Source: a virus (Duplodnaviria > Caudoviricetes). From it: a stretch of DNA of 64,000 nucleotides. Below, in pieces: positions 1 to 64,000 of the stretch. The notes under the pieces are model-generated. The model saw only the letters and a program-made list of their open reading frames with translations. It was not told where the DNA came from and ran no database searches. Positions within the stretch are counted from its first letter, which is position 1, and the number at the start of each line of letters is the position of its first letter. The position numbers and the translations under genes were made by a program. Where the stretch lies: positions 1-64,000 of IMG/VR virus record IMGVR_UViG_2920951204_000001. One strand, given 5' to 3'.

Positions 1-228
1 TTATGCAATATTTAATTCTTTTATATGGTCGAGGTCAGATAAATCCATTCCTTCATACTTCTTTGTGAACTCATCAAGAGTCTCTTTTCTTATTTTAAGG
101 CTACCCAATTTAAGTGCAGGGAGCAATCCTTTATTAATAAGATCATATACAAGATGAATACTTACTCCTAATGTAGCCGATGCTTCTTTTACTGTATACA
201 GCATTTTATCTTCTCTATTCATAATCAC
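1..228 (-). CDS. Excisionase-family helix-turn-helix protein
   Basis: LYTVKEASATLGVS...VYDLINKGLLPALKLGSLKIRKETL pattern of Xis/HTH_17. Confidence 0.85.
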   Translation of the reverse strand: MIMNREDKMLYTVKEASATLGVSIHLVYDLINKGLLPALKLGSLKIRKETLDEFTKKYEGMDLSDLDHIKELNIA

Positions 229-662
229 GCCTTTCCAGTTGAACCAAATCCACCTACACCTCTGTTAGTATCAGATAATTCATTTACTTCTTTAAAGTCA
301 ACAGATAAGTATGGCATTACTATTAATTGAGCAATTCTTTCGTTTGGTTCAACCATTTTTATTCCATCTGTGTCATTATGTAAAGCAACTATATATTCTC
401 CACGGTAATCACTATCACAAACCCCAACGCAATTAGATGGTCTGATTCCTCTTTTTGTTGCTAATCCACTGCGGGCAAATATAGCCCCAAAATAACCTTC
501 GGGAATTTCCATTGACAATCCTGTGCCGATTTTAACCGTTTTATGGGGATTGATTAGAATTCTTTCTGGTATGCAAGCATATAAATCATAACCAGCAGCT
601 TGTTCGCTTCCTCTAGTTGGAATAATTGCATTTTCGTTTAATTTTTTAATCTTAATTTCCAT
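225..662 (-). CDS. dut: dUTPase (trimeric)
   Basis: Motifs AGYDL, ARSGLA, GVCDSDYRGE, RIAQL, RGVGGFGSTG. Confidence 0.98.
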   Translation of the reverse strand: MEIKIKKLNENAIIPTRGSEQAAGYDLYACIPERILINPHKTVKIGTGLSMEIPEGYFGAIFARSGLATKRGIRPSNCVGVCDSDYRGEYIVALHNDTDGIKMVEPNERIAQLIVMPYLSVDFKEVNELSDTNRGVGGFGSTGKA

Positions 663-942
663 CGTATCCTCCTTTTATCTCCATTAGTTTTTCTAATGCG
701 TCTGCTTTATTAAGAAATATTGCTTCGTCAATATCTCTATCTGAAAAGATATAAGCATGTTTAGCTGTTGTACTATCCAATCCTACATAATAATCATCTG
801 CTACGGTTCTAATATGTAAATCATATATGTCTGTAAGTTCAGGATTGAATGAAATTTTAATAAAATAAACAGTGTCATTTTTATTAAGTTTAGTCACAAT
901 ATAGAACCACCTTTCCTTGTTTAAGCGTTTCTTTTGCATCAA
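652..942 (-). CDS. Hypothetical phage protein
   Basis: In-operon ORF between nrdG and dut; start uncertain. Confidence 0.6.
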   Translation of the reverse strand: MMQKKRLNKERWFYIVTKLNKNDTVYFIKISFNPELTDIYDLHIRTVADDYYVGLDSTTAKHAYIFSDRDIDEAIFLNKADALEKLMEIKGGYDGN

Positions 943-1441
943 TTACCCTTTGGTTCTTTGAACCTCGCCATTTCAACGTAAGGTCTTTCTGCTCATCTAT
1001 ATATTCTCCGTCAACGAGTACATCTACATTTGAAATAATCTCCCATCGAATAATTGCGGAATGTTTCCAACTTGCTTGTAACCATTTCTTTGATTCAATA
1101 AATGCATCTTTTATTTGTTCAAATTTATATCCCGTATATAACCAGATTGTTTTGTTGGGAAAAGAATTACGGATTTCTTTAATTAGAGACAAGACTTCAT
1201 CGAGGTTTTGTTCCGCTAAAGGTTCGCCCCCTAAAACAGAAATTCGTCTGATATATGGTCGATCAATCAATTCCATAAATTTATTTTTTGCTTCTTCTGT
1301 CCATTCTTTACCACCATTAAAATCCCATGTTTCAGAATTGAAACAGTTGAAGCAGTGTCTGTCACACCCTTGAACGAAGAGGGAGACTCCAACTCCCTCT
1401 CCATTTGAAATGTCCATAGATCTAATCTGTGCGTATCTCAT
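890..1441 (-). CDS. nrdG: Anaerobic ribonucleotide reductase activating enzyme
   Basis: NGEGVGVSLFVQGC-x3-C-x2-CFN radical SAM motif, GGEPL, DVLVDG, WRGSKNQRVID; adjacent to nrdD. Confidence 0.97.
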   Translation of the reverse strand: MRYAQIRSMDISNGEGVGVSLFVQGCDRHCFNCFNSETWDFNGGKEWTEEAKNKFMELIDRPYIRRISVLGGEPLAEQNLDEVLSLIKEIRNSFPNKTIWLYTGYKFEQIKDAFIESKKWLQASWKHSAIIRWEIISNVDVLVDGEYIDEQKDLTLKWRGSKNQRVIDAKETLKQGKVVLYCD

Positions 1442-2430
1442 TATAAATCCTCCGCAATATCTGTCATATGAACATATCTCTCCTTAATTTCCTGAGTACG
1501 TCCTTTTCCCCAGTAATTAGTTCCAATATATCCGCAAGTCCTTCTTGCTACATTCATCTTGTCTTTATTTCTATTGTGGCAATTTGGACATTCCCAAATA
1601 AGTTCACCACCTTCATCAATAATTTTGATTTCACCGTCATAACCACAAATCTGACAGTAATCAGATTTTGTATTTTCTTCTGCATACATGATATGGTCGT
1701 AGATAAATTTATTCATTTCTAAAATAGCATCTACATTATTTACTAATCCATCTGTCTCAACATAAGATATCGCACCTCCAAGTGATAACGCCTGAAATTC
1801 TGATTCTTTAGCAAGTTTATCAAATGCATTAATTGGTTCTTTTACAAATGTATGATAACTGTTTGTGATATAGTTTCTATCTGTAATACCTTTAATAATT
1901 CCAAAGCGTTTCTGTAGACACTTCGCAAATTTATACGTTGTGTTTTCGATTGGAGATCCATAAATTGAAAATCCAATATAATGTTCTTTATTCCACTGGT
2001 CACATTTATCGTTCATAAACTGCATTACTTTAATGCCAAAATCATGACCTTCCTGTGAATCAATATGTGATTTACCAGTCATATATTTTACACATTCATA
2101 TAATCCTGCATATCCAAGAGAAATACTTGAGTATCCATTATGAAGTAACTTATCAATCTTTTCACCTTTTTCAAGTCTTGCAAATGCTCCATACTGCCAT
2201 AATAAAGGTGCGACATCAGATAGTGTTCCTTCTAATCGTTTATGTCTGCAAAGTAATGCTTTATGACATAATTCTGTTCTCTGTTCCATTAAATTCCAAA
2301 ACTTTTCATAATCTCCTTCAGATGACAATGCTATATCTACAAGGTTTAATGTGACAACGCCTTGGTTTAGTCTTCCATAAAATTTATAATTACCATTTTC
2401 ATCTTTATAAGGTGAAAGGAAACTTCTACA
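1441..2430 (-). CDS. nrdD: Class III ribonucleotide reductase, exon 2
   Basis: Frame opens at 2430 with CRSFLSPYKDENG...GRLNQGVVTLNL; C-terminal CxxC...CxxC and RRTCGYIG glycyl-radical motif; spliced protein 719 aa. Confidence 0.95.
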   Translation of the reverse strand, partial: CRSFLSPYKDENGNYKFYGRLNQGVVTLNLVDIALSSEGDYEKFWNLMEQRTELCHKALLCRHKRLEGTLSDVAPLLWQYGAFARLEKGEKIDKLLHNGYSSISLGYAGLYECVKYMTGKSHIDSQEGHDFGIKVMQFMNDKCDQWNKEHYIGFSIYGSPIENTTYKFAKCLQKRFGIIKGITDRNYITNSYHTFVKEPINAFDKLAKESEFQALSLGGAISYVETDGLVNNVDAILEMNKFIYDHIMYAEENTKSDYCQICGYDGEIKIIDEGGELIWECPNCHNRNKDKMNVARRTCGYIGTNYWGKGRTQEIKERYVHMTDIAEDL

Positions 2431-2713
2431 CGTTTTTATTACATATCACTATGTACACTGACTATATATTCTCTCCGAGTCCGTTACTCTCATCAACGAG
2501 CCGACTGCTTGGAATTGGTGCTTGTCTCCAATCCTACACCGCTACACTCATCACGGTTAGTCGATACACACTTCCTATTTCTAGGGTTGGCACGGTACTC
2601 ATCTTAGGTCACAGAATCTCTTCTACCTAAGACCTATCCGTTAGCAACTATATTAGTTACACCCTCTAAGCAACGAGGTTCAATCGGTTTATCCTGGGCT
2701 GTAGTTTACGCTC
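2431..2713 (-). ncRNA. Group I intron (283 nt, no ORF) in nrdD
   Basis: Removal restores PCMG|CRSFL; exon ends in U, intron ends in G; P1 UGGGU pairs with GCCCA; P7 GACUA/UAGUC; terminal P9-like hairpin. Confidence 0.93.
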
Positions 2714-3883
2714 ACCCATACACGGGAAACAGTTGCCCTCTTTATATTTCTTCATAATCTTCTCTGAAATATAATCAGGGTTCATTCTCTTTGCAGTACA
2801 CTTAGCTGCAAGTTTTGTTAAATACCAATAAGGGGAATTTTCATGGATATTATCTTCTTCTAAGACATAAAGAAGCTTTGGAAAAGCCTGTGTGACATAT
2901 ACGCCAACTTCATTTTTAAGACCAAGTAATCTCTGATTAAGAAACTCTTCAATAATCATTGCAAGTTCTTTCTTATACTCTGTAGTCTCCCCAAGATACA
3001 TGAATACACTCAAAAAAGGAGACTGCCCATTTGAGTTAGACATAGAATTGCACTGATAGTTAAATGTCTGAACGCCATCTGCTACTTCTTTTTTGGTATC
3101 AGCTTTTGCATATTTTTTACAATCTTCATCAGAAAATCCCCATGACTTATATTTCTCATAGTATTTGTTGTAACTATCTCTTACAAATGGTGCTAAATGT
3201 GTAAGAGTAATTGTAGCCCCTCCATACTGAAGTGACGTAACACCAAGAATAATCTGAGTGGCGATTGTACAAGCAGTAATAAATCTATGTGGTTTTTCAA
3301 TCATTACCTTGTTAATACAAGTACCATTCTGTAGCATATCTTCGAGATTAATAAGTGAGCAGTTACTCATCGCATTCATACCAAAATAATCAATATCATG
3401 GAAATGAATAATTCCTTCATCGTGCGCTTGTACAACTTCTGGTGGAAGTAAAAATCTACGAGAAATATCTTTGCTAACAATTCCTGCCATATAATCACGC
3501 TGAGTATTTAATACTTTTGAGTTTTTATTGGAGTTCTCAGTATTCCAATATTCACTTTCACCATCTAACAGTTCATCAATCTCGGAATCTGTTGTATTCT
3601 CATTTTCTCTCTGAAACTCACGAATACTTCTATATCCCTCATATGCTTTTGCAGTAAGTCTCTGCTTTTTGGTAATTAATTTATCATAAACCATTGATTC
3701 AATATCAGAGATGCTTACTTCTTCTTTATCCTTACACTCTTCTTCAATCTCATTTGCAATGTCATCCGCAATCTTTGGCTTTACAATGCCTGAACCATTC
3801 TTCATAGCTTTAAGAATTGCCGTTGAGATTTTTGATTTGTCAAAATCAACCTCTGAACAATCTCTCTTAATTACTTTTGTCAA
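2714..3883 (-). CDS. nrdD: Class III ribonucleotide reductase, exon 1 (with ATP-cone)
   Basis: VIKRD...FDKSKI ATP-cone, AHDEGIIHFHD, NCSL, QYGG, GQSPF, FPKL; ends at FPCMG. Confidence 0.95.
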
Positions 3884-4184
3884 TATTTATATCTCCTTCC
3901 TCAATTTTGTTTATAAGTCCCTCAAATGACGATTTAAGATTTAAAGTTAGTTCTTTCCAGAATTTACAATAAGCTTTTTCTTGTTCTAGTTCTTTTTGTA
4001 ATCTATTTATTTTTCCATTATCTTCATTTGATTTTTGTACATTATCAGTATTATCTAACACTTTTAAATAGCCATAATACCTATATAATTCATCATAGTG
4101 TTTATTACTTACCCCTATAAATAAACCCTGTTCTACGCCTTCTAAAGTTATCATATAGATATCTTCTTTATTATACGTTCCCAT
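3867..4184 (-). CDS. Hypothetical protein
   Basis: ORF with SD (AAAGGAG); first gene downstream of the 4207 repeat site. Confidence 0.65.
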   Translation of the reverse strand: MGTYNKEDIYMITLEGVEQGLFIGVSNKHYDELYRYYGYLKVLDNTDNVQKSNEDNGKINRLQKELEQEKAYCKFWKELTLNLKSSFEGLINKIEEGDINIDKSN

Positions 4185-4276
4185 TTATCTCCTTTCTCGA
4201 TTCCATAAGAAATCAACCTTTCATTTGATTTTTTGATTAAAATAAATCAATTTTAGAGTTATTTTCTTGACTTATT

Positions 4277-4444
4277 TTATTGTATTTGTTTTAAATTTGG
4301 TATAAAATCTTCAAATCCATTATTTTCGTTGCATGTGTACTCAAAGTTTGACCAACTCTGCCATTTAGACGATTTTGCAGTTGCTCTATAACAATTATCT
4401 CTTTTGGTGCAATTAATACTACTGCACATTGTTATATCTGACAT
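4277..4444 (-). CDS. Small Cys-rich protein (55 aa, not in ORF track)
   Basis: GAGGTG SD then MSDITMCSSINCTKRDNCYRA...KQIQ*. Confidence 0.7.
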   Translation of the reverse strand: MSDITMCSSINCTKRDNCYRATAKSSKWQSWSNFEYTCNENNGFEDFIPNLKQIQ

Positions 4445-4456
4445 AATCCACCTCGC

Positions 4457-4879
4457 TTAATTTAGATAAAAATTAGTTACATAAGAAACAAGTTTTAATT
4501 TATCATCAAATATCTTATTGCTTAGTTCTATCTGCCACGGATGAAGTTTATTATGATTTTCATTCAACCCGATAACCGGAATATTATTTTCAAATGCAAT
4601 TGCCTGTTCAACTAATGTTCCTTTAGAAAAGCAATGCGAAAAATCAACAATTACCATATCGCTATGACGGACTTTATATAAATCATAATCCATAATTTCA
4701 CGCTGGCTGTCATAACCAACTTCCTTAAAATTGTAGTAATCATTAGGATTAATACAATTAACTTTCATATTTGAATATGTATGTTTAAACATTTTATTCA
4801 GCGTTCTTCTCCAACCGTTGATTTCTTCATCACTCAATCCTTCCATCGCTCCGGCTAGATATATCGTAAATTCTTTCAT
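4457..4879 (-). CDS. Nucleoside 2-deoxyribosyltransferase-like protein
   Basis: IYLAGAM, DLYKVRHSD, SKGTLVE motifs. Confidence 0.85.
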   Translation of the reverse strand: MKEFTIYLAGAMEGLSDEEINGWRRTLNKMFKHTYSNMKVNCINPNDYYNFKEVGYDSQREIMDYDLYKVRHSDMVIVDFSHCFSKGTLVEQAIAFENNIPVIGLNENHNKLHPWQIELSNKIFDDKLKLVSYVTNFYLN

Positions 4880-5438
4880 TTACCACGTTCTCCTTTCTAA
4901 TTGCATCCATCTCTTCAATCATTTTTGCAATATCCCATAAATCACGTTTGTTGTTTTCTATGACTACATCAACCTCTTTTTCAATACCCTTAAAATCTTT
5001 TTTGTCGTGTCTTAATCTTCTTTTAATTTCTTTAGGATTGTCGCCACGTTTTTTTAATCTGGATTTTAGGATTCTGTTTTTGGATTTTAAATAAACGGTT
5101 AATGTATCTTTACCTATGATATCCTTAATTTCTTGATAACCATCAGGTGTTAGAATTATTATCTTATCCTCATTAAATGTGGTAAGGTCTAATAATGCTG
5201 TACCATAATACCAAGTTCCTTCAATTGATTCATATTTCTTCCATTCGGCAAAGAAACCTTCCTCAATTTTTTCTTCAAAAGTTTCTTCATCTGTAAAATG
5301 ATATGTAACATCCTGTATTTCCTTCGGTCTCATTGGTCTGGTTGTCCAAGTTACAATTTTTTTATAGTCATAAAAATTGGTTAATTTTTTTACAACAGAA
5401 TCCTTACCACTTCCTGATTTACCCACAATTATAATCAT
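4830..5438 (-). CDS. gmk: Guanylate kinase-like protein
   Basis: GKSGSGKD P-loop, TTRPMR...YHF, WYYGT. Confidence 0.88.
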   Translation of the reverse strand: MIIIVGKSGSGKDSVVKKLTNFYDYKKIVTWTTRPMRPKEIQDVTYHFTDEETFEEKIEEGFFAEWKKYESIEGTWYYGTALLDLTTFNEDKIIILTPDGYQEIKDIIGKDTLTVYLKSKNRILKSRLKKRGDNPKEIKRRLRHDKKDFKGIEKEVDVVIENNKRDLWDIAKMIEEMDAIRKENVVNERIYDISSRSDGRIE

Positions 5439-5553
5439 GTTTCACCTAATCCCTTTCATCGTTTGATGATGCAGCTACACACCATTAAAACACCAATTGT
5501 CATTCCTAAAAGGAATAAACCTATTCCCGTTGCTATTCCCATAAACACCTCCA

Positions 5554-5739
5554 CTATATTTCTTTAATTTTATCTTTACAAACACCCTTATTATTTGGAA
5601 TGTATTTCTCTTGCCACAATAAGACATTCCAAGGAATATATTTCCTGTGTCTTAAACACTCAAAATCCATACATTCACGATTAGAACAATAAGGATATTC
5701 TTTTGTACCTAACTCAATTTTCTTTTTTGTTCTACTCAT
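5554..5739 (-). CDS. Small Cys-rich hypothetical protein
   Basis: ORF in operon, YCSNRECMDFECLRH. Confidence 0.6.
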   Translation of the reverse strand: MSRTKKKIELGTKEYPYCSNRECMDFECLRHRKYIPWNVLLWQEKYIPNNKGVCKDKIKEI

Positions 5740-5751
5740 ATATATTCTCCA

Positions 5752-6579
5752 CTAAACATATATTTTTATATATTTAATTCTACTTTGCCATTTAGGATTG
5801 CAATAAGCAATGTCACCCATTCGCTTTGCTTTTGAATATAACGCTGGAGTATCCACAACAAATTCAACTAGTGAACCATCGCCTGTTTTTTGATTCATAG
5901 CATCTGTATGTTGATCTGCTTTACAATCTGCTAATATGCAATGGATAACTTGTCCATTGTTAAGAATTAAATCAATATATGTACCAATGCGAGTTGTATA
6001 ATAACTACCTAATGCAATACAATATCTTCCATCGACCTGACGTATTCCATATGTTCCTGTATACGCTCTTCGTTGTAGTTTATATTGTTGACTAGAAGTA
6101 TTTGTGATACATGTATAATCCATGTAGGAAAATAAAGTATAATTAGGAACATTGGTATGTAGTTTATGTTTCTTTTTCTTTTTTGAAACATATTTTGCAA
6201 GCACATAACCCTTAATTTTTTTGTTATTAATCTTAACCCATTTTTTATTTACTCTTATATAATTAATTTTTTCTCCATAAAACAAATGACCCTTAATTTT
6301 AGCCGTAAATCGCTTCTTTGCACGAACATTAACGTTATTGGCTTTTATATAACCTTTTTTATATTTATTTTTTTTTGTTGTTTTCTGCGTAATTATTCGT
6401 TCTGTTGTTTCAATTTCTGGCTCTATAATATTCTCTATTGTTTCAGTTGCCTTATTAGAAACATTGTCATTGTCTATATAATTTGTATTATTGACGTTGT
6501 TTTTTACCGTAAAAACTATTATGGTTGCCAACAATATAGATATTATTTTGTATTTTAAATTCATATTTTCACCCTTCAA
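5752..6579 (-). CDS. Membrane-anchored SH3b-domain cell-wall protein
   Basis: N-terminal hydrophobic segment; NVNVR...WVKI...GYVLAKYV SH3b-like; C-terminal IALGSYY...LADCK domain. Confidence 0.65.
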   Translation of the reverse strand: MKGENMNLKYKIISILLATIIVFTVKNNVNNTNYIDNDNVSNKATETIENIIEPEIETTERIITQKTTKKNKYKKGYIKANNVNVRAKKRFTAKIKGHLFYGEKINYIRVNKKWVKINNKKIKGYVLAKYVSKKKKKHKLHTNVPNYTLFSYMDYTCITNTSSQQYKLQRRAYTGTYGIRQVDGRYCIALGSYYTTRIGTYIDLILNNGQVIHCILADCKADQHTDAMNQKTGDGSLVEFVVDTPALYSKAKRMGDIAYCNPKWQSRIKYIKIYV

Positions 6580-6781
6580 AAAATTTTACGAAGTTGTTTT
6601 CTTTATAGTTTTCTATGTTTAAGACCAAAACTTCACCATCTCGCAAAAATGTGTTGAGTATTCTCTGGTCGTATCTTCCATAATCATCACCAAGTTTACC
6701 CACACATACATACGCATCTGGATATTTTTCAAGTTCTTTAATTAAATCCTTCGCATAGATAATCCTCTTTTGCTGCTGAAT
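6569..6781 (-). CDS. Hypothetical protein with ATT start (70 aa, not in ORF track)
   Basis: GAGGTGA SD followed by ATT-CAG; open frame IQQQKRIIYAKDLIKELEKYPD...FFEG* fills the gap. Confidence 0.65.
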   Translation of the reverse strand: MQQQKRIIYAKDLIKELEKYPDAYVCVGKLGDDYGRYDQRILNTFLRDGEVLVLNIENYKENNFVKFFEG

Positions 6782-6832
6782 TGTTCATCACCTCTTTTTA
6801 TATATTCTCTATTTAGTTTTTAATTTTGTTGA

Positions 6833-8812
6833 TTATTTGAGCATAGATAAAAATTGCTCTTCTGTTATGATAGGAATATTTAATTCCTTTGCTTTTTTAT
6901 TTTTAGAACTGTTAGAATCAATATCGTTGTTGATAAGATAGTCTGTTTTAGATGTTACTGAACCTGTAACTTTACCACCGTTTTTCTCAATATCTGTTTT
7001 TAATTCATTACGATTTTTATAATGATTAACAGAACCAGTAACTACAAATACTTTTCCGTTAATTTTATCATTTTCAACTTTTTCAATTTTTTCATCTTTT
7101 GAAAATGTAAACTCTTGTGCTAAATCCATAATTTCTTCATTATGTTTGTTCCAATAATTAATAATGGATTTTCCTAACGCTTCGCCAATACCATTAATTG
7201 AAGTAAAAGCATCTTTTCCACCCTCTGTTAATGCATCAACAAATGAATTAAAATTATTTCCACAAAATTCGGATATATCTTTACTTGCCGAATTGCCTAA
7301 AAGTGGGATGGATAAACTATAAAGAAAACGTTGAAGATTTGTATTACGAGATTTTTCAATTGAATCAAGAAGTTTTTCTACTGATTTTTTACCAAAACCA
7401 TCAAGTATTTGCATATGATTTTTATAAAATGATAAATGATAGATATCTTTAATTGAAGAAACCCATCCAAGTTTAATCATTTTTTCTAATGTAGCTTCCG
7501 AAAGATTATCAATATTAAGAGCATTTCGTGACACGGCATGACTAAGTTTTCCTAAAATTATACCTTTACAATTTGGATTAGTACAATAAAGCACTTCTGA
7601 ATTATTTTCTTTTACTATCTTTGTTGGAGATTTACAAATAGGACAAAATACTGGAACATCAAAGTTCCCACTTTTATCAATACTATCATGCACTTTGGGA
7701 ATAACCATATTAGAACGGTAGACTCTAATTCTATCTCCTATTCCAAGCATCATGTCCTTAATATATGTAATATTGTGAAGCGTTGCTCTTGTTGTAATTG
7801 CTCCATTTAAGTCAACTGGATCGAAGATTGCCACAGGATTAATCAAGCCTGTCTTAGAGGTATTCCATTCAATATCTGTAAGCACTGTTTCAAATAATTC
7901 ATCCTCGTATTTATATGCCATTGAATGTCGGAAGAATTTATCTGTACGCCCCATTGAATCAGCAATTTTATAATCATCAACCGCCACAACAGCTCCATCA
8001 TAAGGAATATTATGTGAATTTGCTGATTCTCTTATTTGATTTAATAAGACTACTAACTCTTTTTTCTGATTAATTTTAGGTGATTTTAATATTGGTATAA
8101 TCTCAAAGCCAATATCTTTAGCCTTGAATAAATCTTTACTAGGAGTTTTATGTTCAAAACCTTTAATAACTCTCCAAGCAACAAACCTCATATTTCTGCT
8201 TGCAGCTTCTTTGCTATCAAGTAACTGTAGTGAACCAGATACAAGATTTCTTGGATGTTTATACTTCTTATCTTCTGGAAGTTTATCATTAATCTCTCTG
8301 AAGGTGTCCCATCCAATAATTGTTTCACCATCAATAATCAATTCATCCTTATACGGAATTTCTTTTGGTACATTTTTCATTGTTAAAACATTCTGAAGGC
8401 AATCAAAACCTCTTATTCCATCGCCTCTAGTTTCTGCACTAATTAATTTACCATCAATATAGTGTAGTGAAGTTGTAAGACCATCTGCCTTCACGGATAA
8501 GAAGCAATCCTTATCTCCAATAAATTTAATCAATTCATCAATAAACTTTGTCTTATCAAGTGAAAGCATTAGATGATTATGTTCTACTTCTTTTAGTTCA
8601 TCTGCGATTGAATATCCAACATTATGTGTTGGACTGTTTGCAAAAACAATACTTGTTTCTTCTTCCCACATTCTAAGTTCTTCCAATTTATTATCAAATT
8701 CATAATCTGACATAATCGGATTATCACTGTTGTAATAAGCTTCAGATGCAGCATTAAGTTCTTGAACTCGTTTTACTATGTCAACTTTATCCATTATTAC
8801 TCTCCTCTCCAC
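6833..8812 (-). CDS. ligA: NAD-dependent DNA ligase
   Basis: MLSLDK, KADG, TRGDG, PRNLVSG, RATLHN, zinc finger, HhH, C-terminal BRCT. Confidence 0.97.
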   Translation of the reverse strand: MERRVIMDKVDIVKRVQELNAASEAYYNSDNPIMSDYEFDNKLEELRMWEEETSIVFANSPTHNVGYSIADELKEVEHNHLMLSLDKTKFIDELIKFIGDKDCFLSVKADGLTTSLHYIDGKLISAETRGDGIRGFDCLQNVLTMKNVPKEIPYKDELIIDGETIIGWDTFREINDKLPEDKKYKHPRNLVSGSLQLLDSKEAASRNMRFVAWRVIKGFEHKTPSKDLFKAKDIGFEIIPILKSPKINQKKELVVLLNQIRESANSHNIPYDGAVVAVDDYKIADSMGRTDKFFRHSMAYKYEDELFETVLTDIEWNTSKTGLINPVAIFDPVDLNGAITTRATLHNITYIKDMMLGIGDRIRVYRSNMVIPKVHDSIDKSGNFDVPVFCPICKSPTKIVKENNSEVLYCTNPNCKGIILGKLSHAVSRNALNIDNLSEATLEKMIKLGWVSSIKDIYHLSFYKNHMQILDGFGKKSVEKLLDSIEKSRNTNLQRFLYSLSIPLLGNSASKDISEFCGNNFNSFVDALTEGGKDAFTSINGIGEALGKSIINYWNKHNEEIMDLAQEFTFSKDEKIEKVENDKINGKVFVVTGSVNHYKNRNELKTDIEKNGGKVTGSVTSKTDYLINNDIDSNSSKNKKAKELNIPIITEEQFLSMLK

Positions 8813-8996
8813 AATATTCTTTTAAATATGTAAGCATTTGTTCTTCTTCTGGAAAGAACGGATCTTGCTTCTTTTCGTTCTGTACCCAATGCAAGAAATT
8901 CATCCAAAATTGACCTGCTCTCAAATCAGGCATATAAGTCATATGTAATCTTGTTACTTCATTATAGAAGTTATATAATCTATTAGGATTCCTCAT
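8787..8996 (-). CDS. Hypothetical protein
   Basis: Overlapping in-operon ORF. Confidence 0.6.
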   Translation of the reverse strand: MRNPNRLYNFYNEVTRLHMTYMPDLRAGQFWMNFLHWVQNEKKQDPFFPEEEQMLTYLKEYCGEESNNG

Positions 8997-9288
8997 CTAT
9001 ATCAACCTTCCCGTTTTCGTCGTAAATATCGAACATTTCACCACAGTAGTCAAAAGTGTTTTTCTGCAATTCCTTGATTTTCTTTAAAGTCTTGCATGTA
9101 TACACTTTCATTCCCTGATATTTACCTTCAATGCCTACAAACCCTCCACGATAAAATCTTGAGAATTGTGGATGTTTATAAATTGCCCTATCCTCTATTA
9201 TATACTTTCTTTCTGGAATAATGGTTCCGTCTGTTTTCTCAATCTGTGGGATTATCTGCTCATATGGTTCTTTTCTCAAATAATACAT
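8983..9288 (-). CDS. Hypothetical protein
   Basis: Strong SD AGGAGGAG. Confidence 0.65.
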   Translation of the reverse strand: MYYLRKEPYEQIIPQIEKTDGTIIPERKYIIEDRAIYKHPQFSRFYRGGFVGIEGKYQGMKVYTCKTLKKIKELQKNTFDYCGEMFDIYDENGKVDIDEES

Positions 9289-9318
9289 AACTTTCTCCTC
9301 CTTTTGAAATGAACATTT

Positions 9319-9954
9319 CTAACCTTCATACATAATTAATTCTTTAGCATAAGGTAACGATTCAATCCATTTACAAAACGTATCAACCCATTCTTCTTTG
9401 AGTCTATGATGCCTGCGCTGAAAATACATATTACGCAGTTCTGCATAATTAGTATCCCAAGTTCTCATTTGTTCAAATCCTTCCATAAGAAGTCTCTTTG
9501 CTCTCACAAGAAGCCTGTTTTTATCCGTTGAATATGTTGGATTTTTATATTCCTGACGCAAACTCTCTAACCTATTTACTACAGCACCAACAATATCTTC
9601 ATCTTCTTCGCACCATACAAATAAATCTTTTGTGATTGGATTATCATTATTTAATAACTTGTGCATAGTTGAACAACTGTTTTTTGTATTGAAATGATAT
9701 GTATCAGCTTCGCTCCACCAGTATCTAGGCATATCTACATCAACAGATACATGGATCATTCTCATAAACTTTGAATGTTCACCACCTGCCTTAATAAGAT
9801 TCTGAGCAAGTTTCATATCAGACGCACCAATAACATAGTGATTATGCAAATTCCCATTATAGAAACTATCAATTCTATCCCAGCTATTTTTCGGGTTTCT
9901 CATACCTCTTAATGCGTGTTCAAAACCCCAAATCTCAGTATTTTCAAATTTCAA
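9319..9954 (-). CDS. Conserved phage protein, possibly ThyX-like fold
   Basis: HSKFMRMI...PRYWWSE...NSCSTMH pattern; nucleotide-metabolism context; function inferred. Confidence 0.5.
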   Translation of the reverse strand: MKFENTEIWGFEHALRGMRNPKNSWDRIDSFYNGNLHNHYVIGASDMKLAQNLIKAGGEHSKFMRMIHVSVDVDMPRYWWSEADTYHFNTKNSCSTMHKLLNNDNPITKDLFVWCEEDEDIVGAVVNRLESLRQEYKNPTYSTDKNRLLVRAKRLLMEGFEQMRTWDTNYAELRNMYFQRRHHRLKEEWVDTFCKWIESLPYAKELIMYEG

Positions 9955-10034
9955 ATTTAATATCCTCCTATTATTTTAAATTCCAATGAAAGTCCAATTT
10001 ACTTGGAAATTTCATCTCAAATTTCGCCTTATTT

Positions 10035-10352
10035 TCAAAGTTTTTCTGACTTGAATAACCAACAATAATCAACAAACCTGTCAAAATTCATCATTATTTG
10101 GTCATAAATATCAACCTTAATATCGTCTGCTCGTCCAGTCCAAGGTGATAAAATTATTTCATATTCACACTTAGACCAAAAATAATACATCACTTCTCTT
10201 TTTAATTTTTCAGAGAAATCATCCTTATCTATTTTTTCTTTTAAAAGCACATCAACTTCTTTTTTAAAACTTCCATGATTGAATATGTTCCATTTAATAA
10301 TTTTTTGTGCATTGGAATCATGATAATAAACGTACCATTCTATAATAATCAC
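10035..10352 (-). CDS. Hypothetical protein
   Basis: SD AGGAGGTG; in operon. Confidence 0.65.
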   Translation of the reverse strand: MIIIEWYVYYHDSNAQKIIKWNIFNHGSFKKEVDVLLKEKIDKDDFSEKLKREVMYYFWSKCEYEIILSPWTGRADDIKVDIYDQIMMNFDRFVDYCWLFKSEKL

Positions 10353-10366
10353 CTCCTGCTGATTAT

Positions 10367-10798
10367 TTATTCTCCATACTTTTCAAACAGTTCTGCCATA
10401 GTCATGTTGTTATATTTAGCAAGATCCACACAACAAGCACATATATTCTTAGCAGAAGAAACACCTAAACAGTTACAAAGATAATCAGTTAAATTTTCAT
10501 ACTTGTAACCTATTTTACTTGCATAAATTGGTGTATCCCATCCAATTATATATTTACCATTTACTTTAAATTTTGTATCAGGGACACCAAGTACACTACC
10601 ATCACATTGTCTCCACCATGCATCCTCGCCGGCTAATCTAACAAAGTTTTCTTCTGGCATATCGCACATATTTTTAAATAATTCTTCTGATACTTTCCAC
10701 ACTTCATAGTTTGTGCTTGCGTAAGTAATATCTGCGTATTTACCTGTAGGATCTATCCTGCTGAAAAATTTATATAAATTGTTTCCTAAAATTTCCAT
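10367..10798 (-). CDS. Hypothetical protein
   Basis: SD GGAGG; in operon. Confidence 0.65.
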   Translation of the reverse strand: MEILGNNLYKFFSRIDPTGKYADITYASTNYEVWKVSEELFKNMCDMPEENFVRLAGEDAWWRQCDGSVLGVPDTKFKVNGKYIIGWDTPIYASKIGYKYENLTDYLCNCLGVSSAKNICACCVDLAKYNNMTMAELFEKYGE

Positions 10799-10823
10799 TT
10801 ATTCCTCCAAATTTCTAATATAT

Positions 10824-11120
10824 TTAAGACACCTCAAATCTACCACAGGTCTTTCTACCCGGAATCCATGCTTTATCGCTCCGAACTGGCTCATAAATAT
10901 TTTCAGGAAAATCGAATTCACAATAACCTCTATATCTACAATGCCTGCAACACTCTTCTTCATATTTTGATATTCTCTCTTGCTTCGACATATTGTCATA
11001 TTCTTTTATCATGTATTCATATAACAAATCCGACATACGCTGCTTGTCTTCTTTTGCGTATAGATATTTTTCTTTATATCTTTGCAGTTCTTTTATTTCA
11101 TTGAGAAATTCATCTAGCAT
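10824..11120 (-). CDS. Hypothetical Cys-rich protein
   Basis: SD AGGAGG; CCRHC motif. Confidence 0.6.
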   Translation of the reverse strand: MLDEFLNEIKELQRYKEKYLYAKEDKQRMSDLLYEYMIKEYDNMSKQERISKYEEECCRHCRYRGYCEFDFPENIYEPVRSDKAWIPGRKTCGRFEVS

Positions 11121-11182
11121 ATCCTACCTCCTAATTTTCGCAAGAAACTGTCGCTTCATATTACTGTATTATTTCCTGTTCT

Positions 11183-11746
11183 TTATAAAACTTCATCTAC
11201 AATTCCATACTTAACTGCCTCATCAGAATGAACATAAAAATCTTTCTTCTTTTCACGAATCTCCTTAATATCGTCTTTTGTGAGATTTGTTCTGTCGATT
11301 ACATATTCTTCATTCTTTTTATTCAGCCAGTCCATTTCTTCTCTGTCTTCTACCAAATCCTGATATTTACCACTTCTCCAACAACTCATTTGATGGTACA
11401 TAAATGTTGAATGTTTATAGCAAAATCTTTTATGCCCTGCTAAGAAAATCTTAAAAGCTGCACTCATTGCATATCCTGTACAATATGTATAGATTGGAGT
11501 TTTACTGTTTAGAACAATATCAATTAATCCCCACATATCATAAACAGATCCACCATACGAGTTGATGTATAGTTTAATTGGCTCACGTTTATAATCTTTC
11601 TCTTTCTCATCCTTCTCATCATCTTCTCGAATCTGATATAAAATATCCCACATCAATTTACCAATAGATTCATTATCTACATTATCTGATAAATAAAATG
11701 TCTTTTTATTAGTATTTGTATATGTATTGTCTCTTGTTGAACTCAT
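11183..11746 (-). CDS. ClpP-family protease
   Basis: LYINSYGGSV, GYAMSAA (Ser), MYHQ (His), EAVKYGIVDEV. Confidence 0.9.
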   Translation of the reverse strand: MSSTRDNTYTNTNKKTFYLSDNVDNESIGKLMWDILYQIREDDEKDEKEKDYKREPIKLYINSYGGSVYDMWGLIDIVLNSKTPIYTYCTGYAMSAAFKIFLAGHKRFCYKHSTFMYHQMSCWRSGKYQDLVEDREEMDWLNKKNEEYVIDRTNLTKDDIKEIREKKKDFYVHSDEAVKYGIVDEVL

Positions 11747-11764
11747 AAAGTATTCTCCTTATAT

Positions 11765-12151
11765 TTAATTCTCTGTTTCAAATCCAACTTGTATATATCT
11801 ATCTAATTCAGATTTAGCATTTTCATTCAATAATTGTTTTTCATCAACCAATATAATTGTTCCTGGCTGTACCCTCCCTTTCAACTGACTTGGTGTAAGT
11901 ACAATTGGATTGAATTTTAAGTGCATTTTATATGCATAATCTGCCATGCTTCCCATCGGTTCAATAACAGGAATTTTATATTTACCACTAATCTTCATCA
12001 GATTATATGTTTTGCCGATCCCTCTACTATTAAAACCATATAATTGTTTAATGTGTGTTTGTCGTTTCTTTACATAATATTTCAGCTCATGATATAATGC
12101 TTTTGATTTTAATAAATATGACCAGTGTTCTAATCGTTCATAAAATTTCAT
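11765..12151 (-). CDS. Hypothetical protein with P-loop-like motif
   Basis: RGIGKT and ILVDE. Confidence 0.55.
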   Translation of the reverse strand: MKFYERLEHWSYLLKSKALYHELKYYVKKRQTHIKQLYGFNSRGIGKTYNLMKISGKYKIPVIEPMGSMADYAYKMHLKFNPIVLTPSQLKGRVQPGTIILVDEKQLLNENAKSELDRYIQVGFETEN

Positions 12152-12177
12152 ATATGTAGTATCATCTCCTTTGTTAT

Positions 12178-12225
12178 ATACTATATATGGTAGTTGTGTG
12201 TTTATCTAACCACTATATATTGTGT
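12178..12225. promoter_or_regulatory. Tandem NrdR-box-like pair
   Basis: ACTATATATGGT at 12180 and ACTATATATTGT at 12212, 32 bp apart. Confidence 0.65.
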
Positions 12226-12321
12226 TGATAACGGCATGAAATCCGTCTTTCCTTGACTTTTTGAGTCTCCAAAACGCCCTATTTATGGGCATTTCAGAAA
12301 TCCTCTACTGTATTATTCTCT

Positions 12322-12870
12322 CTATCGAAGATAATTCTTTAAGAAATATTCAAAATACTCTCTGATAAACAGTCCTGAATATTGATTGTTTGGCATAAAC
12401 ATAATTGGAATATTATATTTAAACCAAAAGCTGTGTATTGATGCAATGAAAGATTTCCGATTATATTTTGTATCATAATTTCCTGTTGCAATATCTTCAT
12501 AAGAAGCATTTTCAATTAACAGAACTTTTGTTTTAGGTGCAAGACATAATTCTTTTTCAAATCTATCACGCTCTTTTGTCAGATTACCACTTATCTCTTC
12601 AAGACTTGCTTTTCTCTCAATGACACATGAATTTGTAAAATACAAATCACGAAGTATTCCAAGTTTTTCATTAGCTGGGATCATGAATGAATAATCACCA
12701 TAGCTTAAAGCTTTCTTTTTATATTTAATTTCTTTTCTATCAAAATAATCCGTAATGTGAGAATTGATTTTTTCTCTTGTATCAACAAGAATTACAATAG
12801 AAGATATTAGTTCTTCCATTTCCTTATCTGTGTACTTATATTTGTTAAATATCGTCTTCGTCCTCCTCAA
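12322..12870 (-). CDS. ERCC4/XPF-family nuclease
   Basis: VDTRE, GDY, IERKASLEE motifs. Confidence 0.9.
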   Translation of the reverse strand: MRRTKTIFNKYKYTDKEMEELISSIVILVDTREKINSHITDYFDRKEIKYKKKALSYGDYSFMIPANEKLGILRDLYFTNSCVIERKASLEEISGNLTKERDRFEKELCLAPKTKVLLIENASYEDIATGNYDTKYNRKSFIASIHSFWFKYNIPIMFMPNNQYSGLFIREYFEYFLKNYLR

Positions 12871-14878
12871 TATCGTTTTTTATTACAAATTTACTCAACC
12901 AAAATTCAAATTTATCAGGTACTTCTTTATAAATTTTCTTACCTGTAACTGGATTTATTTCACCAGTTGGTTCTTTTTTATTCTTTTTTTCAAGGGAAAT
13001 AATATATAGAATAGTACCTAAATCAAATGGATTTCGGTTATACTGACTTGTCCACATTTTTACTTCTCGTGTTTTACCACTATAGATTTCAAAAAGATGG
13101 ACATTTACAATAGATTTTTTAATATCAAGTTCAGAAACATAATATAGACGTTTACTTACTTTAGAATCCGAGTCACTGACAATACCAAGAACTTCTCTTT
13201 GATTATCAAGTCTTTCCTTTAAAGTTAATTCTCTATAAGGAATTTTAGAAATCAATTCTTTAATAATTTGTTCAGAGTCAAGTTTATTAAATTGTTTGGC
13301 TGTCTCATTTCCATGTTTTATAAGTATATCAAATGGAATATTATTCTTTTCAGCTTTATCTTTGGAGATCTGCTTTGCACCATTTAACAAATCATATAAT
13401 CTTGCAATCTCAAGTAAAGTATTTACATCACCATATTTCTTAAAATAATTGATTCTAATAAGTTTATTTACAATAGTCTTATTAATTGAATTTGAAAATA
13501 GTGCAGTTAATACATCAGTAAATGTTTTATACTTCGACTGTCCTAATTCATAAAGAGTATCAACAACCCCTTCACCAAAGCCTTTTACACTTGACAAATT
13601 TGGATATATTAATTTATTCTCTTCATTAATTGTCACTTTTCTATTATCTGCACCAAATTCATAATCGCCTAGTTTATATCCCCAAAATTTAATTGCTTCT
13701 TTAACAAGAGCGTCTATCTTATCCTTTTTATTCTTTTCCTGATAATGATTGATTGCTACTTCATAAAATGTTTTAGTATGATGTGCTTTAAACCATGCTT
13801 GATAGGCAGAATCTCCACCCATTGAATAGGCATGTGGAGAATTAAATGCGTATGATCCAGAAGACTCTATTACATTCCAAACATTATTAAAATTATCTGT
13901 CTTGCCGATTTCTGCTTTCCAACCTTCTATTAATCGTTCCTGTAATTCTTTTAACATTTCAGGATGTAATTTATATTTCTTTTTTGAAATATTTTTAATA
14001 ACTCCATATGTTTCAGCCATTTTCAATTCCAAGAATGACAATACTTTCATAATAGATTCCTGATAAATCATGAAATGTGCAGTATCAAATAATAAATCAT
14101 CAATCTTTTTTTCGCCTGTAGTATATGGTTCACGATTCAAGAATGTACTAAGTAATGACGCAAAGCCTGGTCGAATTGCTGCAATGAAACTGCTTAACTC
14201 TGCTAGATTTTGCGGTTTATACTTCTTCACTCGATTAGTGGTCGCTTCTTTCTCACACTGATTGACACAACATGTAATACCATTTGCATAAATATCCCAT
14301 GTTTTTTTATCACCATCAATCATATGTCTTAGTTCATCAAATGTCGGAACTTCCATGCCAATGCTATGGAAGAATTTATATGTAAGATAAACACTATCTA
14401 CAATAAGAAAATCCTCTTTTACATATCCGAATTCATCAAGATAACCACCTTCAATAGCTGCACATACTGTTCTTTTGCCAGTTGATTCAGACACGGCACT
14501 TATCAGCCCTACTTCTCTTCGTATATCACCATCAAAAATAAAATGTCCACAAGCATGTACTTTTAAGTTAATAGTAATACCTTGATATTCATTACTTTGT
14601 TTGAATAAAGAGATATATTCTTCTGGTATGTAATCTTCAACATGAATATCCTCTTTTTCATCATCATCGGCATATTTCAAAGCTTTGTTATATTCATCAA
14701 GATATTTTGAAATCTGATTGGCATCTTCAGGTTTAACATCATTTGCACCTGCGTATAACTGCCATGCTGCTTTTTCTTTTAATTTTTCTATTGCCATCAA
14801 AGGATAACAACCATGTTCACCAAGTAATTTCCTTGCTGCTTTAACAAATGGTTCTTGTGTGGCAACATTTAGGTCAAT
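12845..14878 (-). CDS. dnaE: DNA polymerase III alpha (family C), exon 2
   Basis: Frame opens at 14878 with IDLN; HACG, KEDFL, AAIRPG, IYQE, YAFNSPHAYS motifs. Confidence 0.93.
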   Translation of the reverse strand: MDLNVATQEPFVKAARKLLGEHGCYPLMAIEKLKEKAAWQLYAGANDVKPEDANQISKYLDEYNKALKYADDDEKEDIHVEDYIPEEYISLFKQSNEYQGITINLKVHACGHFIFDGDIRREVGLISAVSESTGKRTVCAAIEGGYLDEFGYVKEDFLIVDSVYLTYKFFHSIGMEVPTFDELRHMIDGDKKTWDIYANGITCCVNQCEKEATTNRVKKYKPQNLAELSSFIAAIRPGFASLLSTFLNREPYTTGEKKIDDLLFDTAHFMIYQESIMKVLSFLELKMAETYGVIKNISKKKYKLHPEMLKELQERLIEGWKAEIGKTDNFNNVWNVIESSGSYAFNSPHAYSMGGDSAYQAWFKAHHTKTFYEVAINHYQEKNKKDKIDALVKEAIKFWGYKLGDYEFGADNRKVTINEENKLIYPNLSSVKGFGEGVVDTLYELGQSKYKTFTDVLTALFSNSINKTIVNKLIRINYFKKYGDVNTLLEIARLYDLLNGAKQISKDKAEKNNIPFDILIKHGNETAKQFNKLDSEQIIKELISKIPYRELTLKERLDNQREVLGIVSDSDSKVSKRLYYVSELDIKKSIVNVHLFEIYSGKTREVKMWTSQYNRNPFDLGTILYIISLEKKNKKEPTGEINPVTGKKIYKEVPDKFEFWLSKFVIKNDIEEDEDDI

Positions 14879-16022
14879 CCTTTATACCCTCGGTTTCCCG
14901 ATATTTATTAGGGGAGTAGACTATACCATAATCGTTGATATCATCTCGGATTCCCATTGGTAGTCGTTGCAAGCTTCCCATATTCTTTATGAACTTAGGG
15001 CTATCTCTCAGGATTATCCAATCCTTATTATTGTTACCATACCACTTTGATTAGAAGTGCCACATTTCGATTTCTCTAATGCTTGGTAAATAAGGCTTTA
15101 GAACTTCCCCTGATATTCTGGGTTTTCTATATATATCACTATATATAGCGACTTTATAACAATACATATTTAACATCATTAACTAAAAATTCTTTTTGTT
15201 TTAAAAATTCATCTAATTCTCTCGTTGTTATTTTCAACAAAGGATATAATATTTTTTTCATTTCATATTTAAGATAAAATTTTTTATTTGTCAAATCAGC
15301 ATAAATTTTCTTGCCTTTATAACATTCACATAAATATTCAAATTGATGTTCTTGTAAATATTTATATATTTCTTCATTATATAACGTAAAATGATAATTA
15401 TTTGCAACATTTGCTTTATCTTTTAGACATCTACTTATTGAAGATTGATTTTTACAACCACACGCCTTACATGTGTCCTTGATTGTATTATAAATTTGCA
15501 AATTTTCTACACAAATTATCTTCTTAGAATTTGGATTATTTTCATTTAAATATAAACCTTTTTTCTTAGCTGATAAATTTTTCTTCATCTCATTTGTTCA
15601 TCTATGACCATAATTAGGATTATTTTTACCAGATACTATTTTGCTTATCTTTTTCTTATATTCATCACTGGGCGTCCAATTTTTAATTCCACTTCCACCC
15701 TTTGTTAAATTAAAACCATTCTTGTATGTATCTAATTTTGTTATCCAATATATTTCTTTATCATCTAAGTCTTTTTGATTGCATTGTTCCAATATATAAA
15801 ATTTAAAATTATCCAATCCATACTTATTATAACTGCGTTGTAAATATTTATTATCATGTTCATTTCTTTTTAGTTCATTAATATGATGCCTCCATCGGTC
15901 TTCTATGTTTACACTTTGACCAATGTATTTTTTATTATTTATTATATTTTCTATACAATATATTCCTGTAATTTACAATCTCCTTTCTTTGATGTATATA
16001 ATATGTATTGTTTTTATTGCTA
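14879..16022 (-). ncRNA. Group I intron (1144 nt) in dnaE carrying a GIY-YIG ORF
   Basis: Removal restores MPD|IDLN; exon ends in U, intron ends in G; P1 CGAU pairs with GUCG (~15149-15152); P7 GACUA (~14961-14965) with UAGUC (~14919-14923). Confidence 0.92.
15154..15972 (-). pseudogene. GIY-YIG homing endonuclease with in-frame TGA
   Basis: AAGGAG SD, ATT start, ITGIYCIEN...KYIGQS..RW; NUMOD-like repeats; TGA at 15598-15600 in NYGHR*TNEMKK, frame continues. Confidence 0.88.
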
Positions 16023-17318
16023 ATCGGGCATCTGACCTGCTAACACACGTTCCTTAGTTAAGAATCTTTCAGGATAAATTGGAATATCAGCATTGAATCT
16101 ATCAACGGTTGTTAATCCTAAAAGTTTATTTGTAATGAATGAAGCCGCACTACCTCTTGATGTAGTTGTTAAAATACCACCTTCATTTTGGATTGCATCA
16201 TCTACAATAGCTTTACTTGTCAAGAAATAATCAACAACCCCAGCTTCCATAACTTGTTTTGCTTCATATCTAATTCCATCTGCTTTTTCTTTAGACTTTT
16301 CCTTTTCTTTAGCATATGCTTTATTTAAAGTATTTTTGTAGATTTTACATTTTTCTTTATATGTTTTATTCTTATAAACACTGGGAATCTTAAATTTTCT
16401 ATCAAGAACAATTTCTTCACATTCTGTCACAAAAACATTTGTATTCATAATTGCTCTATATATTTCTTCTCTGTTTAAAACACCTTGTTCTTCAAATCTT
16501 TTAATTACTGTTTGAGTGTCAGGATAATCAAGATACCATCCTTCCTCGTCAGGATAATTAATATTCTTATATTTAAGAATCTGATCACGCTTGATTGAAT
16601 TCTCATCTTTTACATAATGACTATCAAGACCACAAATAATCTGGATATTATGCTCTTTTGCAATTCTTAATATCTTTTTATTCAATTCCTTTTGTTTGTC
16701 TGTATTATGATACTGCACTTCTAAAAAGAAATTGTCACCAAAATATTTATGTACTTTTAACCATATATCTTCTGCATTCTCATAATTCCATCCAGCAACA
16801 CAAGCAGATGTTACAATCACGTTATCTTTAGGAATATTAAATAGTAACTCCAAATCAATACGTGGCTTATAATAATATCCGTCTATATTAGCCATTGATA
16901 AAGCAAAATTAATATCTCCACGACCTTCAGCATTTTTAGCTGCAATAATCATATGGCAATTTGCTCTATCTTTCTCTTTCCTATCTTTTACCCAATAAAC
17001 TTCAGAAGAATGAATATATTTCAGATGTTCACTCTCTGCGACCTTATATACTTGAAACTGATTGCCTTGCGAACCATGTTCACCAGAATATAAACATTTT
17101 GCACCAAATTCATGAATTCTTTCTGCATATGCATTAATAGATTCAGCACAATCTGGTGTAGATGTATTACTAAAATCTTTATGACAATGATAGTTTTCAA
17201 GATATAGATTCTTTTCATATTCTTCTGGTGAATATGGAAATTTAAATGTAAGAGTAGGAATTATTTTTTTTATTAATTCAATGTCCGAAATATCAAGCCA
17301 CCTCCTTAATCTCATCAC
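16023..17318 (-). CDS. dnaE: DNA polymerase III alpha, exon 1 (PHP domain)
   Basis: YHCH, EHG, KPRID, DSHY, SRGSAAS, ERFL...MPD; probable ATT start at 17291. Confidence 0.93.
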
Positions 17319-18909
17319 ACACTGCTTTTAGAACAAATTTTCTACCCAGAAAGCCACTATCAAGAGTACATACAACCTCTAATTCATCGTTCATCATGCT
17401 ATGATCTTCCATTTCATCAAATGAACCATCAAAATTCCACTTAATAATCTGTAAATAATCATTTGGTTTTACAACCAAGTGTTTATAATCACTCATTTGT
17501 CCAATTTCATATTCATTTATTCCATTGATAAACACCTTTACTGGTTTGAAATTTGTTCCAGATATTCTATCTATCTTCTTTATATTCTCCACAAGCTTAC
17601 GAGTAATATCAGAAACATCTAATCGAATATCAACATCCACTGAAACATCAGTATTTAATTCTGGAAGAGTTTCTTCTATATATAATGCAAATCTATCTAT
17701 ATCAGATTTTTCAATTGTGATTCCTGCCGCAAGTTCATGACCATCACATTTTGCTAAACCACTCTCATTACATATTTTTCTAAAGTCATCCACTCCTACA
17801 GCCCTCATAGAACCAGAGTAATTTTCTCCTGTATCTTTCAATACAAGGATTGGTTTTTGATACTTTTCTAGTAATTTGTTACCCAACAAACCACTGATAC
17901 CATATGGAGTATCTATATATGTAATAATTATTTTTTTATCTGACTGTGAGTTGCATTGTTCCAATACATCTGGTAACAATCTATCAACTTCAATATTCTG
18001 ATCTTCCTTACATTTTTTTAATTCCTTTACATAAGCCAATACTTTCTTATTTTCATCTTCCAAAAAAGCTTTCATTGCCACATCATTCTTACCCATACGG
18101 TTGCTGGCATTTACAATCGGAGCAATACTAAAAGCAATAGCTGTACTATTAAATTCAAATCCCCCAACTATCTTTTTAACTGCTGGATTATATATTTTCT
18201 CCAATCCCTTAGAGACAATATATCTATTCTCCATAACAGTCATATCCATCATATCTCCAACGATTCCACAAGCTGCTAAATCAATAAGTTCATCTGCATA
18301 ATCTGTAATATATTGTTCATCAAGATATTTGCAAAACTTCCATACAACACCTGCTCCCGGTAATTGTGGATTCTCATAATTCCTTTGTGAAGATACTAAA
18401 ATTGAAACTTCATCATATGATTCATTCTCTTTAATTGCATGATGATCAAGGATAATTGTGTCTATTCCCATTTCTTTAAGTTTTCTATATTGAGAGACAT
18501 CTTTATCCAAGCTATCTACAATAATCAATAAATCAATTCCATTGAACTGATCTAAATCTTGTCCTATCAAACCATGCATTTTACCTTCATCTATATAAGT
18601 CTTAATGTTTGTAGTAAAATGCCTTAGATATCTTGTCATTTCTGTTCCAGAAGTAATACCGTCTAAATCGGTATCAAACAAAATTCCTATACATTCATTG
18701 TTTGTAATTGCAAAGTCTACTCTTTGATATGCTTCATCTATACGAAATAATGAATCTAATGGTAATAAATCTTCTTCTGTTGGATTTAAAAAATGTTCAA
18801 CATTTTCGATCCCTCTTTGATTAAGAATCGTATCAAATACTTCATCTTCATACATCCCACGACAATCGTTTAATATTTTATAATTCGTCTTCGTCATCCT
18901 CATCTCCAA
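17293..18909 (-). CDS. recJ: RecJ-like ssDNA exonuclease (DHH family)
   Basis: DTDLDG, IVD, LDHH, GSMR, GHELAAG. Confidence 0.92.
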   Translation of the reverse strand: MEMRMTKTNYKILNDCRGMYEDEVFDTILNQRGIENVEHFLNPTEEDLLPLDSLFRIDEAYQRVDFAITNNECIGILFDTDLDGITSGTEMTRYLRHFTTNIKTYIDEGKMHGLIGQDLDQFNGIDLLIIVDSLDKDVSQYRKLKEMGIDTIILDHHAIKENESYDEVSILVSSQRNYENPQLPGAGVVWKFCKYLDEQYITDYADELIDLAACGIVGDMMDMTVMENRYIVSKGLEKIYNPAVKKIVGGFEFNSTAIAFSIAPIVNASNRMGKNDVAMKAFLEDENKKVLAYVKELKKCKEDQNIEVDRLLPDVLEQCNSQSDKKIIITYIDTPYGISGLLGNKLLEKYQKPILVLKDTGENYSGSMRAVGVDDFRKICNESGLAKCDGHELAAGITIEKSDIDRFALYIEETLPELNTDVSVDVDIRLDVSDITRKLVENIKKIDRISGTNFKPVKVFINGINEYEIGQMSDYKHLVVKPNDYLQIIKWNFDGSFDEMEDHSMMNDELEVVCTLDSGFLGRKFVLKAVCDEIKEVA

Positions 18910-19906
18910 TCATTGTTATCTCATTTTGCAAAATATTTTCTAACCATTCTTTCCCTAAATCAGATGGCGAAACTTTATTCTCATATCCTCGACCGAAGTA
19001 ACTCCAATATCCAAGTTCAACTTCTGTAAACCTGGAATAATTTTTGACCATATCAATATTTCTCATAATATTTTCAAGTCCATATCCTACATCATGTAGG
19101 AAGATTATTCGTTTGGGATTTAATTCGAGAAGCATTTTGACTTGTTGAATAGAAATAGATCCGCTTCCAAGAGATACGCAATTTCTTATTCCGTATGAAT
19201 AGCACTGCATACAACTCTTCTCAGCCTCAAAGATATAGATAGTATTATCTACTAAAAATTCATAATTCTGAGAATATCCAAATAATGTTTGGCTCATGCT
19301 ACAAGGAACAGCATAAAAATATTTCATTTCACCATCAGGAACATCATAATTGAATCGTTCCTTAACACCCATTAACTGTCCAAATTGATTTCTTATGGGA
19401 ATAACAATTCCTTGTGATTCTACATCATACTTTATTTTAAAAAATTTTTGTGAAAGAAGCGATATATTATCAGCAAGAAACCTTATATTCCCACAATTAA
19501 CATAGCAATCTAAGATGGAATCATCATATGTATTGACTTTATTAGTTCTTCGCTTTCTAATCTTTTCATAAAATCCTCCAAAAATTCCTTTGTTATCAAA
19601 GAAATCATAATAATCTGTAATCCCTAATGCATGTCTTACTTCATTAAGTACATCTATAAATTCAACTTTTCTTTGCTCAATAATATACGAAAAAATATCT
19701 TTTCTTATATTTCTCGCATAATCAATGGTATACAAATACTCGTTGTTTTCGAGATTGATTACTATACTTTTCTTTGATGACTTCTCATCTCGTCCAAAAG
19801 ATATATATTTAGGACGAATTACTATGTTACAATAGCCAAAATGTTCTAATACATCTTTAAGCTTATCTGGGTGATTTATCAGTTCTTTCTTAATATCTGC
19901 TAACAT
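18878..19906 (-). CDS. DNA primase (TOPRIM)
   Basis: IVIPIRNQFG, IFEAEKS; lies between helicase and RecJ. Confidence 0.82.
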   Translation of the reverse strand: MLADIKKELINHPDKLKDVLEHFGYCNIVIRPKYISFGRDEKSSKKSIVINLENNEYLYTIDYARNIRKDIFSYIIEQRKVEFIDVLNEVRHALGITDYYDFFDNKGIFGGFYEKIRKRRTNKVNTYDDSILDCYVNCGNIRFLADNISLLSQKFFKIKYDVESQGIVIPIRNQFGQLMGVKERFNYDVPDGEMKYFYAVPCSMSQTLFGYSQNYEFLVDNTIYIFEAEKSCMQCYSYGIRNCVSLGSGSISIQQVKMLLELNPKRIIFLHDVGYGLENIMRNIDMVKNYSRFTEVELGYWSYFGRGYENKVSPSDLGKEWLENILQNEITMIGDEDDEDEL

Positions 19907-19924
19907 ATATCACTCCAAAAGTTA

Positions 19925-21484
19925 TTATTTTATTTCTCCATGTCGGGGTCTACACTGGCAAGTCTCTCTGAAAATGCAATGGTCGCCTGAAAACTTCAAA
20001 AGATAAGCAACACCTGTATCACTGGAATTGTTGCCATTTCTTGTTTTCTCAACAAAAACCATACGCCATACGGCATTAGGATCAGGTTTATACTCTTCTT
20101 CTATCCATTTATCATTGACCTTTTTTAGTCGAAATGGACGACAATAGAATTTACTCTTTTCATCCAATTCCTCTGCGTATACAGTTCTCATGAGGAATAG
20201 ATTTTCCAATATTTCTTTAATCTGTTTAGCATTACTCAAACAGCTTGCATCCAAAAATAACTTTCCTTTCATATACTCTGCTAACTGCACAGAAGCAAGC
20301 ATAATCAGATTGTATTTCTTTGCTAATTTATCTAATTCACGACTGTCTCTTACGAGAGATAAGTCTTGCCTTGCAGATGAAAAATCTCCTTCTTGTATCT
20401 TAAATGTGTCATATAATACAGTGTCATATCCATATCTCAATACATTTTCACGAATTTTTTTCTTTACAACTCGCATATCAGCATCATTGATAGAAATAAA
20501 TTTAACTCTACCCTTATAATTCTCTCTCCAAAATTTCTGTACATCTGTCAATTGCTCTCTACTTTCGGCATTAATATCACCAGATGCCATTTTCTTCTTT
20601 GTGAGTTTAAAATATCTATTACGTTTTCCAAGCAACCAAACCATGAATTTAATCTTGAATTTTTTGATATTCTCCTCATTGGAGATAATAAGAATTTTTC
20701 GATCATAATGCAGAAGTGCCATAAGAATTGTAATCCACCAAGTAGATTTACCTGCACTTGAAAATCCACCCATCATTGTAAGTGTTCCTTCAAGTAATCC
20801 CATAATCTGTCGTGATAAAAACGGGAAACAATTCATCTCTTCACCATTCTTATCATAGCCAGCAATATCAAACGGTACACCATTTTCTTCGCCATCTTTA
20901 CAAGACTCTATGAATTCATCATCAAAATCAATTTCTTCCTCTTCAAGTATTTTACTGCTATAACCAGTTCCATAACTAGATATACGAGCTTCATACCAAT
21001 CTGTTACTTCTTCAGCAGTCATCTTTCTAAACAATTTCAAAGGTATTACCTTTTTATCTCCCACAGTTATTTCCTGCAAAAGATTAAAACCATCCTTATA
21101 CATATTCAACATAATATTTTCTCTATAAAGAATATCTATATATGTATCAAAATTCTGAGTATTAATAATATCAATTTGGTGTTGAATTGTATCCCAACCA
21201 CCTCTATCCTCAAATTTCTCAATAACTTCTTCATTCATATTTGATAAGATGGTTATCTCATCTAAGGAATAAAACCCTTTCTTTCTCAGATTTTTTAACA
21301 ATGAAAAATAAAAAAGACCATCTGCTGTAATAAAATCTTTTTGTTCAAATGTTGTATCATCAAGCAGAAGCATATCCTTGAAAAAACAACTGATAACATT
21401 ACCTTCATACTCAATTCTACCTTTTAATAATTGAGCAGGATATTTTTCTTTTACACCTGTAATAAATTCACTTATGTTAATCAC
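19925..21484 (-). CDS. Replicative DnaB-like helicase
   Basis: GFSSAGKST Walker A, ISNEE, LYDT, SVQL, EKTRNG. Confidence 0.9.
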   Translation of the reverse strand: MINISEFITGVKEKYPAQLLKGRIEYEGNVISCFFKDMLLLDDTTFEQKDFITADGLFYFSLLKNLRKKGFYSLDEITILSNMNEEVIEKFEDRGGWDTIQHQIDIINTQNFDTYIDILYRENIMLNMYKDGFNLLQEITVGDKKVIPLKLFRKMTAEEVTDWYEARISSYGTGYSSKILEEEEIDFDDEFIESCKDGEENGVPFDIAGYDKNGEEMNCFPFLSRQIMGLLEGTLTMMGGFSSAGKSTWWITILMALLHYDRKILIISNEENIKKFKIKFMVWLLGKRNRYFKLTKKKMASGDINAESREQLTDVQKFWRENYKGRVKFISINDADMRVVKKKIRENVLRYGYDTVLYDTFKIQEGDFSSARQDLSLVRDSRELDKLAKKYNLIMLASVQLAEYMKGKLFLDASCLSNAKQIKEILENLFLMRTVYAEELDEKSKFYCRPFRLKKVNDKWIEEEYKPDPNAVWRMVFVEKTRNGNNSSDTGVAYLLKFSGDHCIFRETCQCRPRHGEIK

Positions 21485-21956
21485 CTACGCTTTCTTCAAT
21501 TTCAGATAAACTTCTACGTTTATTTCTTCTCTTATAATTCATAATTGGCATATCAACTTCAACTTCTCTCGGTTTTTCAGACTCTTTCATTTTAAAGTCA
21601 GTCAAATTATTTTTAAGTATTGCAGCGAAATACCGAATTTTTGCATATTCACTTACAAAATCCTTTTCAAGAACCCTTGTTATATACTCTTTATTCTCTG
21701 TTAGATATGCCAAAATATGTTCATAAGAATACACATCTAATAAAAGATTTATCTCTTTGAACAAAGCGGAATTTAAAACTTTATATCCAAATATCTGATT
21801 AATACATTCGTATGTATTATCTTTTACTTCCTTTTCGTGCAATACTTTCTGATATTCAGCTTCATTGCAATAGTAGGTGTTTTTGCCACCTACTACCACT
21901 TTGAATGCTTCATTTCTATCTACTTTAGTACCACACAGTCTGCATTTAACCAGCAT
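21477..21956 (-). CDS. Zn-finger replication-module protein
   Basis: CRLC...YYC; upstream of helicase. Confidence 0.65.
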   Translation of the reverse strand: MLVKCRLCGTKVDRNEAFKVVVGGKNTYYCNEAEYQKVLHEKEVKDNTYECINQIFGYKVLNSALFKEINLLLDVYSYEHILAYLTENKEYITRVLEKDFVSEYAKIRYFAAILKNNLTDFKMKESEKPREVEVDMPIMNYKRRNKRRSLSEIEESVGD

Positions 21957-21968
21957 GTGTTACTCCTT

Positions 21969-23108
21969 TTAGTTCATCATGTCGTAGATTCTCTTTAATC
22001 CGTCCTCATCGACATCATTAAGCTTGCCATACTCAGCAATTACATTCTTAACAGATGCCTTTAGTTCTGCATCTTTGCACTCCTTGTACATCTTACGAAT
22101 AACAGCATCTAAATCATCTGGATATGCAGAAGTTTCTGTTGTCTCTTCGATTGTATCCTCTACGGGTGTGTCGATATCATCAATATCGTCTTCCTCAATA
22201 GGATCAGGTTCAGCAACCTTTTCTTCCTTAACTGGTGTTGCCTTCTTAGATGTAGGCTTCTTGGTGGAAACAGAATCGACACGACCATTCTTTAATGCAG
22301 TCTCAATTGTATCAATAAATGTCTGTCCCATATTTAACTGGTCAAATGGGATATATTCAGGGATTGATAAATCCTTTAATCTACCACCAGCTTCAACAAT
22401 TTCATTGCCACGGAAATATAATCTACGCTCTGTTTCTTTTACATAACGTTTTGTGCTATCACCTTCGCCTTTTTCCTCGATCTCTCTATCAATTAATCCA
22501 GTTGCAATAATATCAAAACAATCAGCAACTGCACTCTCATAATCCGCAATAAGAGATGAACCCAATCTCTGAAATCCCTCTTCGTCAAGAGATGCTTTAT
22601 CTTTTACTGTCTTTAATTTTGTGTGACCAATCATCCAAGGCATAATTCCTGCATTATATAAGTCATTAAGAAACTTTTTAACTAACTTTGCACACTCTTT
22701 TTCGCCATTTGTATATCCACCATAAGCAGCCTTGATTGATTTAATCTTCTTTCCATTCTCAAGAATAGATAATCTAATTACCTCTGATTCTGCAATACCA
22801 AAAAACTCTTCTGCACTATCGAAACATACCATCTCAACATCATGCTCTTTACCCTTTTCTTTGATAAGCCAATCCTTTACTTCAACTAAATCTTTCCATG
22901 TATTTGCATGTGTTGTAAAAATATTATCAATCATATTAGTACCGTGCTCCATACCACAAGATACTAACAATCCTTTTTCTGGATTTCCAAATTTGGCATT
23001 AATCATATCTGCCCATAAACTTGTCTTACCAAACTTACGAACTCCCATAATAAATCCTGTAATCTTATTGATCTCTGTTGCCGATCTCTGTAATGTTGGT
23101 TTGTTCAT
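21969..23108 (-). CDS. AAA_24/Sak4-like ATPase
   Basis: GVRKFGKT Walker A, CFDS, YGGY, IGH. Confidence 0.8.
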   Translation of the reverse strand: MNKPTLQRSATEINKITGFIMGVRKFGKTSLWADMINAKFGNPEKGLLVSCGMEHGTNMIDNIFTTHANTWKDLVEVKDWLIKEKGKEHDVEMVCFDSAEEFFGIAESEVIRLSILENGKKIKSIKAAYGGYTNGEKECAKLVKKFLNDLYNAGIMPWMIGHTKLKTVKDKASLDEEGFQRLGSSLIADYESAVADCFDIIATGLIDREIEEKGEGDSTKRYVKETERRLYFRGNEIVEAGGRLKDLSIPEYIPFDQLNMGQTFIDTIETALKNGRVDSVSTKKPTSKKATPVKEEKVAEPDPIEEDDIDDIDTPVEDTIEETTETSAYPDDLDAVIRKMYKECKDAELKASVKNVIAEYGKLNDVDEDGLKRIYDMMN

Positions 23109-23144
23109 TAATATAATTCCTCCATATTTCTATTTGTTATTATC

Positions 23145-23172
23145 GAGAGAGGGCAAAATGCCCTCATCTCTT
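23145..23172 (-). terminator. Intergenic hairpin
   Basis: GAGAGAGGGCA-aaa-TGCCCTCATCTC. Confidence 0.4.
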
Positions 23173-24384
23173 TTAAAGTTCATCATCGTCATCTTCAAAA
23201 AGGTCTTCTGTTCCTTCTGGAAGCTCCTCTTCAAGTGGCTTAATTACCATATCATCTTCTGTATATACCGTGTCCTGTCTGCCCTTAGTGAATCCCTTTG
23301 CTGGCTTTAAGAACTGATACTCTCTAATTCTTTCACCATATACACTTCCACCAAGTTCTGCACGAATATCGTCCATAGTAATAAGACCACACTCTAAGTC
23401 ATCCTTCTGTTCATCAGTAAGCATGTCCTCTGTAATCTCTGTCTTCTGAGCACCATTAAGCATATTAACGACTGCACCATATTCCTTGAACGTATCATCA
23501 TCGACAATAAATTTATGCTTGATTGACTCTGCTCTCTTCTTAGCCTTTTCATCAGCATCATCTGAAGGAACTGGAATTGTAATTGTAACTGGCACAGCAA
23601 TATTGCCCTTACGATTATTGTCATATTCCATCATGTATCCATTCACATAATACTTACCCTTCTCTTCTACACTCATATCATCTAAACTCTCTGAGTTAAA
23701 TAAGATATTAATTGTAGCTGTTGAACTCTCTTCTGCATCGTCTGCTGCGAGATAAATACGATTAGGAACATATGATTCATAAACTCTCTGATTCTTGTCT
23801 GAATACTGATACTCACCATTTCCACGAATGAAGAACTTCTTATCAGAACACTTTCCACTATCAATAACTTTCTTAATAAAGTCGATGAAATCCCATTCTG
23901 AAATAAATTCATGTCTCCTTTTGTTACTCTTTTCAAGCTCCGCATTTACATCTGCTTCATTCTCAAGACCAATCTCTTTTAACTCTTCATCAGTAAGGTT
24001 TGTTCCTTCCTTAACCTTTTCAGCAGCCTTTTCAAGTTTATATCTACGACCTGGCTTTTCAAGATCAAAGATAAACTTCTTGAACTCTGCAACTTCTGCT
24101 AACTTTGATGATGTAAGTCTCTCCTTAAATGGAATCTTTAATGATTCACCTTTAATCTTATTGCCATTTTCATCTACACCACTCTTAGAAAATGTGTACA
24201 CATCACCATGACCATCTGCAAAAGCACCTGATGTAACAGTCATCATGTGTCTGTTGTCTCCGCAAGCTACATTAAACATTAACTGCTTGCGTACCCATCC
24301 AGAATCAAACTGCTTTTCCTGATAAGGATGGAACTTTTCACTCTCCTTACCGATACTTAACTTTCCTGTCATTTCAAAATTCAT
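23173..24384 (-). CDS. Putative ssDNA-binding protein
   Basis: Heads the replication block; acidic C-terminal tail EDLFEDDDDEL. Confidence 0.55.
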   Translation of the reverse strand: MNFEMTGKLSIGKESEKFHPYQEKQFDSGWVRKQLMFNVACGDNRHMMTVTSGAFADGHGDVYTFSKSGVDENGNKIKGESLKIPFKERLTSSKLAEVAEFKKFIFDLEKPGRRYKLEKAAEKVKEGTNLTDEELKEIGLENEADVNAELEKSNKRRHEFISEWDFIDFIKKVIDSGKCSDKKFFIRGNGEYQYSDKNQRVYESYVPNRIYLAADDAEESSTATINILFNSESLDDMSVEEKGKYYVNGYMMEYDNNRKGNIAVPVTITIPVPSDDADEKAKKRAESIKHKFIVDDDTFKEYGAVVNMLNGAQKTEITEDMLTDEQKDDLECGLITMDDIRAELGGSVYGERIREYQFLKPAKGFTKGRQDTVYTEDDMVIKPLEEELPEGTEDLFEDDDDEL

Positions 24385-24600
24385 TAAATGAATCCTCCTT
24401 ATATGTAATAAAATTTAATAAATAACTTATATATAAACGCCCTTCTCAGGACGGAACATGGAAGTAAATCTATATGAAAATTTATCCATAAACAGTGATT
24501 TTTGAGCGTACAAACCCAAGGGTATGCTGTTTTCCACCCATATTTATATTCTCTATTCAGTTGTTCATATTTGGAAATTTTGAACTGAATCGTTCAAGAA

Positions 24601-24879
24601 TTATTTACTAGATTTTATATTTGCAATTTTATATAATATCTTATTTAGATGTATAAATTTACTCTTCCGAAAAATTTTTATAATATAATATATAATCGCA
24701 AATAGCATTGATAAATATCCAAGTATAGTTAGAATAAAATAACCCATTTTAACATCACCTGTGAAATAATCTTCATCGTATTCGGTATTTTTCATATCAT
24801 CAATAACAAATAAGGAAGCTACTATTAACCCAAATATGAGCCACGATAAAAATAATAATCCTGCATATAAAAACATCAT
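24601..24879 (-). CDS. Small membrane protein
   Basis: Two hydrophobic segments; SD GGAGGTG. Confidence 0.6.
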   Translation of the reverse strand: MMFLYAGLLFLSWLIFGLIVASLFVIDDMKNTEYDEDYFTGDVKMGYFILTILGYLSMLFAIIYYIIKIFRKSKFIHLNKILYKIANIKSSK

Positions 24880-24914
24880 ATTTATTTCTCACCTCCAACT
24901 ATATATTCTCTGTT

Positions 24915-25175
24915 TTAATCACAATACACATAATTGCAGCTATTGGATTCAATATTTTCTAAGTCAATAATCATTTCGCCATCTTCATGACATCTATCAA
25001 TTTCAATATTAGAAATTTTAATAGAAGTGTCTGTCATTTCTATAATATTTCCTATGTAGTGGTCATGATGATTTGTAACTTTATTGAATAACGTAAATGC
25101 AATATCTTCACCAACTCTAAAGCTTTTCTTATTATCTGTTACTAATGTTCTTACTGTTTTAATGTTGTATTTCAT
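24915..25175 (-). CDS. Hypothetical protein
   Basis: SD AAGGAG directly after repeat site 25189. Confidence 0.65.
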   Translation of the reverse strand: MKYNIKTVRTLVTDNKKSFRVGEDIAFTLFNKVTNHHDHYIGNIIEMTDTSIKISNIEIDRCHEDGEMIIDLENIESNSCNYVYCD

Positions 25176-25212
25176 AATCTATCTCCTTAAGAAATGTCAG
25201 ATTCCTTCGACT

Positions 25213-25434
25213 CTATTTCTTCACTGTTACATTGAAAACTGACCTTAAAATACAGATAATCAACCAAATACCAGTTGCAATAGACCATTTAAATGTTAAA
25301 CCAAAGCACATTGTAATAAGTTTGATTATTCCACATGTAACAATCCAACTAAGTCCATAGCATACAGCTAAAATTGTAATGACAATAACTGCTGTTACTC
25401 CACCTTTTGCTAATTTTTCTTTTAAATTACTCAT
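25213..25434 (-). CDS. Small membrane protein
   Basis: Hydrophobic segments; SD. Confidence 0.65.
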   Translation of the reverse strand: MSNLKEKLAKGGVTAVIVITILAVCYGLSWIVTCGIIKLITMCFGLTFKWSIATGIWLIICILRSVFNVTVKK

Positions 25435-25448
25435 ATGTATATTCTCCT

Positions 25449-25709
25449 TTACGCTTCAAAATTGAACTCATCAGACGAAATTTTGTTGTTAATAATCTTC
25501 TGATAAATGTCTACATACATCTCATCTTTATCTCTGTTATAAGCAACTTCTGCATATTTGTTACCCATTGGCTGTCCCCAAATAGTACACTTCTTATAAC
25601 CCAACTCATGTGCAAACCACACAAGATCTAACTGGTCAATATTGATGTTTTCACTCAATGTCTGAATCACTGCATTCTTTGCAGCTTTTTCAAATTCGTA
25701 ACTTGTCAT
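25449..25709 (-). CDS. Conserved phage protein (DUF6275-like)
   Basis: LVWF...KYAEVAYNRDKDEMYVDIYQK pattern. Confidence 0.6.
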   Translation of the reverse strand: MTSYEFEKAAKNAVIQTLSENINIDQLDLVWFAHELGYKKCTIWGQPMGNKYAEVAYNRDKDEMYVDIYQKIINNKISSDEFNFEA

Positions 25710-25766
25710 TTATAATTACCTCCACTTTAATAATCTTCACAAGAAATCGAAAATTCATCGGCTTTT

Positions 25767-27068
25767 TTAAATATTATTAGCCGTTTGTAATGGTATATTC
25801 ACGACTACTGGATGTGAACCTGCATCCACTATCCCATTGGCAAAAGCCTTTGGGAATACCTTCTTCATTATCTGATAACTTCCATTTACGTCTGCATTAA
25901 TATATTCTCCTTTCTCGCTCTGAAATAACCCTCTATGAATTCGTCTATCTTTATTGTAATTTTTCTCAATTGGCTCTTCACCATCAAGAAAAGATGTACC
26001 ACTTGTATAACTTTCATTTGTTCTAATGAACTTAATTCCTTCATTCTCGCATTTATATTCAAGTCTTTGTACAATACTTAAATATGGAATAGATACAAAT
26101 TTCTGATTGACTCTTTTACCCATATCAGTTTCTTGTTTCCATCCTGAGTTATAACCACAAACCAATGTGTCAATATCATTACACTTGCAAAAATCTACTA
26201 CCATCTTTGTTGATTTCTGAATATAGTCATCTACTTGATTATTTCTTTTAGTTGTAAATCTTTGCATCTCATTTGACCAATCGCTATCATTTCTCAGCTT
26301 TAATGCCGATCTTATTTCTGAAATCTTCTTATTATAATACTGATTGATTGACTTCAATGGTTTTCCATTTATTATAATTGGATTTACACCACAGTTTGTT
26401 GTGATGGTCATCAAATTATCGACACCTAAGTCAATTGCAGCAATACTCTTTGAATCTATATCCTTTGTTTCAGGAACTTCTATTTGGTAAACTACTTCCA
26501 TAATATATTCATTACCTTTTGGGACAAATCGAAGCTGTACTAATTTAGAATCATTTGGAATTTTTGTTCTGAAAATATTATTCATGATTTTAAGAGGTGT
26601 CCAACTAAAGTAAATATATCCATCAACAATTTTGAATTTGATATTATCTAATCCAAGTTCAAATCGCCCATCTTCTTTAGGAAGATACTTCGGTAACTTC
26701 GGTCTGCCAAGATATTTAGATGGATTCTTTGAATAGTCCTTAATAGCTGCGAAGAACGACTTCCAGTTCTTATCTAATTTTCTCAAAGTAGCTTGTCCTA
26801 CATTGCTTCCAATACATTTATAACAATCAGATTCTTTACATAATTGAAATAATTCATTGTATTGAATCCAACGAGCATCCTCAACTAATCCTTGTTCTTT
26901 TTGTTTTGAAGTTTCTATAAATTCCTGCCGAATTATGTAATTTCCATAATTATATAAGTTTTTAGATTTCCAACATAAATCATCTATAATTTTGAACAGT
27001 TTATCGTCTTTATTATTTTTCTTACTTTTCTTTATTCGATGTTGTTCTACTCTATTTACTTTCTTCAT
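25767..27068 (-). CDS. tnpB: TnpB-family RNA-guided nuclease, adjacent to CRISPR mini-array
   Basis: SKNLYN, AIDLGVDN (RuvC-I), NESYTS, NADVNG (RuvC-III); no Zn finger; no IS-end hairpins seen. Confidence 0.92.
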   Translation of the reverse strand: MKKVNRVEQHRIKKSKKNNKDDKLFKIIDDLCWKSKNLYNYGNYIIRQEFIETSKQKEQGLVEDARWIQYNELFQLCKESDCYKCIGSNVGQATLRKLDKNWKSFFAAIKDYSKNPSKYLGRPKLPKYLPKEDGRFELGLDNIKFKIVDGYIYFSWTPLKIMNNIFRTKIPNDSKLVQLRFVPKGNEYIMEVVYQIEVPETKDIDSKSIAAIDLGVDNLMTITTNCGVNPIIINGKPLKSINQYYNKKISEIRSALKLRNDSDWSNEMQRFTTKRNNQVDDYIQKSTKMVVDFCKCNDIDTLVCGYNSGWKQETDMGKRVNQKFVSIPYLSIVQRLEYKCENEGIKFIRTNESYTSGTSFLDGEEPIEKNYNKDRRIHRGLFQSEKGEYINADVNGSYQIMKKVFPKAFANGIVDAGSHPVVVNIPLQTANNI

Positions 27069-27078
27069 AAGTTCTCCT

Positions 27079-27240
27079 TAAATTAACATGGTTCTAAAAT
27101 ATATATATAATTCTCCTTCTTCTATCTGAGGTTTATTACCATATAAATTAACATAGTTCTAAAACAGATTATTTAATCCCCTTCAACTGTGCTTTGAGGT
27201 TTATTACCTTGTAAATTAACATGATTCTAAAACCTCAAAT
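27079..27240 (-). CRISPR. Type II-A-like mini-array (2 full and 1 partial repeat, 2 spacers)
   Basis: 35-nt repeats GTTTTAGAATCATGTTAATTTACAAGGTAATAAAC (27233-27199) and GTTTTAGAACTATGTTAATTTATATGGTAATAAAC (27165-27131); partial 27100-27079; spacers 33 and 30 nt; ATTTGAG at 27240-27234. Confidence 0.8.
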
Positions 27241-27410
27241 ATGTATTCGTAATTTACTTGGTATTCTTGAAGTTCTAAGTTCAATGGGCGAAACCCACAC
27301 CCACTATCCAATTGATTTCACTTTTGGAATACTTGTTATAGGATAAACTGGCTTGAATTAGCCAAATAGATTTGTTAAAATAGAACAAATATAGTTTATC
27401 CTATATTTTA
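27241..27410 (-). ncRNA. Putative structured RNA (omega-RNA-like scaffold plus upstream multi-stem)
   Basis: 13-bp inverted repeat 27337-27349/27393-27405 enclosing two hairpins; 27260-27335 resembles the tnpB 3' end with compensatory changes. Confidence 0.6.
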
Positions 27411-27475
27411 TTCTCCGTAGAGCAGATTGTTAGGTCGCCAAACTTGTGCAATCTGTTCTACTGTTTTTATATTCT

Positions 27476-27859
27476 CTACTTTTCAGAAGATTTCTTTAAA
27501 TCTGTTAATGCATCATCTAAATCCTTAACTGTCTGAATAGCTTCCTTCATACTATTCATACCAGCAATAGCACTTGAAAAAGCCTTAATACTTTCAAATT
27601 CCATCTCTGAAATAGTTTTTAAAACATCAACTAATTTCATATCACCAATTCCAGATACCTTTGCTGCATTTTCGATTGTCTCTTCTTCATTTACAAGTAA
27701 ATCAATAAACTGTCTTACCTTATTATTCTCCATTTCTTCAATCTCCTTTATATGTTCTTTTATTTTTTGTTTCCCTACATGACTTGGATAGCCAGAGTAC
27801 GAAAGTGCTTGATTTATCCACCATAATGTCTGTTCATCTACATCATCATATTTCTTCAT
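27476..27859 (-). CDS. Hypothetical protein
   Basis: Lies in the same repeat-bounded unit as tnpB and the array. Confidence 0.6.
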   Translation of the reverse strand: MKKYDDVDEQTLWWINQALSYSGYPSHVGKQKIKEHIKEIEEMENNKVRQFIDLLVNEEETIENAAKVSGIGDMKLVDVLKTISEMEFESIKAFSSAIAGMNSMKEAIQTVKDLDDALTDLKKSSEK

Positions 27860-27944
27860 CTCTTCGACTAAATTTCCGATATATCACACCTCATTTCTAC
27901 AGTCAAATATCTTCCAAGGAAACCGATATTTCTTGTCCATTTTG

Positions 27945-27991
27945 TTACTATATATAGTAGTTTTAATTTATATAACCACTATATATAGCGT
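27945..27991. promoter_or_regulatory. Tandem NrdR-box-like pair
   Basis: ACTATATATAGT at 27947 and ACTATATATAGC at 27978, 31 bp apart. Confidence 0.65.
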
Positions 27992-28026
27992 ACTATTTTT
28001 TGACTTTTCTATATATTGTTATTCTC

Positions 28027-28410
28027 TTATTCCCAATCGTAAGCAATGTAATATCCTTCATCAGATAAATGTTTGAACCATTCAAATCTACTTCTCATAT
28101 CAATATTATCAACTTCCTTATTACTCAAAATTTTTTCACAATATTTTGACATGTCGATTGGTTCAATGAGTTTTAATTTATAATCCTTTGAGTCGATCCA
28201 TTCCTCGTTTGGTAATTTAGGGAACGGAACACCAATCGTCTTTTCAAACAATTCTCTTACCAAACTTACATTATAATAAGAATGAGATGTAGAATCGCAG
28301 TCGATATATTTAATTGAGTATTCATCATAATAACAATGTCCAAACGCCTGATATGTTTCACCAGAATCTAATATTTTATAATCTTTAAACCATCTAAATC
28401 CTAAGCCCAT
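28027..28410 (-). CDS. Hypothetical protein
   Basis: SD AGGAGG; single gene between sites 27917 and 28452. Confidence 0.7.
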
Positions 28411-28486
28411 AAGTTGCCTCCTGTTCTTATGTTCTCTTCCAAAATTTCCACAAGAAACGAATCATTCCTGTTAAGTTATTCTCTAT

Positions 28487-29383
28487 TTAATCACTCACTG
28501 CATCATAAATCTTTCCAACTTCATATTGATAATCTTCTACTTTTGTCCTTCTGTAATAATCACAATAACAGTGACCATCAGTATCTATTACATATTCAAT
28601 ACCTTTTGTCTTAATTGAGGTGTCTAAAACACCATGTAGGAAAAATACTCTCATTTTATCTTTTCTGCGAAGTCTACACCAATGAGAATCCGTTGTGTTT
28701 TCATAATCTATAACATCAAATTTATCAGTCTCACTCATAGACTCTGTTAAATAGTAATCAAACACATCAGAATCATTCCAGAAAACATCGCATCTAAATC
28801 TTACTGCAATAAACCCTACATCTTTCGCCCAATCAATAAAGAAGTCTCTCCACTTTATAAAGTTTGGAACTTTCTTAAATATGACTGCACAAGCGGATAC
28901 TGTAATTCTAATATCGTTAAGCTGCTGAACCATATCCTTATAATCAATTCCGTTGAAACAAAATCCAAGTATTTCTTCTCTTCTTAATGGTCGCCAATCG
29001 TGAATTGAAATATTTACATAATCAACAACATCTTCCATATACGGTATTACTTCCTTTAGATGAGTACCATTTGTTGTCATAGTTACTCTAAGAACCTTTG
29101 ATTTAATATTGAACTCTTTCAATTTGATAAACACTTTTGATAAATATTCAGGATCTAAAGTTGGTTCGCCACCAGTTATATCAACTGATATAGGATTTTT
29201 ATCACCTATTCTGGTTATAATATCATCAAGTGATTCAATGAAATTATCTAAAAACTGTTGTTTGTTACATGACATATCTTTGTCTTTATTGTAACAAAAC
29301 GGACATTTCGCATTACAACCACCTGGAATCACAAGTTTAACTGTTATCACCTTGTTATAATCTTTTCGTTCTATATATTTCAC
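28487..29383 (-). CDS. Radical SAM protein
   Basis: CNAKCPFC, TGGEP, TTNG. Confidence 0.9.
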   Translation of the reverse strand: MKYIERKDYNKVITVKLVIPGGCNAKCPFCYNKDKDMSCNKQQFLDNFIESLDDIITRIGDKNPISVDITGGEPTLDPEYLSKVFIKLKEFNIKSKVLRVTMTTNGTHLKEVIPYMEDVVDYVNISIHDWRPLRREEILGFCFNGIDYKDMVQQLNDIRITVSACAVIFKKVPNFIKWRDFFIDWAKDVGFIAVRFRCDVFWNDSDVFDYYLTESMSETDKFDVIDYENTTDSHWCRLRRKDKMRVFFLHGVLDTSIKTKGIEYVIDTDGHCYCDYYRRTKVEDYQYEVGKIYDAVSD

Positions 29384-29402
29384 TTCATCACCTCACAGAT
29401 AT

Positions 29403-29690
29403 TTATTCTCTCAATCCATCTAATACTCTCATCAAAACGTGTCTTGTAAGATTCTTAACATCGCCACTGTAAAATCCACATTCTATATCACAAGCCTTTA
29501 GAACTTCATCAAGTGTTTTATTCTTCTCTTCACTCAGTAACCTCTTACAGTTCTCATATTGAATATCATTTGTCTCATGAGCATTTCTAAGATTACTTTC
29601 TAAGCAGCGAATAATATCAATCAGTTTATCTTTTGTCATAGATTTTAATGTGCTATCTGAATATATTTTTCTTCCATCGCCTATCGCCAT
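29403..29690 (-). CDS. Hypothetical protein
   Basis: In-operon ORF. Confidence 0.6.
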   Translation of the reverse strand: MAIGDGRKIYSDSTLKSMTKDKLIDIIRCLESNLRNAHETNDIQYENCKRLLSEEKNKTLDEVLKACDIECGFYSGDVKNLTRHVLMRVLDGLRE

Positions 29691-29702
29691 ATACTTATTC
29701 TC

Positions 29703-30026
29703 CTACTCTTTTGCAATTCCAATGCCATTCACTTTAAAGCTAGTTACCTTACCATCCTTAATTTCAACGCTTTCTTCTGTGCCACCATGCCAAATAAGAC
29801 CAACGCCTGTGACATACATACCATCTTCGTCTTCAATCAATTCAACTTCTTGTGCTACTCCAATAGGAAGAAACTTACCATCGCTACATGGTATCTCAAT
29901 CGGAATATTCTTTACATTTTTATAAGCATTTCTAATTGCTTCTTTGGAATATATCACACCGTTCAAATCAGGCTTATCAACTGGAATTGGAATTTTAAAT
30001 GTTACTTTTATATTCTCTGTTCTCAT
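29703..30026 (-). CDS. Hypothetical protein
   Basis: SD GGAGGTG after site 30049. Confidence 0.65.
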   Translation of the reverse strand: MRTENIKVTFKIPIPVDKPDLNGVIYSKEAIRNAYKNVKNIPIEIPCSDGKFLPIGVAQEVELIEDEDGMYVTGVGLIWHGGTEESVEIKDGKVTSFKVNGIGIAKE

Positions 30027-30069
30027 ATCACACCTCCAACCTATCCAAAAGAAAGAAAAATTTCATTCT

Positions 30070-30690
30070 TTATATGTTGTCTGTTTCTAACCACCTAACA
30101 ATTGGCTCAGATGTGCTACCTTTCTCCCACACGAACCACGCATGACACATTGTAGTTGCCCACTTCTTCCCAGTTTTTGGATCTTTCTCTAATCCACTAT
30201 TCCAAGTCGCCATTCTATTCCTAAACACATATATGTACTTAGGTGGATATTTTTCAAATAATTCTTTTCTTTTTACACCCTCAAGAAATTGAATTTTAAG
30301 AAACATTGCCATCTGACCATTATCTGTTAATAAATCCATTCCTTTTTCTACAAATTCTTTTGCAAGTGAATATGGTGGATTGGTTATGATGCCTTCATAT
30401 TTTTTATCTGTTTCATATGTAAGAAAATCAGCAACAATTGTGTTAGGATATCCTCTATCAACTAAATCAAGTCCTGTAATTTCTCTTTTATTCTTATAAA
30501 ATTCATTTATTGCATTGGCGATATGACCACCACCTACACACGGCTCTAATATTGTCTGTGCAAAAAAATCATATTTTGAAAGCAGCATTTTTACTGCTTC
30601 AGGATTTGTCGCATAGTAGTCATTTTCTACTCTTTCATTCTCTGGATTACCACCAGCTAATTTAGCACCTGCTAATACTTTTTTCTCCAT
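30070..30690 (-). CDS. DNA amino-methyltransferase (phage type)
   Basis: DYYAT, EPCVGGG (motif I), TNPPY (motif IV). Confidence 0.9.
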   Translation of the reverse strand: MEKKVLAGAKLAGGNPENERVENDYYATNPEAVKMLLSKYDFFAQTILEPCVGGGHIANAINEFYKNKREITGLDLVDRGYPNTIVADFLTYETDKKYEGIITNPPYSLAKEFVEKGMDLLTDNGQMAMFLKIQFLEGVKRKELFEKYPPKYIYVFRNRMATWNSGLEKDPKTGKKWATTMCHAWFVWEKGSTSEPIVRWLETDNI

Positions 30691-30823
30691 TTTGTGTTAC
30701 CAGAAAGCTCATATGATTTACAGTAGCTACACTTTACATCCTTTCTGATATTCTATTATTTACTGGGATTCCCATAGCCGAATGGCTTAGATATATTTAA
30801 CTGTTACATAACATTATTCTCTC

Positions 30824-32253
30824 TTAAAACAAATCACATCCTGATTGTTTAAAACTTTCTACTTGTTTATTCCATTTTTCTTCATCCATGTTATACATTT
30901 TCATAAGACACTTCTTACAGTAAAATTTACTGATATCTCTTCCATGATATTTTAAATTCATACCAATAACATCCTTTGCTTTGATTCGCTTCAATTTACC
31001 AGATTGAGACTTGCATCCATTATCACAATATTTGTTAAAATACTGCGCAGCAATTTTCTCATCCAAATTACTATACTTGGCATACTCTTCAATAACCTCT
31101 TTTGTTGGTTCGTTTCTAAACACACCACCATTCCAAGCTTGATTGATATATTCATCTACTGTGCAATTCATAACTAACCATTTTGAATTACTTATAAAGT
31201 CTTCTCTTAAAATATTCTCCCAACGATTTCTCATTGTTGGATACCAATATTTATCAAGAATCCACGTTGATTTGGTGTAGTAGGGGCATGATACGGCACA
31301 GCCAACCCTTGAATATCCTTTTTTATACTTTGAATTTATTTTAATGCTTTTCCATATTGTATATAACCAGACATCCATTTCGTCCCATTTTCTTATTGGT
31401 AGTATTCCCTGCCAACATGTATTTCCCCATTCAGCTTCGTTTACCCATTCATCTTGATATCCGCTTCTAGTATTAGATTCTTCGTTTCGCATACCCATCC
31501 ACATTAAATATGGTTTGTTATGGTCTAAACGCCTAACCATTTCACCTACTTTGAAGATTCTACAACAACCACGAGAAATTCTATTAAATATAATATTTTG
31601 TTCTTTAATATATTGGTAAAATCCCTTCTCAGGATTCATAATCTCACAATTAGGAAAAGTCTTAACCATTCTGTATGTATCAGCACAGTCAAGCGATGTA
31701 TTATTAAATATTGCTTTTGTTTCTGGATATAATTTTCTGACTAGATGACAGGTAAGCATTGAATCCTTACCCATAGAAACAGGAATTATTGAAGTATATG
31801 TATTAAACTTCTCTGCTTTTTCTTTGATTAGTTCTAATGAATCAGCTTCAAGCTGCGTTAGATGTTCTTTCTGTAATTCGATTAAATCTTTCCAACTTGC
31901 TAAATCTACATCTGCTATATTGTCGTAGGATTTCAATTTGGTGCAATCCAATCTTTCATTGGAAATTTTGAACAAATAATAACATAAATGGTAGTTGCAA
32001 ATGCCATAAAATCAAAGAAAGGTAAGGATAATCCTAGGTAAAAGGTTATGTACATAACACTCAGGTATATGAGTGAACCCAATTTACAACGAGTATCTTA
32101 AATTCTTGCGAGATACAACCAAACAGCCATTTGAAGATCTGAAAGAAGGCTACTTTTGGCTTGATAAATCCATTATTAAAGGATTTGATAAGCAAGGAAA
32201 TGAACATAAATTCTATCGAGTGAAGATTGAAAATTCGCTTGAAAGATTGGATT
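30824..32253 (-). pseudogene. PAPS-reductase/DndC-like gene disrupted by an inversion of its 5' end
   Basis: SMGKDS PP-loop, CCRIFK, GMRNEES, RVGCAVSCP in 30824-31947; first 60 codons are on the + strand from 32073; 14-bp inverted repeat 31945-31958/32240-32253; re-inversion gives 433 aa. Confidence 0.88.
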
Positions 32254-32276
32254 CTTGTGTTTTTAACCTTTAATGT

Positions 32277-32483
32277 TTAAACAAAATGATTAATATCCAA
32301 TTTTTTTACTTTGTAAATTGCTTTTAAACGAAATAAATATGATGGATTCCTGCTCAGAAAATCTTTCACTTCGTCTTCTGTATTAAAATCATATTTTACA
32401 TTGTCCCAACTATCAGTATCAGCAGATTCTCCTAACCCATTATATTTATGTCCAATTACAATATAATTCCTATAATCATCCAT
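32277..32483 (-). CDS. Hypothetical protein
   Basis: SD GGAGG. Confidence 0.65.
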   Translation of the reverse strand: MDDYRNYIVIGHKYNGLGESADTDSWDNVKYDFNTEDEVKDFLSRNPSYLFRLKAIYKVKKLDINHFV

Positions 32484-32501
32484 GTTTTTACCTCCAATTT
32501 A

Positions 32502-32978
32502 TTATTCTTCACTTACAATCTCATAAATAATATCATCGTGATATTTACCATTCTTATCTTTAATCGAATCTTTTAAAACATGTTTCGTTCCATTATGTCT
32601 CTCGATAAAGCTATCATATCCTCTACAAGCAGGATTGCCACCAACAGCTCTCCATTCAACTCTATGTAATGTTTTAATTAGTTCTTCTAATTTATCGAAT
32701 ACATCCTTACCAACCAGAACATTCCCCCTGTCAAATGAGAACAACCCAAAGTTATACGCTTTAGACGCATACCAATCAACGGAATATCCTAAGTAGCCAA
32801 TGAGTTTTTCACTTTTGTCAATTATTGCATATTGGAATTGACTCTCATTTGGACATTCTGCAATTTCAGGACTCCAATTGCACATGCAGCCAGTTTCATA
32901 CATCATATCTGTTGTATAATAATATTTTTGAAATTCTTTCTTGATCTGTTCTTTATATAAAATTGCAGGTATTAACAC
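32502..32978 (-). CDS. GNAT/RimJ-like acetyltransferase
   Basis: YAIID..LIGY, LHRVEW...NPA, KNGKYHDDIIYEI pattern. Confidence 0.6.
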   Translation of the reverse strand: MLIPAILYKEQIKKEFQKYYYTTDMMYETGCMCNWSPEIAECPNESQFQYAIIDKSEKLIGYLGYSVDWYASKAYNFGLFSFDRGNVLVGKDVFDKLEELIKTLHRVEWRAVGGNPACRGYDSFIERHNGTKHVLKDSIKDKNGKYHDDIIYEIVSEE

Positions 32979-33026
32979 TTAATCACCTCTTTTCAATAAT
33001 CCAAGGATATGTTGCTTCTTGTGAAG

Positions 33027-33677
33027 TTACTTATAATTCATTCTTCTCTCAACTTCCTTATCATTTTCTTCATCATTAAAATATTTATAGGCAAGTGTCA
33101 TAGGATAATTTGAATCTTTTGCTCTATCCCACATCATAAATTCGCACCAGTTCGGCTCTTTATATTCTTCTTTATTATCATTACACCAACTTGGATTTTC
33201 AAATAATCCATCGAAAACGCTTTTCCAAGAATATTTCTTCCTCTGAATATTTCTATCTTTGATAACAGTTGACTTATCATATCCTTTGATTTCTACAAGA
33301 ATATCTTCACAGCCTACTCTTTTACAAAGTCGTACAAACCATTTCATAAATTCTCTGTAAGTCTGTTCAAATTCTCTGTCTCTTAAAGCTGCGTTTACAA
33401 CAAGGATATATTCGTCCTGTGTTTGTAACCATCCTCTACTACGACTCTTACATCCGTATCTATCTACTAAATTGTTTGTCACTTCGCCGAATTCATCGCA
33501 TGAACATGAACTGTTATAACCATTTTTCTGAATGATATATGTATTCATGTCACCTTCAGAACCTGTTACTCTTGGCAGATGATTTAGCACTGTTTCAAGA
33601 ATATATCTCTTCTCAGGCTGTGTTCTACCCATAGGACGAACTATTATTGTACCGTTGATATAAGTCCAATACGACAT
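33027..33677 (-). CDS. Conserved phage hypothetical protein
   Basis: SD AAGGAGG; 216-aa ORF. Confidence 0.7.
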   Translation of the reverse strand: MSYWTYINGTIIVRPMGRTQPEKRYILETVLNHLPRVTGSEGDMNTYIIQKNGYNSSCSCDEFGEVTNNLVDRYGCKSRSRGWLQTQDEYILVVNAALRDREFEQTYREFMKWFVRLCKRVGCEDILVEIKGYDKSTVIKDRNIQRKKYSWKSVFDGLFENPSWCNDNKEEYKEPNWCEFMMWDRAKDSNYPMTLAYKYFNDEENDKEVERRMNYK

Positions 33678-33733
33678 TTTTTCTTACCTCCTTGTTTTTA
33701 TATTCTCTCTTTGTAACCAAATGAAACCTGAAA

Positions 33734-35243
33734 TTACTTGCTGTTGCAAAGTTCAACTTTATAGTCATCCTTTACATCAATAGTTACTTCTCTCTGAAAT
33801 TTTCCTTCCTTATTATAAAGGGATAAATAATACCTGTTGCCACGTTGCTCTAAAACAACATCCTCATTCTCGAATAGTTCAACTCGTTTCTGTTTCTGTA
33901 CTGATTTATTCTCTTGTTTATCTAAAAACATTTTTACAACATCTAAAGATACAGGATATATTTCTTCAAGAATACATGAAATGTCGTTATCTAATTTGTC
34001 ATTAATCGTATGTTTATCAACCGCTCTAATAACATCGTCTTCAAATAATAATCTATTTGCCACTTTAATATTCTCCTTTCCACTCATCCAACTCATAGAA
34101 GTCATCTATCTGGTAATCCAACTTTCTAACTTGTTTTCTCAGCTCATAATCTTCTTTCTTACTATCTGTTGTCTGGCACTTCTTCCATAATTCATCACGC
34201 TGCTTAGTTAATTCTTTATATTTATCAGACACATCAATCTCTTTTACAACTGAAATTCCAATCTTCTCTCCACAGTGAGGGCAGAACCGAATAGGATAAT
34301 TGTCAGTCTGTTCCCATTCATCTTCGTATGATGTAATAACTTCTGTATGAGAAGTACAGAAATGAGGAATAGGAATACCTTCATCTTTATATTCTCCACC
34401 AATGTCGTTTATATCTTCACCTGTAAATACAATAGCTTTATCATTCTGAATTTCATCACAACAATATGTAAATGGTTTGTACTTGTATGAATGAGTATCA
34501 TTAAATTTCAATTTGATTAATTCTATCTTCATTTCTTTATTCTCCTAACAAAATTCATTCCACCAATCAAAAATTTTATGGATATACTGATAACCATTAT
34601 GCAACTCACCTTTATATCTGCGTATTTTCCTATTAGATAACTGTTTCAAATATTTGCTTTTCTTACCACGATACAATCTTTGATAATATGGCTTTGGATT
34701 TTTAACATAACCAACACCCTTAATCCATATTTCATCCACATATCTAACAGGCGTTGGATAATAACCACCAACAGTTTCATATAAATATTTGAGATGATTT
34801 TGATGTTTTAAATATCTCTCACGTTTATTTATCCTCTTTTTCTTAGAATGATTCTTATAATTTTTTTCGTCTTGTTCATACCAATCACTGCAATGACCAA
34901 AAGAATAAACTTTGCCACCAACTTTATCGCACCAAATACAATTTTCAATATCTTCTTTATCAATATATGATTTATATTTTTCAAAGTCTTCACACCCATA
35001 AGGGCAATCTCTACATCTCATCAAATTACCTCTTGTATTTTATTCTCCTAATTCCCTACCGCACCAAGGACAATACAAAATATATATTTTCTGATGAACA
35101 AATCCATCATCATACTCATCCCATTCAGATGTTTCAATATCCAAATAATGTTCATTTGTTAATGGATCTACACATATTTGACTGTCAGGTGAGTCATGAT
35201 TACAACGGTTACACATACAGTTACCTCGCTTTATCACATTCAT
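33734..35243 (-). other. Four small hypothetical genes (33734-34105, 34065-34532, 34545-35024, 35040-35243), several with CxxC knuckles
   Basis: Tightly packed minus-strand ORFs; FCPHCG, CRDCP, YCPWCG. Confidence 0.65.
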
Positions 35244-36111
35244 TGAAATCTAAAAGCATCTTATACTTATATTCCCCAAATTTTTCTTTCCAACGCTGCC
35301 TTGCTTTATCAGTATCCCAACCAAAAGGCATCATATGATAGTTGATAAGAAAACATATGTCACCAATATCTTCATAAAATATACCTGATAGATTCTCTAA
35401 AATTAAATAGGAACCGATTGCATGATGTTCATGGTAATGAGCTATGCCATTCTCATCAAATGTTTGACAATACATTTTTCCAAAATCGTGTAATAATGCA
35501 GCTATATTATATTTTGCTGGATAGCATTTACTACTAAATAACTCATATGTATGAAATGAGTGATTATATAAATTCATAGTATGATGAGGGTTTTTCTGAT
35601 CAAACCCTTCCATCATAGAAAACATTTCTCCAAGAGTTAAACGATTCTCTTTATGAAATACATTTATCTGAATCTCATCAAATTTTTCTTCGTAAAATGG
35701 GATCTGAAATCTTCTAATCTGTTTATTCAATACTTCATTAGGAACAGGATGCTCACGATTTTTATTATCAATCTTACACTGTTCAAATGGCTTTGGAATA
35801 ATTACACAAACCTTATGTACTTCAAGACCATTCACTTTCATCATAATTGCTCTACGAGATTTCATAGTCAGATTAGTTGCATCAGCAATCACATTCTTTT
35901 TATTCTCTAAATTCTTGCGAATTCTATCGTGAAAAATCTTAAACACTTCTTCGTTATGTTCTTGATCTTCGTAATTACCAGTTAATTCTTCACGAATTGC
36001 ATCTGATGATACAATTATTGTATTTGAATTCTCATTGGCAATCTGAGTGGCAATAGTTGATTTGCCACTACCACTCAAACCACACATAATCCATAGTGTA
36101 GGTTTATTCAT
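35221..36111 (-). CDS. Polynucleotide kinase-HD phosphoesterase (RNA end-healing)
   Basis: GLSGSGKST, DAIR, DATN kinase; LLHDFGK...HH HD domain. Confidence 0.85.
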   Translation of the reverse strand: MNKPTLWIMCGLSGSGKSTIATQIANENSNTIIVSSDAIREELTGNYEDQEHNEEVFKIFHDRIRKNLENKKNVIADATNLTMKSRRAIMMKVNGLEVHKVCVIIPKPFEQCKIDNKNREHPVPNEVLNKQIRRFQIPFYEEKFDEIQINVFHKENRLTLGEMFSMMEGFDQKNPHHTMNLYNHSFHTYELFSSKCYPAKYNIAALLHDFGKMYCQTFDENGIAHYHEHHAIGSYLILENLSGIFYEDIGDICFLINYHMMPFGWDTDKARQRWKEKFGEYKYKMLLDFNECDKAR

Positions 36112-36120
36112 AAATAACTC

Positions 36121-37284
36121 CTATCCGTTATGCTTTAATAAATACTCACGACTTACATTTTTAAAACTCTGCTGCCCATCAATACTGCGATATACAAATC
36201 CCTCTCTCTTAACCTTTGGATTTAATTCACTATATCCATCAGCTTCAAGTTTCATCTCTTCCATAGTCTTAGGTAGCTCATAAGCCGTATCAATAATTGG
36301 CACACTTGTTAATCCATGACTCTTACAGAAAGCAGCCATTTCTACAGTTCCAAGTCTTGTACCATCAATAATCAGATTGAATACAAATAACTTATTCTCC
36401 GTAAATTTATATGGATTGCCCTGAACCGAGCCAACGCCTTCACCTTGTAACACAACTCTGTTATAGTTATTTTCTGTTGCAAACTGTGTAAGAATTTTTT
36501 CAATGTCATATTTATCAGCCAATTCCCAATAAATATTTGACTCATGATAACAAGCCTGTTCTCTATCAGCTTGTCTTACATTTCTACTGCATACAATAAA
36601 ATCAAATTTGTTCTTGCCCTTCTTTAATCTATCAACTGCAAATGTACAGCTTGTGCCATCGCATTTCTCAGTCTTAATCCACTTTTCGGTACTCTGAAGA
36701 TAAAATGGTGCATTCTCAATTCTCGTCTCATCTGTTTTGACAATCCAATCTGGGAACTTCTTTGGATTATCTTTCTTGCGACCAAACAATAAAAACATAA
36801 TCTTACGACCAATGCTATATCTCATAATCCTTCTTACAATTGGGTTAGCGAATAACTTTGGTCTACGCTTTGCCATTGACTTATATTTAGCATTTGGATC
36901 AACCTTATTGGTCTTTCTTGCAGTATCCTCTTCAGAAGCATATGTAATCTTCAAAGCTTCTGTAACATCATCACCAATATTTCTATCATGTAATTCTGGG
37001 AAAAGTGATAATGGTAAGGCTAATCCCTGGCTAATTACCTTGAACTTGCCAAGTTTCATAGTCTTAACTTTGAATTTCTTATTTGCCAAAAATGCAAACC
37101 TCTCATCTGTTTCGGGACACTTGCTATCAATTTCAATATAAACAGCCATATCTCCTACATTAAACTCACCCTTCTTAGCGATACAAACCCATCCTAAAAC
37201 TCCAATGAGTTCAATATTATCAGCTCCTTCAATCGGTCTAATCCACTCAATCTTTTCTACATGTGCTAATGCTCTTTCTGCCAT
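36121..37284 (-). CDS. ATP-dependent RNA ligase (DRB0094-like)
   Basis: N-terminal PIEGADNIE domain, KTDETRI, EKCDGTS, QGE, EGFVYR, FKNVS. Confidence 0.88.
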   Translation of the reverse strand: MAERALAHVEKIEWIRPIEGADNIELIGVLGWVCIAKKGEFNVGDMAVYIEIDSKCPETDERFAFLANKKFKVKTMKLGKFKVISQGLALPLSLFPELHDRNIGDDVTEALKITYASEEDTARKTNKVDPNAKYKSMAKRRPKLFANPIVRRIMRYSIGRKIMFLLFGRKKDNPKKFPDWIVKTDETRIENAPFYLQSTEKWIKTEKCDGTSCTFAVDRLKKGKNKFDFIVCSRNVRQADREQACYHESNIYWELADKYDIEKILTQFATENNYNRVVLQGEGVGSVQGNPYKFTENKLFVFNLIIDGTRLGTVEMAAFCKSHGLTSVPIIDTAYELPKTMEEMKLEADGYSELNPKVKREGFVYRSIDGQQSFKNVSREYLLKHNG

Positions 37285-37386
37285 TTCAGTACCTCTCTTT
37301 CTATTTTCTATGTATTTATTCTCTCTTTATCGTTCAAAAATTCGAAGGAAATGCTTCTTTCTAAGATTGTTTATTACTGGCTTTTT

Positions 37387-39346
37387 TCAAAAAATTTCCA
37401 TATCATCAACATCTTTATCAGTAAGTTTTTTTAGTTTTTCATAACATTTTTCTGTCATCATAAGTGTATTATTCACTAGCAGTATTTTCGTGTTATCTGG
37501 TACAATTTTCATGCCGTATCTTTTCAACCACTTCTTATTAATACGTTTTTTCTTATGGTTTCTTCTTTGAACATCTTTAGTGATATACTCAGTTATGAGG
37601 ATTTTATAACCTAACCCTTCGATTGTTTGTATATTCATTTATTCTCCCATCTGATTTATAATACTTTTCTACATAACTTCCAAATGGTATTCTTCAACAT
37701 ATTTTCTTCTCTTCCAAAACTTCCACCAAGGAAATTTTACATATTTTATTTCTACAACTCGAAATATCTTATCATCATTTTTATCTCTATCTAACCTTAA
37801 AGCAGGTGAACCAAACATTGCTTCGGCTAATTCGTTAATAGAAATATGTTCTCCAAGTTTGTATTCCTGTTTGTGTGGTTGTAGAGGATAATAAGAAATC
37901 ACGTCATGCTGTTGTAATTCATATGATCTCATACTATTGTTCTCCATTCTTCACTACATCAAATTTAATTGGTAACATAGCTGTAAATCTACTCTTCATC
38001 CAAGGTTTTTCTTTTGTTGCAAATTCATCACCAAATTCTTCTGCTAATACAAAATCTCCGACAGTATAGATGATAGAATATCCGGTTAAATCTTTTGGAA
38101 TCTCCTTATTTACATTACAGGCTTTAAGATGAACCATTTTATCTATGCACTCACCCATTAAATCTTGAAAGAATACAAACGTTCCATCACAATTGCAACG
38201 CTGCATTGTAAAATATTCAAAATCTGCATTTGGATTACGCTTGATAATTACATTAAAATAAGGTTTGTCGCCTTTAAGATAAGGAATATCTACTAAAATT
38301 GTTCCATCTTTGGCGCAAGTAACAACCGTAAATAACTCTCGTATATCCTGTTCAATCATGGATTCATATTTATTATTCTCCATACCATTGCACTGACCTG
38401 ATGCAATTCGTTCTTTTACAAATTCTAATGATTTACCCATTGCTATTCTCCTGTTTCTACTCGATCTTCATTCAACAAACCAAATTTTCGTAAATAATAC
38501 TGTTTGGTTTTATCATCAACTCTACAATAAAAATTATGTCTTCCTGATTTCTGTAGAGATAATGTGTTTATATTAAGTTCTGCGTCCATAATAATCAGCA
38601 ATTCATTTAATGTAATATCATAACAATGAAATGTCTCGCCTATCAGAAGCTTATAGTATTTTTTCTCTAATTTTGTTATTTTTCTCACCTACTTTCATGA
38701 CCGCAAGAAACGTGGTTTTACTTAGTTTTATTTTTTAAAACATCATCAATTTGTTTCATTAGAAACTTCTTTGTAGTTGCGTGATAATCAGCGCATCCTG
38801 TTTGCATATCAACAGCTTCCCACCATACACAATGATCAGGTTCATGATAACCAAAATTACTAATTTTGTACCCTTTATACTCGTAGATACCTTTTGATAT
38901 TTTTGTTGCTCCCATGCTTAATCCTCCAAACAACTTTTAAATGAAACCAAAATTTCTTGTTAGTTTTTATCCAAGTAAACTATATTATCTACATTATAAT
39001 GAAATCCACCTATCTCTCCGTTAAAACTACCTTTGACATACCATACATAAGGACTGATACCTTCATTCATTTTATCTGCAAGTTCATCAGCTTTTCTTTG
39101 ATGTTCATCGGCTTCATTTTGCATAGATAATTTTTGAGAATCCCATATAAGATTTGGAATTGTATCTACACACTTTCTATACATTTCAGACTCTTTTATA
39201 TATTCTCTTATCACTTTTGTCATTTTGGGAATATTGTCTTTTAATATCGGCTCATTGCTAAGTTCATATGGATATAGGATTAAAACTCTCTTGTCCATAT
39301 ATTCTGTAGATATTAACTCCTGTACACAAAACTGTGGTTTTACCAA
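37387..39346 (-). other. Six small hypothetical genes (37387-37638, 37669-37947, 37934-38440, 38443-38688, 38718-38933, 38960-39346)
   Basis: Packed minus-strand ORFs with SDs; 38718-38933 is bracketed by repeat sites. Confidence 0.65.
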
Positions 39347-39365
39347 ATTGTCACCTCCCAGATAT

Positions 39366-40100
39366 TTATTCTCTTATTTCAAACAACTTTTCTACTGCTT
39401 TAACTCGTTTTGTATTGTCAATTGTTCTTTTGACTTCCTGTTGCCAAATACATTCCCATTCTGAAGGAGCTTCATGCTCACTGACTAAGACAATATTCCT
39501 TTCACTCATCTTCTCAGCCCAATTCCAAAATCTGTCATAATCAAAGTTCTTACTTGATCCATATTGTTTTGTATTTTTGTATGGAATATCACAGTAAAAC
39601 AAGCAGTCAATTCTATCAGAATATAACTCTTCATAATCTCCACATTGGAACTGAATATCCTGCAATCGTGGAATCTGTTCTAACAAATTCCTTTTAGCTT
39701 CATCGTAGTAATTTCTTTCAGTATCAGCTTTTGTATGAACAATACCTGCATATCCACCATCAAAGAAGCGTCCATTATAACTCGCAAGAAAGCCAACTGC
39801 TCCAATATACCAATCAGGATATGTATTTAATTTCTTGTTAAAGCACTCTCTTACATCTGAGTAATGTTCTTTTGTAATAAATTCTGGGAGATTTTGAATC
39901 TGATTTAGATTTTTGAACATTTCGATAAGATACTTATGATTATCAGATGCGATTTTTATGTCACACTGAACTTTGTCGATTACATTACAACCACCACAAA
40001 ATGGCTCTATATATGTTTTGATATTATAATCTCGCAATCTTTCTTGAATAATTGGTAAAATGTTATCAACTATACGAGATTTTGAACCCATATATTTCAT
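39366..40100 (-). CDS. Dam/D12-class DNA adenine methyltransferase
   Basis: YMGSK, EPFCGG, YCDIPY, LVSE. Confidence 0.9.
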   Translation of the reverse strand: MKYMGSKSRIVDNILPIIQERLRDYNIKTYIEPFCGGCNVIDKVQCDIKIASDNHKYLIEMFKNLNQIQNLPEFITKEHYSDVRECFNKKLNTYPDWYIGAVGFLASYNGRFFDGGYAGIVHTKADTERNYYDEAKRNLLEQIPRLQDIQFQCGDYEELYSDRIDCLFYCDIPYKNTKQYGSSKNFDYDRFWNWAEKMSERNIVLVSEHEAPSEWECIWQQEVKRTIDNTKRVKAVEKLFEIRE

Positions 40101-40168
40101 AAATTACTTGGAGTAAGGAATTCCTTCTTGTGTACACGAACCTCGTCTCCTTTCATTATTATTGCTTA

Positions 40169-41176
40169 TCAAAAAATATTACCTAACAATTCCATTTTCT
40201 TTTCTTTTGAAAACTTCGTCATATTCAAAAAGTTAATCATTTTTTCTGGATTATCTAATGATTTTACATATTTTTTTTGATATTCTTCTGGCATTCGTAA
40301 TATATATTTAGTACCACCATACTTGTCTACTAGGGTTAAATATAAATTATTCAGTACCTTTTTATCTGTCACCAATTCAATATGGTTAATAAGAAAATCA
40401 GTAATTATTGGACGTTGTGGAGCTTTCAAATTACTTACAATTGTCTGTAAAACATCTGGACTCAGTTCCTGATAATGGCATATTTTTGAAAAGTATACTC
40501 CGTTACCATCTTTATTTATTTCTTCTGCTATTTTTACAGCATACTTCTGTGAATTCAATAAAGGATTTCTTAATACAAACTGCCAAGGAATTTCGTCATA
40601 ACATGAAAAATACTTTGTATCAAAAGGGTGTGCAGCCATAGAATAAGTCCAAAACCTCAAATTATTCTCATATGTTTCACCGTTACAATTATAATGTGCA
40701 TACATTGTGTCAAAAAATTTATCTAATAACCTTTCATCCCATTCGTGAGGAAGAACAATGCTTTCTAACTCATCGGGTATTTTAACACCTGCAAAACGCA
40801 ATAGTGAAATAACATCTTTTCGATTGTTATAGAAATTTACATAGATTGACCAAAATAAAGGTACATCATATGTATTCTCATCAAATGTCTTTACAAATAA
40901 CGATTCAATCAATTTGTAAACATTTTCTTCTGAAATCTGATTTGTAATAATCTGTGTTACTTTGTCATTTTCAACAACTACTTTATTTTTCTTCTGTAGT
41001 TCATCATTCTTTTCTAATAACTTTTTAATCTCTTTTCTCAACTCTCTATTTTCACTACTTAGTCGTTTAATCTCGTTTGATGTGTCAGACTGGGCGGATT
41101 CAATGAGATAATTCTTCAGCTCTTCAAATTTTTCATTAAATTCTGTATCGTTCTGCAAATCTCTCGCTCCTTTCAA
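40169..41176 (-). CDS. Hypothetical protein with N-terminal coiled coil
   Basis: 335-aa ORF. Confidence 0.7.
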   Translation of the reverse strand: MKGARDLQNDTEFNEKFEELKNYLIESAQSDTSNEIKRLSSENRELRKEIKKLLEKNDELQKKNKVVVENDKVTQIITNQISEENVYKLIESLFVKTFDENTYDVPLFWSIYVNFYNNRKDVISLLRFAGVKIPDELESIVLPHEWDERLLDKFFDTMYAHYNCNGETYENNLRFWTYSMAAHPFDTKYFSCYDEIPWQFVLRNPLLNSQKYAVKIAEEINKDGNGVYFSKICHYQELSPDVLQTIVSNLKAPQRPIITDFLINHIELVTDKKVLNNLYLTLVDKYGGTKYILRMPEEYQKKYVKSLDNPEKMINFLNMTKFSKEKKMELLGNIF

Positions 41177-41260
41177 TGTATTATTCTCTTAATTATTGTG
41201 ATTTTTGAGCGACTTGCTCTTAGATTTTCCTATGAAACTTCGGTTTACTTTTGTTTATGA

Positions 41261-43087
41261 TTATCTTAAGTATTCTGTTGGAGACGAACCAATTACTAAC
41301 GATCCTAATCCCCATTGATTACAACATACACAATAACTCATAAATTCTTGTACCATATCATTGGTAATAATATAAAAATCATTCGTCTCTATCGCTTTGT
41401 CTAAAATCCAAAAACATACTTCATAAATTGATTTTGTAATATCCCCATATTTAAATTGTTTATCATATCTGAATGTGAGACTTATATTTTTATAAACAGA
41501 ACCAAAAGCTCCATCATCAACTCTAAACGGAATAGAATAAATCATCTTAATTTCAGATAAAGGTTGTTCTTTTATGTCTGAAATTTTATTCTGAACCATT
41601 TCTCTAATACCATTTTTAGGAATAATTACTTGTCCCCACGAAAATTCAACCTTATCTCGACCTTTATTGAACGGATAATTATCTTTTCTTTCAAATTCAT
41701 GATTAAAACTCAAAAATTTTAATATATCTTGAAACGAATAATATTTTAATTCTTTATCCATTTTATTTTCTCCTTTATTAATTCAAAATCTTACTCAACT
41801 TCTTCACAACTTCTTCGCACAATCTATACAAATAAGTTTTCTCAAATTCTATTTTAAAATTGCCAACAGCCTGTCTATATTGCTGACGTAATTTGTTGTC
41901 TATCATGTTATTCGCCGTCATATAATTTAACTGTTCCATCTGAATTATAGATAGGTGTAATTCCAAATCGATAATCTGATCTTTTTACAAAATACATAAC
42001 TTTAGTATTCTTATCATAGAGAACTTCAGTGCGTTCATCATCTTTATAATCACCTTTATAGATTGTTACTAAATCTATATATTTATTTCCAATATCACTA
42101 TTTTCAGGTTCGATGTCACCTTTAGTACATCCAGTCATTCCAAAACACAATGTTAATCCTAATACAACCGCTAAAATTTTCTTCTTCATATGATTTATTC
42201 ACCCAACTCTTTCAATGCATTAACAAGTTCTGCAAGTCTTGGATTTTCAGGATGCTCCTTTGCCATCTTTTCATATAAAGCAATATTATTCATCTTTTCA
42301 ATCTCAGACTTTAGCTCCTTCTCAATAGAAGCTTTCTGCTTTGCAATTTCTTTCTGACGATTTTCCTCATCAATTCTTGCATTGTATGCGTTCATATTAA
42401 CTACGCCAACAACCTGAGCTGTCACACCTTTACCATATTCTTCGACTGCCTTAATTTCTTTTAAAATTCCAAGAACTCTATTGTCTTTTCCTCTCGCATT
42501 TACAATCAGATATAATGGATGATTGGTATCATACTTAACAATTTCATTAATATCTTCATCATATAAAGCAAATCCATAATCCTTCTTGTTGTAATCATCT
42601 ACCAAATTTACAATCGCCACTTTATTAAATCCTGTCATTTTATTATCCTCACTTTCATCTCTAACAATATCTAATTCACTTCTCTTGAACCAATATAATC
42701 CATTGGAACTTGCTGCATTGTACATTCCATCAATCTGAACCGCTATTGATCCACTTGTAGTTTTAATAACTTGTCCATATAAACCAATAATATTTTCTTC
42801 TCTGTATTTTCTTTTATCAGTATATGTAACTTTTACTCGTTGATTTTGATATTCTTCATAATCGTATATCTTGCTCATCGCATCACCTCCTGCTAATATA
42901 TTCTCCAAAGGAAATCTATGATTCATTAGTTTTCTACATTTTTTAACACATGCCATAATTTATTAGTCGTGTCGTTTTCATCGTCATCGACCACCACAAA
43001 CCCTTTATTTTCAAGGGTTTCAACGACCTCTTTTGCGTCTTTTCCATAATATGCCTTAATTTCAGCTATTTTCTTTAATTTTGCCAT
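41261..43087 (-). other. Hypothetical genes including a small lipoprotein (41908-42189), a 253-aa ORF (42195-42956) and a single-gene unit (42926-43087)
   Basis: Lipobox-like GMTGC; packed ORFs with SDs. Confidence 0.6.
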
Positions 43088-43150
43088 TTTTACCTCTTTT
43101 CTAACCCAATGAAATTCCGCTTTCATGCGAACTTCATGTTATGTTATTCT

Positions 43151-43654
43151 CTACTCAACCTTCTTCTCAACCACAACAATTGTGTCATTGTGCCAACCGC
43201 CATGAGGAACAAGTAAAATCTCCTGAATCTCAAAGCCGTACTTTTTACCAATGCCACCGCTATTCCAACTGCAAGTGATTACAATACCATCTTTTTTAAC
43301 AATTCTTCCTATTTGTTCTTTCTGCTTTGACCAATAGGAAGCCTGTGTTGTCTGCATATTTACTGTCTGTCCAAGATTTTTGTAACATTCGCTTACCTGT
43401 CGTGGCGAGTATGGTGGATCGTACAACACGGTATCTACTGAGTTATCATCGAATATCTTTAAGAAATCCAGTGCGTCCATATGATAATCAGTATCATACT
43501 GTGTGTCTAAATCATTCGTTACTGTTGCCAGCTTATTACTATTTGCAAATGGATCAACAATCTTACCTATTGCATATTTCTCAATCAGTTCCTTGATTGG
43601 TTTAATTGAAAATGTGTTACTATTTGGCATCTGCCAGACTCTATTTATTATCAT
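43151..43654 (-). CDS. Small DNA adenine methyltransferase
   Basis: VDPFA and LYDPPYS motifs. Confidence 0.85.
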   Translation of the reverse strand: MIINRVWQMPNSNTFSIKPIKELIEKYAIGKIVDPFANSNKLATVTNDLDTQYDTDYHMDALDFLKIFDDNSVDTVLYDPPYSPRQVSECYKNLGQTVNMQTTQASYWSKQKEQIGRIVKKDGIVITCSWNSGGIGKKYGFEIQEILLVPHGGWHNDTIVVVEKKVE

Positions 43655-43856
43655 TATGTATTAGGAGTAAACGCTGCGTTTTCGGTATACCAAACCTCTT
43701 ACTCCTTTATGTATTTTGTTGTAAAATCACTCGAAAATAGGCACGTCTGCCTAATCGGATGAAAAAAATATTTCATTACTTTACTTTTTTGTTTTGGGAA
43801 CACTTAAACGATTGTTCAAGCTAAGAAAATTTTCTATACCATATTATTCTCTGTTA

Positions 43857-45094
43857 TTATTTATAGATTTTTGGAAGTTTCTTAAATGCTATTACATCTG
43901 TTCTGAAACAAACATTATCCTTATAAATCCTTTTATCTTCTAAACGTGTTTCATTATTATACCCATAAACTTTATATGTATTATAGACATCTAATCGCCT
44001 ATTGTCTTTCCATTGTTTCATCTTTTCATCCCAAAACAAATCCATAACATAAGCCTGATTTGGATCTTTACCATATCTGATTGAACAAATATACCAACCA
44101 CGCTTTTTAGGATTATTCTTTGGGTACGGTTTCCACATATTGAACATTCTCTCACCTCTTCTATACTATATTGTTCTCTTATCAACACTTGTATTCTTTG
44201 AGTAAATCACCATATGACTTATTTGGTGTTATAACAAGATTCATATAATCTACGTTACCACTATTCAATTCTTTCTGAATAGCGTGATAAATATGATACA
44301 TTACTGTTTCTTTGTCTATTCTATCTTCATCTAACAAAAGATTAATTGTAAAACTATTCTGCTTTATGATTCTCACCCCCCTACATATTATATATGATCA
44401 GCATATCTTCCAGTTTTGAAATCTCGTCTTTTAAAGATTCAATTCTGATTCTAACCAATTTGTTAAATCCCTCTACAGCTTCTTCGTATGTATCAGCAAA
44501 GAATCTCGCATATATAGTTACACCATTCTTTTTTAAATCTTTGCCATTTGCTTTATATTCATAGAAATGTTTATCTTCTTTGATTTTACCCTTCACAGGT
44601 TTGCATTTAAGATTTAATGCTCTTTCATCTTCTTGATAAGCAAAAGCCCAAATATCTTTATTGTAATGAGACTCATCAATATTTTGTAAGTTATCAAAAA
44701 CACTATTTCTATTACAATAAATATTTGCACAATATATCATTTTCCACACCTCGCTTTGTTTGAGAATTTGGCTGATTAGCCGTGAATAGAATTGCTTCTA
44801 TATTAGATTATTCTCTACTTTAAACTTCTTTAATTCATCTTGAATCATATTCTGTATATCTTCTTTATCAAAAGATATATTTGCTACTGGAATAACATTT
44901 GCATTTGGATTAACTTCACCAATAATAGTTTCATCAAATGCTTTTATAAACATTTCAGCTATTTCCTTTTCATAATTGCCACACAATCCATTACAGGTTA
45001 TATCTGCAATTACTCTTGAAAAGAAATCTTTGAATTTATCGTCTATAAAATCTCGTTCATATTCTCTTGGTATATCAATCGTTAATTTCACCAT
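43857..45094 (-). other. Four small hypothetical genes (43857-44147, 44182-44376, 44381-44749, 44798-45094)
   Basis: Packed minus-strand ORFs with SDs. Confidence 0.6.
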
Positions 45095-45508
45095 TTCACC
45101 TCACTTATCTTCTTTCCAATCAACCATAATAAATGATAAAAATCCCAAACATGGCTCTATTAATAAAATTTTCCATAATTTAACTGGTTCAGGAAAAATA
45201 AAATTCATTAATAAATTTAATGTCATAAGCCATATTAAAAATCTTATTGTAGATTTATACATGCTATTCTCCTCTTACTTATTCAAAACAATCAGAATGT
45301 TACTTAGATATAAAGCATAGAAGACTAAATACCCACCACCTGCCAAGAATAATAATTTGAACACAAAGTTGACAACATTCTTTTTCGTCCATGTTATCCC
45401 AACAATAAGGTTAAAAATTCCCATAATTAATAAAATAATGTTTAAAATATTCATATTTCACCTCCAAAATTCCTGAAGAAATGTGCGTTTCTTTCTAATG
45501 TAAAATAT

Positions 45509-45556
45509 ATACCATATATAGTATATATCGCTTATTTTTAATACTATATATGGTAT
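45509..45556. promoter_or_regulatory. Tandem NrdR-box-like pair
   Basis: ACCATATATAGT at 45511 and ACTATATATGGT at 45543, 32 bp apart. Confidence 0.6.
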
Positions 45557-45567
45557 ATTTGTAACAA

Positions 45568-45957
45568 TTACTCACTTAATTCTGCAAGTGCCTTATCCAA
45601 ATCCTCATCAGACATATTTTCAAGTGCTGCATCCTGTCTCTTAGCCTTGATTTCAAGCAATCTCTGTCTCATCTCAGCATTTTTCTTAGCATCTTCTCTC
45701 TTCTTTTTCTCATCCAGCTTCACGCCAACAATATACTTAACAATTTCAATCTTGTTAGAAATCTCCTCGTCTTCCTTTGACTTAGTATTCAGAAGACTCT
45801 CTTCCTCAGACTTCTTTACTTCCGCATTGAGTGTCTTAAACACTGAGTCCAGATTTGTGAGAGATAAATCCCACAAATCAATTACATTAATCATCCCTCT
45901 GAATGGGAACTGATAGTTTGCTCTTGTTGCATTAATAAATAATTCGTTGTTTGTCAT
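45568..45957 (-). CDS. Conserved large-phage coiled-coil protein
   Basis: FPFRG...DLWDL motif; coupled to the 687-aa gene. Confidence 0.7.
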   Translation of the reverse strand: MTNNELFINATRANYQFPFRGMINVIDLWDLSLTNLDSVFKTLNAEVKKSEEESLLNTKSKEDEEISNKIEIVKYIVGVKLDEKKKREDAKKNAEMRQRLLEIKAKRQDAALENMSDEDLDKALAELSE

Positions 45958-45978
45958 AATAATAATCTCCTTTTCTAA

Positions 45979-48042
45979 TTAAAACTTAATCTTCATTACA
46001 CGCTCTGTTGCGCCCTTAACCTTAACAACTAAATCTGCTCTCTTTGTCATAGAGAATCCAATTCCTGAAAGCTGATCATCAGTATCTTCTACATGACACT
46101 TAGCACCTAAAGCCTCAAATACTCTCTTGTGCTTCATTAAATCATTGTCAAGGAACTCAAGGTAGAATCCATTAGGTTCTTCGCTATTTACACAATCCTT
46201 CAAGAAGAAGAATAAATGTCTATGACCAATTCCATCCTGCTCGTCAAAATAGTTTGGACTGTAACTAATTACTGATACAGGAACAAACTGATTTGTATTT
46301 ACACCCCAAATCTCACGACTTGAAATAGATGAACTTCCAGACAGCTTTTCCTTAATTGAGAAGTTTCCATCCTTATCAAGTGTAACTTCTGCCACCTGAA
46401 CATTACCAGAAACAGGACTATTGTATTCAAACGCAAAAATCTCACCATTGAATTCAATTTCTGCCTTAAATCCTTTACTTCCTCTTGCTGCATACTGATT
46501 AACAAAAAACTTATAAACACCTGGCTTCATATGAGACATATCTGCCCATGTAATATTTTCCACAGAAGGTTTTCCTGCCATCTGCTCCATAGGATGTGTA
46601 ATATCAATATCTAACTGACCGCCACATCTTGACATACTAGGTTTTCTACAATTTCTGAAATAAATCTCGTTTCCATCAGGTTCTTTGCAATGTGCATCAA
46701 GGTCACTGTTGTCATTTTGTCCCTCATTCCACATGATTGAAAATCTGAGTACACCGTCAACATTACCGCCAGCAGCTTTTACATTCTGCTTCATATCAGA
46801 GTCAGTAATATTTCCTGAATAAGCCCAAGATAATCCATTGTTCCACTTGAACATTGTCTTAGCGTCTGGATTAACAGGTGCAATCATAGAAACAAAGTTC
46901 TTCTCATGTTTATTCTCTACAAAAGCTTCAATCTCTTTTGCGGTTGGAAGTACCTTATCAATGAAATCCTGTGCTGAAATCTCCTCAACCTTAGAAAACT
47001 TCTTAGGACTTACAGCAACATCTTTTTCCATCTGACCAAAAATATCATCTGCACCAACCATTCTTCTTGCAGCACTCTTGTTTGAGAACAGTACATTGTT
47101 TACAGTAATATCGTTCAGATTAGCAAATCTTCTCTGTAATGAATCCATATATCCAAGTTCTGTAATAGTCTTCTTTGCATCCTCAAGCATCTTCTTTGTA
47201 AAAATAGCCTTTGGTCTTTTATAGTTGCTCGGTGCTGTAATCTGCTCATACTTTTTAACTGCTGTGTCAAGATCCATATCCTCACTTACATTAATAAGAA
47301 GTGTTCCAATAGAATGATTTCTAATTCTACCGATAGCCATACCTGCTGTTGCCGACTTCTCCCAAGCATATAAATCCTTTTCAGTATCAGAAGTCAGCTT
47401 ATCGTATTCCTTCTTATACTTCTTGAACTCTGTTAGTACACCTTTCCACTCTTCACCCTTGTAAAGTGTATTTGAATTGATAAGTTCAAGAATTGTATCA
47501 AGTGCTTCCATAGTAATCTCATCAAGAGAACGCTTAAATACATTTCTTGTGTCTCTGAACTGTCCTTTAACTTCCTCATTAGAACGACTACTTCTATTTA
47601 CAAACTTACTTGGAAGTTCTAAGAAGAAATGATCCCACTGATGAGATTTTCCATTGATTTCCTCAAAGTTAAAATCTGTACCAATCTTAGGGAACTTAGT
47701 TGTATAAATATCTGTAACTGTATGAGCTTTTACAAAAGCGTCAAGTGCATCGCACACTGGCTGATATGTTGTATCGCCAAGATTCAGTTCCCAAATCGTA
47801 TGAATCTGGTTATCCTTGATAGTGACAGCAGAACCAATATTCTTAATAAACTGTCTACAACAACTACAATCATGTTCTCTACGCTCTCTGAAAATCTCAT
47901 TTGTACCAGCAGGGAAGCTATCAAGATATGTATTCCATAATTCATCCTTATCTACATTTACCTCAAATAAATGTGTTGCCTCTTTCTGCATTTCATCGAA
48001 GTGCTTCTGTAAAGCCTTCTTAAATTTCATAAATCCATCCAT
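45979..48042 (-). CDS. 687-aa phage protein with YfaP/DUF2135-like segment
   Basis: HDCSCC; DLDAH..EPDG..IYF...GQLDID...ENITW. Confidence 0.65.
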   Translation of the reverse strand: MDGFMKFKKALQKHFDEMQKEATHLFEVNVDKDELWNTYLDSFPAGTNEIFRERREHDCSCCRQFIKNIGSAVTIKDNQIHTIWELNLGDTTYQPVCDALDAFVKAHTVTDIYTTKFPKIGTDFNFEEINGKSHQWDHFFLELPSKFVNRSSRSNEEVKGQFRDTRNVFKRSLDEITMEALDTILELINSNTLYKGEEWKGVLTEFKKYKKEYDKLTSDTEKDLYAWEKSATAGMAIGRIRNHSIGTLLINVSEDMDLDTAVKKYEQITAPSNYKRPKAIFTKKMLEDAKKTITELGYMDSLQRRFANLNDITVNNVLFSNKSAARRMVGADDIFGQMEKDVAVSPKKFSKVEEISAQDFIDKVLPTAKEIEAFVENKHEKNFVSMIAPVNPDAKTMFKWNNGLSWAYSGNITDSDMKQNVKAAGGNVDGVLRFSIMWNEGQNDNSDLDAHCKEPDGNEIYFRNCRKPSMSRCGGQLDIDITHPMEQMAGKPSVENITWADMSHMKPGVYKFFVNQYAARGSKGFKAEIEFNGEIFAFEYNSPVSGNVQVAEVTLDKDGNFSIKEKLSGSSSISSREIWGVNTNQFVPVSVISYSPNYFDEQDGIGHRHLFFFLKDCVNSEEPNGFYLEFLDNDLMKHKRVFEALGAKCHVEDTDDQLSGIGFSMTKRADLVVKVKGATERVMKIKF

Positions 48043-48092
48043 GTTTTGTACCTCTTCTTTCTTATGTTTATTTTTGTTAATTGTTTCTACTG

Positions 48093-49370
48093 GTCAACAA
48101 CCCACAACCTAAAGCTTGATGGGCTTGTAGCTCGATACGACTTCATTATTACATTTAAGGGTGCAACAATTTATTCGTAAGCATAAGCTACCTACCAGGA
48201 CATGAGCTTGCCCCTAAAATTCTTTTTCCCTCTGTTAATATGTTCTTTGCAGCATTAATATCCCTATCATGGGCTGTGCCACATTCTAAACATGTCCATT
48301 CTCTAATCCATAATGGCTTCTTGCCTGTAACACATCCGCAACATGAACAAATCTGTGAACTAGGAAACCATCTATCAATTTTTTGAACAGTACGTCCCTT
48401 ATCTAATGCCTTATATTCCAACATATTCACAAATTCAATCCAACCAACATCAGAAATACTCAATGCTAAATGATGATTTTTCATAAGACCTTTTACATTT
48501 AAATCTTCTAAAGCTATAACTTGGTTCTCGTTTGTAAGCTTATAAGAAATTTTATGTAAATAGTCTTTTCGCTGATTAGCGATATGCTGATGCAACTTGG
48601 CAATTTTTATTTTCTGACGATTATAATTTTTACTTCCTCGTTTCATTTTGCTTAGTTTTCTTTGCTCTCGTTTGAGTTTTGGTAACTCATTTCGTAAAGA
48701 CTGTAATACTGGAAATTTCTCACCATCAGAGCAGATTGCTAAATCTTTTAATCCTAAATCAATGCCTACTTCCTTATTTATTGGTTCTAATTTTTTTAAT
48801 AATTCTTCATCTTTCCATAAAATAGCAATATAAAACTCACCAGTCGGTGTCATAGAAATAGTACATGATTTTGCAATCCCACTTTTATGACGATGATTGA
48901 TAATTTTCACACGTCCTAATTTCGTAATTTTAATATCATTTTCTGTAACTGGATAACCAGAAGTTTGCATTGTTTTATAACTATTTTTAGGATACTTTTT
49001 ACTCTTGTATTTCGGATATCCAAAGTTCTTTTCTTTGAAAAACTTAGAAAACGCTGATTGTAAATCCATTTGTGTAAAACATAATGCAGTAGCATCTACT
49101 TCTTTCAACCATAAAAACTCTTTCTTATAAAAAGCAGGAGTATTAATTTTGCCTTTTTTATTCTTTTCGTAATATTTAATATTATCATGCAAAGCTTGAT
49201 TCCAATACCATCTACAGCATCCAAAAGTTTTTATTATGAGTTGTTTTTGTTCATCAGTAGGATAACATCTTATTTTGTATGCTTTAATAATTTCTCACCT
49301 CCTAATAGTATTTTCTTTTCCACAATTCTACCCATCGGCTAAAGTTAATGGGATATCTGACTAATTTATT
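48093..49370 (-). mobile_element. IS200/IS605-family tnpB-only element
   Basis: Left-end hairpin 49331-49352, right-end hairpin 48101-48123 ending GTTGAC at 48093; no tnpA; left boundary approximate. Confidence 0.8.
48188..49291 (-). CDS. tnpB: TnpB (IS605 type), ATT start
   Basis: Frame extends to [11 protein letters not shown]...[10 protein letters not shown] after AGGAGGTG; GIDLG, LEDL, CSCC/CLEC Zn finger, DRDINAA. Confidence 0.93.
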
Positions 49371-49404
49371 AAGATGTGTTGCCATTACACCACATATGAA
49401 TTAA

Positions 49405-49476
49405 CAGCCCTAGCAGGACTCGAACCTGCAAATCGTGGGATCAAAACCCACTGCCTTACCGTTTGGCGATAGAGCT
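49405..49476 (-). tRNA. tRNA-Gln (TTG)
   Basis: Acceptor AGCTCTA/TAGGGCT, anticodon arm GTGGG-TTTTGAT-CCCAC, T arm GCAGG-TTCGAGT-CCTGC; no encoded CCA. Confidence 0.93.
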
Positions 49477-49721
49477 AGATAGTGTTTTAAGTGTTATCGC
49501 CTCACATTTATTTTAAACAGAAATTGTACCCACAAAGATGAGATAAAAGAATCGCCAGAACCGACTATGTATAAGAATTTCAGATGTTTTCCAATTTCTG
49601 TTGTCTACTTTATTATTCTCTTTTTCTCTTTTAATTTATTAATTCGTAAGAATATTCAATACAATAATATTTATTTTTTTCTATAGAAACAGAAGGTTGG
49701 CTAATTATTGCTCCAAATTTA

Positions 49722-51389
49722 TTAAATCAAAATGTATATAGACCAAATTATTAGTACGATGAAAAGTAAACACATTTCTCCTAGAAAAATAACTGAACAA
49801 ATTTTTGAAATATCATCATCCTCATTAAAAACACCTATGACAATTCCTATTTGTACAAATAAAGGAATTGATATTATAATTGCCTTAATTAATCTAATCC
49901 AATCCATCCATTCCACCATCCTTTACAATATCAATTGCAACCGAAATACCATTAGCATATCCTTTTGCCTCTTCCCATTGTATCGTAGAACCACAAGAAC
50001 ATCTTTTCTTTTCTTCTGCCAACTTTTCCTCTGTTTTTAACTGTTTAATAACCTTATCCACGTCATAATCTGCCGGTCTTGATTTTAAAAATTTAATAAG
50101 ATTATTAATACTGACTAATTTATCTTTCTCTCGTCCCTTGTTCCATTCAAGGATACTTATTAATTCATCTGCGTCTATTAATCTCATTTATAAATCACTC
50201 CAATCTAATTTCTGCCCACAGTAATGGCAATAGTCAGGCTTGTTACCATAAGGGTCTAATACACTGCCTTTCTGACAACTTGAACACATATAATCTCCAC
50301 AATCATCAAATTGTAATGGATGTACAAACACTGGTTTCATTGAAATCTGCTTTTCAAGTGCTGATATTGCCATGCTATGGGATGTTAAACATTTACATGT
50401 ATATACTTCATCATCTGTATATTTTTTAAGAAATTTTACTGCTTCTTTGATTTCCATATTATCCTCCTTAATTCAATACCAATGTTACATCATCTAACAA
50501 CAAAACCTTTTCATCAGGGCTAAAACGAGCTTTAGTTCCTGCATAGTCTTCACTAAGAAACACAGCATTAAATTCATCTGCTATGCTAGTTGTCTTACCA
50601 TTTTCACTGTAAAAATTTTCAGTCTTCATATAATAAAATCTTGCATCATTAGTAAAAATATCTCCAATTACTAAATCACTAAATTTTCTAGTATCATTTC
50701 TATTATCTTCAATCTTCATTTTTCTCGCTCCTTTCTGCTAGTTTTGCATATTTCCAAGATATAATATCATTTCTTACAGAATTGTTTTTGCTCGCCGACC
50801 AGGATGTTCTTCCGTCACAAAACGACCATACGACACCATCTGCAAATTTAGCAAAATATCTATTCATCCATCCTTCATCTTCATCATCTCTAACCAAAAT
50901 CGGTGTATCAACCTTGACTTTCGACCAGTCAACTTTTGGCTCTTTATATTCTGAGAATAGCCACTTTAAGGCTCTATCAGAACAAAGATAATCAGACTGG
51001 TTAAAAAATAAACATTCACGACACTTTGTATTCCCGTCACATCTTTGTAAGTGCCCCTGTGCTAGTGCTAACTTATTAAGGTTTATGACACCTAATTCCA
51101 TTAATTTATCTTTGTATTTCTCAATATTTAACATATTATAATCCTCCTATTATTTCTCCAATCTATATTCCACAATTCTGTGTTCGTTCTGTCCCATACG
51201 ACACATTTTCTTATAAGCAGCTTCTTTATCTTGATAAGCACCACCATGAGAATTGAACGTTATTTCACCTGTATTTATATTCTCTATCGCATACAATACT
51301 TCCGGTCTATTAACTCTTGCTAACTGTTCTGTTTTAATTTTATGTATGATTTTTGCCGTTTCATTTATTGCCTCAACCAAGTCTTGCAT
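49722..51389 (-). other. Six small phage genes (49722-49919, 49894-50187, 50188-50457, 50468-50719, 50709-51134, 51150-51389)
   Basis: Common phage signatures MRLIDAD, ALEKQI..P, VDWSKVKVDTPILVR. Confidence 0.7.
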
Positions 51390-51449
51390 AGTTTTTTTTA
51401 AAATTACTATTATCCATTTATAACCACTCCTTTCTGCAACAAATAATTA

Positions 51450-52725
51450 GTGAACCGCAACCAAGCTAAAGACTTGCTTGCTTCCTAATCAATATCTCTA
51501 ATGAGACAAGTTTACTTAGGCTATCTCGACAGTTCCTGCCGTTCTCATTCTCAAACCTTCATTGAGAATATTTATTGCTGCATTTATATCTCTTTCATGA
51601 TGTATACCACAAATAGGGCAAGTCCATTCTCTTATAGATAATGCTTTTTTACCATCTTTGTGTCCACAATTAGAACATATCTGACTTGATGGATACCAAG
51701 TATCAATCTTAATAACTTCTCGACCATACCATTCAGCCTTATATTCCAACTGTCTTACAAATTCACTCCATGATACATCTGCTATTGATTTTGCTAATTT
51801 GTGATTACTCATCATATTTTTTACACGAAGATCTTCAAGTACAATCGTTTGATTTTCACGAATAATTCTTGTAGATAACTTATGTAAAAAATCTTTTCTC
51901 TGATTAGCAATCTTTTCATGTTGTTTTGCAACTTTTATTCTACATTTCTCTCTGTTGTTACTTCCCTTTTTACAACGAGATAAATCCTTTTGCAACTTTC
52001 TTAATTTCTTTTCAGACTTTCTAAGATATTTAGGATTTTCTATCATTTCTCCATCAGAAGTAATACAGAATTCTTTAATTCCAAGATCAATACCTATTTC
52101 ATTATTACTAATAGGTAATTTTCCCTTCTCGTCTTGATTTACTAAAACAGAAACATAATATTTACCTGAAGGATTTTGAGAAACTGTAACAGATTTAATC
52201 AACCCTTCAAAATCTCTATGTTTCTTAACTCTAACTAAGCCAATCTTAGGAAGTTTAATATACCTGTCAGATACATAAATATTTCCACCTTGATTATTAG
52301 TAGTATAAGAGTGGTTATGATTTTTCTTACTCTTGAATTTTGGAAATCCTGCCTCTGGTCTTTTGAAGAAATTGTTATATGCTGTTTGTAAATTCATCTG
52401 TGCATTCGCTAACGCAAGTGAATCTACTTCTTTCAACCACTCAAATTCTTTTTTATATTGAGCAGGTGTATTATTAAGTTTCTTTTTGGTTTCTTTATAA
52501 TATTCAATCTTATCTGAAAGCATACGATTATAGATGAATCGTACACATCCAAAGCATTTAGTAAAATATTCTTTTTGCTCTTTGTTAGGGTATAATCTAT
52601 ATTTATATGCTACTAATATCTATAATCACTTCCTTTCGTTTATACATTCTCTGTTATTATTCCTTTTATTTTTCGCATTCATCCACTAGGCTGAAGACCT
52701 AGTGGATTTCTGCTATAAACTTTTT
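51450..52725 (-). mobile_element. IS200/IS605-family tnpB-only element
   Basis: Left-end hairpin ATCCACTAGG-N7-CCTAGTGGAT 52681-52707; right-end hairpin 51457-51481 ending GGTTCAC at 51450; left boundary approximate. Confidence 0.82.
51516..52619 (-). CDS. tnpB: TnpB (IS605 type), ATA start
   Basis: Frame extends to [12 protein letters not shown]...FGCVRFIYN; GIDLG, LEDL, CSNC/CPIC, ERDINAA. Confidence 0.93.
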
Positions 52726-54207
52726 AAAGTCATTCTTCATATAGGCAAAATTAATCTTTTGACTAGGACTGAAATTTGATTTTCCATTCTGGTAATCCTT
52801 AATCCAATTCACAAATTCTTCGTCTTTGTTTTCTCTTACCGCAAATCCCATAAGTCCGATTAATGCATTTTTACAGTTTATGTAGACAGGACTATCTATC
52901 CTAACGCAATCGTCAACCATGTCAGAATATAACTCGACATCTTCTGAATCAATTTCTGACGATACAGTTTCTTTACAGAACTCCAAAACTTGTTTATTTG
53001 GGTCATTTTTTACGTCTAACGGTGCATTTTCGTCATCAGATTCCAAATTATTTCCTAATGAAACAGCAGTTTCATTGTCTTCTTCTAAACTATTATTCTC
53101 CATTTCTGTTTCCATTTTTTCAAAATGTAAATATTTCTTCATTAAACATGTAATATGATTAATTTTACATTCAAGCACTGATTTGTCTTTTGTGTGCTTA
53201 TTTACATCTAAATCATTCCATGTTGTTCCGTCGACTTCTATTTCTTTCATATTTGATACAAATTCATTTAAAAATTCACCAAATTTAGAATCTTCTAAAC
53301 CATATTTTGTAAACTTATCAAAAACAACCATCCAAACTGCCATATCTTTCGATACGAATAAGTCTGAAATTTCCTTGTTATCAATCTTGTCCGAATATGG
53401 AGCAATGCGTTTAAAGTATTCTTCAATCTTCTTAAATTCATCTATTGACGAATTGTTATTTAAAAAGTCACACATTTTTTTAGGATCTTTTTTCCATTCA
53501 TCTAAATAAAATACCGCCATAACAGACTCGCTAATAACTCTTTCCCAGATTCCTTTGTGCTTTTCGTTTTCTGTAAGTGCTGTTCCATCTTTAAGAAATA
53601 TACTTGAGTCTTTAATTCTCTTAATTTCATTTGCAAATTTTCCGATATATGTAAGGGCTTTCTGTGATGGATTCATAGCAACATGACTGTTCATTATACT
53701 TACCAATGAAGAAGTTTCTTCTGAAGTACAGTCTTGATATATAGTTGTCATCAATGGGCATTTGTTAAATTGTCTTTTTAATTCATCAGGAAGATCATCA
53801 TATGTTTTCTTTCTTAGATCAAATTCAACAGTTTCCCAAACTATATCTCCATTTTCATCACGAATAATTTTCCCGTTTTCATCAACTTTCTTCTTATTAT
53901 AAGTAACGAATGGATTACGAATAAGAGTTGTGATTTTATATCCGCTATATTTAAATCTTCTAAGTGCTTCTGTTCTGTGTCCACCATCGACAACATATGT
54001 AATTGTTATTCCTGATTTATCTTCTTCTGCGAGAATTAAATTAGGAATACATATTTTTTGCGAGACTGCACTGTAAATTAAATTATTGACGCTTTCATTT
54101 GTCCAGCAGAAATCTCTTTGAACTGCCTGATCTGTTTTAATGGTTTCATTCTGTGCATCATCGATATACTGTCCTATCGTTGTTGGTTCTGTTCTAAATC
54201 CGTTCAT
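52699..54207 (-). CDS. DUF262 (ParB-like/GmrS) domain protein
   Basis: VQRDFCW, IPNLIL, VVDGGHR. Confidence 0.75.
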   Translation of the reverse strand: MNGFRTEPTTIGQYIDDAQNETIKTDQAVQRDFCWTNESVNNLIYSAVSQKICIPNLILAEEDKSGITITYVVDGGHRTEALRRFKYSGYKITTLIRNPFVTYNKKKVDENGKIIRDENGDIVWETVEFDLRKKTYDDLPDELKRQFNKCPLMTTIYQDCTSEETSSLVSIMNSHVAMNPSQKALTYIGKFANEIKRIKDSSIFLKDGTALTENEKHKGIWERVISESVMAVFYLDEWKKDPKKMCDFLNNNSSIDEFKKIEEYFKRIAPYSDKIDNKEISDLFVSKDMAVWMVVFDKFTKYGLEDSKFGEFLNEFVSNMKEIEVDGTTWNDLDVNKHTKDKSVLECKINHITCLMKKYLHFEKMETEMENNSLEEDNETAVSLGNNLESDDENAPLDVKNDPNKQVLEFCKETVSSEIDSEDVELYSDMVDDCVRIDSPVYINCKNALIGLMGFAVRENKDEEFVNWIKDYQNGKSNFSPSQKINFAYMKNDFKKFIAEIH

Positions 54208-54212
54208 ATTAT

Positions 54213-54836
54213 TTATCTCCTTATAAGTGATCTAATGATTCTTAAATTCTTTTCATCCATAATTGCTTTATGATTATCTTTATACATAGTTTCGTTTATA
54301 TGCAACATTTCCTGTATTTCCTTTGGTAAGTATCCTTCACTTAAATATGTAAGTATTATTCTTTGAATCCTAGAGAGACGTGATAAGTATTCTTTCATTT
54401 CTTTACTATACTCTTCTTTAAAGACTTCTTCTTCTAAACTATAAGAAGAACTTATCCGCTCAAACATACTCAAACACTCTTCTGTTGGTGCATCGAGAGA
54501 AAAATCCGGAATAAATACTATATTTCCATTTTCATCTTCTATCATATTACTTCTGCATTTACGATTTTTATCACGAATATATGTTGCATATAATCTTCTG
54601 CTTAAAATATTGTAAAAAAACGTATTAAAAGATGCTCCTTTTGCATTATTTTCATCGTACTTCTCAACAGCTTTGTATAATAATAATTGTGCCAAACTAA
54701 AAATATCGTCATGGTCTTTTTCACTAATTCCACCCGTTCTGATTATAATTGGATAGCACACCATCTTTAATTTTTTCATATTATTATTACAATAGTCATA
54801 AATAATTTCCATTTGTTTCTCATTTAACTTTGTCAT
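54213..54836 (-). CDS. Phage sigma-70-like factor
   Basis: LYKAVEKYD...ASFNTF (region 2), SLD, LSRIQRIIL...GYLPKEIQEML (region 4). Confidence 0.75.
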   Translation of the reverse strand: MTKLNEKQMEIIYDYCNNNMKKLKMVCYPIIIRTGGISEKDHDDIFSLAQLLLYKAVEKYDENNAKGASFNTFFYNILSRRLYATYIRDKNRKCRSNMIEDENGNIVFIPDFSLDAPTEECLSMFERISSSYSLEEEVFKEEYSKEMKEYLSRLSRIQRIILTYLSEGYLPKEIQEMLHINETMYKDNHKAIMDEKNLRIIRSLIRR

Positions 54837-54851
54837 CTCATCACTCCTATC

Positions 54852-55460
54852 CTAGAAATCAAATAATTCTTTTAATACTCTTGGTTCATAAAAACGCTTG
54901 TCCATTCCTGCCACACATCTGTTGATCTCATCAGTAGCGGTTTCGGATATTTTCTTGCTAAGAATAATATTCAGAACACTCAATTCGTTCTTTATGCTTC
55001 TTCTTATTATTCTCCGTTCTTTTAACATTTTATATACCTTGTATCCTTGTGCAGCATTTAAGTTGCAAAACTCTATGTAATGAAGTAAATCGCAAATTTC
55101 CTTGTCGATGTTACTTAACTTTTGATTTAATTCTTCTTTCCTACGTAATGCATCGCTTGCCAATCCATTTAGATCAGAAATTTTGTCTAACCAACATTGG
55201 ATATTTTCTGAAACCAAAACCTTTTCTGTATCTTTTAGTTCCTTGTCTGTTGCCGGTTTGATTTCCTTTGGCACTTCCTCACTCGTTTTTTCCACATAAA
55301 AAACTCCTCTTAACGCCTTCGCCAATGAACATTTTTGTATATTTTCAGCCTGTTTTTTACTAAAAATGTCCGCAAAAGACTCACATGAAGTAGGAACATA
55401 CTTTCCATTCCTGTCCTTCATGATCCATCGAGTTCCGTCTGTAATGACATAGTTTGCCAT
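54852..55460 (-). CDS. Conserved phage coiled-coil protein
   Basis: DLLHYIEF...NAAQGY motif; first gene after the SOS promoter. Confidence 0.7.
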   Translation of the reverse strand: MANYVITDGTRWIMKDRNGKYVPTSCESFADIFSKKQAENIQKCSLAKALRGVFYVEKTSEEVPKEIKPATDKELKDTEKVLVSENIQCWLDKISDLNGLASDALRRKEELNQKLSNIDKEICDLLHYIEFCNLNAAQGYKVYKMLKERRIIRRSIKNELSVLNIILSKKISETATDEINRCVAGMDKRFYEPRVLKELFDF

Positions 55461-55552
55461 CGAAACACCTCTTTCTTATTTAATTTTTTAAAATTTTTTG
55501 ATAAATTTTGCAGAATTGCTAACGATTGCCAAGTCAAAATCTCACCTTTAAC

Positions 55553-55694
55553 TTGACATTTTTGAATTAATATGTAATATTGGGGTTAGCAACGTACTGC
55601 GTTTAACGTATTTACGTTGTGTTTTATGTAATTTAGATAGGGTCTGTATTAGGTACTGCCAATACCTTTTACATCAAGACTCTATCTTTTTTTT
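55553..55694 (+). ncRNA. Putative antisense small RNA with promoter and terminator
   Basis: TTGACA 55553, TAATAT 55575; hairpin GATAGGGTC...GACTCTATC followed by a T-run. Confidence 0.5.
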
Positions 55695-55704
55695 GTATAA
55701 TAAG

Positions 55705-55733
55705 ATAATAGAACGTCCGTTCGATATTGTCAA
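55705..55733 (-). promoter_or_regulatory. SigA promoter with LexA (SOS) box in the spacer
   Basis: TTGACA-17-TATTAT with CGAAC-GGAC-GTTCT at 55723-55710. Confidence 0.8.
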
Positions 55734-55784
55734 TGGTAAATTTTACCTTTTATTTTACAAGTCCAATAATAAGGACTTGTTCAT

Positions 55785-56066
55785 TTAATTTGACCGAAAA
55801 AGTATCGTATTCAATGTTCCAACTGGCTTGTAATTAATCGGATCGACCTGTCTTGTTGTAAAACATCTCAACTGTGCAGCAAAATCATCACAAACCTTTG
55901 CAATTGTCTCTGCTTCCTGTAACAATTCTGAACATTCACAGAATTTTTTTTTAGTGAAACCAATATTGCAATCTTCCTGTTCAAGATATTGTCTAGATAC
56001 AAGAACGATTGCGTCCTTTTTAACAACTTTTTTTGCTTCTTCGAGTGTCATTGCTACATAATCCAT
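55785..56066 (-). CDS. Hypothetical protein
   Basis: SD GGAGG; follows the mazF-like gene. Confidence 0.6.
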   Translation of the reverse strand: MDYVAMTLEEAKKVVKKDAIVLVSRQYLEQEDCNIGFTKKKFCECSELLQEAETIAKVCDDFAAQLRCFTTRQVDPINYKPVGTLNTILFRSN

Positions 56067-56071
56067 AATTA

Positions 56072-56437
56072 TTATTCCTCCAAATCTCCAAAATTAGCAT
56101 AGTATACTCTTTTTATATTTCTTTTATCTTCTATTGAAGATATGTACCCTAATTTCTTAATTATTCTCTCTTCTGAAACTTGTCTTAAACATTCTCCAAG
56201 TACCATACTATTAACTTTCAAGCCTTTTTCTACATCTTTTTCGAAAAGAAGATGTGTCGGTTGATCTAAGTGTTTAATTTTAGATGTTAATGGTGCTACT
56301 AATGTCGTTCCACTAAAATAATTTCCAATATCGTTTTGCAAAATAATTGCTGGTCGTTTTCCACCTTGCTCTCCGGCGAATTGTACTTTTCCAAAATCAA
56401 CAAGCACTATATCGAATCTTTTATAATTGCCTTTCAT
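56072..56437 (-). CDS. PemK/MazF-family protein
   Basis: DIVLVDF...EQGGKRPAIILQND.GN...VAPLTS. Confidence 0.9.
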   Translation of the reverse strand: MKGNYKRFDIVLVDFGKVQFAGEQGGKRPAIILQNDIGNYFSGTTLVAPLTSKIKHLDQPTHLLFEKDVEKGLKVNSMVLGECLRQVSEERIIKKLGYISSIEDKRNIKRVYYANFGDLEE

Positions 56438-56575
56438 TTCACATCCTCCTTTCTTATTTGTCTGTTTCTATATTCCACATTATATATCTTTTTATATTAT
56501 ATGTCAACATATATTATTGAAAAATACATTATTTTTTTGTATTATATATGTAAATAATATATAAGGAGATTTAAA

Positions 56576-56788
56576 ATGTACAAACTCAAAGTAAGGGAAC
56601 TATTAGAACAACAAGATAAAACGCCTTATTGGTTATCCAAACAAACAGGTATAGCCCCTAATAACATATTAAAGATCTGCAATGGGGAAACTGTTAATAT
56701 TCGACTTGATACTATCAATAAACTTTGTGATGCTTTGAATTGTAAACCAGGAGACTTATTTACATTTGAAAAAGACGATACTAAATAA
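56576..56788 (+). CDS. Xre/Cro-like HTH regulator
   Basis: YWLSKQTGI...TINKLCDALNCKPGDL; SD AAGGAG; divergent from mazF-like gene. Confidence 0.9.
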   Translation: MYKLKVRELLEQQDKTPYWLSKQTGIAPNNILKICNGETVNIRLDTINKLCDALNCKPGDLFTFEKDDTK

Positions 56789-56800
56789 GTATCGTCTTTT
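56770..56800. terminator. Bidirectional terminator
   Basis: AAAAGACGATACT/AGTATCGTCTTTT inverted repeat between convergent genes. Confidence 0.75.
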
Positions 56801-56804
56801 ACTA

Positions 56805-57545
56805 CTACCCATATATAAATGATGTTCTTTTTTTGTTTGCTCTAATTCTTTCGTCTTCCAGACAAGCATATCTTTCAGTTATTCTTAAATCCGAATGAGC
56901 AAACATTGTCGATATATCTACAAGGGCTTGTGCTTTATCATCCGAATTTTTAATGTACTGATTAGCCATTGTTTTTCTAAGTCCATGTGTTCCAATTTTC
57001 TGTGGAATACCAGCTTCCTTCCTTGTTTTTTCCATTATTTCATACCAACTTTTTTCACCTATTTTAGAGCCTTTCTGACTTGTAAAAATATAATCATTTA
57101 GTTCCTGTGGTTTAACCATTCTATTACACCATTTCAACCAATCAACGAGTGCTTGAACAGAATCATCATTCCAATATAATTCTATATGTTTATGAGTTCT
57201 TTTTGTTTTTTCTGGAACATACTCTACTTTATTTTTAAAATTCCAATTTATATCAAAAATGTCAGACCATTTAAGGTTACAAAAATCTCCACCACGCAGC
57301 CCAATATCAATAGCGAATACAAACATTGTTAAATTTCTTCTTGCTATTGTCTCCTTTTTTATTGATGTTGCACTCTCCACCTTATTTTTAAATATATTAT
57401 ACACTCGCATTATTTCTTCACGATCTTTTAAACACCACATTTTTGTTGATCTTCCTATATTATCAACTTTTTTAACCCTGTTTATCGGAAATTGTACAAC
57501 CTTTGATTCTATATTTCCCATTTTATTAAAATCTACTGCCAACAC
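56805..57545 (-). CDS. Small tyrosine recombinase
   Basis: GLRGGD (R), EKT (K), HGLR, AHS (H), TERY (Y) all present; 246 aa. Confidence 0.92.
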   Translation of the reverse strand: MLAVDFNKMGNIESKVVQFPINRVKKVDNIGRSTKMWCLKDREEIMRVYNIFKNKVESATSIKKETIARRNLTMFVFAIDIGLRGGDFCNLKWSDIFDINWNFKNKVEYVPEKTKRTHKHIELYWNDDSVQALVDWLKWCNRMVKPQELNDYIFTSQKGSKIGEKSWYEIMEKTRKEAGIPQKIGTHGLRKTMANQYIKNSDDKAQALVDISTMFAHSDLRITERYACLEDERIRANKKRTSFIYG

Positions 57546-57549
57546 AATA

Positions 57550-57822
57550 TCAACCTACCTTTCTATCATTATTATTCTCCATTGAATAATACATTTTCCT
57601 CATTTCTTTTGCTTTGTTCATTACTTCGTCAAAAGAATCGCAAAATCTTATTTCCACACACTTACAAATCTTTCCACACGAAAGACAATACAAATCTTTG
57701 ATATGAAATTTTTCACGTTGGGATTTCCTTTGTATTCCTTGTGCTAACTTATTTTCCTGCAAGCAAGACAAACAAATGAATCTCGATTGCCTTTTAGGAT
57801 TTCCATTTTTATATCTACTCAA
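57550..57822 (-). CDS. Zinc-ribbon protein
   Basis: CLSC...HIKDLYCLSC; ends 4 bp before the recombinase start. Confidence 0.7.
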   Translation of the reverse strand: MSRYKNGNPKRQSRFICLSCLQENKLAQGIQRKSQREKFHIKDLYCLSCGKICKCVEIRFCDSFDEVMNKAKEMRKMYYSMENNNDRKVG

Positions 57823-57851
57823 ATTTTACCACCTACTTTCTTATACTAAAA

Positions 57852-57878
57852 AAGAAGTGAAACAATCTTCACTTCTTT
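57852..57878 (-). terminator. Hairpin/terminator
   Basis: AAGAAGTGAA...TTCACTTCTT with a minus-strand T-run. Confidence 0.55.
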
Positions 57879-58035
57879 AATGTTTATTACTGTGTACAAA
57901 ATTGCTGTTTTATTTATTTTAATTGACGTTATTGCAAAGCAACTCTTTCACTTAACGAAGTCATTCCTGCGAGACATTCTTGTTTTTTGTTTCTTTATGT
58001 ACTCTTTAATATATCTCATATCATCAACATTGCAT

Positions 58036-58281
58036 TTAATTATTCTCATTTGCTTTCACCTTTTCTATACATTCTGAATCGAACCAATACCAACCAAATT
58101 GACTATGTTTATTGTATTTTCCATCAATAATAATTCCAACACTATTTCCTGATATAGCTGCAATTTTCCCTTCTAAGCCAACTAATTCAGGATATTCACT
58201 TTCGGAAGATAATTGTCTTTTAGGTAAACAAATGATTTTTATTTTTCCTGGATAAATAAATTGTTCTATTTTTCTTTTCAT
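58036..58281 (-). CDS. Hypothetical protein
   Basis: SD AAGGAG; resembles the N-terminal part of 42195-42956 (IDG.YN..S..G.YWF). Confidence 0.65.
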   Translation of the reverse strand: MKRKIEQFIYPGKIKIICLPKRQLSSESEYPELVGLEGKIAAISGNSVGIIIDGKYNKHSQFGWYWFDSECIEKVKANENN

Positions 58282-58340
58282 ATTTTCTCCTTTTCATATA
58301 ATGAAATCGTCAATTCATGGTATTTTTAAATACCTTTACA

Positions 58341-59555
58341 TTACGCTCTCAGCATAGCCAAGTTAATAATTGTTGGGTGTGAACCTGCACCCTCTATTCC
58401 TTTGCTAAACGCATCAGGAATTACCTTCTTTAATATTTGATATGCTCCATTTACATCTGCATTTATCTTCTTTCCGCAATCTGCAATGAATAATCCTCTA
58501 TGAACTCTGCGTTCCTTATTATAATTCTCTTTTACAGGATCTTCATTATCAAGAAATGATGTTCCAGAAGTACATGCTTCCTCATTTTCTATAAATCTAA
58601 TTCCATTATTCTCACATTTATATGCAAGCATCTGGATAAATAGTTCATAAGGAATATAAGTAAAATTCTGCATACCTTGTTTCTTTTGTTTCCATTCATC
58701 GTTGTGTCCTACAATCAATGTGTCAATTTCATATAAGACACACCAATCAACTACATACTTACTTATACAATGCATCTGATATTTAATCATTTCATATCGC
58801 TTGTCTGTAAGTTTCTGTAACTTGTTCGACCAATCTTTTCCGTTGACTTTCTTCAACTCTGACTGAATATTTGCTTTCTGTTTATTGTAAAACCGATTAA
58901 TTGACTTAATAACTCCACCTTTAACAGCTATTGGATTTTCACCAATGTTGTTTACCATAGTTATGAAATTATCAACTCCAATATCAATGGCAGCTACTCT
59001 TTCAGAAGTTTCTGAAATGTCTGGCACTTCGATTTCATAGACGATTTCCATTACATACTTTTTACATCTAGGAATGAATCTGCATTGTAATATTCTTTCT
59101 TGTGCATTTGTCTTAAACATATTGTTGTATGGTTTAAATGGCTTCCATGCAAAATATACATATCCATCTTTCAATTTCACTTTGTTGCTATCAAGAGATA
59201 GTAAGAATCTTCCGTCTTTATCTTTATATTTTGGAATCTTTGGTCTACCTAAATATTTACTAGGATTTTTCTTCCAATCCTTAATTGCCTTGAAAAATGC
59301 TTTCCAATTTTTATCAAGTATCCTTAAAGTTCCTTGACCTGTATTATTTCCAATATCTTTGTATGGCTCTGACTCTTTTACAAGTTGAAATAATTGATTA
59401 TATTTAATCCAGTTTCCATTATTTATAAATTCTTGACGAATAATATAATTCGCATAGTTGTATAAATTCTTTGACTTGAAACACATTTCATCAACAAATT
59501 TATAAAAATCAGTTCCATACTTTATATTATGCTGTTCACATCTTGTTATTTTCGT
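58341..59555 (-). CDS. tnpB: TnpB-family nuclease, same clade as 25767-27068; non-ATG start
   Basis: Frame extends to ACG-KITRCEQHNIK after AAGGAG; AIDIGVDN, EEACTS, NADVNG. Confidence 0.9.
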   Translation of the reverse strand, partial: TKITRCEQHNIKYGTDFYKFVDEMCFKSKNLYNYANYIIRQEFINNGNWIKYNQLFQLVKESEPYKDIGNNTGQGTLRILDKNWKAFFKAIKDWKKNPSKYLGRPKIPKYKDKDGRFLLSLDSNKVKLKDGYVYFAWKPFKPYNNMFKTNAQERILQCRFIPRCKKYVMEIVYEIEVPDISETSERVAAIDIGVDNFITMVNNIGENPIAVKGGVIKSINRFYNKQKANIQSELKKVNGKDWSNKLQKLTDKRYEMIKYQMHCISKYVVDWCVLYEIDTLIVGHNDEWKQKKQGMQNFTYIPYELFIQMLAYKCENNGIRFIENEEACTSGTSFLDNEDPVKENYNKERRVHRGLFIADCGKKINADVNGAYQILKKVIPDAFSKGIEGAGSHPTIINLAMLRA

Positions 59556-59723
59556 ATCATATCATCTCCTTTCCATAGAAATTATATTGATAACGTTCTA
59601 TAGAGTTATTCTCTCTTCTGACCGCACATTATCAAGAGCTTCGCATCTCCTTCACGGTAACTGTTCAAGGCAGTCAACCCTTTATTCAGTTGTCAATGTT
59701 CAACTGTAATAGGAATTTTCGAG

Positions 59724-59828
59724 TTGACTAACTCTTAAAAGATGATATAATAGAAATTAGTCAAACTCTGTGTTTGGCGGCTATGTAAAGTGGTGAATGT
59801 CTTTGGTCGGATGCTCACCACTTTTTTA
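59724..59828 (+). ncRNA. Putative antisense RNA with promoter and terminator
   Basis: TTGACT 59724, extended TGaTATAAT 59743-59751; hairpin AAGTGGTGA...TCACCACTT followed by a T-run. Confidence 0.6.
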
Positions 59829-59984
59829 GTTGTCTTTCTTTTTCTCCATATATTCCAGGATAGCTCGTCTTACTATTGCATTCATTTCACAACATTCTTT
59901 CTCAGCTTCCTTTTGAAGAAACTCTTTGATTTCGGGAGTTAGACCGACAACCAATTTTTCTGAAAATCTTTTCGGTCTTGCCAT
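59826..59984 (-). CDS. Ribbon-helix-helix (CopG/Arc-like) protein, 52 aa, not in ORF track
   Basis: AAGGAGG SD; MARPKRFSEKLVVGLTPEIKEFLQKEAEKECCEMNAIVRRAILEYMEKKKDN. Confidence 0.78.
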   Translation of the reverse strand: MARPKRFSEKLVVGLTPEIKEFLQKEAEKECCEMNAIVRRAILEYMEKKKDN

Positions 59985-60008
59985 TCACAAATCCTCCTTA
60001 CATTTTCC

Positions 60009-60036
60009 ATTATACTCAACATTATTCATTTGTCAA
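60009..60036 (-). promoter_or_regulatory. SigA promoter
   Basis: TTGACA-16-TATAAT upstream of the RHH gene. Confidence 0.75.
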
Positions 60037-60097
60037 TACTTTTTTGGTAGTTTTTAATATCAATTAAATATCAAAAACCAAGTAAATCATTCTTTCA

Positions 60098-60301
60098 TTA
60101 TATCCTTAGTCCTTCGGTAATAAATCTCCTAAAGCATCCTTCCATTCTCCAAACTTCATACTTTACTGTACTTTTATCTTGATATTCAACATAAGCTACA
60201 TTAGTTTCAAATCCTTCTATATCAATTAAATTTACATATCCAATTTGCAAATAATGTTCATCTTTTGGATCAATGCAAATAAGTACGTCTCCTTCATTCA
60301 T
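60098..60301 (-). CDS. Hypothetical protein (single-gene unit)
   Basis: Bracketed by sites 60081 and 60316. Confidence 0.7.
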   Translation of the reverse strand: MNEGDVLICIDPKDEHYLQIGYVNLIDIEGFETNVAYVEYQDKSTVKYEVWRMEGCFRRFITEGLRI

Positions 60302-60322
60302 AAAATCACCTCCAAAGGAAAG

Positions 60323-60547
60323 TTAAAGTTCATTAGCTTTCTGTAGTTGCAATATCAATTCTAACTCTGCAATTTCCGTTTTTAATTTCTTCATATTCAA
60401 TAATGCATTAATAGCGTTATCTTCATAATTTGATTGCTCAATATTTTTCATATCAATTCTAAAATATTCTTGTTGATTTCCCAAATCTCGCTTCTTTGCA
60501 GCTAATCGCTGTTCCAATACGTCATTCATATTATTCACTCCTTCCAC
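60323..60547 (-). CDS. Hypothetical protein (single-gene unit)
   Basis: Bracketed by sites 60316 and 60548. Confidence 0.65.
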   Translation of the reverse strand: MEGVNNMNDVLEQRLAAKKRDLGNQQEYFRIDMKNIEQSNYEDNAINALLNMKKLKTEIAELELILQLQKANEL

Positions 60548-60609
60548 ATGAAAACTTGGTTTCTTGTCACTTTAATATTCTCTGTTTTAATAAGTAATGG
60601 TGCTATAAT

Positions 60610-60945
60610 TTATACAGCACCATTATCTTCTAAAAATTTTCTATACATATTTTCAATTCTATTCAAATCATCTTTGTGCAAATCACCGATTTTGAATATA
60701 AAGCTATCTTTTGTAAGTAGCGTTACTTTTGATACTCTCGCAGTTGAAGCCAATCTCAAACTCGCTTCTTCCCAATAGATAATAGGAGTATCATAAGGAT
60801 CTTCTTTTCTTACCTTATGCTTTGTTATCTTGACAGATAATACACCAAGTAAATTTTCATCAAGTACCACAACAGGTCTATTCAGTATTCTACTTGGATC
60901 TTCTTCTAATGGAAATTCAACAAACCATACTTCTCCTTTGTTCAT
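60610..60945 (-). CDS. PemK/MazF-like toxin
   Basis: GEVWFVEFP.E...RPVVVL...KIT; STARVSK. Confidence 0.8.
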   Translation of the reverse strand: MNKGEVWFVEFPLEEDPSRILNRPVVVLDENLLGVLSVKITKHKVRKEDPYDTPIIYWEEASLRLASTARVSKVTLLTKDSFIFKIGDLHKDDLNRIENMYRKFLEDNGAV

Positions 60946-61262
60946 TATTCAATACCTCTTTCTTTTTTCATTTGCTCAAACATATCATCCCATTCTGATT
61001 CAGTTGCCCAATCGCCAACAGAAGATATTGTCGCTTTCCCTTCTTTATTGTAATTTGTATTTTTCATTGCTAACTGATATGATTTCAAGCCATATATTCC
61101 CGTATTCATATCAGGATGAAATGGTAAAGCCTGTTCTCTTACGGCTTGTTTAGCAGCCATTATAAAGAAAGTAGTCATGTCCATTCCAAGATTAGACATC
61201 AGCTCCTGTAATTGTGCTTTCAGTGCTTCATCAATTCTCATTGTTACATTTGTATTTGCCAT
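60945..61262 (-). CDS. RelB/DinJ-family antitoxin
   Basis: MANTNVTMRID..LK...LGMDMTT...KQAVREQALPF; ATG at 61262 after AAGGAG. Confidence 0.85.
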   Translation of the reverse strand: MANTNVTMRIDEALKAQLQELMSNLGMDMTTFFIMAAKQAVREQALPFHPDMNTGIYGLKSYQLAMKNTNYNKEGKATISSVGDWATESEWDDMFEQMKKERGIE

Positions 61263-61287
61263 ATATATCACTCCTTTCTTTAATATT

Positions 61288-61316
61288 ATTATATTCTCCG
61301 TTTTTATCACTGTCAA
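61288..61316 (-). promoter_or_regulatory. SigA promoter of the TA operon
   Basis: Perfect TTGACA-17-TATAAT. Confidence 0.8.
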
Positions 61317-61472
61317 TACATTGTTATAACATTGTACATAAAGCTATTATTTTTAATAAAATAATTCTTTAACAATTTTGCAAGTTTCAATATCCTGTGC
61401 ATACCAATGACCATTTAACTGAATTATTCTGTATTTTAATCCCATTCAATCTATCTCCTTTTCTATAAAAGG

Positions 61473-63980
61473 TTAATCTGTTTCCTCTATTCTACCTTCC
61501 AAATCATAAATAACTTCCTGTAACGTTTGCATTCTTACAATAAGCATATTATTAGCATTAGGTGCGTCATCACCATTATCAATGATACATTTCTCACATC
61601 TTTTAATTTCCTTTTCCAATTCACTAATATATTCTCTTATCATACCTTGCACACCAACCAAATCTGGTTGATTTTCGTATTTATATAACTTTTCCAATGG
61701 TATCTGCATAGCATCATTTGCCTCAAAATTAGCTTCAACATACGCATACATTTCTCTTGGCTTTGAAGCAAAATCCCCTAAATTCCATTGTATTTTCTTT
61801 ACTATTTTTTCCATTATATCACCTCAATATTATATTCTCCATCATGTCAGAAACGGAACTGCCTTACGACAATTCCATTCCAAATGAATCTATTATTTCA
61901 TATACAAAAGGAAGCATTGCTGCTCCCTGTTATTTTAAAATTTCGTTTTCTTTTTCATATAATGTTAATAACATTGTTGCCGTCATTCTTCGCATTTTTT
62001 CTGTAGAAGTTAATTTGAATTCGTGTTCCGGATCATTTTTATCCACAAAATTATAATCCTTGTAGATTGTGACTCCTTGTAATTCTTCTGTTACAACTTC
62101 AACAATCATATCTCCACCAAATTCTGCAATGTCCTGTTTTAATTCTTCAATTAAGCACGCACAATCGTAACTTACATTGATTCCTTCATCGTTAATGAAT
62201 CCCATTCTTTATCTCCCTTAATATTTATATTTTCCATTTTCGTCAAAATCATCACATTCAATTTCAATGCGTTCGTCCTCGCCTTCTCTTTCAAAATTTT
62301 GATAATAAGCATTTCCTTTTTGTTCAGAAATCAAAAGCCATAACTCTTCGTCAGTTAAGTCTGGTTTACTATCAATAAATTTTTGAATTTTTTCGTAATC
62401 CACATCTCCATCTTCATTCTGAAATTCTATGTCCCTTTCTGTTTTATTATATTTTTCGAGAATGGTGTGTTCATACACATCGTAATCATAACTATCAATA
62501 ATTTCTTCATTCATAAGCAAATTGAATAATTCATAAAAACTATTTGCTTTATATTTACGTTTCCAAATTCCATTAGTTGATTTGCCACTCCAATATATCG
62601 TACTCATAATTTTCCTCCTAAATTTCTAATTCAAATTGTTTAATAACTTCATCAAGTGTTTTATAACCTTGCCAATCTTTTCCTCTGGTTATCACATTAA
62701 CCGTTGTATACTTGCAACCTTTATGTCTTGCATCTAACTCTGTAGTTAATGTTATCCAATTTCCTGTGTTTCTAGTTTTTTCTTCCAACGCTTTCTTTAC
62801 TTTTTCAAATTTTGTCATATTAATCTACCTTCTTTCTTAATTATTTTTTATCTTTATCACCTTTTTTTATAAAATACTCACCACGAATATATTTACGTTT
62901 AGCATAATCATTGCCATACTTGTTTATATCAAGAAATTGCTGATTTATATCAAATTCTGTATCTTCCGGCTGCTCCGGTTCATGTAGCCAAAAATAAATC
63001 TCCTCGATATGTCCCATAACGTAGCCTACTCCAATACCTAATATTATTGTTATAATCTCTGCCATTCTTTTATTCCTCCTAAAATTTTTTATTTAATTAT
63101 ACTGCCCAATAAGTCCTATAAAAAGGACTTAATACTCATATTTGAAGCATATTTTAATTTATTTTATTATATCATTAAAGTTATATTAAATCTACTCACA
63201 ATCCATTTTAACCTCCTCTCTAAATATGACTTTCAACTCAATTTTTTCTCCCAATATTCATTTGCTTCCTTTGAGCCTCTAATATATAGCGCCACTTGTT
63301 TGCCTTTCTGAAAACACTTAGGACAAAGTTTCCCATGATAAGGCATCTCATCATCAATGGAATACATTCTGTTTCCACAATCAGTGAAAAAGAATGTTCC
63401 ATGTCCGTTCTCTTCTGGTAAAACTCTATGTGTTTTTATATTTTAGTAATACGGTTCATATCCAGATTCCATACTTCCCCGCTTACGTTCAATCGCATAA
63501 CTTTCACCTTCACCAATATATTTACCATCTCTGAAAATATAATTTGCATTTTCTCTAATCCAAGGATATTCTGGATTGTCTTTGTTCTCTTCCAGACATT
63601 CCTGCCAGATTTTTTCAAAATCTTTTCTGCACTGACGTTTGCTTTTTCTTTCAGATGCTACCAACTGATTTCCTGGATAATAATATCCACCTTCAGCCGG
63701 TTCATATATTGGATATTCCTCATAATGACTTATGTATCTCATAGTAAACACCTACCTTTCACTTGAATTTTCCGATTCATTAGTTTTCTTTAATCCAATT
63801 CTTTACATATTCAACAGCCTTATCTTTTTCAAAAGTTCCATGACTATGACCATCTGTATAACACTCTTCTTCAAAAATGCATTCGGCAACGATTGAATCA
63901 AGCTCATGTGCATTTTCTCTTGCGGTATTATATTTATTTAACATATCATCATAACTTTCGTAATAAGAAGATATTGCCAT
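61473..63980 (-). other. Small early hypothetical genes (61473-61814, 61930-62205, 62218-62607, 62618-62818, 62841-63065, 63443-63751, 63780-63980)
   Basis: Minus-strand ORFs, mostly with SDs, often acidic. Confidence 0.65.
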
Positions 63981-64000
63981 TTCTATTTCATCATCACTAT

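Follow-up and report, generated by a model that had tools for sequence, protein, structure and literature searches.

The window, a 64,000-nt stretch of IMG/VR record IMGVR_UViG_2920951204_000001, is part of a prophage of about 135 kb in a gut bacterium. The prophage encodes a YonO-type RNA polymerase, a Sak4-like AAA_24 protein that could drive short-homology exchange, and three tyrosine recombinases; a serine recombinase was not found in it. Short sites with inverted arms are dispersed over the window, and two repeats of this kind flank an invertible segment at a gene of the PAPS-reductase family (Table 1). All nine example sites quoted in a preliminary description of this DNA lie where it had placed them. 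It had claimed about 27 sites; about 25 were counted with one arm mismatch allowed, all in gene orientation. The replication block at 12.3–25.1 kb, described as free of sites, contains a single weak candidate (24352–24365, right arm TATC). Exact copies at 50342, 52771 and 53060 lie within long ORFs and look like background.

Table 1. Sites, inverton and recombinase gene in the window. Exact and one-mismatch refer to the arms; centres are the N6.
Feature	Coordinates	Strand	Remarks
Exact site, centre GGTTGA (gene strand)	4209..4222	-	24 nt upstream of ORF 3867–4184 start
Exact site	9306..9319	-	Overlaps ORF 9319–9954 stop; 17 nt upstream of 8983–9288 start
One-mismatch site, TAAA arm, TTGGAA extension	9988..10001	-	Brackets ORF 9319–9954 together with 9306
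Exact intergenic site	12238..12251	-	Edge of replication block
One-mismatch site, GAAT arm	25191..25204	-	Upstream of start at 25175
Exact intergenic site, TTGGAA extension	27919..27932	-	
One-mismatch site, centre GATTCG	28454..28467	-	Relatives: centre with 6 left, 7 right flank types
Exact site, centre TTTTTC	30051..30064	-	Relatives: 22 instances, 6 left, 10 right flank types
One-mismatch site, TAAA arm, centre ATTCAA	30285..30298	-	
PAPS-reductase-family gene body (PF01507)	30824..31975	-	Native start on inverted segment
Inverted repeat A, centre CCAATC and TTTCA arm	31945..31958		Inside 5′ part of PAPS-reductase-family gene
Invertible segment, 281 bp	31959..32239		5′ UTR and first 55 codons of PAPS-reductase-family gene
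Inverted repeat B	32240..32253		Gene strand reads GAAT, CCAATC, TTTC
Exact intergenic site	37348..37361	-	
One-mismatch site	38707..38720	-	Overlaps ORF 38718–38933 stop; relatives have exact form
Exact site, centre TTTTGG	38943..38956	-	Final slot of conserved order in relatives
One-mismatch site, TAAA arm, centre CCGAAG	41234..41247	-	Relatives have exact form
One-mismatch site, GAAT arm, centre CATAGA	42911..42924	-	Relatives: 8 left, 12 right flank types
Exact site, centre GCGGAA	43111..43124	-	Relatives: 41 instances
Exact site, centre TATTTT	43761..43774	-	Slot conserved in 50 related loci
Exact site, centre CGCACA	45478..45491	-	Inside conserved ~110-nt intergenic element; at least 8 different genes follow in relatives
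Tyrosine recombinase, 246 aa	56805..57545	-	Without N-terminal core-binding domain; R, HxxR, H, Y retained
One-mismatch site, GAAT arm, centre TGACGA	58303..58316	-	Relatives: 8 left, 9 right flank types
One-mismatch site	60083..60096	-	Adjoins ORF 60098–60301 stop
One-mismatch site, GAAC arm	60318..60331	-	Between ORFs 60098–60301 and 60323–60547
Exact site, centre CCAAGT	60550..60563	-	Three unrelated contexts in relatives

The window was screened without bias for palindromes with all arms of 4–6 nt and spacings of 0–30. The top palindrome was GAAA-N6-TTTC, with 15 copies observed and 3.9 expected (uncorrected P ~1e-5, borderline after multiple-test correction for the window alone) and 1–5 copies at other spacings. 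The remainder of the prophage has 12 further sites against an estimated expectation of about 3.7. The N6 excess was repeated in 121 related IMG/VR loci: 80 loci have 396 sites (37–152 at other spacings), representing 78 distinct 14-mers (18–52 at other spacings), and 41 further loci have 61 sites (8–35 at other spacings). The host chromosome showed no excess, with 163 copies at N6 and 96–190 at other spacings. A relaxed definition (at most one arm mismatch and GGR a few bases downstream) yielded 24 sites at N6 on the gene strand, against 7–10 at other spacings, and one N6 site on the opposite strand. The recurrent palindromic site reported earlier is real, as its N6-specific excess in the window, the rest of the prophage and the related loci indicates.

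Position counts gave the arms as A-W-GAAA and TTTC-W-T, with only the 6-nt spacing enriched. This agrees with the generic geometry of tyrosine-recombinase crossover sites, inverted arms around a central region of 6–8 bp. Conserved sequence is limited to 14–24 bp, and the 4–6 conserved bp per arm are short for a recombinase-binding element. Of the earlier wording as an imperfect palindrome, the inverted arms around N6 stand; the site as a whole is directional, with a left arm GAAW or TAAA, N6, TTTC and then WTTKGGA. Most sites follow the upstream stop codon and precede the next ribosome-binding site at a constant distance of about 5 nt. A function in gene expression would also be compatible with this constant distance and with the directional GGA extension. 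In the minus-strand arm, 14 of 18 exact sites are intergenic, though this arm is 82% coding, and ten are 17–27 nt upstream of a start codon. Some sites are preceded by a GAGAATA box or a promoter-like palindrome, and many are located directly behind a stop codon without room for a promoter. A −10 signal upstream of the sites was absent from the position counts, and scans for consensus promoters and terminators at the sites remained at background level. As RNA, the arms form a stem of 4 bp at most and were paired in 13 of 61 minimum-energy folds; co-variation of flanking bases at the sites was not found. The sites were said to punctuate the accessory genes. They do lie at junctions, but in relatives they occupy only about 8% of these; the other 92% or so are highly mosaic without one.

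The repeats at 31945–31958 and 32240–32253 form one pair with a shared centre in inverted orientation. In the window, the 281-bp segment between them is flipped away from the PAPS-reductase-family gene body. Relatives have the segment in both orientations, as in the window in 9 loci and reversed in 28, and the gene body keeps a constant orientation across all those loci. The inner 281 bp share 95–97% identity in the closest relatives, and the exchange of the inner flanks coincides precisely with the 11–14-bp repeats. Judged from these alignments, the same-centre pair noticed earlier is the boundary of a true invertible segment. Four inverton lineages have four centres (CCAATC, CAACGC, CGAAAC and GTAACG). 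In each, the centre is common to both repeats, as expected of crossover partners, and the TTTCA arm is retained. The flipped state was seen in three of the four lineages; lineages that lack matched repeats invariably show the forward state. There, the repeat on the upstream side has the form of a canonical site of the family with the TTGGAA extension. This repeat is an exact site as found in locus L128, and in L132 in a forward configuration that was reconstructed by hand.

In relatives, one and the same 14-mer, centre included, is flanked on both sides by unrelated sequences that are combined in many ways; 13 left types with 8 right and 8 left with 12 right are examples. For centre GCGGAA, each of two left flank types occurs with an identical set of five right flank types. 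Identity in unrelated contexts mostly ends 0–6 nt past the 14-mer, and the reassortment was repeated in a second, independent region. An unbiased scan for 14-mers recurring in unrelated contexts returned almost exclusively the site family, ribosome-binding sites and the GAGAATA box; among these three kinds, only the site family shared non-consensus bases between contexts. The preliminary description had suggested asking whether breakpoints among relatives fall at the sites; the flanks are reassorted there, but not there alone. Mosaic breakpoints also occur at many site-free junctions, and in the window homology ends were only slightly, and not significantly, more frequent at site junctions (mean 12.3 vs 7.1 elsewhere, P = 0.13). 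At the 45478 site, homology continues through the ribosome-binding site up to the start codon, and the arms show no more conservation than the sequence around them.

Centres within one genome are distinct, as had been proposed: none of 81 genome pieces has a repeated 14-mer, whereas random allele assignment, a null that ignores synteny, gave a mean of 33 such pieces. The order of centres is the same across relatives (584 pairs vs 0; 77 vs 0 in the second region), while the spacing between neighbouring centres varies 2–10 fold and the DNA between them is variable. With relatives this close (89–98% in the anchor protein), common descent by itself would be expected to conserve the centres. From the comparison of loci, the fixed order fits free cassette capture less well than an exchange of alleles among related genomes.

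None of the phage recombinases is linked to the sites. Two were aligned and keep the catalytic R, HxxR, H or W, and Y. With the integron integrase model TIGR02249 two recombinases scored 16.5 and 15.9 bits, far from the cut-off of 265, and the third had no match. The third-best NCBIfam match of the 246-aa recombinase is a tyrosine-type DNA invertase family (E 1.3e-10, below the cut-off). The preliminary description named this protein as the recombinase to assay on the sites. It has one close relative in IMG/VR, and five near-complete related proviruses, in which sites and inverton are present, have 2–4 tyrosine recombinase genes each but no small recombinase of its size. The protein is a candidate enzyme for the sites in this prophage only.

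Sites at which relatives swapped genes, together with a gene start that flips, point to an enzyme-driven shuffling of genes. The inverton, the reassorted flanks and the strict order of unrepeated centres favour recombination sites over simple operators. The sites are best read as an ordered series of crossover points, each with its own centre, accompanied by one inverton. A phage-encoded tyrosine-recombinase system that uses the dispersed sites for crossover has a probability of roughly 0.55. Each site would consist of the two inverted arms around a 6-bp overlap region, and the prophage would have some 25–30 gene-oriented sites in total, every one with a different overlap. Strand exchange by tyrosine recombinases requires identical overlaps. 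Sites within one genome could consequently not recombine with each other, and deletions would be avoided. The same-numbered site of a related, co-resident genome could recombine and yield collinear chimeras; two exchanges would replace the genes in between. The sole intragenomic pair with the same overlap is in inverted orientation and forms an inverton that joins the 5′ UTR and first 55 codons to the PAPS-reductase-family gene or separates them from it. We infer the identity of the acting recombinase, cleavage at the flanks of N6, and an enzymatic rather than homology-driven exchange between genomes.

It is possible, though doubtful, that the sites are instead regulatory elements, either operators for a dimeric DNA-binding protein or an RNA-level signal before the ribosome-binding site. 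Operators for a repressor were the alternative given in the preliminary description. Reassortment would then be a by-product of gene-boundary mosaicism through relaxed homologous or illegitimate recombination, and the inverton would have done no more than adopt one of these elements as its repeat. A dimeric operator would suit the 10-bp distance between the arm centres. The position of most sites 17–27 nt upstream of starts, the common directional GGA extension and the box or palindrome before some sites also agree with regulation, as do the equally mosaic site-free junctions and the encoded Sak4-like recombinase. There is a precedent in SPbeta, where the dispersed SPBRE repeat serves the recombinase-fold repressor MrpR as operator (PMC10516654). 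However, an operator needs neither a unique centre in each copy nor the same centre in unrelated contexts, and a promoter would not fit at the many sites right behind a stop codon. The inverton repeats of four lineages retain only the family arm and a partner-matched centre, the signature of recombinase sites. The two aligned recombinases keep their catalytic residues, unlike MrpR, and the rarely paired arms without co-varying flanks argue against the RNA form.

The integron-like character given to the array earlier, in which single genes between two sites would leave as circles and enter sites elsewhere, is improbable. Seven single genes of the window are bracketed by two sites, all in agreement with the relaxed site list, and a small recombinase with intact catalytic residues is present. 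The bracketing sites always differ in their centre, which should block excision; the centre order is fixed, without transposed slots. Neither attC-type folded structures nor an integron integrase were found, and nothing indicated that circular cassettes are inserted or excised. The earlier interpretation as recombination sites is thus retained for the crossover-site behaviour, the distinct centres, the inverton and the flank reassortment, and dropped for free cassette capture. That the pattern arose by chance, or from the composition of an AT-rich DNA in which ATGAAA starts and purine-rich ribosome-binding sites occur, is very improbable. The degenerate half-sites of the preliminary description are indeed common words (239 and 678 copies), and the excess in the window by itself is borderline. 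Against chance, the excess occurs at the 6-nt spacing alone, is strand-specific, does not extend to the host chromosome and was replicated in three independent sequence sets.

The R64 shufflon uses the tyrosine recombinase Rci and many short asymmetric sfx sites, each with a well-conserved arm on one side of a fixed central region and a poorly conserved arm on the other; its inversion alters a gene end. Likewise, the inverton repeats share the centre and one arm (TTTCA), with a looser second arm. Shufflon sites have one common centre, inverted orientations and a single gene cluster, whereas about 25 co-oriented sites with their own centres are spread here over more than 60 kb, with one inverting pair. 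Invertons of gut bacteria include intragenic invertons (PMC10028968). In these and with FimB/FimE-type invertases, a short inverted-repeat pair also flips a segment with the start of a coding sequence. The element described here differs in that it lies within a PAPS-reductase-family gene of a prophage, and in that its repeats belong to a far larger family scattered over the same phage genome.

PeSLs of T4-type phages combine promoter and terminator stem-loops and recombine by mutual homology into mini-circles (PMC2839356, PMC4122927). In both cases, short conserved intergenic motifs mark points of insertion, deletion and replacement in hyperplastic regions of close relatives. The sites of 14–24 bp differ by mutually different centres, no evident promoter or terminator, and site-specific inversion of one pair. 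A PeSL-type cassette, for which a strong sigma-70-type promoter and a terminator stem-loop would be expected, was rejected on the missing −10 signal, the stem of at most 4 bp and the background-level promoter and terminator scan. Integrons were reported in phage genomes (PMC9892861). Like the array, they combine a tyrosine recombinase with short genes that have recombination sites at their borders. The array has a fixed slot order instead of free capture, and has no attC-type palindromes of tens of bases, attI, Pc platform or IntI-type integrase. An attC identity, which would mean paired core sites in such a palindrome at the 3′ end of every cassette, was rejected on the conserved length and the early end of identity beyond the 14-mer, and cassette capture in variable order at one attI platform on the single order of centres (584 vs 0, 77 vs 0).

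SPBRE, a motif of 15 bp found at about ten promoters, is the target of a repressor that has the recombinase fold but has lost recombinase function (PMC10516654). SPbeta resembles the prophage as a large prophage with a dispersed short intergenic repeat, a YonO-type RNA polymerase and recombinase-fold proteins. The sites described here are more numerous, have unique centres and include one inverting pair, and the aligned recombinases are catalytically intact in their key residues. We know of no natural array of this kind. Heterospecific lox and FRT sites have the same arms and different spacers that do not cross-react, and two different sites allow a clean replacement of the DNA between them. 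The same logic is proposed here for the ordered crossover sites, but the spacer variants are a laboratory design, and their enzyme and arms are unrelated.

All nine palindromes quoted in the preliminary description were found as given, and its degenerate half-sites occur 14 times in the window at a spacing of 6 and 0-7 times at other spacings. A screen of every 4-6-nt arm with spacings of 0-30 ranked GAAA-N6-TTTC first (15 observed vs. 3.9 expected). The excess extends to the part of the prophage beyond the window and is gone in the host chromosome. Eighty related IMG/VR loci had 396 occurrences at N6 vs. 37-152 at other spacings (78 vs. 18-52 distinct 14-mers), and the excess was again present in 41 other loci (61 vs. 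8-35). Position counts over 61 distinct sites gave the consensus A-W-GAAA, N6, TTTC-W-T-T-K-G-G/A-A, so the site is directional. If sites may have one mismatch but must carry the GGR extension, 24 of them lie on the gene strand of the window vs. 1 on the other strand. About 25 sites are a fair count for the window, in line with the earlier estimate of about 27, and the genes described as bracketed by sites are all bracketed. The minus arm has 18 exact sites; 14 of these fall between genes, and ten are located 17-27 nt upstream of a start codon.

The window (G000:C3:45645-109644) is part of a region of low GC content that spans about 135 kb (C3, approximately 45-182 kb) and has two arms, one with minus-strand and the other with plus-strand genes. 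Among the gene products of the window are a split DNA polymerase III alpha, a DnaB-like helicase, an NAD-dependent ligase, NrdD, an RNA ligase, methyltransferases, TnpB genes and a Sak4-like AAA_24 protein. The plus arm, or late arm, is headed by an 838-aa homologue of YonO, the single-subunit RNA polymerase of SPbeta (25.6% identity to yonO, 49% to Enterocloster phage proteins), followed by PhoH, exonuclease, terminase and portal genes. Among named phages, those closest on the protein level are the phiCD211 group, Lactococcus 949-group phages and Enterocloster phages. Close DNA relatives were detected neither in the phage collection (megablast) nor among 60 related species genomes; relatives of the prophage were obtained only from IMG/VR, by protein. 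The two separate ORFs of DNA polymerase III alpha encode a finger and HhH part and a PHP part and are separated by about 1.2 kb with small ORFs. This may be due to an intervening element or a natural split. Two TnpB-type genes are present together with two further transposase-like genes (phrog_506), the latter two with a tRNA gene between them.

Coordinates of features in the prophage and its relatives (window positions unless a contig or locus is named)
Feature	Position	Strand	Remark
YonO homologue	L018:15012-17528 = G000:C3:124656-127172	+	838 aa
DNA polymerase III alpha ORFs	12845-14800 and 16020-17318	-	
TnpB-type and transposase-like genes	25767-27068, 58341-59486, 48188-49192, 51516-52523	-	
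tRNA	49405-49476	-	sole Rfam match in the window
AAA_24 protein	21969-23108	-	379 aa
Sigma-like ORF	54213-54836	-	207 aa
AGAGAATAW (examples)	43144-43152, 60575-60583, 28476-28484, 37316-37324	-	
ACYATATATRGT	12180-12191, 27947-27958, 45511-45522, 45543-45554		
Perfect inverted repeat	31945-31958 and 32240-32253		14 bp, bounds the inverton
Inverted repeat pair of a more distant lineage	L129, L130, L133, L140, about 2647-2837		13 bp

The inverton is a 281-bp invertible segment with the 5' part of a PAPS-reductase-family gene. Its plus-strand ORF at 32073 codes for 55 residues, which in 28 related loci sit directly upstream of the PAPS-reductase-family gene and in frame with it; in 9 loci the piece is flipped, as in the window. 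The inner flanks are exchanged exactly at the repeats, which keep TTTCA and a 6-nt centre, the variable bases of the site. The centre varies by lineage (CCAATC, CAACGC, CGAAAC, GTAACG) and is always equal in both repeats of one genome. Three of the four centre lineages include the flipped state, and only the forward state occurs in genomes with differing centres or without the inner copy. The upstream repeat of that state has the canonical form of the dispersed family, including the extension. Because of the matched centres, the flank exchange and this canonical repeat, the sequence comparison indicates that a recombinase acts on family-type sites and that matching centres accompany inversion. 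In a more distant lineage, the region just upstream of the PAPS-reductase-family gene has a different inverted repeat pair with a distance of 165 bp, possibly a second invertible element unrelated to the first.

Across the relatives, the same 14-mer, centre included, is flanked by many combinations of unrelated left and right sequences, and identity stops on either side mostly within 0-6 nt beyond the site. In an unbiased scan, 14-mers common to unrelated contexts were almost only the site family, ribosome-binding sites and the GAGAATA box; among these three kinds, only the site family shared non-consensus bases across contexts. The same 14-mer was never found twice in one genome piece. The order of the centres is single in every locus, with 584 ordered pairs vs. 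0 and, in a second region, 77 vs. 0, and neighbour-to-neighbour distances vary several-fold. The window sites obey this order: CGCACA, TATTTT, GCGGAA, CATAGA, TTTTGG. At the first of these (site 45478; 45478-45491, minus strand), the conserved intergenic element reaches as far as the start codon, with no particular conservation of the arms. The more distant Enterocloster phage PMBT24 (YonO 49% identical) lacks the GAAA-N6-TTTC excess. PMBT24 (L178 and L179) has its own enriched palindromes, AGCT-N8-AGCT (9 vs. 0.7), TTAAA-N7-TTTAA (13 vs. 2.4) and TGAAA-N4-TTTCA (7 vs. 0.7), and encodes a XerD-like protein of 272 aa among small early genes.

Three genes for tyrosine recombinases are present in the prophage, among them one for a 346-aa protein at C3:137412, and none for a serine recombinase. 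The 246-aa recombinase (56805-57545, minus strand), named initially as the candidate enzyme, retains R, HxxR, H and Y, has no core-binding domain and shows a weak likeness to FimB/FimE-type invertases. It has a single close relative in IMG/VR, and a search for an exact-protein record found none. Five near-complete related proviruses have 2-4 recombinase genes each, none of them of this size. Among these genes are those of a conserved type of 346 aa whose residues are intact and of another type without a core-binding domain that has short motifs in common with the 246-aa protein. On conservation, the 246-aa recombinase is ruled out as the conserved enzyme of the site family; it may act in this prophage.

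Several functions of the sites were rejected. The site does not form a stable hairpin: the bases at -1 and +14 are non-complementary in most cases, and the arms are paired in the minimum-energy fold at only 13 of 61 sites. In an Rfam search of the window, the site matched no known RNA family. A consensus scan for sigma-70-type promoters or terminators at the sites stayed at shuffle level, and position counts revealed no -10 box upstream of the sites. SPbeta YonO starts late genes from a single site (PMC5467207). Sites as promoters of the phage YonO-type RNA polymerase were dropped as unsupported; the sites are many and located in the early/accessory arm.

Other motifs were noted in the window. 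AGAGAATAW occurs 33 times in the window vs. 6 expected, always on the gene strand. Longer forms recur in relatives in unrelated contexts, and some copies are located 10-20 nt upstream of a palindromic site. The motif is possibly the -10 region of promoters for a phage or alternative host sigma factor. One ORF has a weak likeness to sigma-70/ECF-type sigma factors (36.5 bits, under the cut-off of 42.9), and phage PMBT24 has an annotated sigma factor at a similar early-arm position. The 12-bp palindrome-like word ACYATATATRGT was present four times vs. 0.02 expected. Upstream of site 45478, the conserved intergenic element has two of the copies in inverted orientation; the word may serve as a promoter or operator.

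We interpret the sites as recombination sites, with a probability of about 0.55. Their placement just upstream of the ribosome-binding site would also fit a regulatory role; beside the shared centres between unrelated flanks and the inverton, we consider such a role less likely. If the sites were operators instead, the dataset would still define a regulon, as well as a clean intragenic inverton in this large prophage from a gut bacterium. The integron-like architecture of the preliminary description, taken literally, is very improbable: the site is not attC and not part of an integron. Short homologies could also serve for DNA exchange by a Sak4-like recombinase. The AAA_24 family, which we take to be Sak4-like single-strand-annealing recombinases, makes the 379-aa protein a candidate driver of site-independent mosaicism. 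Most mosaic junctions are without any site, and homology ends in the window favoured site junctions as a trend that was not significant.

Recombination sites of this kind may form a natural cassette-exchange scaffold in this phage group, a model we hold tentatively and at somewhat below even odds. It would consist of about 25-30 ordered sites that share their arms and have centres incompatible with one another. With these sites, a phage tyrosine recombinase would swap accessory genes between related genomes at the same slot, the ordered position of a site, and the incompatible centres would avoid internal deletions. A phase-variable switch of the PAPS-reductase-family gene would be run by this enzyme and site type as well.

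How phage mosaics come to have their breakpoints at gene borders has long been an open question. It is usually explained by illegitimate recombination with subsequent selection or by relaxed homologous recombination (PMC2327257, PMC3945230). Here, a short site with common arms and one unique centre per slot is located at reassortment points in more than 100 related phage genome pieces, and the same site type serves site-specific inversion. Together, these properties make a dedicated site-specific route to modular exchange directly testable. If true, the scaffold would add a new class to the natural recombination-site arrays and be an enzymatic form of the 'linker sequences' of the modular theory of phage evolution. 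It would offer a mutually orthogonal site set with a possible use in genome engineering and document a phase-variable gene inside a prophage. In the literature that was searched, no phage genome was described with such sites in a natural, ordered array. Closest in mechanism are the shufflon and inverton systems with tyrosine recombinases, and closest in population effect are the PeSL cassettes of T4-type phages (PMC2839356). Engineered heterospecific lox/FRT sites follow the same logic of distinct centres.

Follow-up and report, generated by a model that had tools for sequence, protein, structure and literature searches.

The locus lies on the minus strand of a 64,000-nucleotide stretch of the tailed-phage record IMGVR_UViG_2920951204_000001 (hereafter the window) and consists of a tnpB gene carrying a CRISPR-like mini-array in its 5′ leader. 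The array and tnpB cassette noticed in a preliminary description is real and was confirmed: along the minus strand, ATTTGAG (27240-27234) is followed by repeat 1, spacer 1, repeat 2, spacer 2, a cut repeat, the ribosome-binding site AGGAG (27078-27074) and the ATG at 27068 (Table 1). This order is the one first described; the lengths needed revision, to 36-nt repeats ending in AAACC and spacers of 32 and 29 nt. The repeat boundary was set from a perfect protospacer in another phage, which begins after the final C of AAACC. Repeats 1 and 2 differ at five positions, and fusion of the terminal repeat with the ribosome-binding site is common to all clades of the cassette. A 22-nt repeat probe matched three times in the window (0.04 expected) and nowhere else in the 2.93-Mb genome, and the Rfam model CRISPR-DR22 aligned with repeat 2 at 32 bits (E 5e-4), below threshold. 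A promoter scan of the region returned only chance-level hits, GenBank phages contained no megablast match to it, and no Rfam tracrRNA match was found in 25300-28200.

Table 1. Features of the cassette, listed along the minus strand
Feature	Position	Strand	Basis or remark
Entire mobile cassette, from end hairpin through scaffold, array and tnpB to right end	25741..27467	-	Homology limits
Imperfect 13-bp left-end hairpin, GTAGAACAGATTG / CAATCTGCTCTAC	27417..27461 (arms 27461-27449/27429-27417)	-	Sequence reading
Perfect 13-bp stem ahead of scaffold	27337..27405 (27405-27393 / 27349-27337)	-	Inverted-repeat search
Putative omegaRNA-like scaffold, free-standing and tracr-like; compensatory changes in its two stems	27262..27336	-	RNAalifold, covariance model R1
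Predicted anti-repeat TACCAAGTAAATTA, complementary to repeat positions ~17-30	27250..27263	-	Inverted-repeat search
Leader end ATTTGAG	27234..27240	-	Identical to the host and many bacterial type II-A leader ends
Repeat 1, 36 nt	27198..27233	-	Sequence
Spacer 1, 32 nt	27166..27197	-	First spacer also in two metagenome cassette copies
Repeat 2, 36 nt, 31/36 identical to repeat 1	27130..27165	-	Sequence
Spacer 2, 29 nt	27101..27129	-	Best outside match 25/29, in a same-family genome
Terminal repeat, first 22 nt (G1->A), joined to the tnpB ribosome-binding site	27079..27100	-	Sequence
tnpB, 433 aa, RNA-guided nuclease family, rearranged RuvC-II type	25767..27068	-	Pfam, NCBIfam, fold, residues
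Putative canonical omegaRNA scaffold within the tnpB 3′ end, homologous to the leader scaffold	25786..25863	-	Model R1
Element right end: hairpin GGCT..AGCC and end motif TGAATTTTCGATTTCTT (25757-25741)	25741..25785	-	Flank divergence

Profile searches placed the protein above the curated cutoffs of PF01385 plus PF07282 (OrfB_IS605, 73.6 bits, and a TNB domain, 38.5 bits) and of the NCBIfam model guided_TnpB (NF040570; 187 bits, cutoff 100). As phmmer found no PDB sequence, a fold search was needed, and Foldseek with the AF2 model (pLDDT 83) returned AsCas12f (TM 0.61), OsCas12f (TM ~0.6) and ISDra2 TnpB (TM 0.60/0.69) as the closest solved folds. The protein further resembles the Cas12f / type V-U effectors in size (433 versus 422 aa) and in its predicted reliance on a tracrRNA and on a crRNA whose spacer lies 3′ of the repeat, but differs from them in its score with the Cas12f2 model (34 bits against a cutoff of 450), in a glycine at the position of the RuvC-II glutamate and in having no C4 zinc finger. 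Comparing 14 sequences of 41-100% identity revealed D213 (the RuvC-I aspartate), E352 and D393 (the RuvC-III aspartate, in NADVN) to be invariant. The RuvC acidic motifs, initially described as kept, are intact at D213 and D393, but the canonical RuvC-II glutamate is replaced by glycine (G305) across the whole family, with the invariant E352 downstream. A TnpB type with such a rearranged RuvC-II (RIIr) has been described and inferred to be active (PMC10691335), and at the sequence level the present protein matches it.

Comparison with eight IMG/VR loci showed that homology ends at ~27467 and at 25741, the flanks beyond being different. The mobile unit spans 27467-25741, against 25741-27934 in the preliminary description. 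The 127-aa gene upstream is separable from it: some 45 of 54 related phages carry this gene and lack the cassette, with a sharp junction after ..gagaatata, and the cassette is found without the gene as well. IS hairpin ends had been reported as missing, but end structures were found on both sides of the element. The imperfect hairpin at the left end is a feature of long-leader cassettes; in the short-leader relatives L008, L018, L019 and L022 another hairpin comes first, immediately before the scaffold, and a counterpart of the perfect 13-bp stem precedes the scaffold in every clade. At the right end, the flanks of six loci part directly beyond the end motif. The window has a second tnpB gene, and the right-end motif recurs at its end. 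With up to three mismatches the motif is confined in the window to the ends of the two tnpB genes, so the idea of a phage-wide "site" was given up. In a relative without the module (L280), a different 584-nt segment lies between the same flanks, which suggests that the cassette may move by cassette exchange rather than by classical transposition.

The same leader-array-tnpB cassette occurs with differing spacers in many large gut phages, and the TnpB clusters concerned have hundreds of members. With its cut last repeat on the ribosome-binding site it recurs in IMG/VR, Logan and ENA contigs at TnpB identities of 70-98%, and a relative of 59% identity (L039) has a similar layout. The array-bearing TnpBs form one clade (support 100/100) with type II-A-like repeats on early as well as late branches, and the lineages whose 5′ repeat halves have drifted (L015, L018/19) are nested inside it. 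Repeats co-diverge with TnpB: the 3′ half (...GGTAAWAAACC) is kept across clades, whereas the 5′ half, the one relevant to Cas9, drifts in some lineages. The terminal repeat is without the 3′ half.

Wherever the array was seen it is linked to tnpB, and its spacers, whose variation at orthologous loci had been proposed as a check, do vary. The cassettes hold 28 distinct spacers of 29-32 nt with an almost invariant first base, in arrays of zero to three spacers, the zero-spacer state (leader, cut repeat and tnpB) being found in L289/290. Most spacer gains are at the leader end: the steps L038->L026, L054->L033/L037 and L296->L302 each involve a single spacer, in the leader-proximal position. The window and L230/L231 have the proximal spacer in common and differ in the distal one, a pattern not explained by simple leader-end addition. 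One spacer is shared between arrays with point mutations in the spacer itself.

Searching spacers against phages and hosts, as had been recommended, gave no protospacer for the window's own pair but did give some for spacers of relatives. The window's spacers had no protospacer in the host genome or in IMG/VR, chance-level matches only in GenBank phages, and just further array copies among metagenome contigs; 400 same-family genomes yielded one match of 25/29 and one of 23/29, of uncertain meaning. The arrays of L033, L034 and L025 likewise had no real protospacers in GenBank phages. One spacer of a relative, however, matched a complete 46-kb tailed phage (G006) and its relative (G007) at 29/29. 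A second spacer of that array matched G007 at 24/30, and a spacer from the diverged-repeat clade L015 matched it at 26/30, ~500 bp away. Three to five spacers in all match this rival 46-kb tailed phage, and the perfectly matched phage co-occurs in the same sample as the array. Three good and two weak protospacers have T at +1 (5/5) and A at -1 (4/5), with no constant position in the 3′ flank; the host Cas9 PAM, NNAACT, is absent from them, and TGG stands 3′ of the one perfect protospacer. Of the outcomes named beforehand as refuting, namely spacers that do not vary, a lack of protospacers and an array separate from tnpB in relatives, none was observed.

RNAalifold on 13 leaders called 16 pairs, five of them doubly compensatory, in the region upstream of the array. 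A covariance model made from this alignment (R1) scored 98.7 bits at the leader scaffold and, with only leaders in the model, 33.5 bits at the tnpB 3′ end (E 4e-6; next best 16), which was the sole other significant match in 64 kb. In about 40 relatives (40-98% identity) the model likewise matched the last ~80 nt of the gene; the upstream copy is restricted to the array-bearing clades. A plain alignment of the leader with the tnpB 3′ end scored 42 against a background of up to 43, no better than elsewhere in the window, and was superseded by the covariance model. By these model matches, the leader scaffold is a putative second copy, made by duplication, of the omegaRNA scaffold native to this TnpB family. 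Part of the conservation of the 3′ scaffold is coding constraint, since it lies inside the ORF, overlapping its 3′ end; at the element right end the flanks part right after ..CGATTTCTTG. The guide-proximal sequence of the array (..AATAAACC) is unlike this native omegaRNA end, so that either TnpB would need to tolerate two guide-adjacent contexts or one of the two would be vestigial.

Through the anti-repeat, the leader is also computed to pair with the repeat, within its conserved 3′ half. This duplex is kept in eight clades at -7.7 to -12.8 kcal/mol, values reached by at most 6% of shuffles in seven of the eight. RNAalifold on the leaders did not call it because indels shift the register, and it was accordingly judged by duplex energies. 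A matrix of cognate versus non-cognate duplexes had no clear diagonal, the 3′ halves of the repeats being alike between clades, and folding the leader unit as a single sequence gave no significant structure (z -1.3).

These data bear on whether the array is an evolutionary relic, that is, whether a TnpB element landed by or recombined with a fragment of a type II-A array that is now a passive remnant. The tiny arrays (0-3 spacers), the five differences between the window's two repeats, the sharing of some spacers in forms that carry point mutations and the failure of the window's own spacers to find a protospacer in the searches made would all suit a relic. We nevertheless regard it as very improbable: conservation of scaffold, anti-repeat and the 3′ half of the repeat, accompanied by compensatory changes, extends through a clade of 70-98% protein identity, spacer content differs between otherwise near-identical cassettes, and perfect matches lead to a phage co-occurring in the same sample.

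The phage repeat is 26/36 identical to the host repeat and at most 30/36 identical to bacterial type II-A repeats, with 36 nt in both. Together with a leader end identical to type II-A leaders, this bears out the proposal of type II-like repeats and an ATTTGAG anchor, and judged by sequence both elements clearly descend from type II-A. Beyond ATTTGAG, the similarity of phage and host leaders (TACCAAGTA[T/A]AT) is marginal (p ~0.03). Like type II-A arrays of the Streptococcus/Listeria/Lachnospiraceae type, the cassette has a 36-nt repeat beginning GTTTTAGA, a leader ending in ATTTGAG, ~30-nt spacers and leader-proximal spacer addition. Unlike them, it is without cas9, cas1, cas2, csn2 and tracrRNA, its repeat ends in AAACC rather than AAAAC, its first spacer base is nearly invariant, and its spacers span 29-32 nt, whereas 21 of 25 spacers in the host array measure 30 nt. 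This near-invariant base and the spread of spacer lengths are unlike strict type II-A acquisition. The statement that the locus has no cas genes extends to the window's phage relatives: no Cas9 was found in five phage genomes, of which two have a completeness rating of at least 97%, nor Cas1 or Y1 TnpA in a partly overlapping set of five that all have such a rating. The host chromosome has a complete type II-A locus, on a separate contig.

With a complete type II-A locus in the lysogen, a phage mini-array without its own Cas9 could borrow the host's against rival phages, its crRNA being processed by host tracrRNA and RNase III and TnpB being a mere neighbour that shares the transcript. Phage mini-arrays without cas genes that match host repeats are a described phenomenon. 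The repeat is 72-83% identical to bacterial type II-A repeats of equal length, with the same ATTTGAG leader end, the cut last repeat keeps exactly the 22 nt needed in a Cas9 crRNA, and the TGG lies 3′ of the perfect protospacer. The resident tracrRNA, however, does not pair with the phage repeat: its duplex reached -20.1 kcal/mol with the host repeat but -6 to -12 kcal/mol with phage repeats, the level of shuffled sequences, so the suggested comparison with the host array and tracrRNA turned out negative. None of 185,579 species-representative genomes contained an array with the phage repeat, the closest being 30/36. The lineages L015, L018/19, L022 and L039 are without the tracr-binding 5′ half yet retain arrays, a spacer from lineages without this half matches the same rival phage, and the array was never seen apart from tnpB and the duplicated scaffold. 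Adding the variable 3′ flanks and the missing host PAM, we consider a hijack of host Cas9, one of the readings first offered, unlikely. Cas-less mini-arrays and RNA anti-CRISPRs reproduce the repeat of their host and rely on its effector. The cassette resembles such virus-borne mini-arrays and solitary repeat units in being phage-encoded, very short and without adjacent cas genes, and the mini-arrays in having spacers aimed at competing phages, but differs in a repeat that misfits the host tracrRNA and in having its own nuclease and scaffold.

The lysogen's Cas9 spacers include perfect matches with the correct PAM against this prophage. That such self-targeting is tolerated makes some inhibition of Cas9 likely, and host Cas9 is probably silenced in the lysogen. 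The self-targeting also accords with an RNA anti-CRISPR sequestering type II-A components of the host, a decoy version of the view that the array is a 5′-UTR RNA with incidental spacers; the other version is tnpB autoregulation, in which TnpB cutting its own 5′ UTR would part the ORF from its promoter. Autoregulation would agree with the overlap of the last repeat and the ribosome-binding site, with the zero-spacer form in L289/290 and with the reported processing by TnpB of its own mRNA into omegaRNA (PMC10278001). Neither version needs spacer turnover, directional addition or matches to rival phages, the repeats pair poorly with host tracrRNA, and an anti-CRISPR protein encoded at another place in the 145-kb prophage would be a simpler explanation of the self-targeting. 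The earlier suggestion of an RNA anti-CRISPR or of Cas9-dependent control found no direct support, the self-targeting spacers of the lysogen notwithstanding, and we judge a regulatory or decoy RNA quite improbable.

On the evidence above, the cassette is probably a TnpB-derived, type V-like ("TranC-like") CRISPR module of large temperate Clostridia phages and not a Cas9 array. Linkage, spacer variation, rival-phage matches, the scaffold and anti-repeat, and the co-evolution of repeat and protein all favour the idea, put forward at the outset, of a TnpB reprogrammed by a type II-like array. The 1.7-kb cassette combines a TnpB with rearranged RuvC-II, its putative 3′ omegaRNA scaffold and an upstream copy of that scaffold, which leads through an anti-repeat and the final nucleotides of a type II-A leader into an array of one to three spacers. 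The leader, array and tnpB would form one transcript. In it the scaffold may play the part of a tracrRNA, being covalently joined to the first unit and acting in trans on the units after it, and its anti-repeat would pair with each repeat in the conserved 3′ half. TnpB would then take as guide the spacer 3′ of each repeat (type V polarity), and may bind and cleave rival phages that carry a matching sequence beside a 5′ motif. New spacers would be added at the leader end by machinery acting in trans, most likely a host type II-A Cas1-Cas2 complex, which would recognise ATTTGAG and the II-A-like repeat. Writing by the host adaptation machinery is plausible given phages without Cas1, the ATTTGAG anchor and leader-end addition.

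The properties expected of TranC or type V-like systems are matched by a conserved adjacency of tnpB and an array with variable spacers, and by a predicted tracr-like RNA of omegaRNA origin with an anti-repeat. TranCs are transposon-CRISPR intermediates that include the phage-borne CauTranC9, according to two reports (bioRxiv 10.1101/2025.09.28.678669 and 10.64898/2026.03.27.714800) that cite the original one and to whose descriptions all comparisons here refer. As in the cassette, an effector of TnpB size (~300-600 aa) lies by a short array without adaptation genes, the proposed guide RNA is an omegaRNA/reRNA divided between a tracr-like scaffold and a crRNA, spacers match phages, and some members reside in Caudoviricetes. 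Unlike the TranCs so described, the cassette has its array and scaffold upstream, joined to the tnpB ribosome-binding site, keeps the original 3′ omegaRNA scaffold as well, and has repeats and a leader end of type II-A ancestry; its arrays of 0-3 spacers compare with TranC medians of 4.5-5 repeats, and its 36-nt repeats with the 38-bp repeats of CauTranC9. In conserved Cas12-array associations the array is almost always downstream of the gene (PMC10691335), whereas here it is upstream of tnpB. With IS200/IS605 TnpB/omegaRNA elements (ISDra2) the cassette shares the protein family, a scaffold overlapping the ORF 3′ end, defined ends and occurrence in several genomic contexts; it differs in its second scaffold, in its spacer array with variable, phage-matching guides, and in the absence of Y1 TnpA from the phage genomes searched. 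As tnpB-only elements are common, this absence does not exclude membership of the TnpB family.

Two routes from TnpB to Cas12 have been proposed, duplication of an omegaRNA segment or landing beside an existing array, the latter described as one that "cannot be ruled out" and without an example (PMC10691335). The cassette appears to combine both, with a duplicated scaffold and an array of II-A descent. Tentatively, we raise the possibility of a chimera in which a duplicated omegaRNA scaffold was spliced to a captured type II-A leader-repeat unit, so that the host's Cas9-type machinery writes the spacers and TnpB reads them. If this were true, a type V-like system would have been born by capturing the array of another CRISPR type, with a division of labour across types, and the ancestral omegaRNA and the new array would be caught together in one 1.7-kb mobile cassette. 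In sister lineages the Cas9-related half of the repeat decays and the TnpB-proximal half is kept, so that the transition can be tested within a single small element. In practical terms, the cassette supplies a putative nuclease of 433 aa together with a tracr-plus-array layout that is both natural and compact. For conflict between phages, spacers that match a co-occurring 46-kb phage suggest that a phage may run its own guided nuclease in a host whose Cas9 is probably silenced.

A mini-array upstream of tnpB, as the preliminary description had it, was confirmed in the window, where a 22-nt repeat probe gave three matches against 0.04 expected, all in a minus-strand layout, and no match elsewhere in the 2.93-Mb genome. 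Its boundaries were revised: since a perfect protospacer starts behind the final C of AAACC, the repeat end was set after that C, which gives a 36-nt repeat with AAACC at its 3′ end and spacers of 32 and 29 nt, in place of the 35-nt repeat and 33- and 30-nt spacers first proposed.

Layout of the mini-array and tnpB in the window
Feature	Length	Position	Strand	Followed by
Leader end ATTTGAG		27240-27234	minus	
Repeat 1	36 nt	27233-27198	minus	
Spacer 1	32 nt	27197-27166	minus	
Repeat 2	36 nt	27165-27130	minus	
Spacer 2	29 nt	27129-27101	minus	
Third repeat, first 22 nt only	22 nt	27100-27079	minus	AGGAG, then tnpB ATG
tnpB ORF	433 aa	27068-25767	minus	

The ORF, publicly annotated just as 'endonuclease [Caudoviricetes sp.]', is a TnpB with Pfam OrfB_IS605 and a TNB domain, scoring 187 bits against NCBIfam guided_TnpB (cutoff 100) and 34 bits against the Cas12f2 profile (cutoff 450). 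Its AlphaFold model is confident (pLDDT 83), with AsCas12f/OsCas12f and ISDra2 TnpB as the top solved-structure matches; a C4 zinc finger was not found in the window TnpB. The RuvC acidic motifs, described earlier as kept, hold for D213 (RuvC-I) and D393 (NADVN, RuvC-III), both invariant in the family, but not for RuvC-II, in which the canonical Glu is Gly305 across the family and E352 is invariant. A Glu-to-Gly rearrangement of RuvC-II with a compensating glutamate is known, and such enzymes, among which virus-specific branches have been noted, were inferred to be active (PMC10691335). A second tnpB (58301-59560, minus; 381 aa as called) shares 54% identity with the first and has no upstream scaffold or array, and its right-end motif (58317-58301) resembles that of the first. 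Its conserved N-terminal residues extend upstream of the called ATG and are preceded by an in-frame TGA, with no ATG, GTG or TTG start between the two, so either its true start is uncertain or the gene is damaged.

The leaders of 13 loci from several clades share two stems with compensatory changes. A covariance model trained on these leader scaffolds alone had a single further significant hit in the 64-kb window, within the 3′ end of tnpB (25786-25863, minus strand; 33.5 bits versus 16 for the next best). Across 68 loci it matched the last ~80 nt of tnpB on the sense strand in ~40 relatives (40-98% identity), array-less ones included, and the upstream copy was present only in array-bearing clades. 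The cassette leader is thus predicted to be a duplicate of the omegaRNA scaffold, the guide RNA of TnpB. Downstream of the scaffold, the leader segment TACCAAGTAAATTA of the window is complementary to repeat positions ~17-30, and eight clades keep an equivalent leader:repeat duplex of 12-17 bp; in seven of these, no more than 6% of shuffles reached the observed energy. The best-supported reading, which we consider probable though far from settled, is a TnpB reprogrammed by a type II-like array, that is, a TnpB-to-Cas12-like transition; that the scaffold and repeats in the tnpB leader form a regulatory or decoy RNA appears quite unlikely. In the related phage L015, the scaffold model has an additional isolated hit (L015:5659-5736; 33.7 bits), which is intergenic and ~1.4 kb downstream of tnpB.

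Array-bearing TnpBs form a single clade (100/100 support) with type II-A-like repeats in both early and late branches. The repeats of L015 (GTTATATAACAGCGG..) and L018/19 (GATTTATAACCGTG..) are nested in this clade, indicating that the II-A-like 5′ half was lost secondarily, and the 3′ half (..TAATTTRTWKGGTAAWAAACC) is conserved and always absent from the terminal repeat. Because Cas9 needs the 5′ half, this pattern does not suit Cas9; it makes sense with type V polarity, in which the 3′ handle of the repeat precedes the spacer.

The host has a full type II-A locus on a different contig (Cas9, Cas1, a 26-repeat array with repeat GTTTGAGAACCTTGTAATTTTGTAAGAGTGTAAAAC and leader end ATTTGAG, and a tracrRNA antisense and upstream of cas9). 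The window repeat shares 26/36 positions with the host repeat and as many as 30/36 with II-A repeats from elsewhere, and from this identity, the equal length and the same ATTTGAG anchor, the array part appears to have been taken from a type II-A array or patterned on one; additional similarity between phage and host leaders is marginal. The host tracrRNA duplex reaches -20.1 kcal/mol with its own repeat versus -6 to -12 with every phage repeat clade, which is the shuffled level. An array that hijacks host Cas9 is unlikely, and the host Cas9 PAM NNAACT is absent from all phage-array protospacers. In agreement with the reported lack of cas genes, no Cas9 was found in five phage records (two rated at least 97% complete) and no Cas1 in a partly overlapping five, all rated at least 97% complete. 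None of 185,579 species genomes scanned for exact matches had an array with a window-type repeat, and a degenerate scan returned many II-A arrays of Clostridia, Listeria and Romboutsia with the same leader end and at most 30/36 identity, all ending in ..AAAC and none with a scaffold.

Spacers vary among orthologous loci: the eight IMG/VR contigs retrieved with the repeat probe have the conserved leader in common, all end the array in a truncated repeat that runs into the tnpB RBS, and differ in their spacers, and with cassettes gathered through TnpB-based searches the set comprises 28 distinct spacers of 29-32 nt. One additional leader-proximal spacer separates the members of L038/L026, L054/L033/L037 and L296/L302, one spacer is common to different cassettes with point mutations, and in a zero-spacer cassette (L289/L290, positions ~470-700) the leader end ..ACATTTGAG leads straight to the truncated repeat and then tnpB, a full repeat being absent. 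The window and L230/L231 have the proximal spacer in common and differ in the distal one, so leader-end addition is not the full explanation. We regard the cassette as very improbably an evolutionary relic. In L305-L308, of an abundant clade at 74% identity, the product annotated as 445 aa begins at an ATG within a repeat upstream of position 701, so the public gene model probably extends too far at the N-terminus and masks part of the array.

Searching for targets failed for the window's own spacers (best match 25/29, in a same-family genome) and succeeded for a relative, L026. Its newest spacer has a 29/29 protospacer in G006, a complete tailed phage of 46 kb, and in the related G007 from the same sample; the site falls in a small gene immediately upstream of the tape-measure gene. 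The older L026 spacer matches G007 at 24/30, and a spacer of the L015 clade, from another dataset and with a diverged repeat, matches it at 26/30 ~500 bp away. Among three good and two weak protospacers, all five have T at +1 and four have A at -1, with no constant 3′ position. Of the 28 spacers, 20 begin with T, and 6/7 distinct spacers of the L033 clade begin with C; in this small sample the pattern leans towards a 5′ motif. As the phages are without Cas1, the obvious candidates for inserting spacers are the adaptation proteins of the host II-A system, to which the fixed first base and the spacer lengths of 29-32 nt (30 nt in 21/25 host spacers) are a poor fit.

Homology among loci ends at ~27467 and 25741 with differing flanks, which places the cassette at 27467-25741 rather than in the site-bounded unit 25741-27934 proposed earlier; the upstream 127-aa gene occurs without the cassette in ~45/54 related phages. 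The junction is sharp (..gagaatata|taactgtaaac.. without the cassette versus ..gagaatata|AAAACAGTAGAAC.. with it). Between flanks identical to those of the cassette, the module-less relative L280 carries a different 584-nt segment (2976-3559) with two small ORFs, which ends in the same 17-nt motif (GAATTTTCGATTTCTT) and may be a footprint or other cargo between the same ends. With up to 3 mismatches allowed, the window has this motif at the ends of its two tnpB genes and nowhere else. From the homology breaks, junction and end motif, we conclude that the cassette is mobile or exchangeable, with TnpB-type ends; no Y1 TnpA was found in the five phage genomes searched.

The window covers the replication genes of a large phage (DNA ligase, split DNA polymerase, RecJ, DnaB, RNA ligase, PAPS reductase). 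By GC content, this phage is a ~145-kb prophage at ~50-195 kb of a 340-kb contig, with host DNA on either side; its IMG/VR relatives measure 143-192 kb, and one of them has terminal repeats. The polymerase is split into two minus-strand ORFs (16020-17318 and 12845-14800) ~1.2 kb apart that align with successive stretches of a single PHROG polymerase profile, an intron, intein or homing-endonuclease insertion between the halves being possible. Upstream of the 127-aa gene lies an 18-nt inverted repeat (27948-27988; 89% complementary, 5-nt loop, CTATATATAG-rich) that may serve the phage as a promoter or terminator, and L019 has a similar ACTATATATAGTG palindrome upstream of its cassette. Three spacers of the host array (G000:C10:111787-113480) match the host's own genome, two at 30/30 and one at 26/30 (C3:182961-182990, C3:133865-133836 and C1:371272-371301), two of the three targets lying inside the prophage. 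NNAACT flanks all three on the 3′ side and is hence the likely host Cas9 PAM, and tolerance of a self-targeting spacer with the correct PAM suggests that the prophage encodes an anti-CRISPR.

Reported TnpB-to-type V transitions number ~50, with arrays nearly always downstream of the gene, and capture of an existing array as a route to type V 'cannot be ruled out' (PMC10691335). TranC systems, transposon-CRISPR intermediates, combine a TnpB-like effector with a short array and a split reRNA, and one of them, CauTranC9, is phage-borne (bioRxiv 10.1101/2025.09.28.678669, 10.64898/2026.03.27.714800), and as far as the description in these preprints goes, the cassette family is of the TranC kind. 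It differs in its upstream, RBS-fused and minimal arrays, in keeping both scaffold copies, in the type II-A ancestry of repeat and leader, and in the rearranged RuvC-II site. The cassette is of real interest to the study of how type V systems arose and of conflict between phages.

Follow-up and report, generated by a model that had tools for sequence, protein, structure and literature searches.

A putative tracrRNA derived from an omega-RNA scaffold in a phage-borne TnpB-CRISPR cassette

In a virus of the Caudoviricetes, a short CRISPR array abuts a tnpB gene, and directly upstream of the array lies a non-coding segment (positions 27241-27410 of the 64,000 nucleotides analysed here, IMG/VR record IMGVR_UViG_2920951204_000001, hereafter the window) that resembles the RNA structure at the 3' end of tnpB. 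We asked what this segment is. A preliminary description of the locus had proposed, as a speculation, a relocated omega-RNA scaffold that acts like a tracrRNA, and our comparisons support this proposal as far as sequence can, by a covariance-model match and by the fit of a pseudoknot between scaffold and repeat. We consider it likely that this segment serves as tracrRNA in a TnpB-CRISPR hybrid carried by the phage, which would be a TranC-type intermediate between transposon and CRISPR. The proposal is also refined, in that scaffold and repeat have a second, longer contact, which is a classical anti-repeat (27263-27250 with 27218-27205).

The window belongs to a low-GC stretch of about 145 kb. 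As this stretch is embedded in a contig of 340 kb, from a genome of 2.9 Mb, the window seems to be part of an integrated prophage. All elements of the cassette lie on the minus strand, in the 5' to 3' order promoter-like site, hairpin with a 13-bp stem, core, anti-repeat, leader end, mini-array and tnpB (Table 1). The candidate -10 element of the scaffold is embedded in GGAGAATA, a one-mismatch copy of the phage-wide motif AGAGAATA, and relatives retain AGAGAATAAAAT at the same position; this site may act as the promoter of the scaffold. The motif AGAGAATA itself occurs 34 times in the window, compared with 7.9 expected, always on the minus (gene) strand and mostly between genes (for example at 27470-27477, 28020-28027 and 24904-24911), and probably functions as a promoter element of the phage. 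The sequence of the region that comes closest to a sigma-70-like promoter (11/12) is on the plus strand at 27083-27111, inside the array and antisense to it, and may be due to chance in AT-rich DNA. Downstream of the candidate promoter, the 13-bp stem described earlier is indeed perfect, and two small hairpins are predicted to fold within it. At this position, 2-5 nt before GTATTC, the hairpin of relatives differs in sequence and length, while the comparison of loci found none there in L089.

Table 1. Positions of the cassette features and of the omega-RNA at the tnpB 3' end (numbering of the window)
Feature	Position	Strand	Remarks
Candidate scaffold promoter	27405-27433	-	-35 CTAACA 27433-27428, -10 TAAAAT 27410-27405; consensus scan 9/12
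5' hairpin S0	27337-27405	-	13-bp stem 27405-27393/27349-27337, 100% complementary
Free-standing omega-RNA core (putative tracrRNA body)	27261-27332	-	72 nt; match of model R1; pair counts in 14 loci
Core stem S1	27332-27328 with 27265-27261	-	
Core stem S2	27327-27324 with 27311-27308	-	
Core stem S3	27303-27298 with 27290-27285	-	loop UGGGUUU 27297-27291
Core stem S4	27284-27280 with 27271-27267	-	
Anti-repeat	27250-27263	-	complementary to 27218-27205 (repeat 1) and to the same part of repeat 2
Leader end ATTTGAG	27234-27240	-	directly 5' of GTTT of repeat 1
Repeat 1	27198-27233	-	36 nt; 5' part type II-A-like; 3' part holds anti-repeat partner (27218-27208) and pseudoknot partner AAACC(T) (27202-27197)
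Spacer 1	27166-27197	-	31-32 nt
Repeat 2	27130-27165	-	36 nt; pseudoknot partner AAACC(T) at its end, 27134-27129
Spacer 2	27101-27129	-	about 29 nt, AT-rich
Truncated third repeat	27079-27100	-	5' 22 nt only; runs into Shine-Dalgarno AAGGAG and tnpB ATG
tnpB	25767-27068	-	433 aa; presumed effector
tnpB's own 3' omega-RNA	25740-25884	-	core, hairpin GGCT..AGCC, pseudoknot partner ATGAATTT 25758-25751

Relation of the free-standing scaffold to omega-RNA

The parallel that had been noticed between the segment and the 3' end of tnpB is confirmed: minus-strand positions 27332-27261 correspond to 25859-25792, and a repeat search of the window gives a 23-nt core with 83% identity. The stem differences reported with it are also present, with CCAA/TTGG in the scaffold against TCCCA/TGGGA at the tnpB 3' end (TTCCT/AGGAA in the second tnpB of the window) and, in another stem, TGGGTG/CGCCCA against TGGATG/CATCCA. 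A covariance-model scan, proposed in the preliminary description, was done with model R1, which was built from 35 omega-RNA cores at the 3' ends of tnpB genes of the family (alignment A2) and contains no free-standing copies. The named stems of A2 co-vary, with 80% of cells paired and 12 pairs changed on both sides, compared with 36-57% of cells paired in slid controls. Run over the window, this gene-embedded model matched the scaffold at 27261-27364(-) with 27.9 bits (rough E 0.0028), in addition to the 3' ends of the first tnpB (108 bits) and of the second (85 bits), and gave no further match with E < 1 beyond these three places. Scaled to the whole 2.9-Mb genome, the scaffold match has an E of about 0.13 and is borderline; a genome-wide R1 search at E 0.1 returned only the two gene-embedded omega-RNAs and not the scaffold copy, which was also missed at E 0.01 when nhmmer was run with the tnpB 3' end as a single query sequence. 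A gathering-threshold Rfam scan of the window found one tRNA elsewhere and nothing more. R1 also matches the upstream scaffold copies of related loci, and the decisive support for a scaffold above chance is comparative: about 20 contigs of related phages have this element at the corresponding position.

We also considered how the scaffold and the repeat together relate to a complete omega-RNA. Model R2, built from the scaffold and repeat 1, has this one site alone in the host genome (158 bits) and matches, over its full length, single-molecule omega-RNAs of bacterial IS-type relatives (up to 51 bits, E 1e-6). The matches begin at GTATTCC and, in seven of the nine checked, end exactly at TAACCT, where the flanks diverge. 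As R2 thus matches whole single-molecule omega-RNAs and ends at the guide junction, scaffold and repeat are, on this alignment, an omega-RNA with its last hairpin opened, that is, a split omega-RNA. By the same collinearity, the anti-repeat corresponds to the 5' strand of the last hairpin, the 3' third of the repeat to the 3' strand of this hairpin plus the pseudoknot partner, and the spacer to the guide position. The scaffold is not copied from the 3' end of the tnpB that it accompanies; its loop and partner are nearer to the GGGUUA:UAACCU type of the IS-type relatives.

Another explanation, raised with the first description of the segment, is that it is simply a decayed second tnpB 3' end, an inert relic of a former tandem copy of the gene. 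Stop codons in the old frame of the copy would agree with this, as would the occurrence, in related phages, of orphan omega-RNA scaffolds without a gene. The comparison of loci contradicts it, because the region that separates the array from the upstream gene retains no similarity to TnpB at the protein level, yet the stems are compensated in 14 loci, across TnpB relatives of 70-96% identity. Moreover, the scaffold always comes with an array of variable spacers, its position relative to the array is constant, and an anti-repeat that changes along with the repeat has been added to it. We regard a relic as highly improbable.

Two contacts between scaffold and repeat

Alignment A1 contains 14 distinct array-linked loci, in which the structure (S1-S4, the anti-repeat:repeat helix and the pseudoknot) was named by hand and the pairs were then counted. 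Results showed that 93.7% of cells are paired, dropping to 35-53% when the 3' partners are slid, and that 10 pairs are changed on both sides, compared with 5.1 +/- 1.4 in shuffles. The compensatory changes are mostly in S2 and S3, with one in S4; RNAalifold alone recovered S2 and S3 and not the other helices.

The scaffold contacts the repeat twice, by an anti-repeat of 11-14 bp and by a pairing between a loop and the repeat end. In the window, the anti-repeat pairs with repeat 1 at 12 of 14 positions and with repeat 2 at 13 of 14, including one G-U. Over A1, 79% of the cells of this helix (helix 6) pair and four pairs are changed on both sides. The duplex energies in the 14 loci range from -6.5 to -13.3 kcal/mol (z -0.8 to -4.7); the helix is AU-rich, and in L162, L091, L092 and L086 the z of just -0.8 to -1.2 is not clearly above shuffled sequence.

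The loop contact had been described from the window itself, where GGGTTT (27296-27291) is complementary to the AAACCT that ends both full repeats (27202-27197 and 27134-27129), and it was found as described. As GGGUUU:AAACCU is nearly invariant within the array-linked group, these loci alone cannot test the pseudoknot, which is supported instead by the wider family. In 88 distinct S3 hairpins, the six final bases of the loop were compared with the registered downstream 6-mer, and loop and partner change together in the classes GGGUUA:UAACCU, GCGUUA:UAACGU, GUGUUA:UAACAU, CAUUUA:UAAAUG, GGUUCA:UGAAUY and GGUUUA:UAAAUU, to which the free-standing copies add one more, GGGUUU:AAACCU. Loops scored 5.27 with their own partner and 4.92 +/- 0.04 when permuted, with 0 of 300 permutations reaching 5.27, while unrestricted loop-versus-tail duplex energies of 35 omega-RNAs were not significant (158 of 2000 permutations). 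In bacterial IS-type relatives, the S3 loop is GGGUUA and the omega-RNA ends with a long AU-rich hairpin, 2-3 bases and TAACCT, after which the flanks diverge. The GGGUUU:AAACCU contact fits this family-wide co-varying pseudoknot, whose partner stands directly before the guide in the IS-type relatives. The ISDra2 omega-RNA, too, is known to contain a pseudoknot (PMC13639567). In the predicted fold, scaffold and first repeat can also pair in cis, as a natural single guide.

The array, its targets and the host type II-A system

Many TnpB relatives of 70-98% identity were found in gut-type metagenomes and among IMG/VR contigs 100-190 kb long. In about 20 contigs of large phages, with TnpB proteins 70-96% identical, scaffold, mini-array and tnpB follow each other in this order (loci with this order include L083-L096, L100, L112, L135, L162-L170, L197 and L198). 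In 10 of 14 loci the flanks differ from those of the window on both sides; therefore, the three parts travel as one cassette. As in TranC, the array, which has two full repeats and a truncated one (27233-27079), lies next to the effector, and the spacers vary over the approximately 20 loci; repeats are kept while spacers differ between loci, some spacers being common to several arrays. The truncated repeat that runs into the tnpB start is present in all related loci. At 59% identity, L097 (2195-2500) has the same layout with a very different 5' part of the repeat, GTTGCAAC..., and an end that still reads ..TAACCT, suggesting that lineages may swap the 5' part and retain the end derived from omega-RNA. 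Spacer 1 occurs as well in two related metagenome arrays that have another second spacer. Strict spacer gain at the leader end was rejected as a rule: L091/L095/L112 and L084/L096 fit it, and L092/L094 and the window/L197 differ at the trailing end.

Spacers 1 and 2 have no target in the host genome, the fetched related loci or GenBank phages, and spacer 1 has none in IMG/VR; a scan of JGI metagenomes returned related arrays only and no target of spacer 1, and four further spacers from relatives gave self matches only. Exact protospacers in contigs of other phages were found for three spacers of relatives, involving two unrelated genes. One protospacer is present in 12 contigs, near a major head protein gene, and two lie 40 nt apart in a small tyrosine-recombinase (integrase-family) gene (L200:1659-1757), where they are matched by spacers of different phage arrays (L092/L094 and L095/L135). 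Each of the three has AAC immediately on its 5' side, a motif that comes from three protospacers only and whose last C may belong to the repeat; in two of them it extends to CCAAAC, and the 3' flanks are unrelated. A 5' flanking motif is what TnpB and Cas12 enzymes read.

These spacers bear on the possibility that the segment is a cis-acting leader and nothing else, either a fixed omega-RNA-like guide or a TnpB-binding 5' UTR that regulates tnpB, with no role in trans and with the later repeats as by-products. Such a leader would agree with the uninterrupted run of scaffold, anti-repeat and repeat 1, which can form a single folded molecule collinear with omega-RNA, with the overlap of the last repeat and the ribosome-binding site, and with the presence of a single spacer in several relatives. 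However, second and third spacers exist and turn over, the full repeats keep both contact sites, and two of the three phage-targeting spacers follow the second repeat in at least one array, for example the trailing spacer of L091/L095. A role restricted to cis is in our opinion unlikely.

The beginning of the array resembles a different type of CRISPR. ATTTGAG before GTTT is the conserved leader-repeat junction of type II-A Group 1 (PMC5382924), and the phage array has this leader end followed by a 36-nt repeat starting with GTTT, as a type II-A array does. The junction of the host's own II-A array is AATTTGAG followed by GTTTGAG. The host type II-A locus is complete (G000:C10:105650-113470), with cas9 at 105807-109853, csn2 at 111068-111721 and 26 repeats, and its tracrRNA lies upstream of cas9 on the opposite strand.

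An array with such a junction might serve the host Cas9, like other virus-borne mini-arrays, the scaffold then being unrelated to guides. The host possesses cas9, csn2, a tracrRNA and the 26-repeat array; the phage repeat has 36 nt, of which 24 (67%) are identical to the host II-A repeat, the spacers have about 30 nt, and the truncated repeat is exactly the 5' 22 nt expected in a Cas9 crRNA. With 24/36 positions, the phage repeats are nevertheless neither identical nor near-identical to those of the host. The host tracrRNA forms a duplex of -21.6 kcal/mol with the host repeat, whereas the phage repeats (-6.2 to -8.2) stay at the level of shuffled sequence (-5.9 +/- 2.3), and no Cas9-type tracrRNA that would pair with the repeat was found in the cassette. 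In addition, the three protospacers have a common 5' flank and no 3' PAM, the conserved part of the repeat is its 3' third, which Cas9 does not need and which matches the omega-RNA end, and tnpB and scaffold are joined to the array in every case. Service to the host Cas9 is therefore very unlikely.

We propose only tentatively, and as an idea that may well prove wrong, that the repeat is a chimera with which one CRISPR type writes a memory that a transposon nuclease reads. Considering that the leader end and the 5' part of the repeat mimic a II-A junction, the host Cas1-Cas2-Csn2 could install new spacers in the phage array; considering that the 3' third of the repeat is an omega-RNA tail, TnpB and not Cas9 would read them.

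The effector, a possible mechanism and known systems

The array-linked TnpB has the Pfam domains OrfB_IS605 and Cas12f1-like_TNB. Its RuvC residues D213, E352 and D393 are intact and invariant among 26 relatives, and zinc-finger cysteines were not found in its sequence. A profile search against solved structures gave CnCas12f1 (8J12, 1e-10) and ISDra2 TnpB (8H1J, 5e-8); the profile was needed, as phmmer had no match among them. Like TranC effectors, the protein is TnpB-like, with an intact RuvC site and without large domain insertions. The second tnpB of the window (58341-59486) is 54% identical to it and has no array. The start of this second gene is apparently lost at 59540-59580 (-), where an ATG and an in-frame stop stand in an A-run and the N-terminal homology carries on in another frame; a frameshift, a sequencing error or slippage could explain this.

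The omega-RNA at the 3' end of the array-linked tnpB seems complete. It has the canonical arrangement, in which scaffold and tnpB 3' end overlap and flanking DNA provides the guide, while the free-standing copy is non-coding, lies upstream of the gene and is followed by the array. As this 3' omega-RNA is intact in all array-linked relatives, non-coding tail included, we infer a possible second, fixed guide, as reported for TranC; since the gene keeps its own 3' omega-RNA, the array is not the sole possible source of guides for this TnpB. The tails of both gene-embedded omega-RNAs of the window, which are non-coding, read ATGAAT-N5-RTTTY (25743-25758 and 58303-58318, minus strand), and tail-like sites are also present at 42911-42926 and 43105-43125 (-), the copy at 42911 without tnpB. 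Complete-looking orphan omega-RNAs, with core, hairpin and ATGAAT partner but no preceding tnpB, occur between genes of related phages (L089:1786-1855, minus strand, and L162:5144-5260, plus strand).

For the TnpB-CRISPR hybrid, the following mechanism can be proposed. One minus-strand transcript, probably starting near 27398, would contain the 5' hairpin, the S1-S4 core, the anti-repeat, the mini-array and the tnpB mRNA, and would be processed into guides. The 3' third of a repeat would supply the 3' strand of a 'guide-adapter' hairpin, paired with the anti-repeat, while the 5-6 nt pseudoknot partner AAACC(U) at the repeat end would pair with the S3 loop GGGUUU. The spacer downstream of the repeat would then take the guide position of an omega-RNA. 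Repeat 1 could act as a cis-folded natural single guide, and later repeats would have to pair in trans. Assembled with such an RNA, TnpB, with its intact RuvC site, would cut DNA bearing the 5' flanking motif, and the likely targets would be competing phages. The route by which spacers are acquired could be that proposed above for the chimera.

A system of this kind is already known, from TranC and from the type V-U variants (Altae-Tran et al. 2023, PMC10691335). TranC systems (Jin et al., Cell 2025) are transposon-CRISPR intermediates that include the phage-borne CauTranC9 (PMC13565253, PMC13639567, bioRxiv 10.64898/2026.03.27.714800), and a 'functional RNA split' has been described for them (PMC13639567, bioRxiv 10.64898/2026.03.27.714800). 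As in TranC, a TnpB-sized effector stands beside a short CRISPR array without adaptation genes and retains its own 3' reRNA, and some TranC are phage-borne with phage-targeting spacers. The guide of the present cassette is likewise split, as far as computation can tell, into a tracrRNA (reRNA-derived scaffold plus anti-repeat) and a crRNA. Unlike in those accounts, the array here abuts the start codon, the putative tracrRNA adjoins repeat 1 at the end of the array that faces away from the gene, and the leader end and the 5' part of the repeat are type II-A-like. The bioRxiv report (10.64898/2026.03.27.714800) describes a tracrRNA search between effector and array that gave no consistent tracrRNA outside TranC clades 3 and 11. 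Compared with the account of TranC clade 9 (Caudoviricetes), our proteins have 409-433 aa against an average of 414 and our repeats 36-37 bp against 38, figures that indicate compatibility of size only. What looks unusual here is a tracrRNA beyond the array combined with a II-A-like leader and repeat start; a further variant feature is that each part is mapped onto a co-varying family omega-RNA.

Other known systems share fewer features with the cassette. The canonical IS200/IS605 omega-RNA (ISDra2; the IS-type loci L006, L008 and L012) has the same core stems, pseudoknot logic and terminal hairpin, with ..AACCU and then the guide, and R2 aligns to it over the full length; however, it is one molecule over the gene 3' end that takes its guide from the flank of the element, whereas the scaffold here is non-coding and upstream, with guides from an array. 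Cas12f (type V-F) gives the best relatives of solved structure by profile (8J12, 7WJU) and is also alike in its tracrRNA with an anti-repeat, its spacer 3' of the repeat and its 5' PAM. Cas12f differs in having enlarged REC and WED domains and often cas1/cas2/cas4, while the protein here is TnpB-sized, is an OrfB_IS605 protein and is 54% identical to an ordinary tnpB product of the same prophage. Virus-borne mini-arrays (PMC11656645, PMC6858448) resemble the array in their 1-3 spacers, host-like repeats, lack of cas genes and virus-matching spacers, but their repeats are identical to those of the host, on whose effectors they rely; here the repeat is 67% identical and unpaired with the host tracrRNA, and the cassette has an effector and a putative tracrRNA of its own.

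In conclusion, this locus provides a candidate tracrRNA for a phage lineage of TnpB-sized effectors, and the 433-aa effector is very compact, which may be of practical interest for genome editing. Each piece of the CRISPR guide could be traced to transposon RNA, with the anti-repeat:repeat duplex derived from the terminal hairpin and the final bases of the repeat from the pseudoknot partner. The II-A-like leader offers a testable idea on the source of spacers in orphan arrays and, if the repeat is truly chimeric, it would represent one concrete route by which a TnpB guide RNA may gain an array.

Follow-up and report, generated by a model that had tools for sequence, protein, structure and literature searches.

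A gene of the PAPS-reductase family is found in two pieces on opposite strands of a phage genome, and the question raised by this locus is whether the 5' end of the gene was turned around by accident or belongs to a switch that can be turned back. The earlier note on this DNA left both possibilities open. The window, i.e., the whole stretch of 64,000 nucleotides that was analysed, is a one-strand phage-like region with 31% G+C in which the minus strand carries nearly all of the long ORFs, and it forms part of a prophage on contig C3 within a 2.9-Mb genome. The evidence presented below makes it likely that the locus is a programmed reversible inversion, more specifically a gene-altering, "partial intergenic" inverton carried by a temperate phage of gut Lachnospiraceae.

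The invertible segment and its repeats

Two ORFs share the same four residues at this locus: (i) a minus-strand ORF of 383 aa (30824-31975; MFKISNERLD-CTKLK...); and (ii) a plus-strand ORF (32073-32273; MNPIY...ENSLERLD) in which six unrelated codons follow ERLD up to its end at 32273, and for which no family match was obtained. Both translations do show the ERLD junction that was originally pointed out, and the perfect 14-bp inverted repeat described at the two borders (31945-31958 and 32240-32253) reads as claimed; the segment between its arms measures 281 bp. The following features can be differentiated:

30070-30690, minus strand: DNA methyltransferase gene, directly downstream of the PAPS-reductase-family gene
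30824-31948, minus strand: codons 60-433 and stop (374 codons; PP-loop/PAPS_reduct core and Cys-rich C-terminus), intact
31945-31958: in-gene repeat arm, AATCCAATCTTTCA on the plus strand and TGAAAGATTGGATT (codons L-E-R-L-D) on the gene strand; it now adjoins the 3' part of the gene, with the crossover inside the arm
31959-32239: invertible segment of 281 bp, in OFF orientation in the window
31959-32072, plus strand: conserved gene leader, inside the segment, near-invariant across 14 loci
32073-32252, plus strand: codons 1-60, with a GTG start, encoding a small N-terminal alpha/beta domain
32240-32253: distal, intergenic repeat arm, TGAAAGATTGGATT on the plus strand, exact reverse complement of 31945-31958
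32277-32483, minus strand: variable ORF of 68 aa on the upstream side of the distal site, missing or replaced in relatives
56805-57545, minus strand: 246-aa tyrosine recombinase, the sole recombinase in the window and a weak invertase candidate

The segment contains the leader and codons 1-57 of the PAPS-reductase-family gene. When 31959-32239 is inverted in silico, the intact 433-aa ORF that the earlier note had anticipated is obtained, and its product is 96% identical to full-length homologues of the same length (P0006 and P0013). The same operation regenerates a distal site that fits the consensus of intergenic sites (GAAA-N6-TTTC-N4-GGAAATTTT), again as had been proposed; in its present form, the distal arm reads GAAT-CCAATC-TTTC on the gene strand, one mismatch away from GAAA-N6-TTTC. 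Apart from these two arms, the 64-kb window has no exact match to the 14-mer, and of the three occurrences of the 11-bp core TGAAAGATTGG in the 2.9-Mb genome, two are at this locus. With imperfect positions beyond the 14 perfect ones included, the repeat is 24 nt long, at 83%.

Within the leader, the stretch 31995-32072 includes a 12-bp palindrome (TTATGTACATAA) that is both perfect and invariant; the GTG start is flanked by a CTCA...TGAG pair. Beside the repeat lies an A/T homopolymer whose length differs between loci. A sigma-70 scan of the segment for a promoter gave no more matches than in shuffled sequences, and none in the leader.

Both orientations among related phages

A search with the 383-aa ORF yielded 995 relatives, which belong to two classes: (i) full-length proteins of ~430 aa that start with MNPI(Y/F) and run uninterrupted through ...SLERLDCTKLK; and (ii) short proteins of 366-410 aa which begin either with hydrophobic residues translated from non-coding DNA or at an internal codon immediately past the junction. 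Homologues had been expected to be continuous proteins of ~430 aa if the gene had been split by inversion, and so they are, with the N-terminal 60 residues conserved across the whole family.

At the DNA level, a set of 43 loci (41 from IMG/VR and two from genomes) was compared together with the window. The segment is inverted (OFF) in 11 of these 44 loci, namely L013-L016, L022, L024, L038, L042 and L055 (Lactonifactor sp. BIOML-A5), L048 and the window itself, and it is in frame (ON) in the remainder. In the OFF loci, the N-terminal 60 aa are encoded on the opposite strand, ~125 bp upstream of the junction; once reverse-complemented, the segment is colinear with that of the ON loci, and the flanks exchange exactly at the repeat. 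Single lineages contain ON/OFF pairs (L054/L038, L046/L048 and L021/L022), and in a distant clade (~70% identity) short proteins (P0094 and P0066) likewise have the N-terminal domain inverted upstream. As a separate observation, similarity to the gene ends after residue 223 in L046 and L048 (from position 3670), where the C-terminal third differs or has been replaced.

A tree of 117 homologue cores, built with the junction excluded, requires at least 15 changes between ON and OFF, at least eight of which are forced by well-supported branches; the number rises to 17-18 when the distant clade is added. Identical cores are sometimes found in both states. The closest comparison is that between L056 (OFF; Logan, SRR10692671) and L061 (ON; ENA, ERZ28656378), which come from different samples and are 100.000% identical over flanks of 5786 and 3859 bp, with the 310-bp piece between the flanks perfectly inverted. 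The existence of relatives in both orientations indicates a real, reversible switch, which is OFF in the window. Hence, of the two possibilities initially left open, accident or reversible switch, the second is favoured by the repeated changes in the tree, by the L056/L061 pair and by the intact halves of the OFF copies (see below).

Both junction types were also detected in three pig-gut metagenome runs, among assembled contigs only, which suggests heterogeneity within samples, though mixed strains are also possible. In these runs, unitigs break exactly at 31958 and 32253, and one of them (X3) contains a junction-only unitig of 46 nt, the length expected for k = 31 with both flanks in common. 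Only the ON joint is seen in a fourth run (X7), which is registered to one named organism and not as a metagenome. No match was found among deposited phage genomes, nor, with the query used, among 300 species-representative genomes of the host's family. Each locus has one N-terminal copy and no second cassette, which is not the arrangement of a shufflon or of a domain-swapping system.

Sites, spacers and candidate recombinases

The dispersed site to which the repeat is related had been defined in the earlier note by its core, GATTGG. This definition had to be replaced: the 47 GATTGG matches have no common flanks, and the 14-mer with up to three mismatches gives 31 matches versus 26 expected, so the core-defined reading was dropped; it is the arms that define the family. 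Perfect copies of GAAA-N6-TTTC number 15 in the window versus 3.4 expected, a figure reached by none of 100 shuffles. They are mostly intergenic, at gene junctions, and conform to the extended consensus GAAA-N6-TTTC-N4-GGAAATTTT; their density in the prophage (C3, 40-180 kb) is 3-4 times that of the rest of the genome. The palindromes span positions 4209-63970 of the window (e.g., 9306, 12238, 27919, 43111, 45478 and 60550); their spacers are unique, the downstream GGAAATTTT element is common to them, and most are located 15-30 nt ahead of the ribosome-binding site of the next gene.

The distal arm of the switch is a member of this family, and the in-gene arm mimics it, N4-GAATTTT extension included. 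Since the extended consensus is mimicked on the opposite strand, the repeat shows its imperfect extension to 24 nt. No other site-based inverted repeat of at least 12 bp was found in the window besides this pair.

The two arms co-vary. Along the gene strand, the main lineage has TAAA/GAAT-CCAATC-TTTC at its distal site; the other versions are AAAA-CAACGC-TTTC in L035, GAAA-GTAACG-TTTC in L038/L054, GAAA-CGAAAC-TTTC in L042/L055, GAAA-ACTTAG-TTTT in L066 and AAAA-ACTTAA-TTTC in L064. Each of the six versions is matched within the gene, invariably at codons 56-61, by an inverted partner with an identical 6-bp spacer and inner arm; the coding pseudo-site, whose conservation had been raised as a question, is thus conserved and changes together with the distal site in six lineages. 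The spacers of the two arms are mismatched in L020 and L049, which have other distal spacers, and in L025 and L028, with one in-gene change each, and all four are ON; so are the 13 loci that lack the distal site. Overall, OFF is found in 11 of the 23 arm-matched loci and in none of the 17 with a mismatched or missing partner (Fisher p = 8e-4, with relatives that are not independent). The suggestion that core identity permits crossover fits these data, as all 11 inverted loci have identical spacers and the 17 without a matching partner site are all ON.

Could the repeat be a hot spot that needs no recombinase, where template switching or short-homology recombination recurs without any program and OFF copies are loss-of-function mutants of a dispensable accessory gene? 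We regard this explanation as improbable. It would agree with the small size of the repeats (only 10-15 bp), with the fact that no dedicated invertase was found, with the dispensability of the gene in a region that varies in many phage lineages, and with the nonsense codon 13 of the ON-locked L049. Nevertheless, six different spacers are arm-identical at one codon position, and the in-gene arm copies even the N4-GAATTTT extension, neither of which is in keeping with unprogrammed rearrangement. The same can be said of the at least 15 switches in the tree, where lineages with the repeat are ON or OFF in roughly equal measure, and of an inversion that is exact, with zero other change over 9.6 kb. 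Furthermore, neither the N-fragment (60 aa) nor the C-part (370-382 aa, as far as the locus permits) is disrupted in any of the 11 OFF loci, which argues against a dead-end mutation.

A programmed inversion would operate through recombination between two short inverted sites: (i) the intergenic GAAA-N6-TTTC site, ~115-130 nt upstream of the start codon; and (ii) its in-gene mimic, in codons 50-61. The recombining sites would have in common the 6-bp spacer and the inner arm, with an identity of 10-15 bp in all. In the ON state, the leader and codons 1-57 would be in frame with the rest of the gene and a 433-aa PAPS-reductase-like Fe-S/PP-loop enzyme would be produced; in the OFF state, that of the window, the leader and the N-terminal domain would face away, leaving the catalytic part without a ribosome-binding site.

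In a tyrosine-recombinase core-type site, inverted binding arms surround an overlap of 6-8 bp that is identical in both partners. The architecture of the present sites (arms of 4-6 bp and a 6-bp spacer), as well as the spacer-identity pattern, appears to fit such a site. Inverted arms, a 6-bp spacer and the need for identical spacers are the architecture that this type of enzyme would use; the inversion is, on balance, somewhat more probably than otherwise catalysed by a site-specific tyrosine recombinase that requires spacer identity.

As for candidates, each of the 30 related phage records has 1-5 tyrosine recombinases, and three of the 30 have a serine recombinase. The 246-aa enzyme of the window was set aside: only 4 of 32 related records contain a close homologue, two of these records are devoid of the repeat, and most relatives with the switch lack such a homologue. 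Two more tyrosine recombinases of the prophage, of 351 and 466 aa, are encoded on the same contig. Other recombinase classes are present in phages both with and without the repeat, and none of them tracks the switch. A serine invertase of the Hin/Gin/Cin type was discarded as well, since PF00239 has no match on contig C3 and 27 of the 30 related phages lack a serine recombinase. The vicinity of the small tyrosine recombinase also contains two minus-strand genes, one for a MazF/PemK-family toxin (56072-56437) and one that is GmrSD_N/NsnA-like (52699-54207). The prophage also encodes two TnpB-like proteins (25767-27068 and 58341-59486, minus strand) with OrfB_IS605 and Cas12f1-like TNB domains; no TnpA was found among their scanned neighbours.

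A broader and more speculative proposal concerns the site family as a whole. The GAAA-N6-TTTC sites (~27 in the window) might be phage tyrosine-recombinase sites "addressed" by their 6-bp spacers and used for cassette or module exchange, the switch being an exaptation of them; we consider this doubtful. Homology between phages stops exactly at the distal site (e.g., the joint 32256>32514 in X3). Moreover, a 2.8-kb module comprising the PAPS-reductase gene, the methyltransferase gene and a 129-aa gene (L061:5869-8690 vs L057-L060) is 99.6-99.9% identical amid unrelated flanks and begins exactly at the distal site in the four comparisons made. Separately, the homology of this module usually stops near another GAAA-N6-TTTC site. 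Mosaic breakpoints are not significantly associated with the sites: 9 of 12 junctions with a site are broken versus 10 of 18 without (p = 0.44). If the exchange-site reading were true, the gene would have come to include in its reading frame a copy of the site upstream of it, toggled by the same enzyme, and the inverton would be the first direct sign that recombination takes place at sites of this family.

The switched enzyme, its OFF state and related systems

The minus-strand ORF 30824-31975 matches PF01507 (PAPS_reduct) with E 2.9e-25 and 89.7 bits, versus a Pfam cut-off of 22.5, and belongs to phrog_424. Its core has the PAPS-reductase/PP-loop fold, with APS/PAPS reductases and CysD as the best structural matches (Foldseek probability 1.00). 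A structure search with the full model returned generic cores only (PAPS/APS-reductase, CysD, FAD-synthase and TtuA), none of which points to a substrate. Invariant cysteines are present, a CC pair and CxxxC/CxxC motifs among them. According to the AlphaFold model, residues 1-65 constitute a separate small alpha/beta domain, with a pLDDT of 83-92 over residues 1-50, and the junction sits in the last strand of this domain; the N-terminal fragment folded alone had a pLDDT of 59.6, too poor for a structure search.

Regarding its function, the protein scores below the cut-off of every NCBIfam model, and assimilatory CysH was rejected (61.5 bits versus a cut-off of 154 for NF002537, and 24.7 versus 254 for TIGR02057). 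The PADLOC BrxP model matches with E 2.6e-28 over the core only (94-360 of 779), and no DUF4007 domain was seen in the protein. BrxP-type proteins have recently been tied to DNA phosphorothioation, and DndC/SspD/BrxP systems are recognised by a PAPS-reductase-domain protein together with a P-loop NTPase (DndD/SspC/BrxC) in one locus (PMC12914056). A phosphorothioation locus of this kind was discarded here, as no DndD/SspC/BrxC-type partner was seen in the flanks. From this weak family resemblance and the adjacent methyltransferase gene, we infer that the enzyme may modify phage or host DNA in a BrxP/DndC-like manner.

The gene next after the PAPS-reductase gene is always a DNA methyltransferase, the family of which differs between phages; the neighbours in the flanks are methyltransferases and small proteins with no known function. 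In a distant relative, a weaker second PAPS_reduct-like gene encoding 334 aa (L064:2757-3761) occupies the place of the methyltransferase. At 1.5 kb past the methyltransferase, the window has a gene for a 298-aa radical-SAM protein (28487-29383, minus strand) with weak viperin, MoaA and QueE-like matches; a radical-SAM gene is also found ~3.4 kb downstream of the PAPS-reductase gene in L059 and L062.

With respect to the OFF state, no Shine-Dalgarno sequence precedes the upstream in-frame starts of the C-part in the 11 OFF loci, and the frames upstream of the C-part differ between loci through homopolymer indels. Without a Shine-Dalgarno sequence at these starts, the OFF state most likely makes no enzyme: to judge from the reading frames, no full-length enzyme would be produced and probably none at all. 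The OFF N-fragments end in unrelated tails, with a total length of 66-133 aa (66-78 aa in 6 of 11), and their orientation opposes all neighbouring genes. One ON locus, L049, whose distal spacer is mismatched and which is apparently locked, carries a nonsense codon at position 13 (L049:2860-2862); this is consistent with gene silencing being sometimes favoured, and the stop could be an alternative silencing route for a locked switch.

The N-terminal 65 residues are modelled as a separate domain, and the OFF N-fragment retains leader and start codon and ends soon past the repeat in most loci; on these grounds, the OFF state might instead make two products, a free N-terminal domain of 60-70 aa and an enzyme shortened at its N-terminus, the activity or targeting of which would be changed. 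The dissimilar tails and variable length of the N-fragments are hard to reconcile with such a two-product switch, as are the shifting frames upstream of the C-part, devoid of a Shine-Dalgarno sequence, and an N-fragment that opposes the neighbouring genes in a segment where no promoter was detected, all of which makes it quite unlikely. An assembly or amplification chimera, in favour of which only the general risk at repeats can be mentioned, has a negligible probability, given that the 14-bp repeat is shorter than assembler k-mers and that the same junctions appear in independent assemblies (IMG/VR, ENA, Logan and NCBI), including Lactonifactor sp. BIOML-A5 (OFF) and a 335,856-bp contig of GCA_027680745.1 (ON).

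The preferred reading, a programmed ON/OFF inversion, places the locus in an established class, that of gene-altering programmed inversions or partial intergenic invertons (Milman et al., 2023, PMC9881135; Chanin et al., PMC10028968). As in other members, one arm lies in coding sequence and one outside, the protein is changed, and both orientations exist in nature. The targets described in those two papers are specificity genes (hsdS, Type II R-M, tail fibres, PilV and SusC) that swap alternative domains, and PAPS-reductase genes are mentioned in neither of them. Here, by contrast, inversion simply detaches the N-terminus and leader, with no alternative cassette to take their place; the element is phage-borne and its repeats have only 10-15 bp. 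The invertible segments of phages Mu (Gin) and P1 (Cin), mentioned in PMC9881135, are also phage-encoded programmed inversions that alter a phage gene product. They differ in having an adjacent serine invertase, 26-bp sites and an enhancer, and in swapping tail-fibre C-termini, whereas the target here is an enzyme.

Two bacterial systems offer further parallels. The fimS element of E. coli is an invertible promoter element of ~300 bp with 9-bp inverted repeats, turned by the small tyrosine recombinases FimB and FimE in phase variation. The present element resembles it in its size (~300 bp), very short repeats and ON/OFF behaviour; yet fimS comprises a promoter only and has adjoining recombinase genes, while the present segment holds a leader and 57 codons and has no adjacent recombinase gene. 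In the RecV-type switches of Clostridioides difficile (cwpV, flagellar), a single distant tyrosine recombinase flips several unlinked switches; in consequence, an adjacent invertase gene is not required. These switches share with the present one a Clostridia-class host, but they are located in 5' untranslated regions and have longer repeats, and no RecV-like enzyme is tied to the element described here.

A precedent for phase-variable DNA modification is given by the hsdS "epigenetic invertons" (PMC7672463). If the enzyme modifies DNA, the present switch would likewise be a phase-variable modification; compared with BrxP and DndC, its match covers the PAPS-reductase core only, without DUF4007 or a BrxC/DndD/SspC partner.

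The switch is real, recurrent and conserved; it belongs to a known inverton class and has a new target and a link to a dispersed site family. Phage-borne invertons have so far been found mainly to vary tail fibres, while the one described here acts on an enzyme gene of the BrxP/DndC-like PAPS-reductase class, turning it on and off, and the switch, with its co-varying sites, is conserved across a family of gut Lachnospiraceae phages of roughly 100-200 kb. The six co-varying 6-bp spacers represent a natural mutational series that makes it directly testable whether the spacer-identity rule holds and which recombinase acts, and they also provide a handle on the role of the dispersed GAAA-N6-TTTC sites. 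If the enzyme modifies DNA, the switch would be a means for a temperate phage to bet-hedge over that modification, which would bear on the evasion of both restriction and modification-dependent defence.
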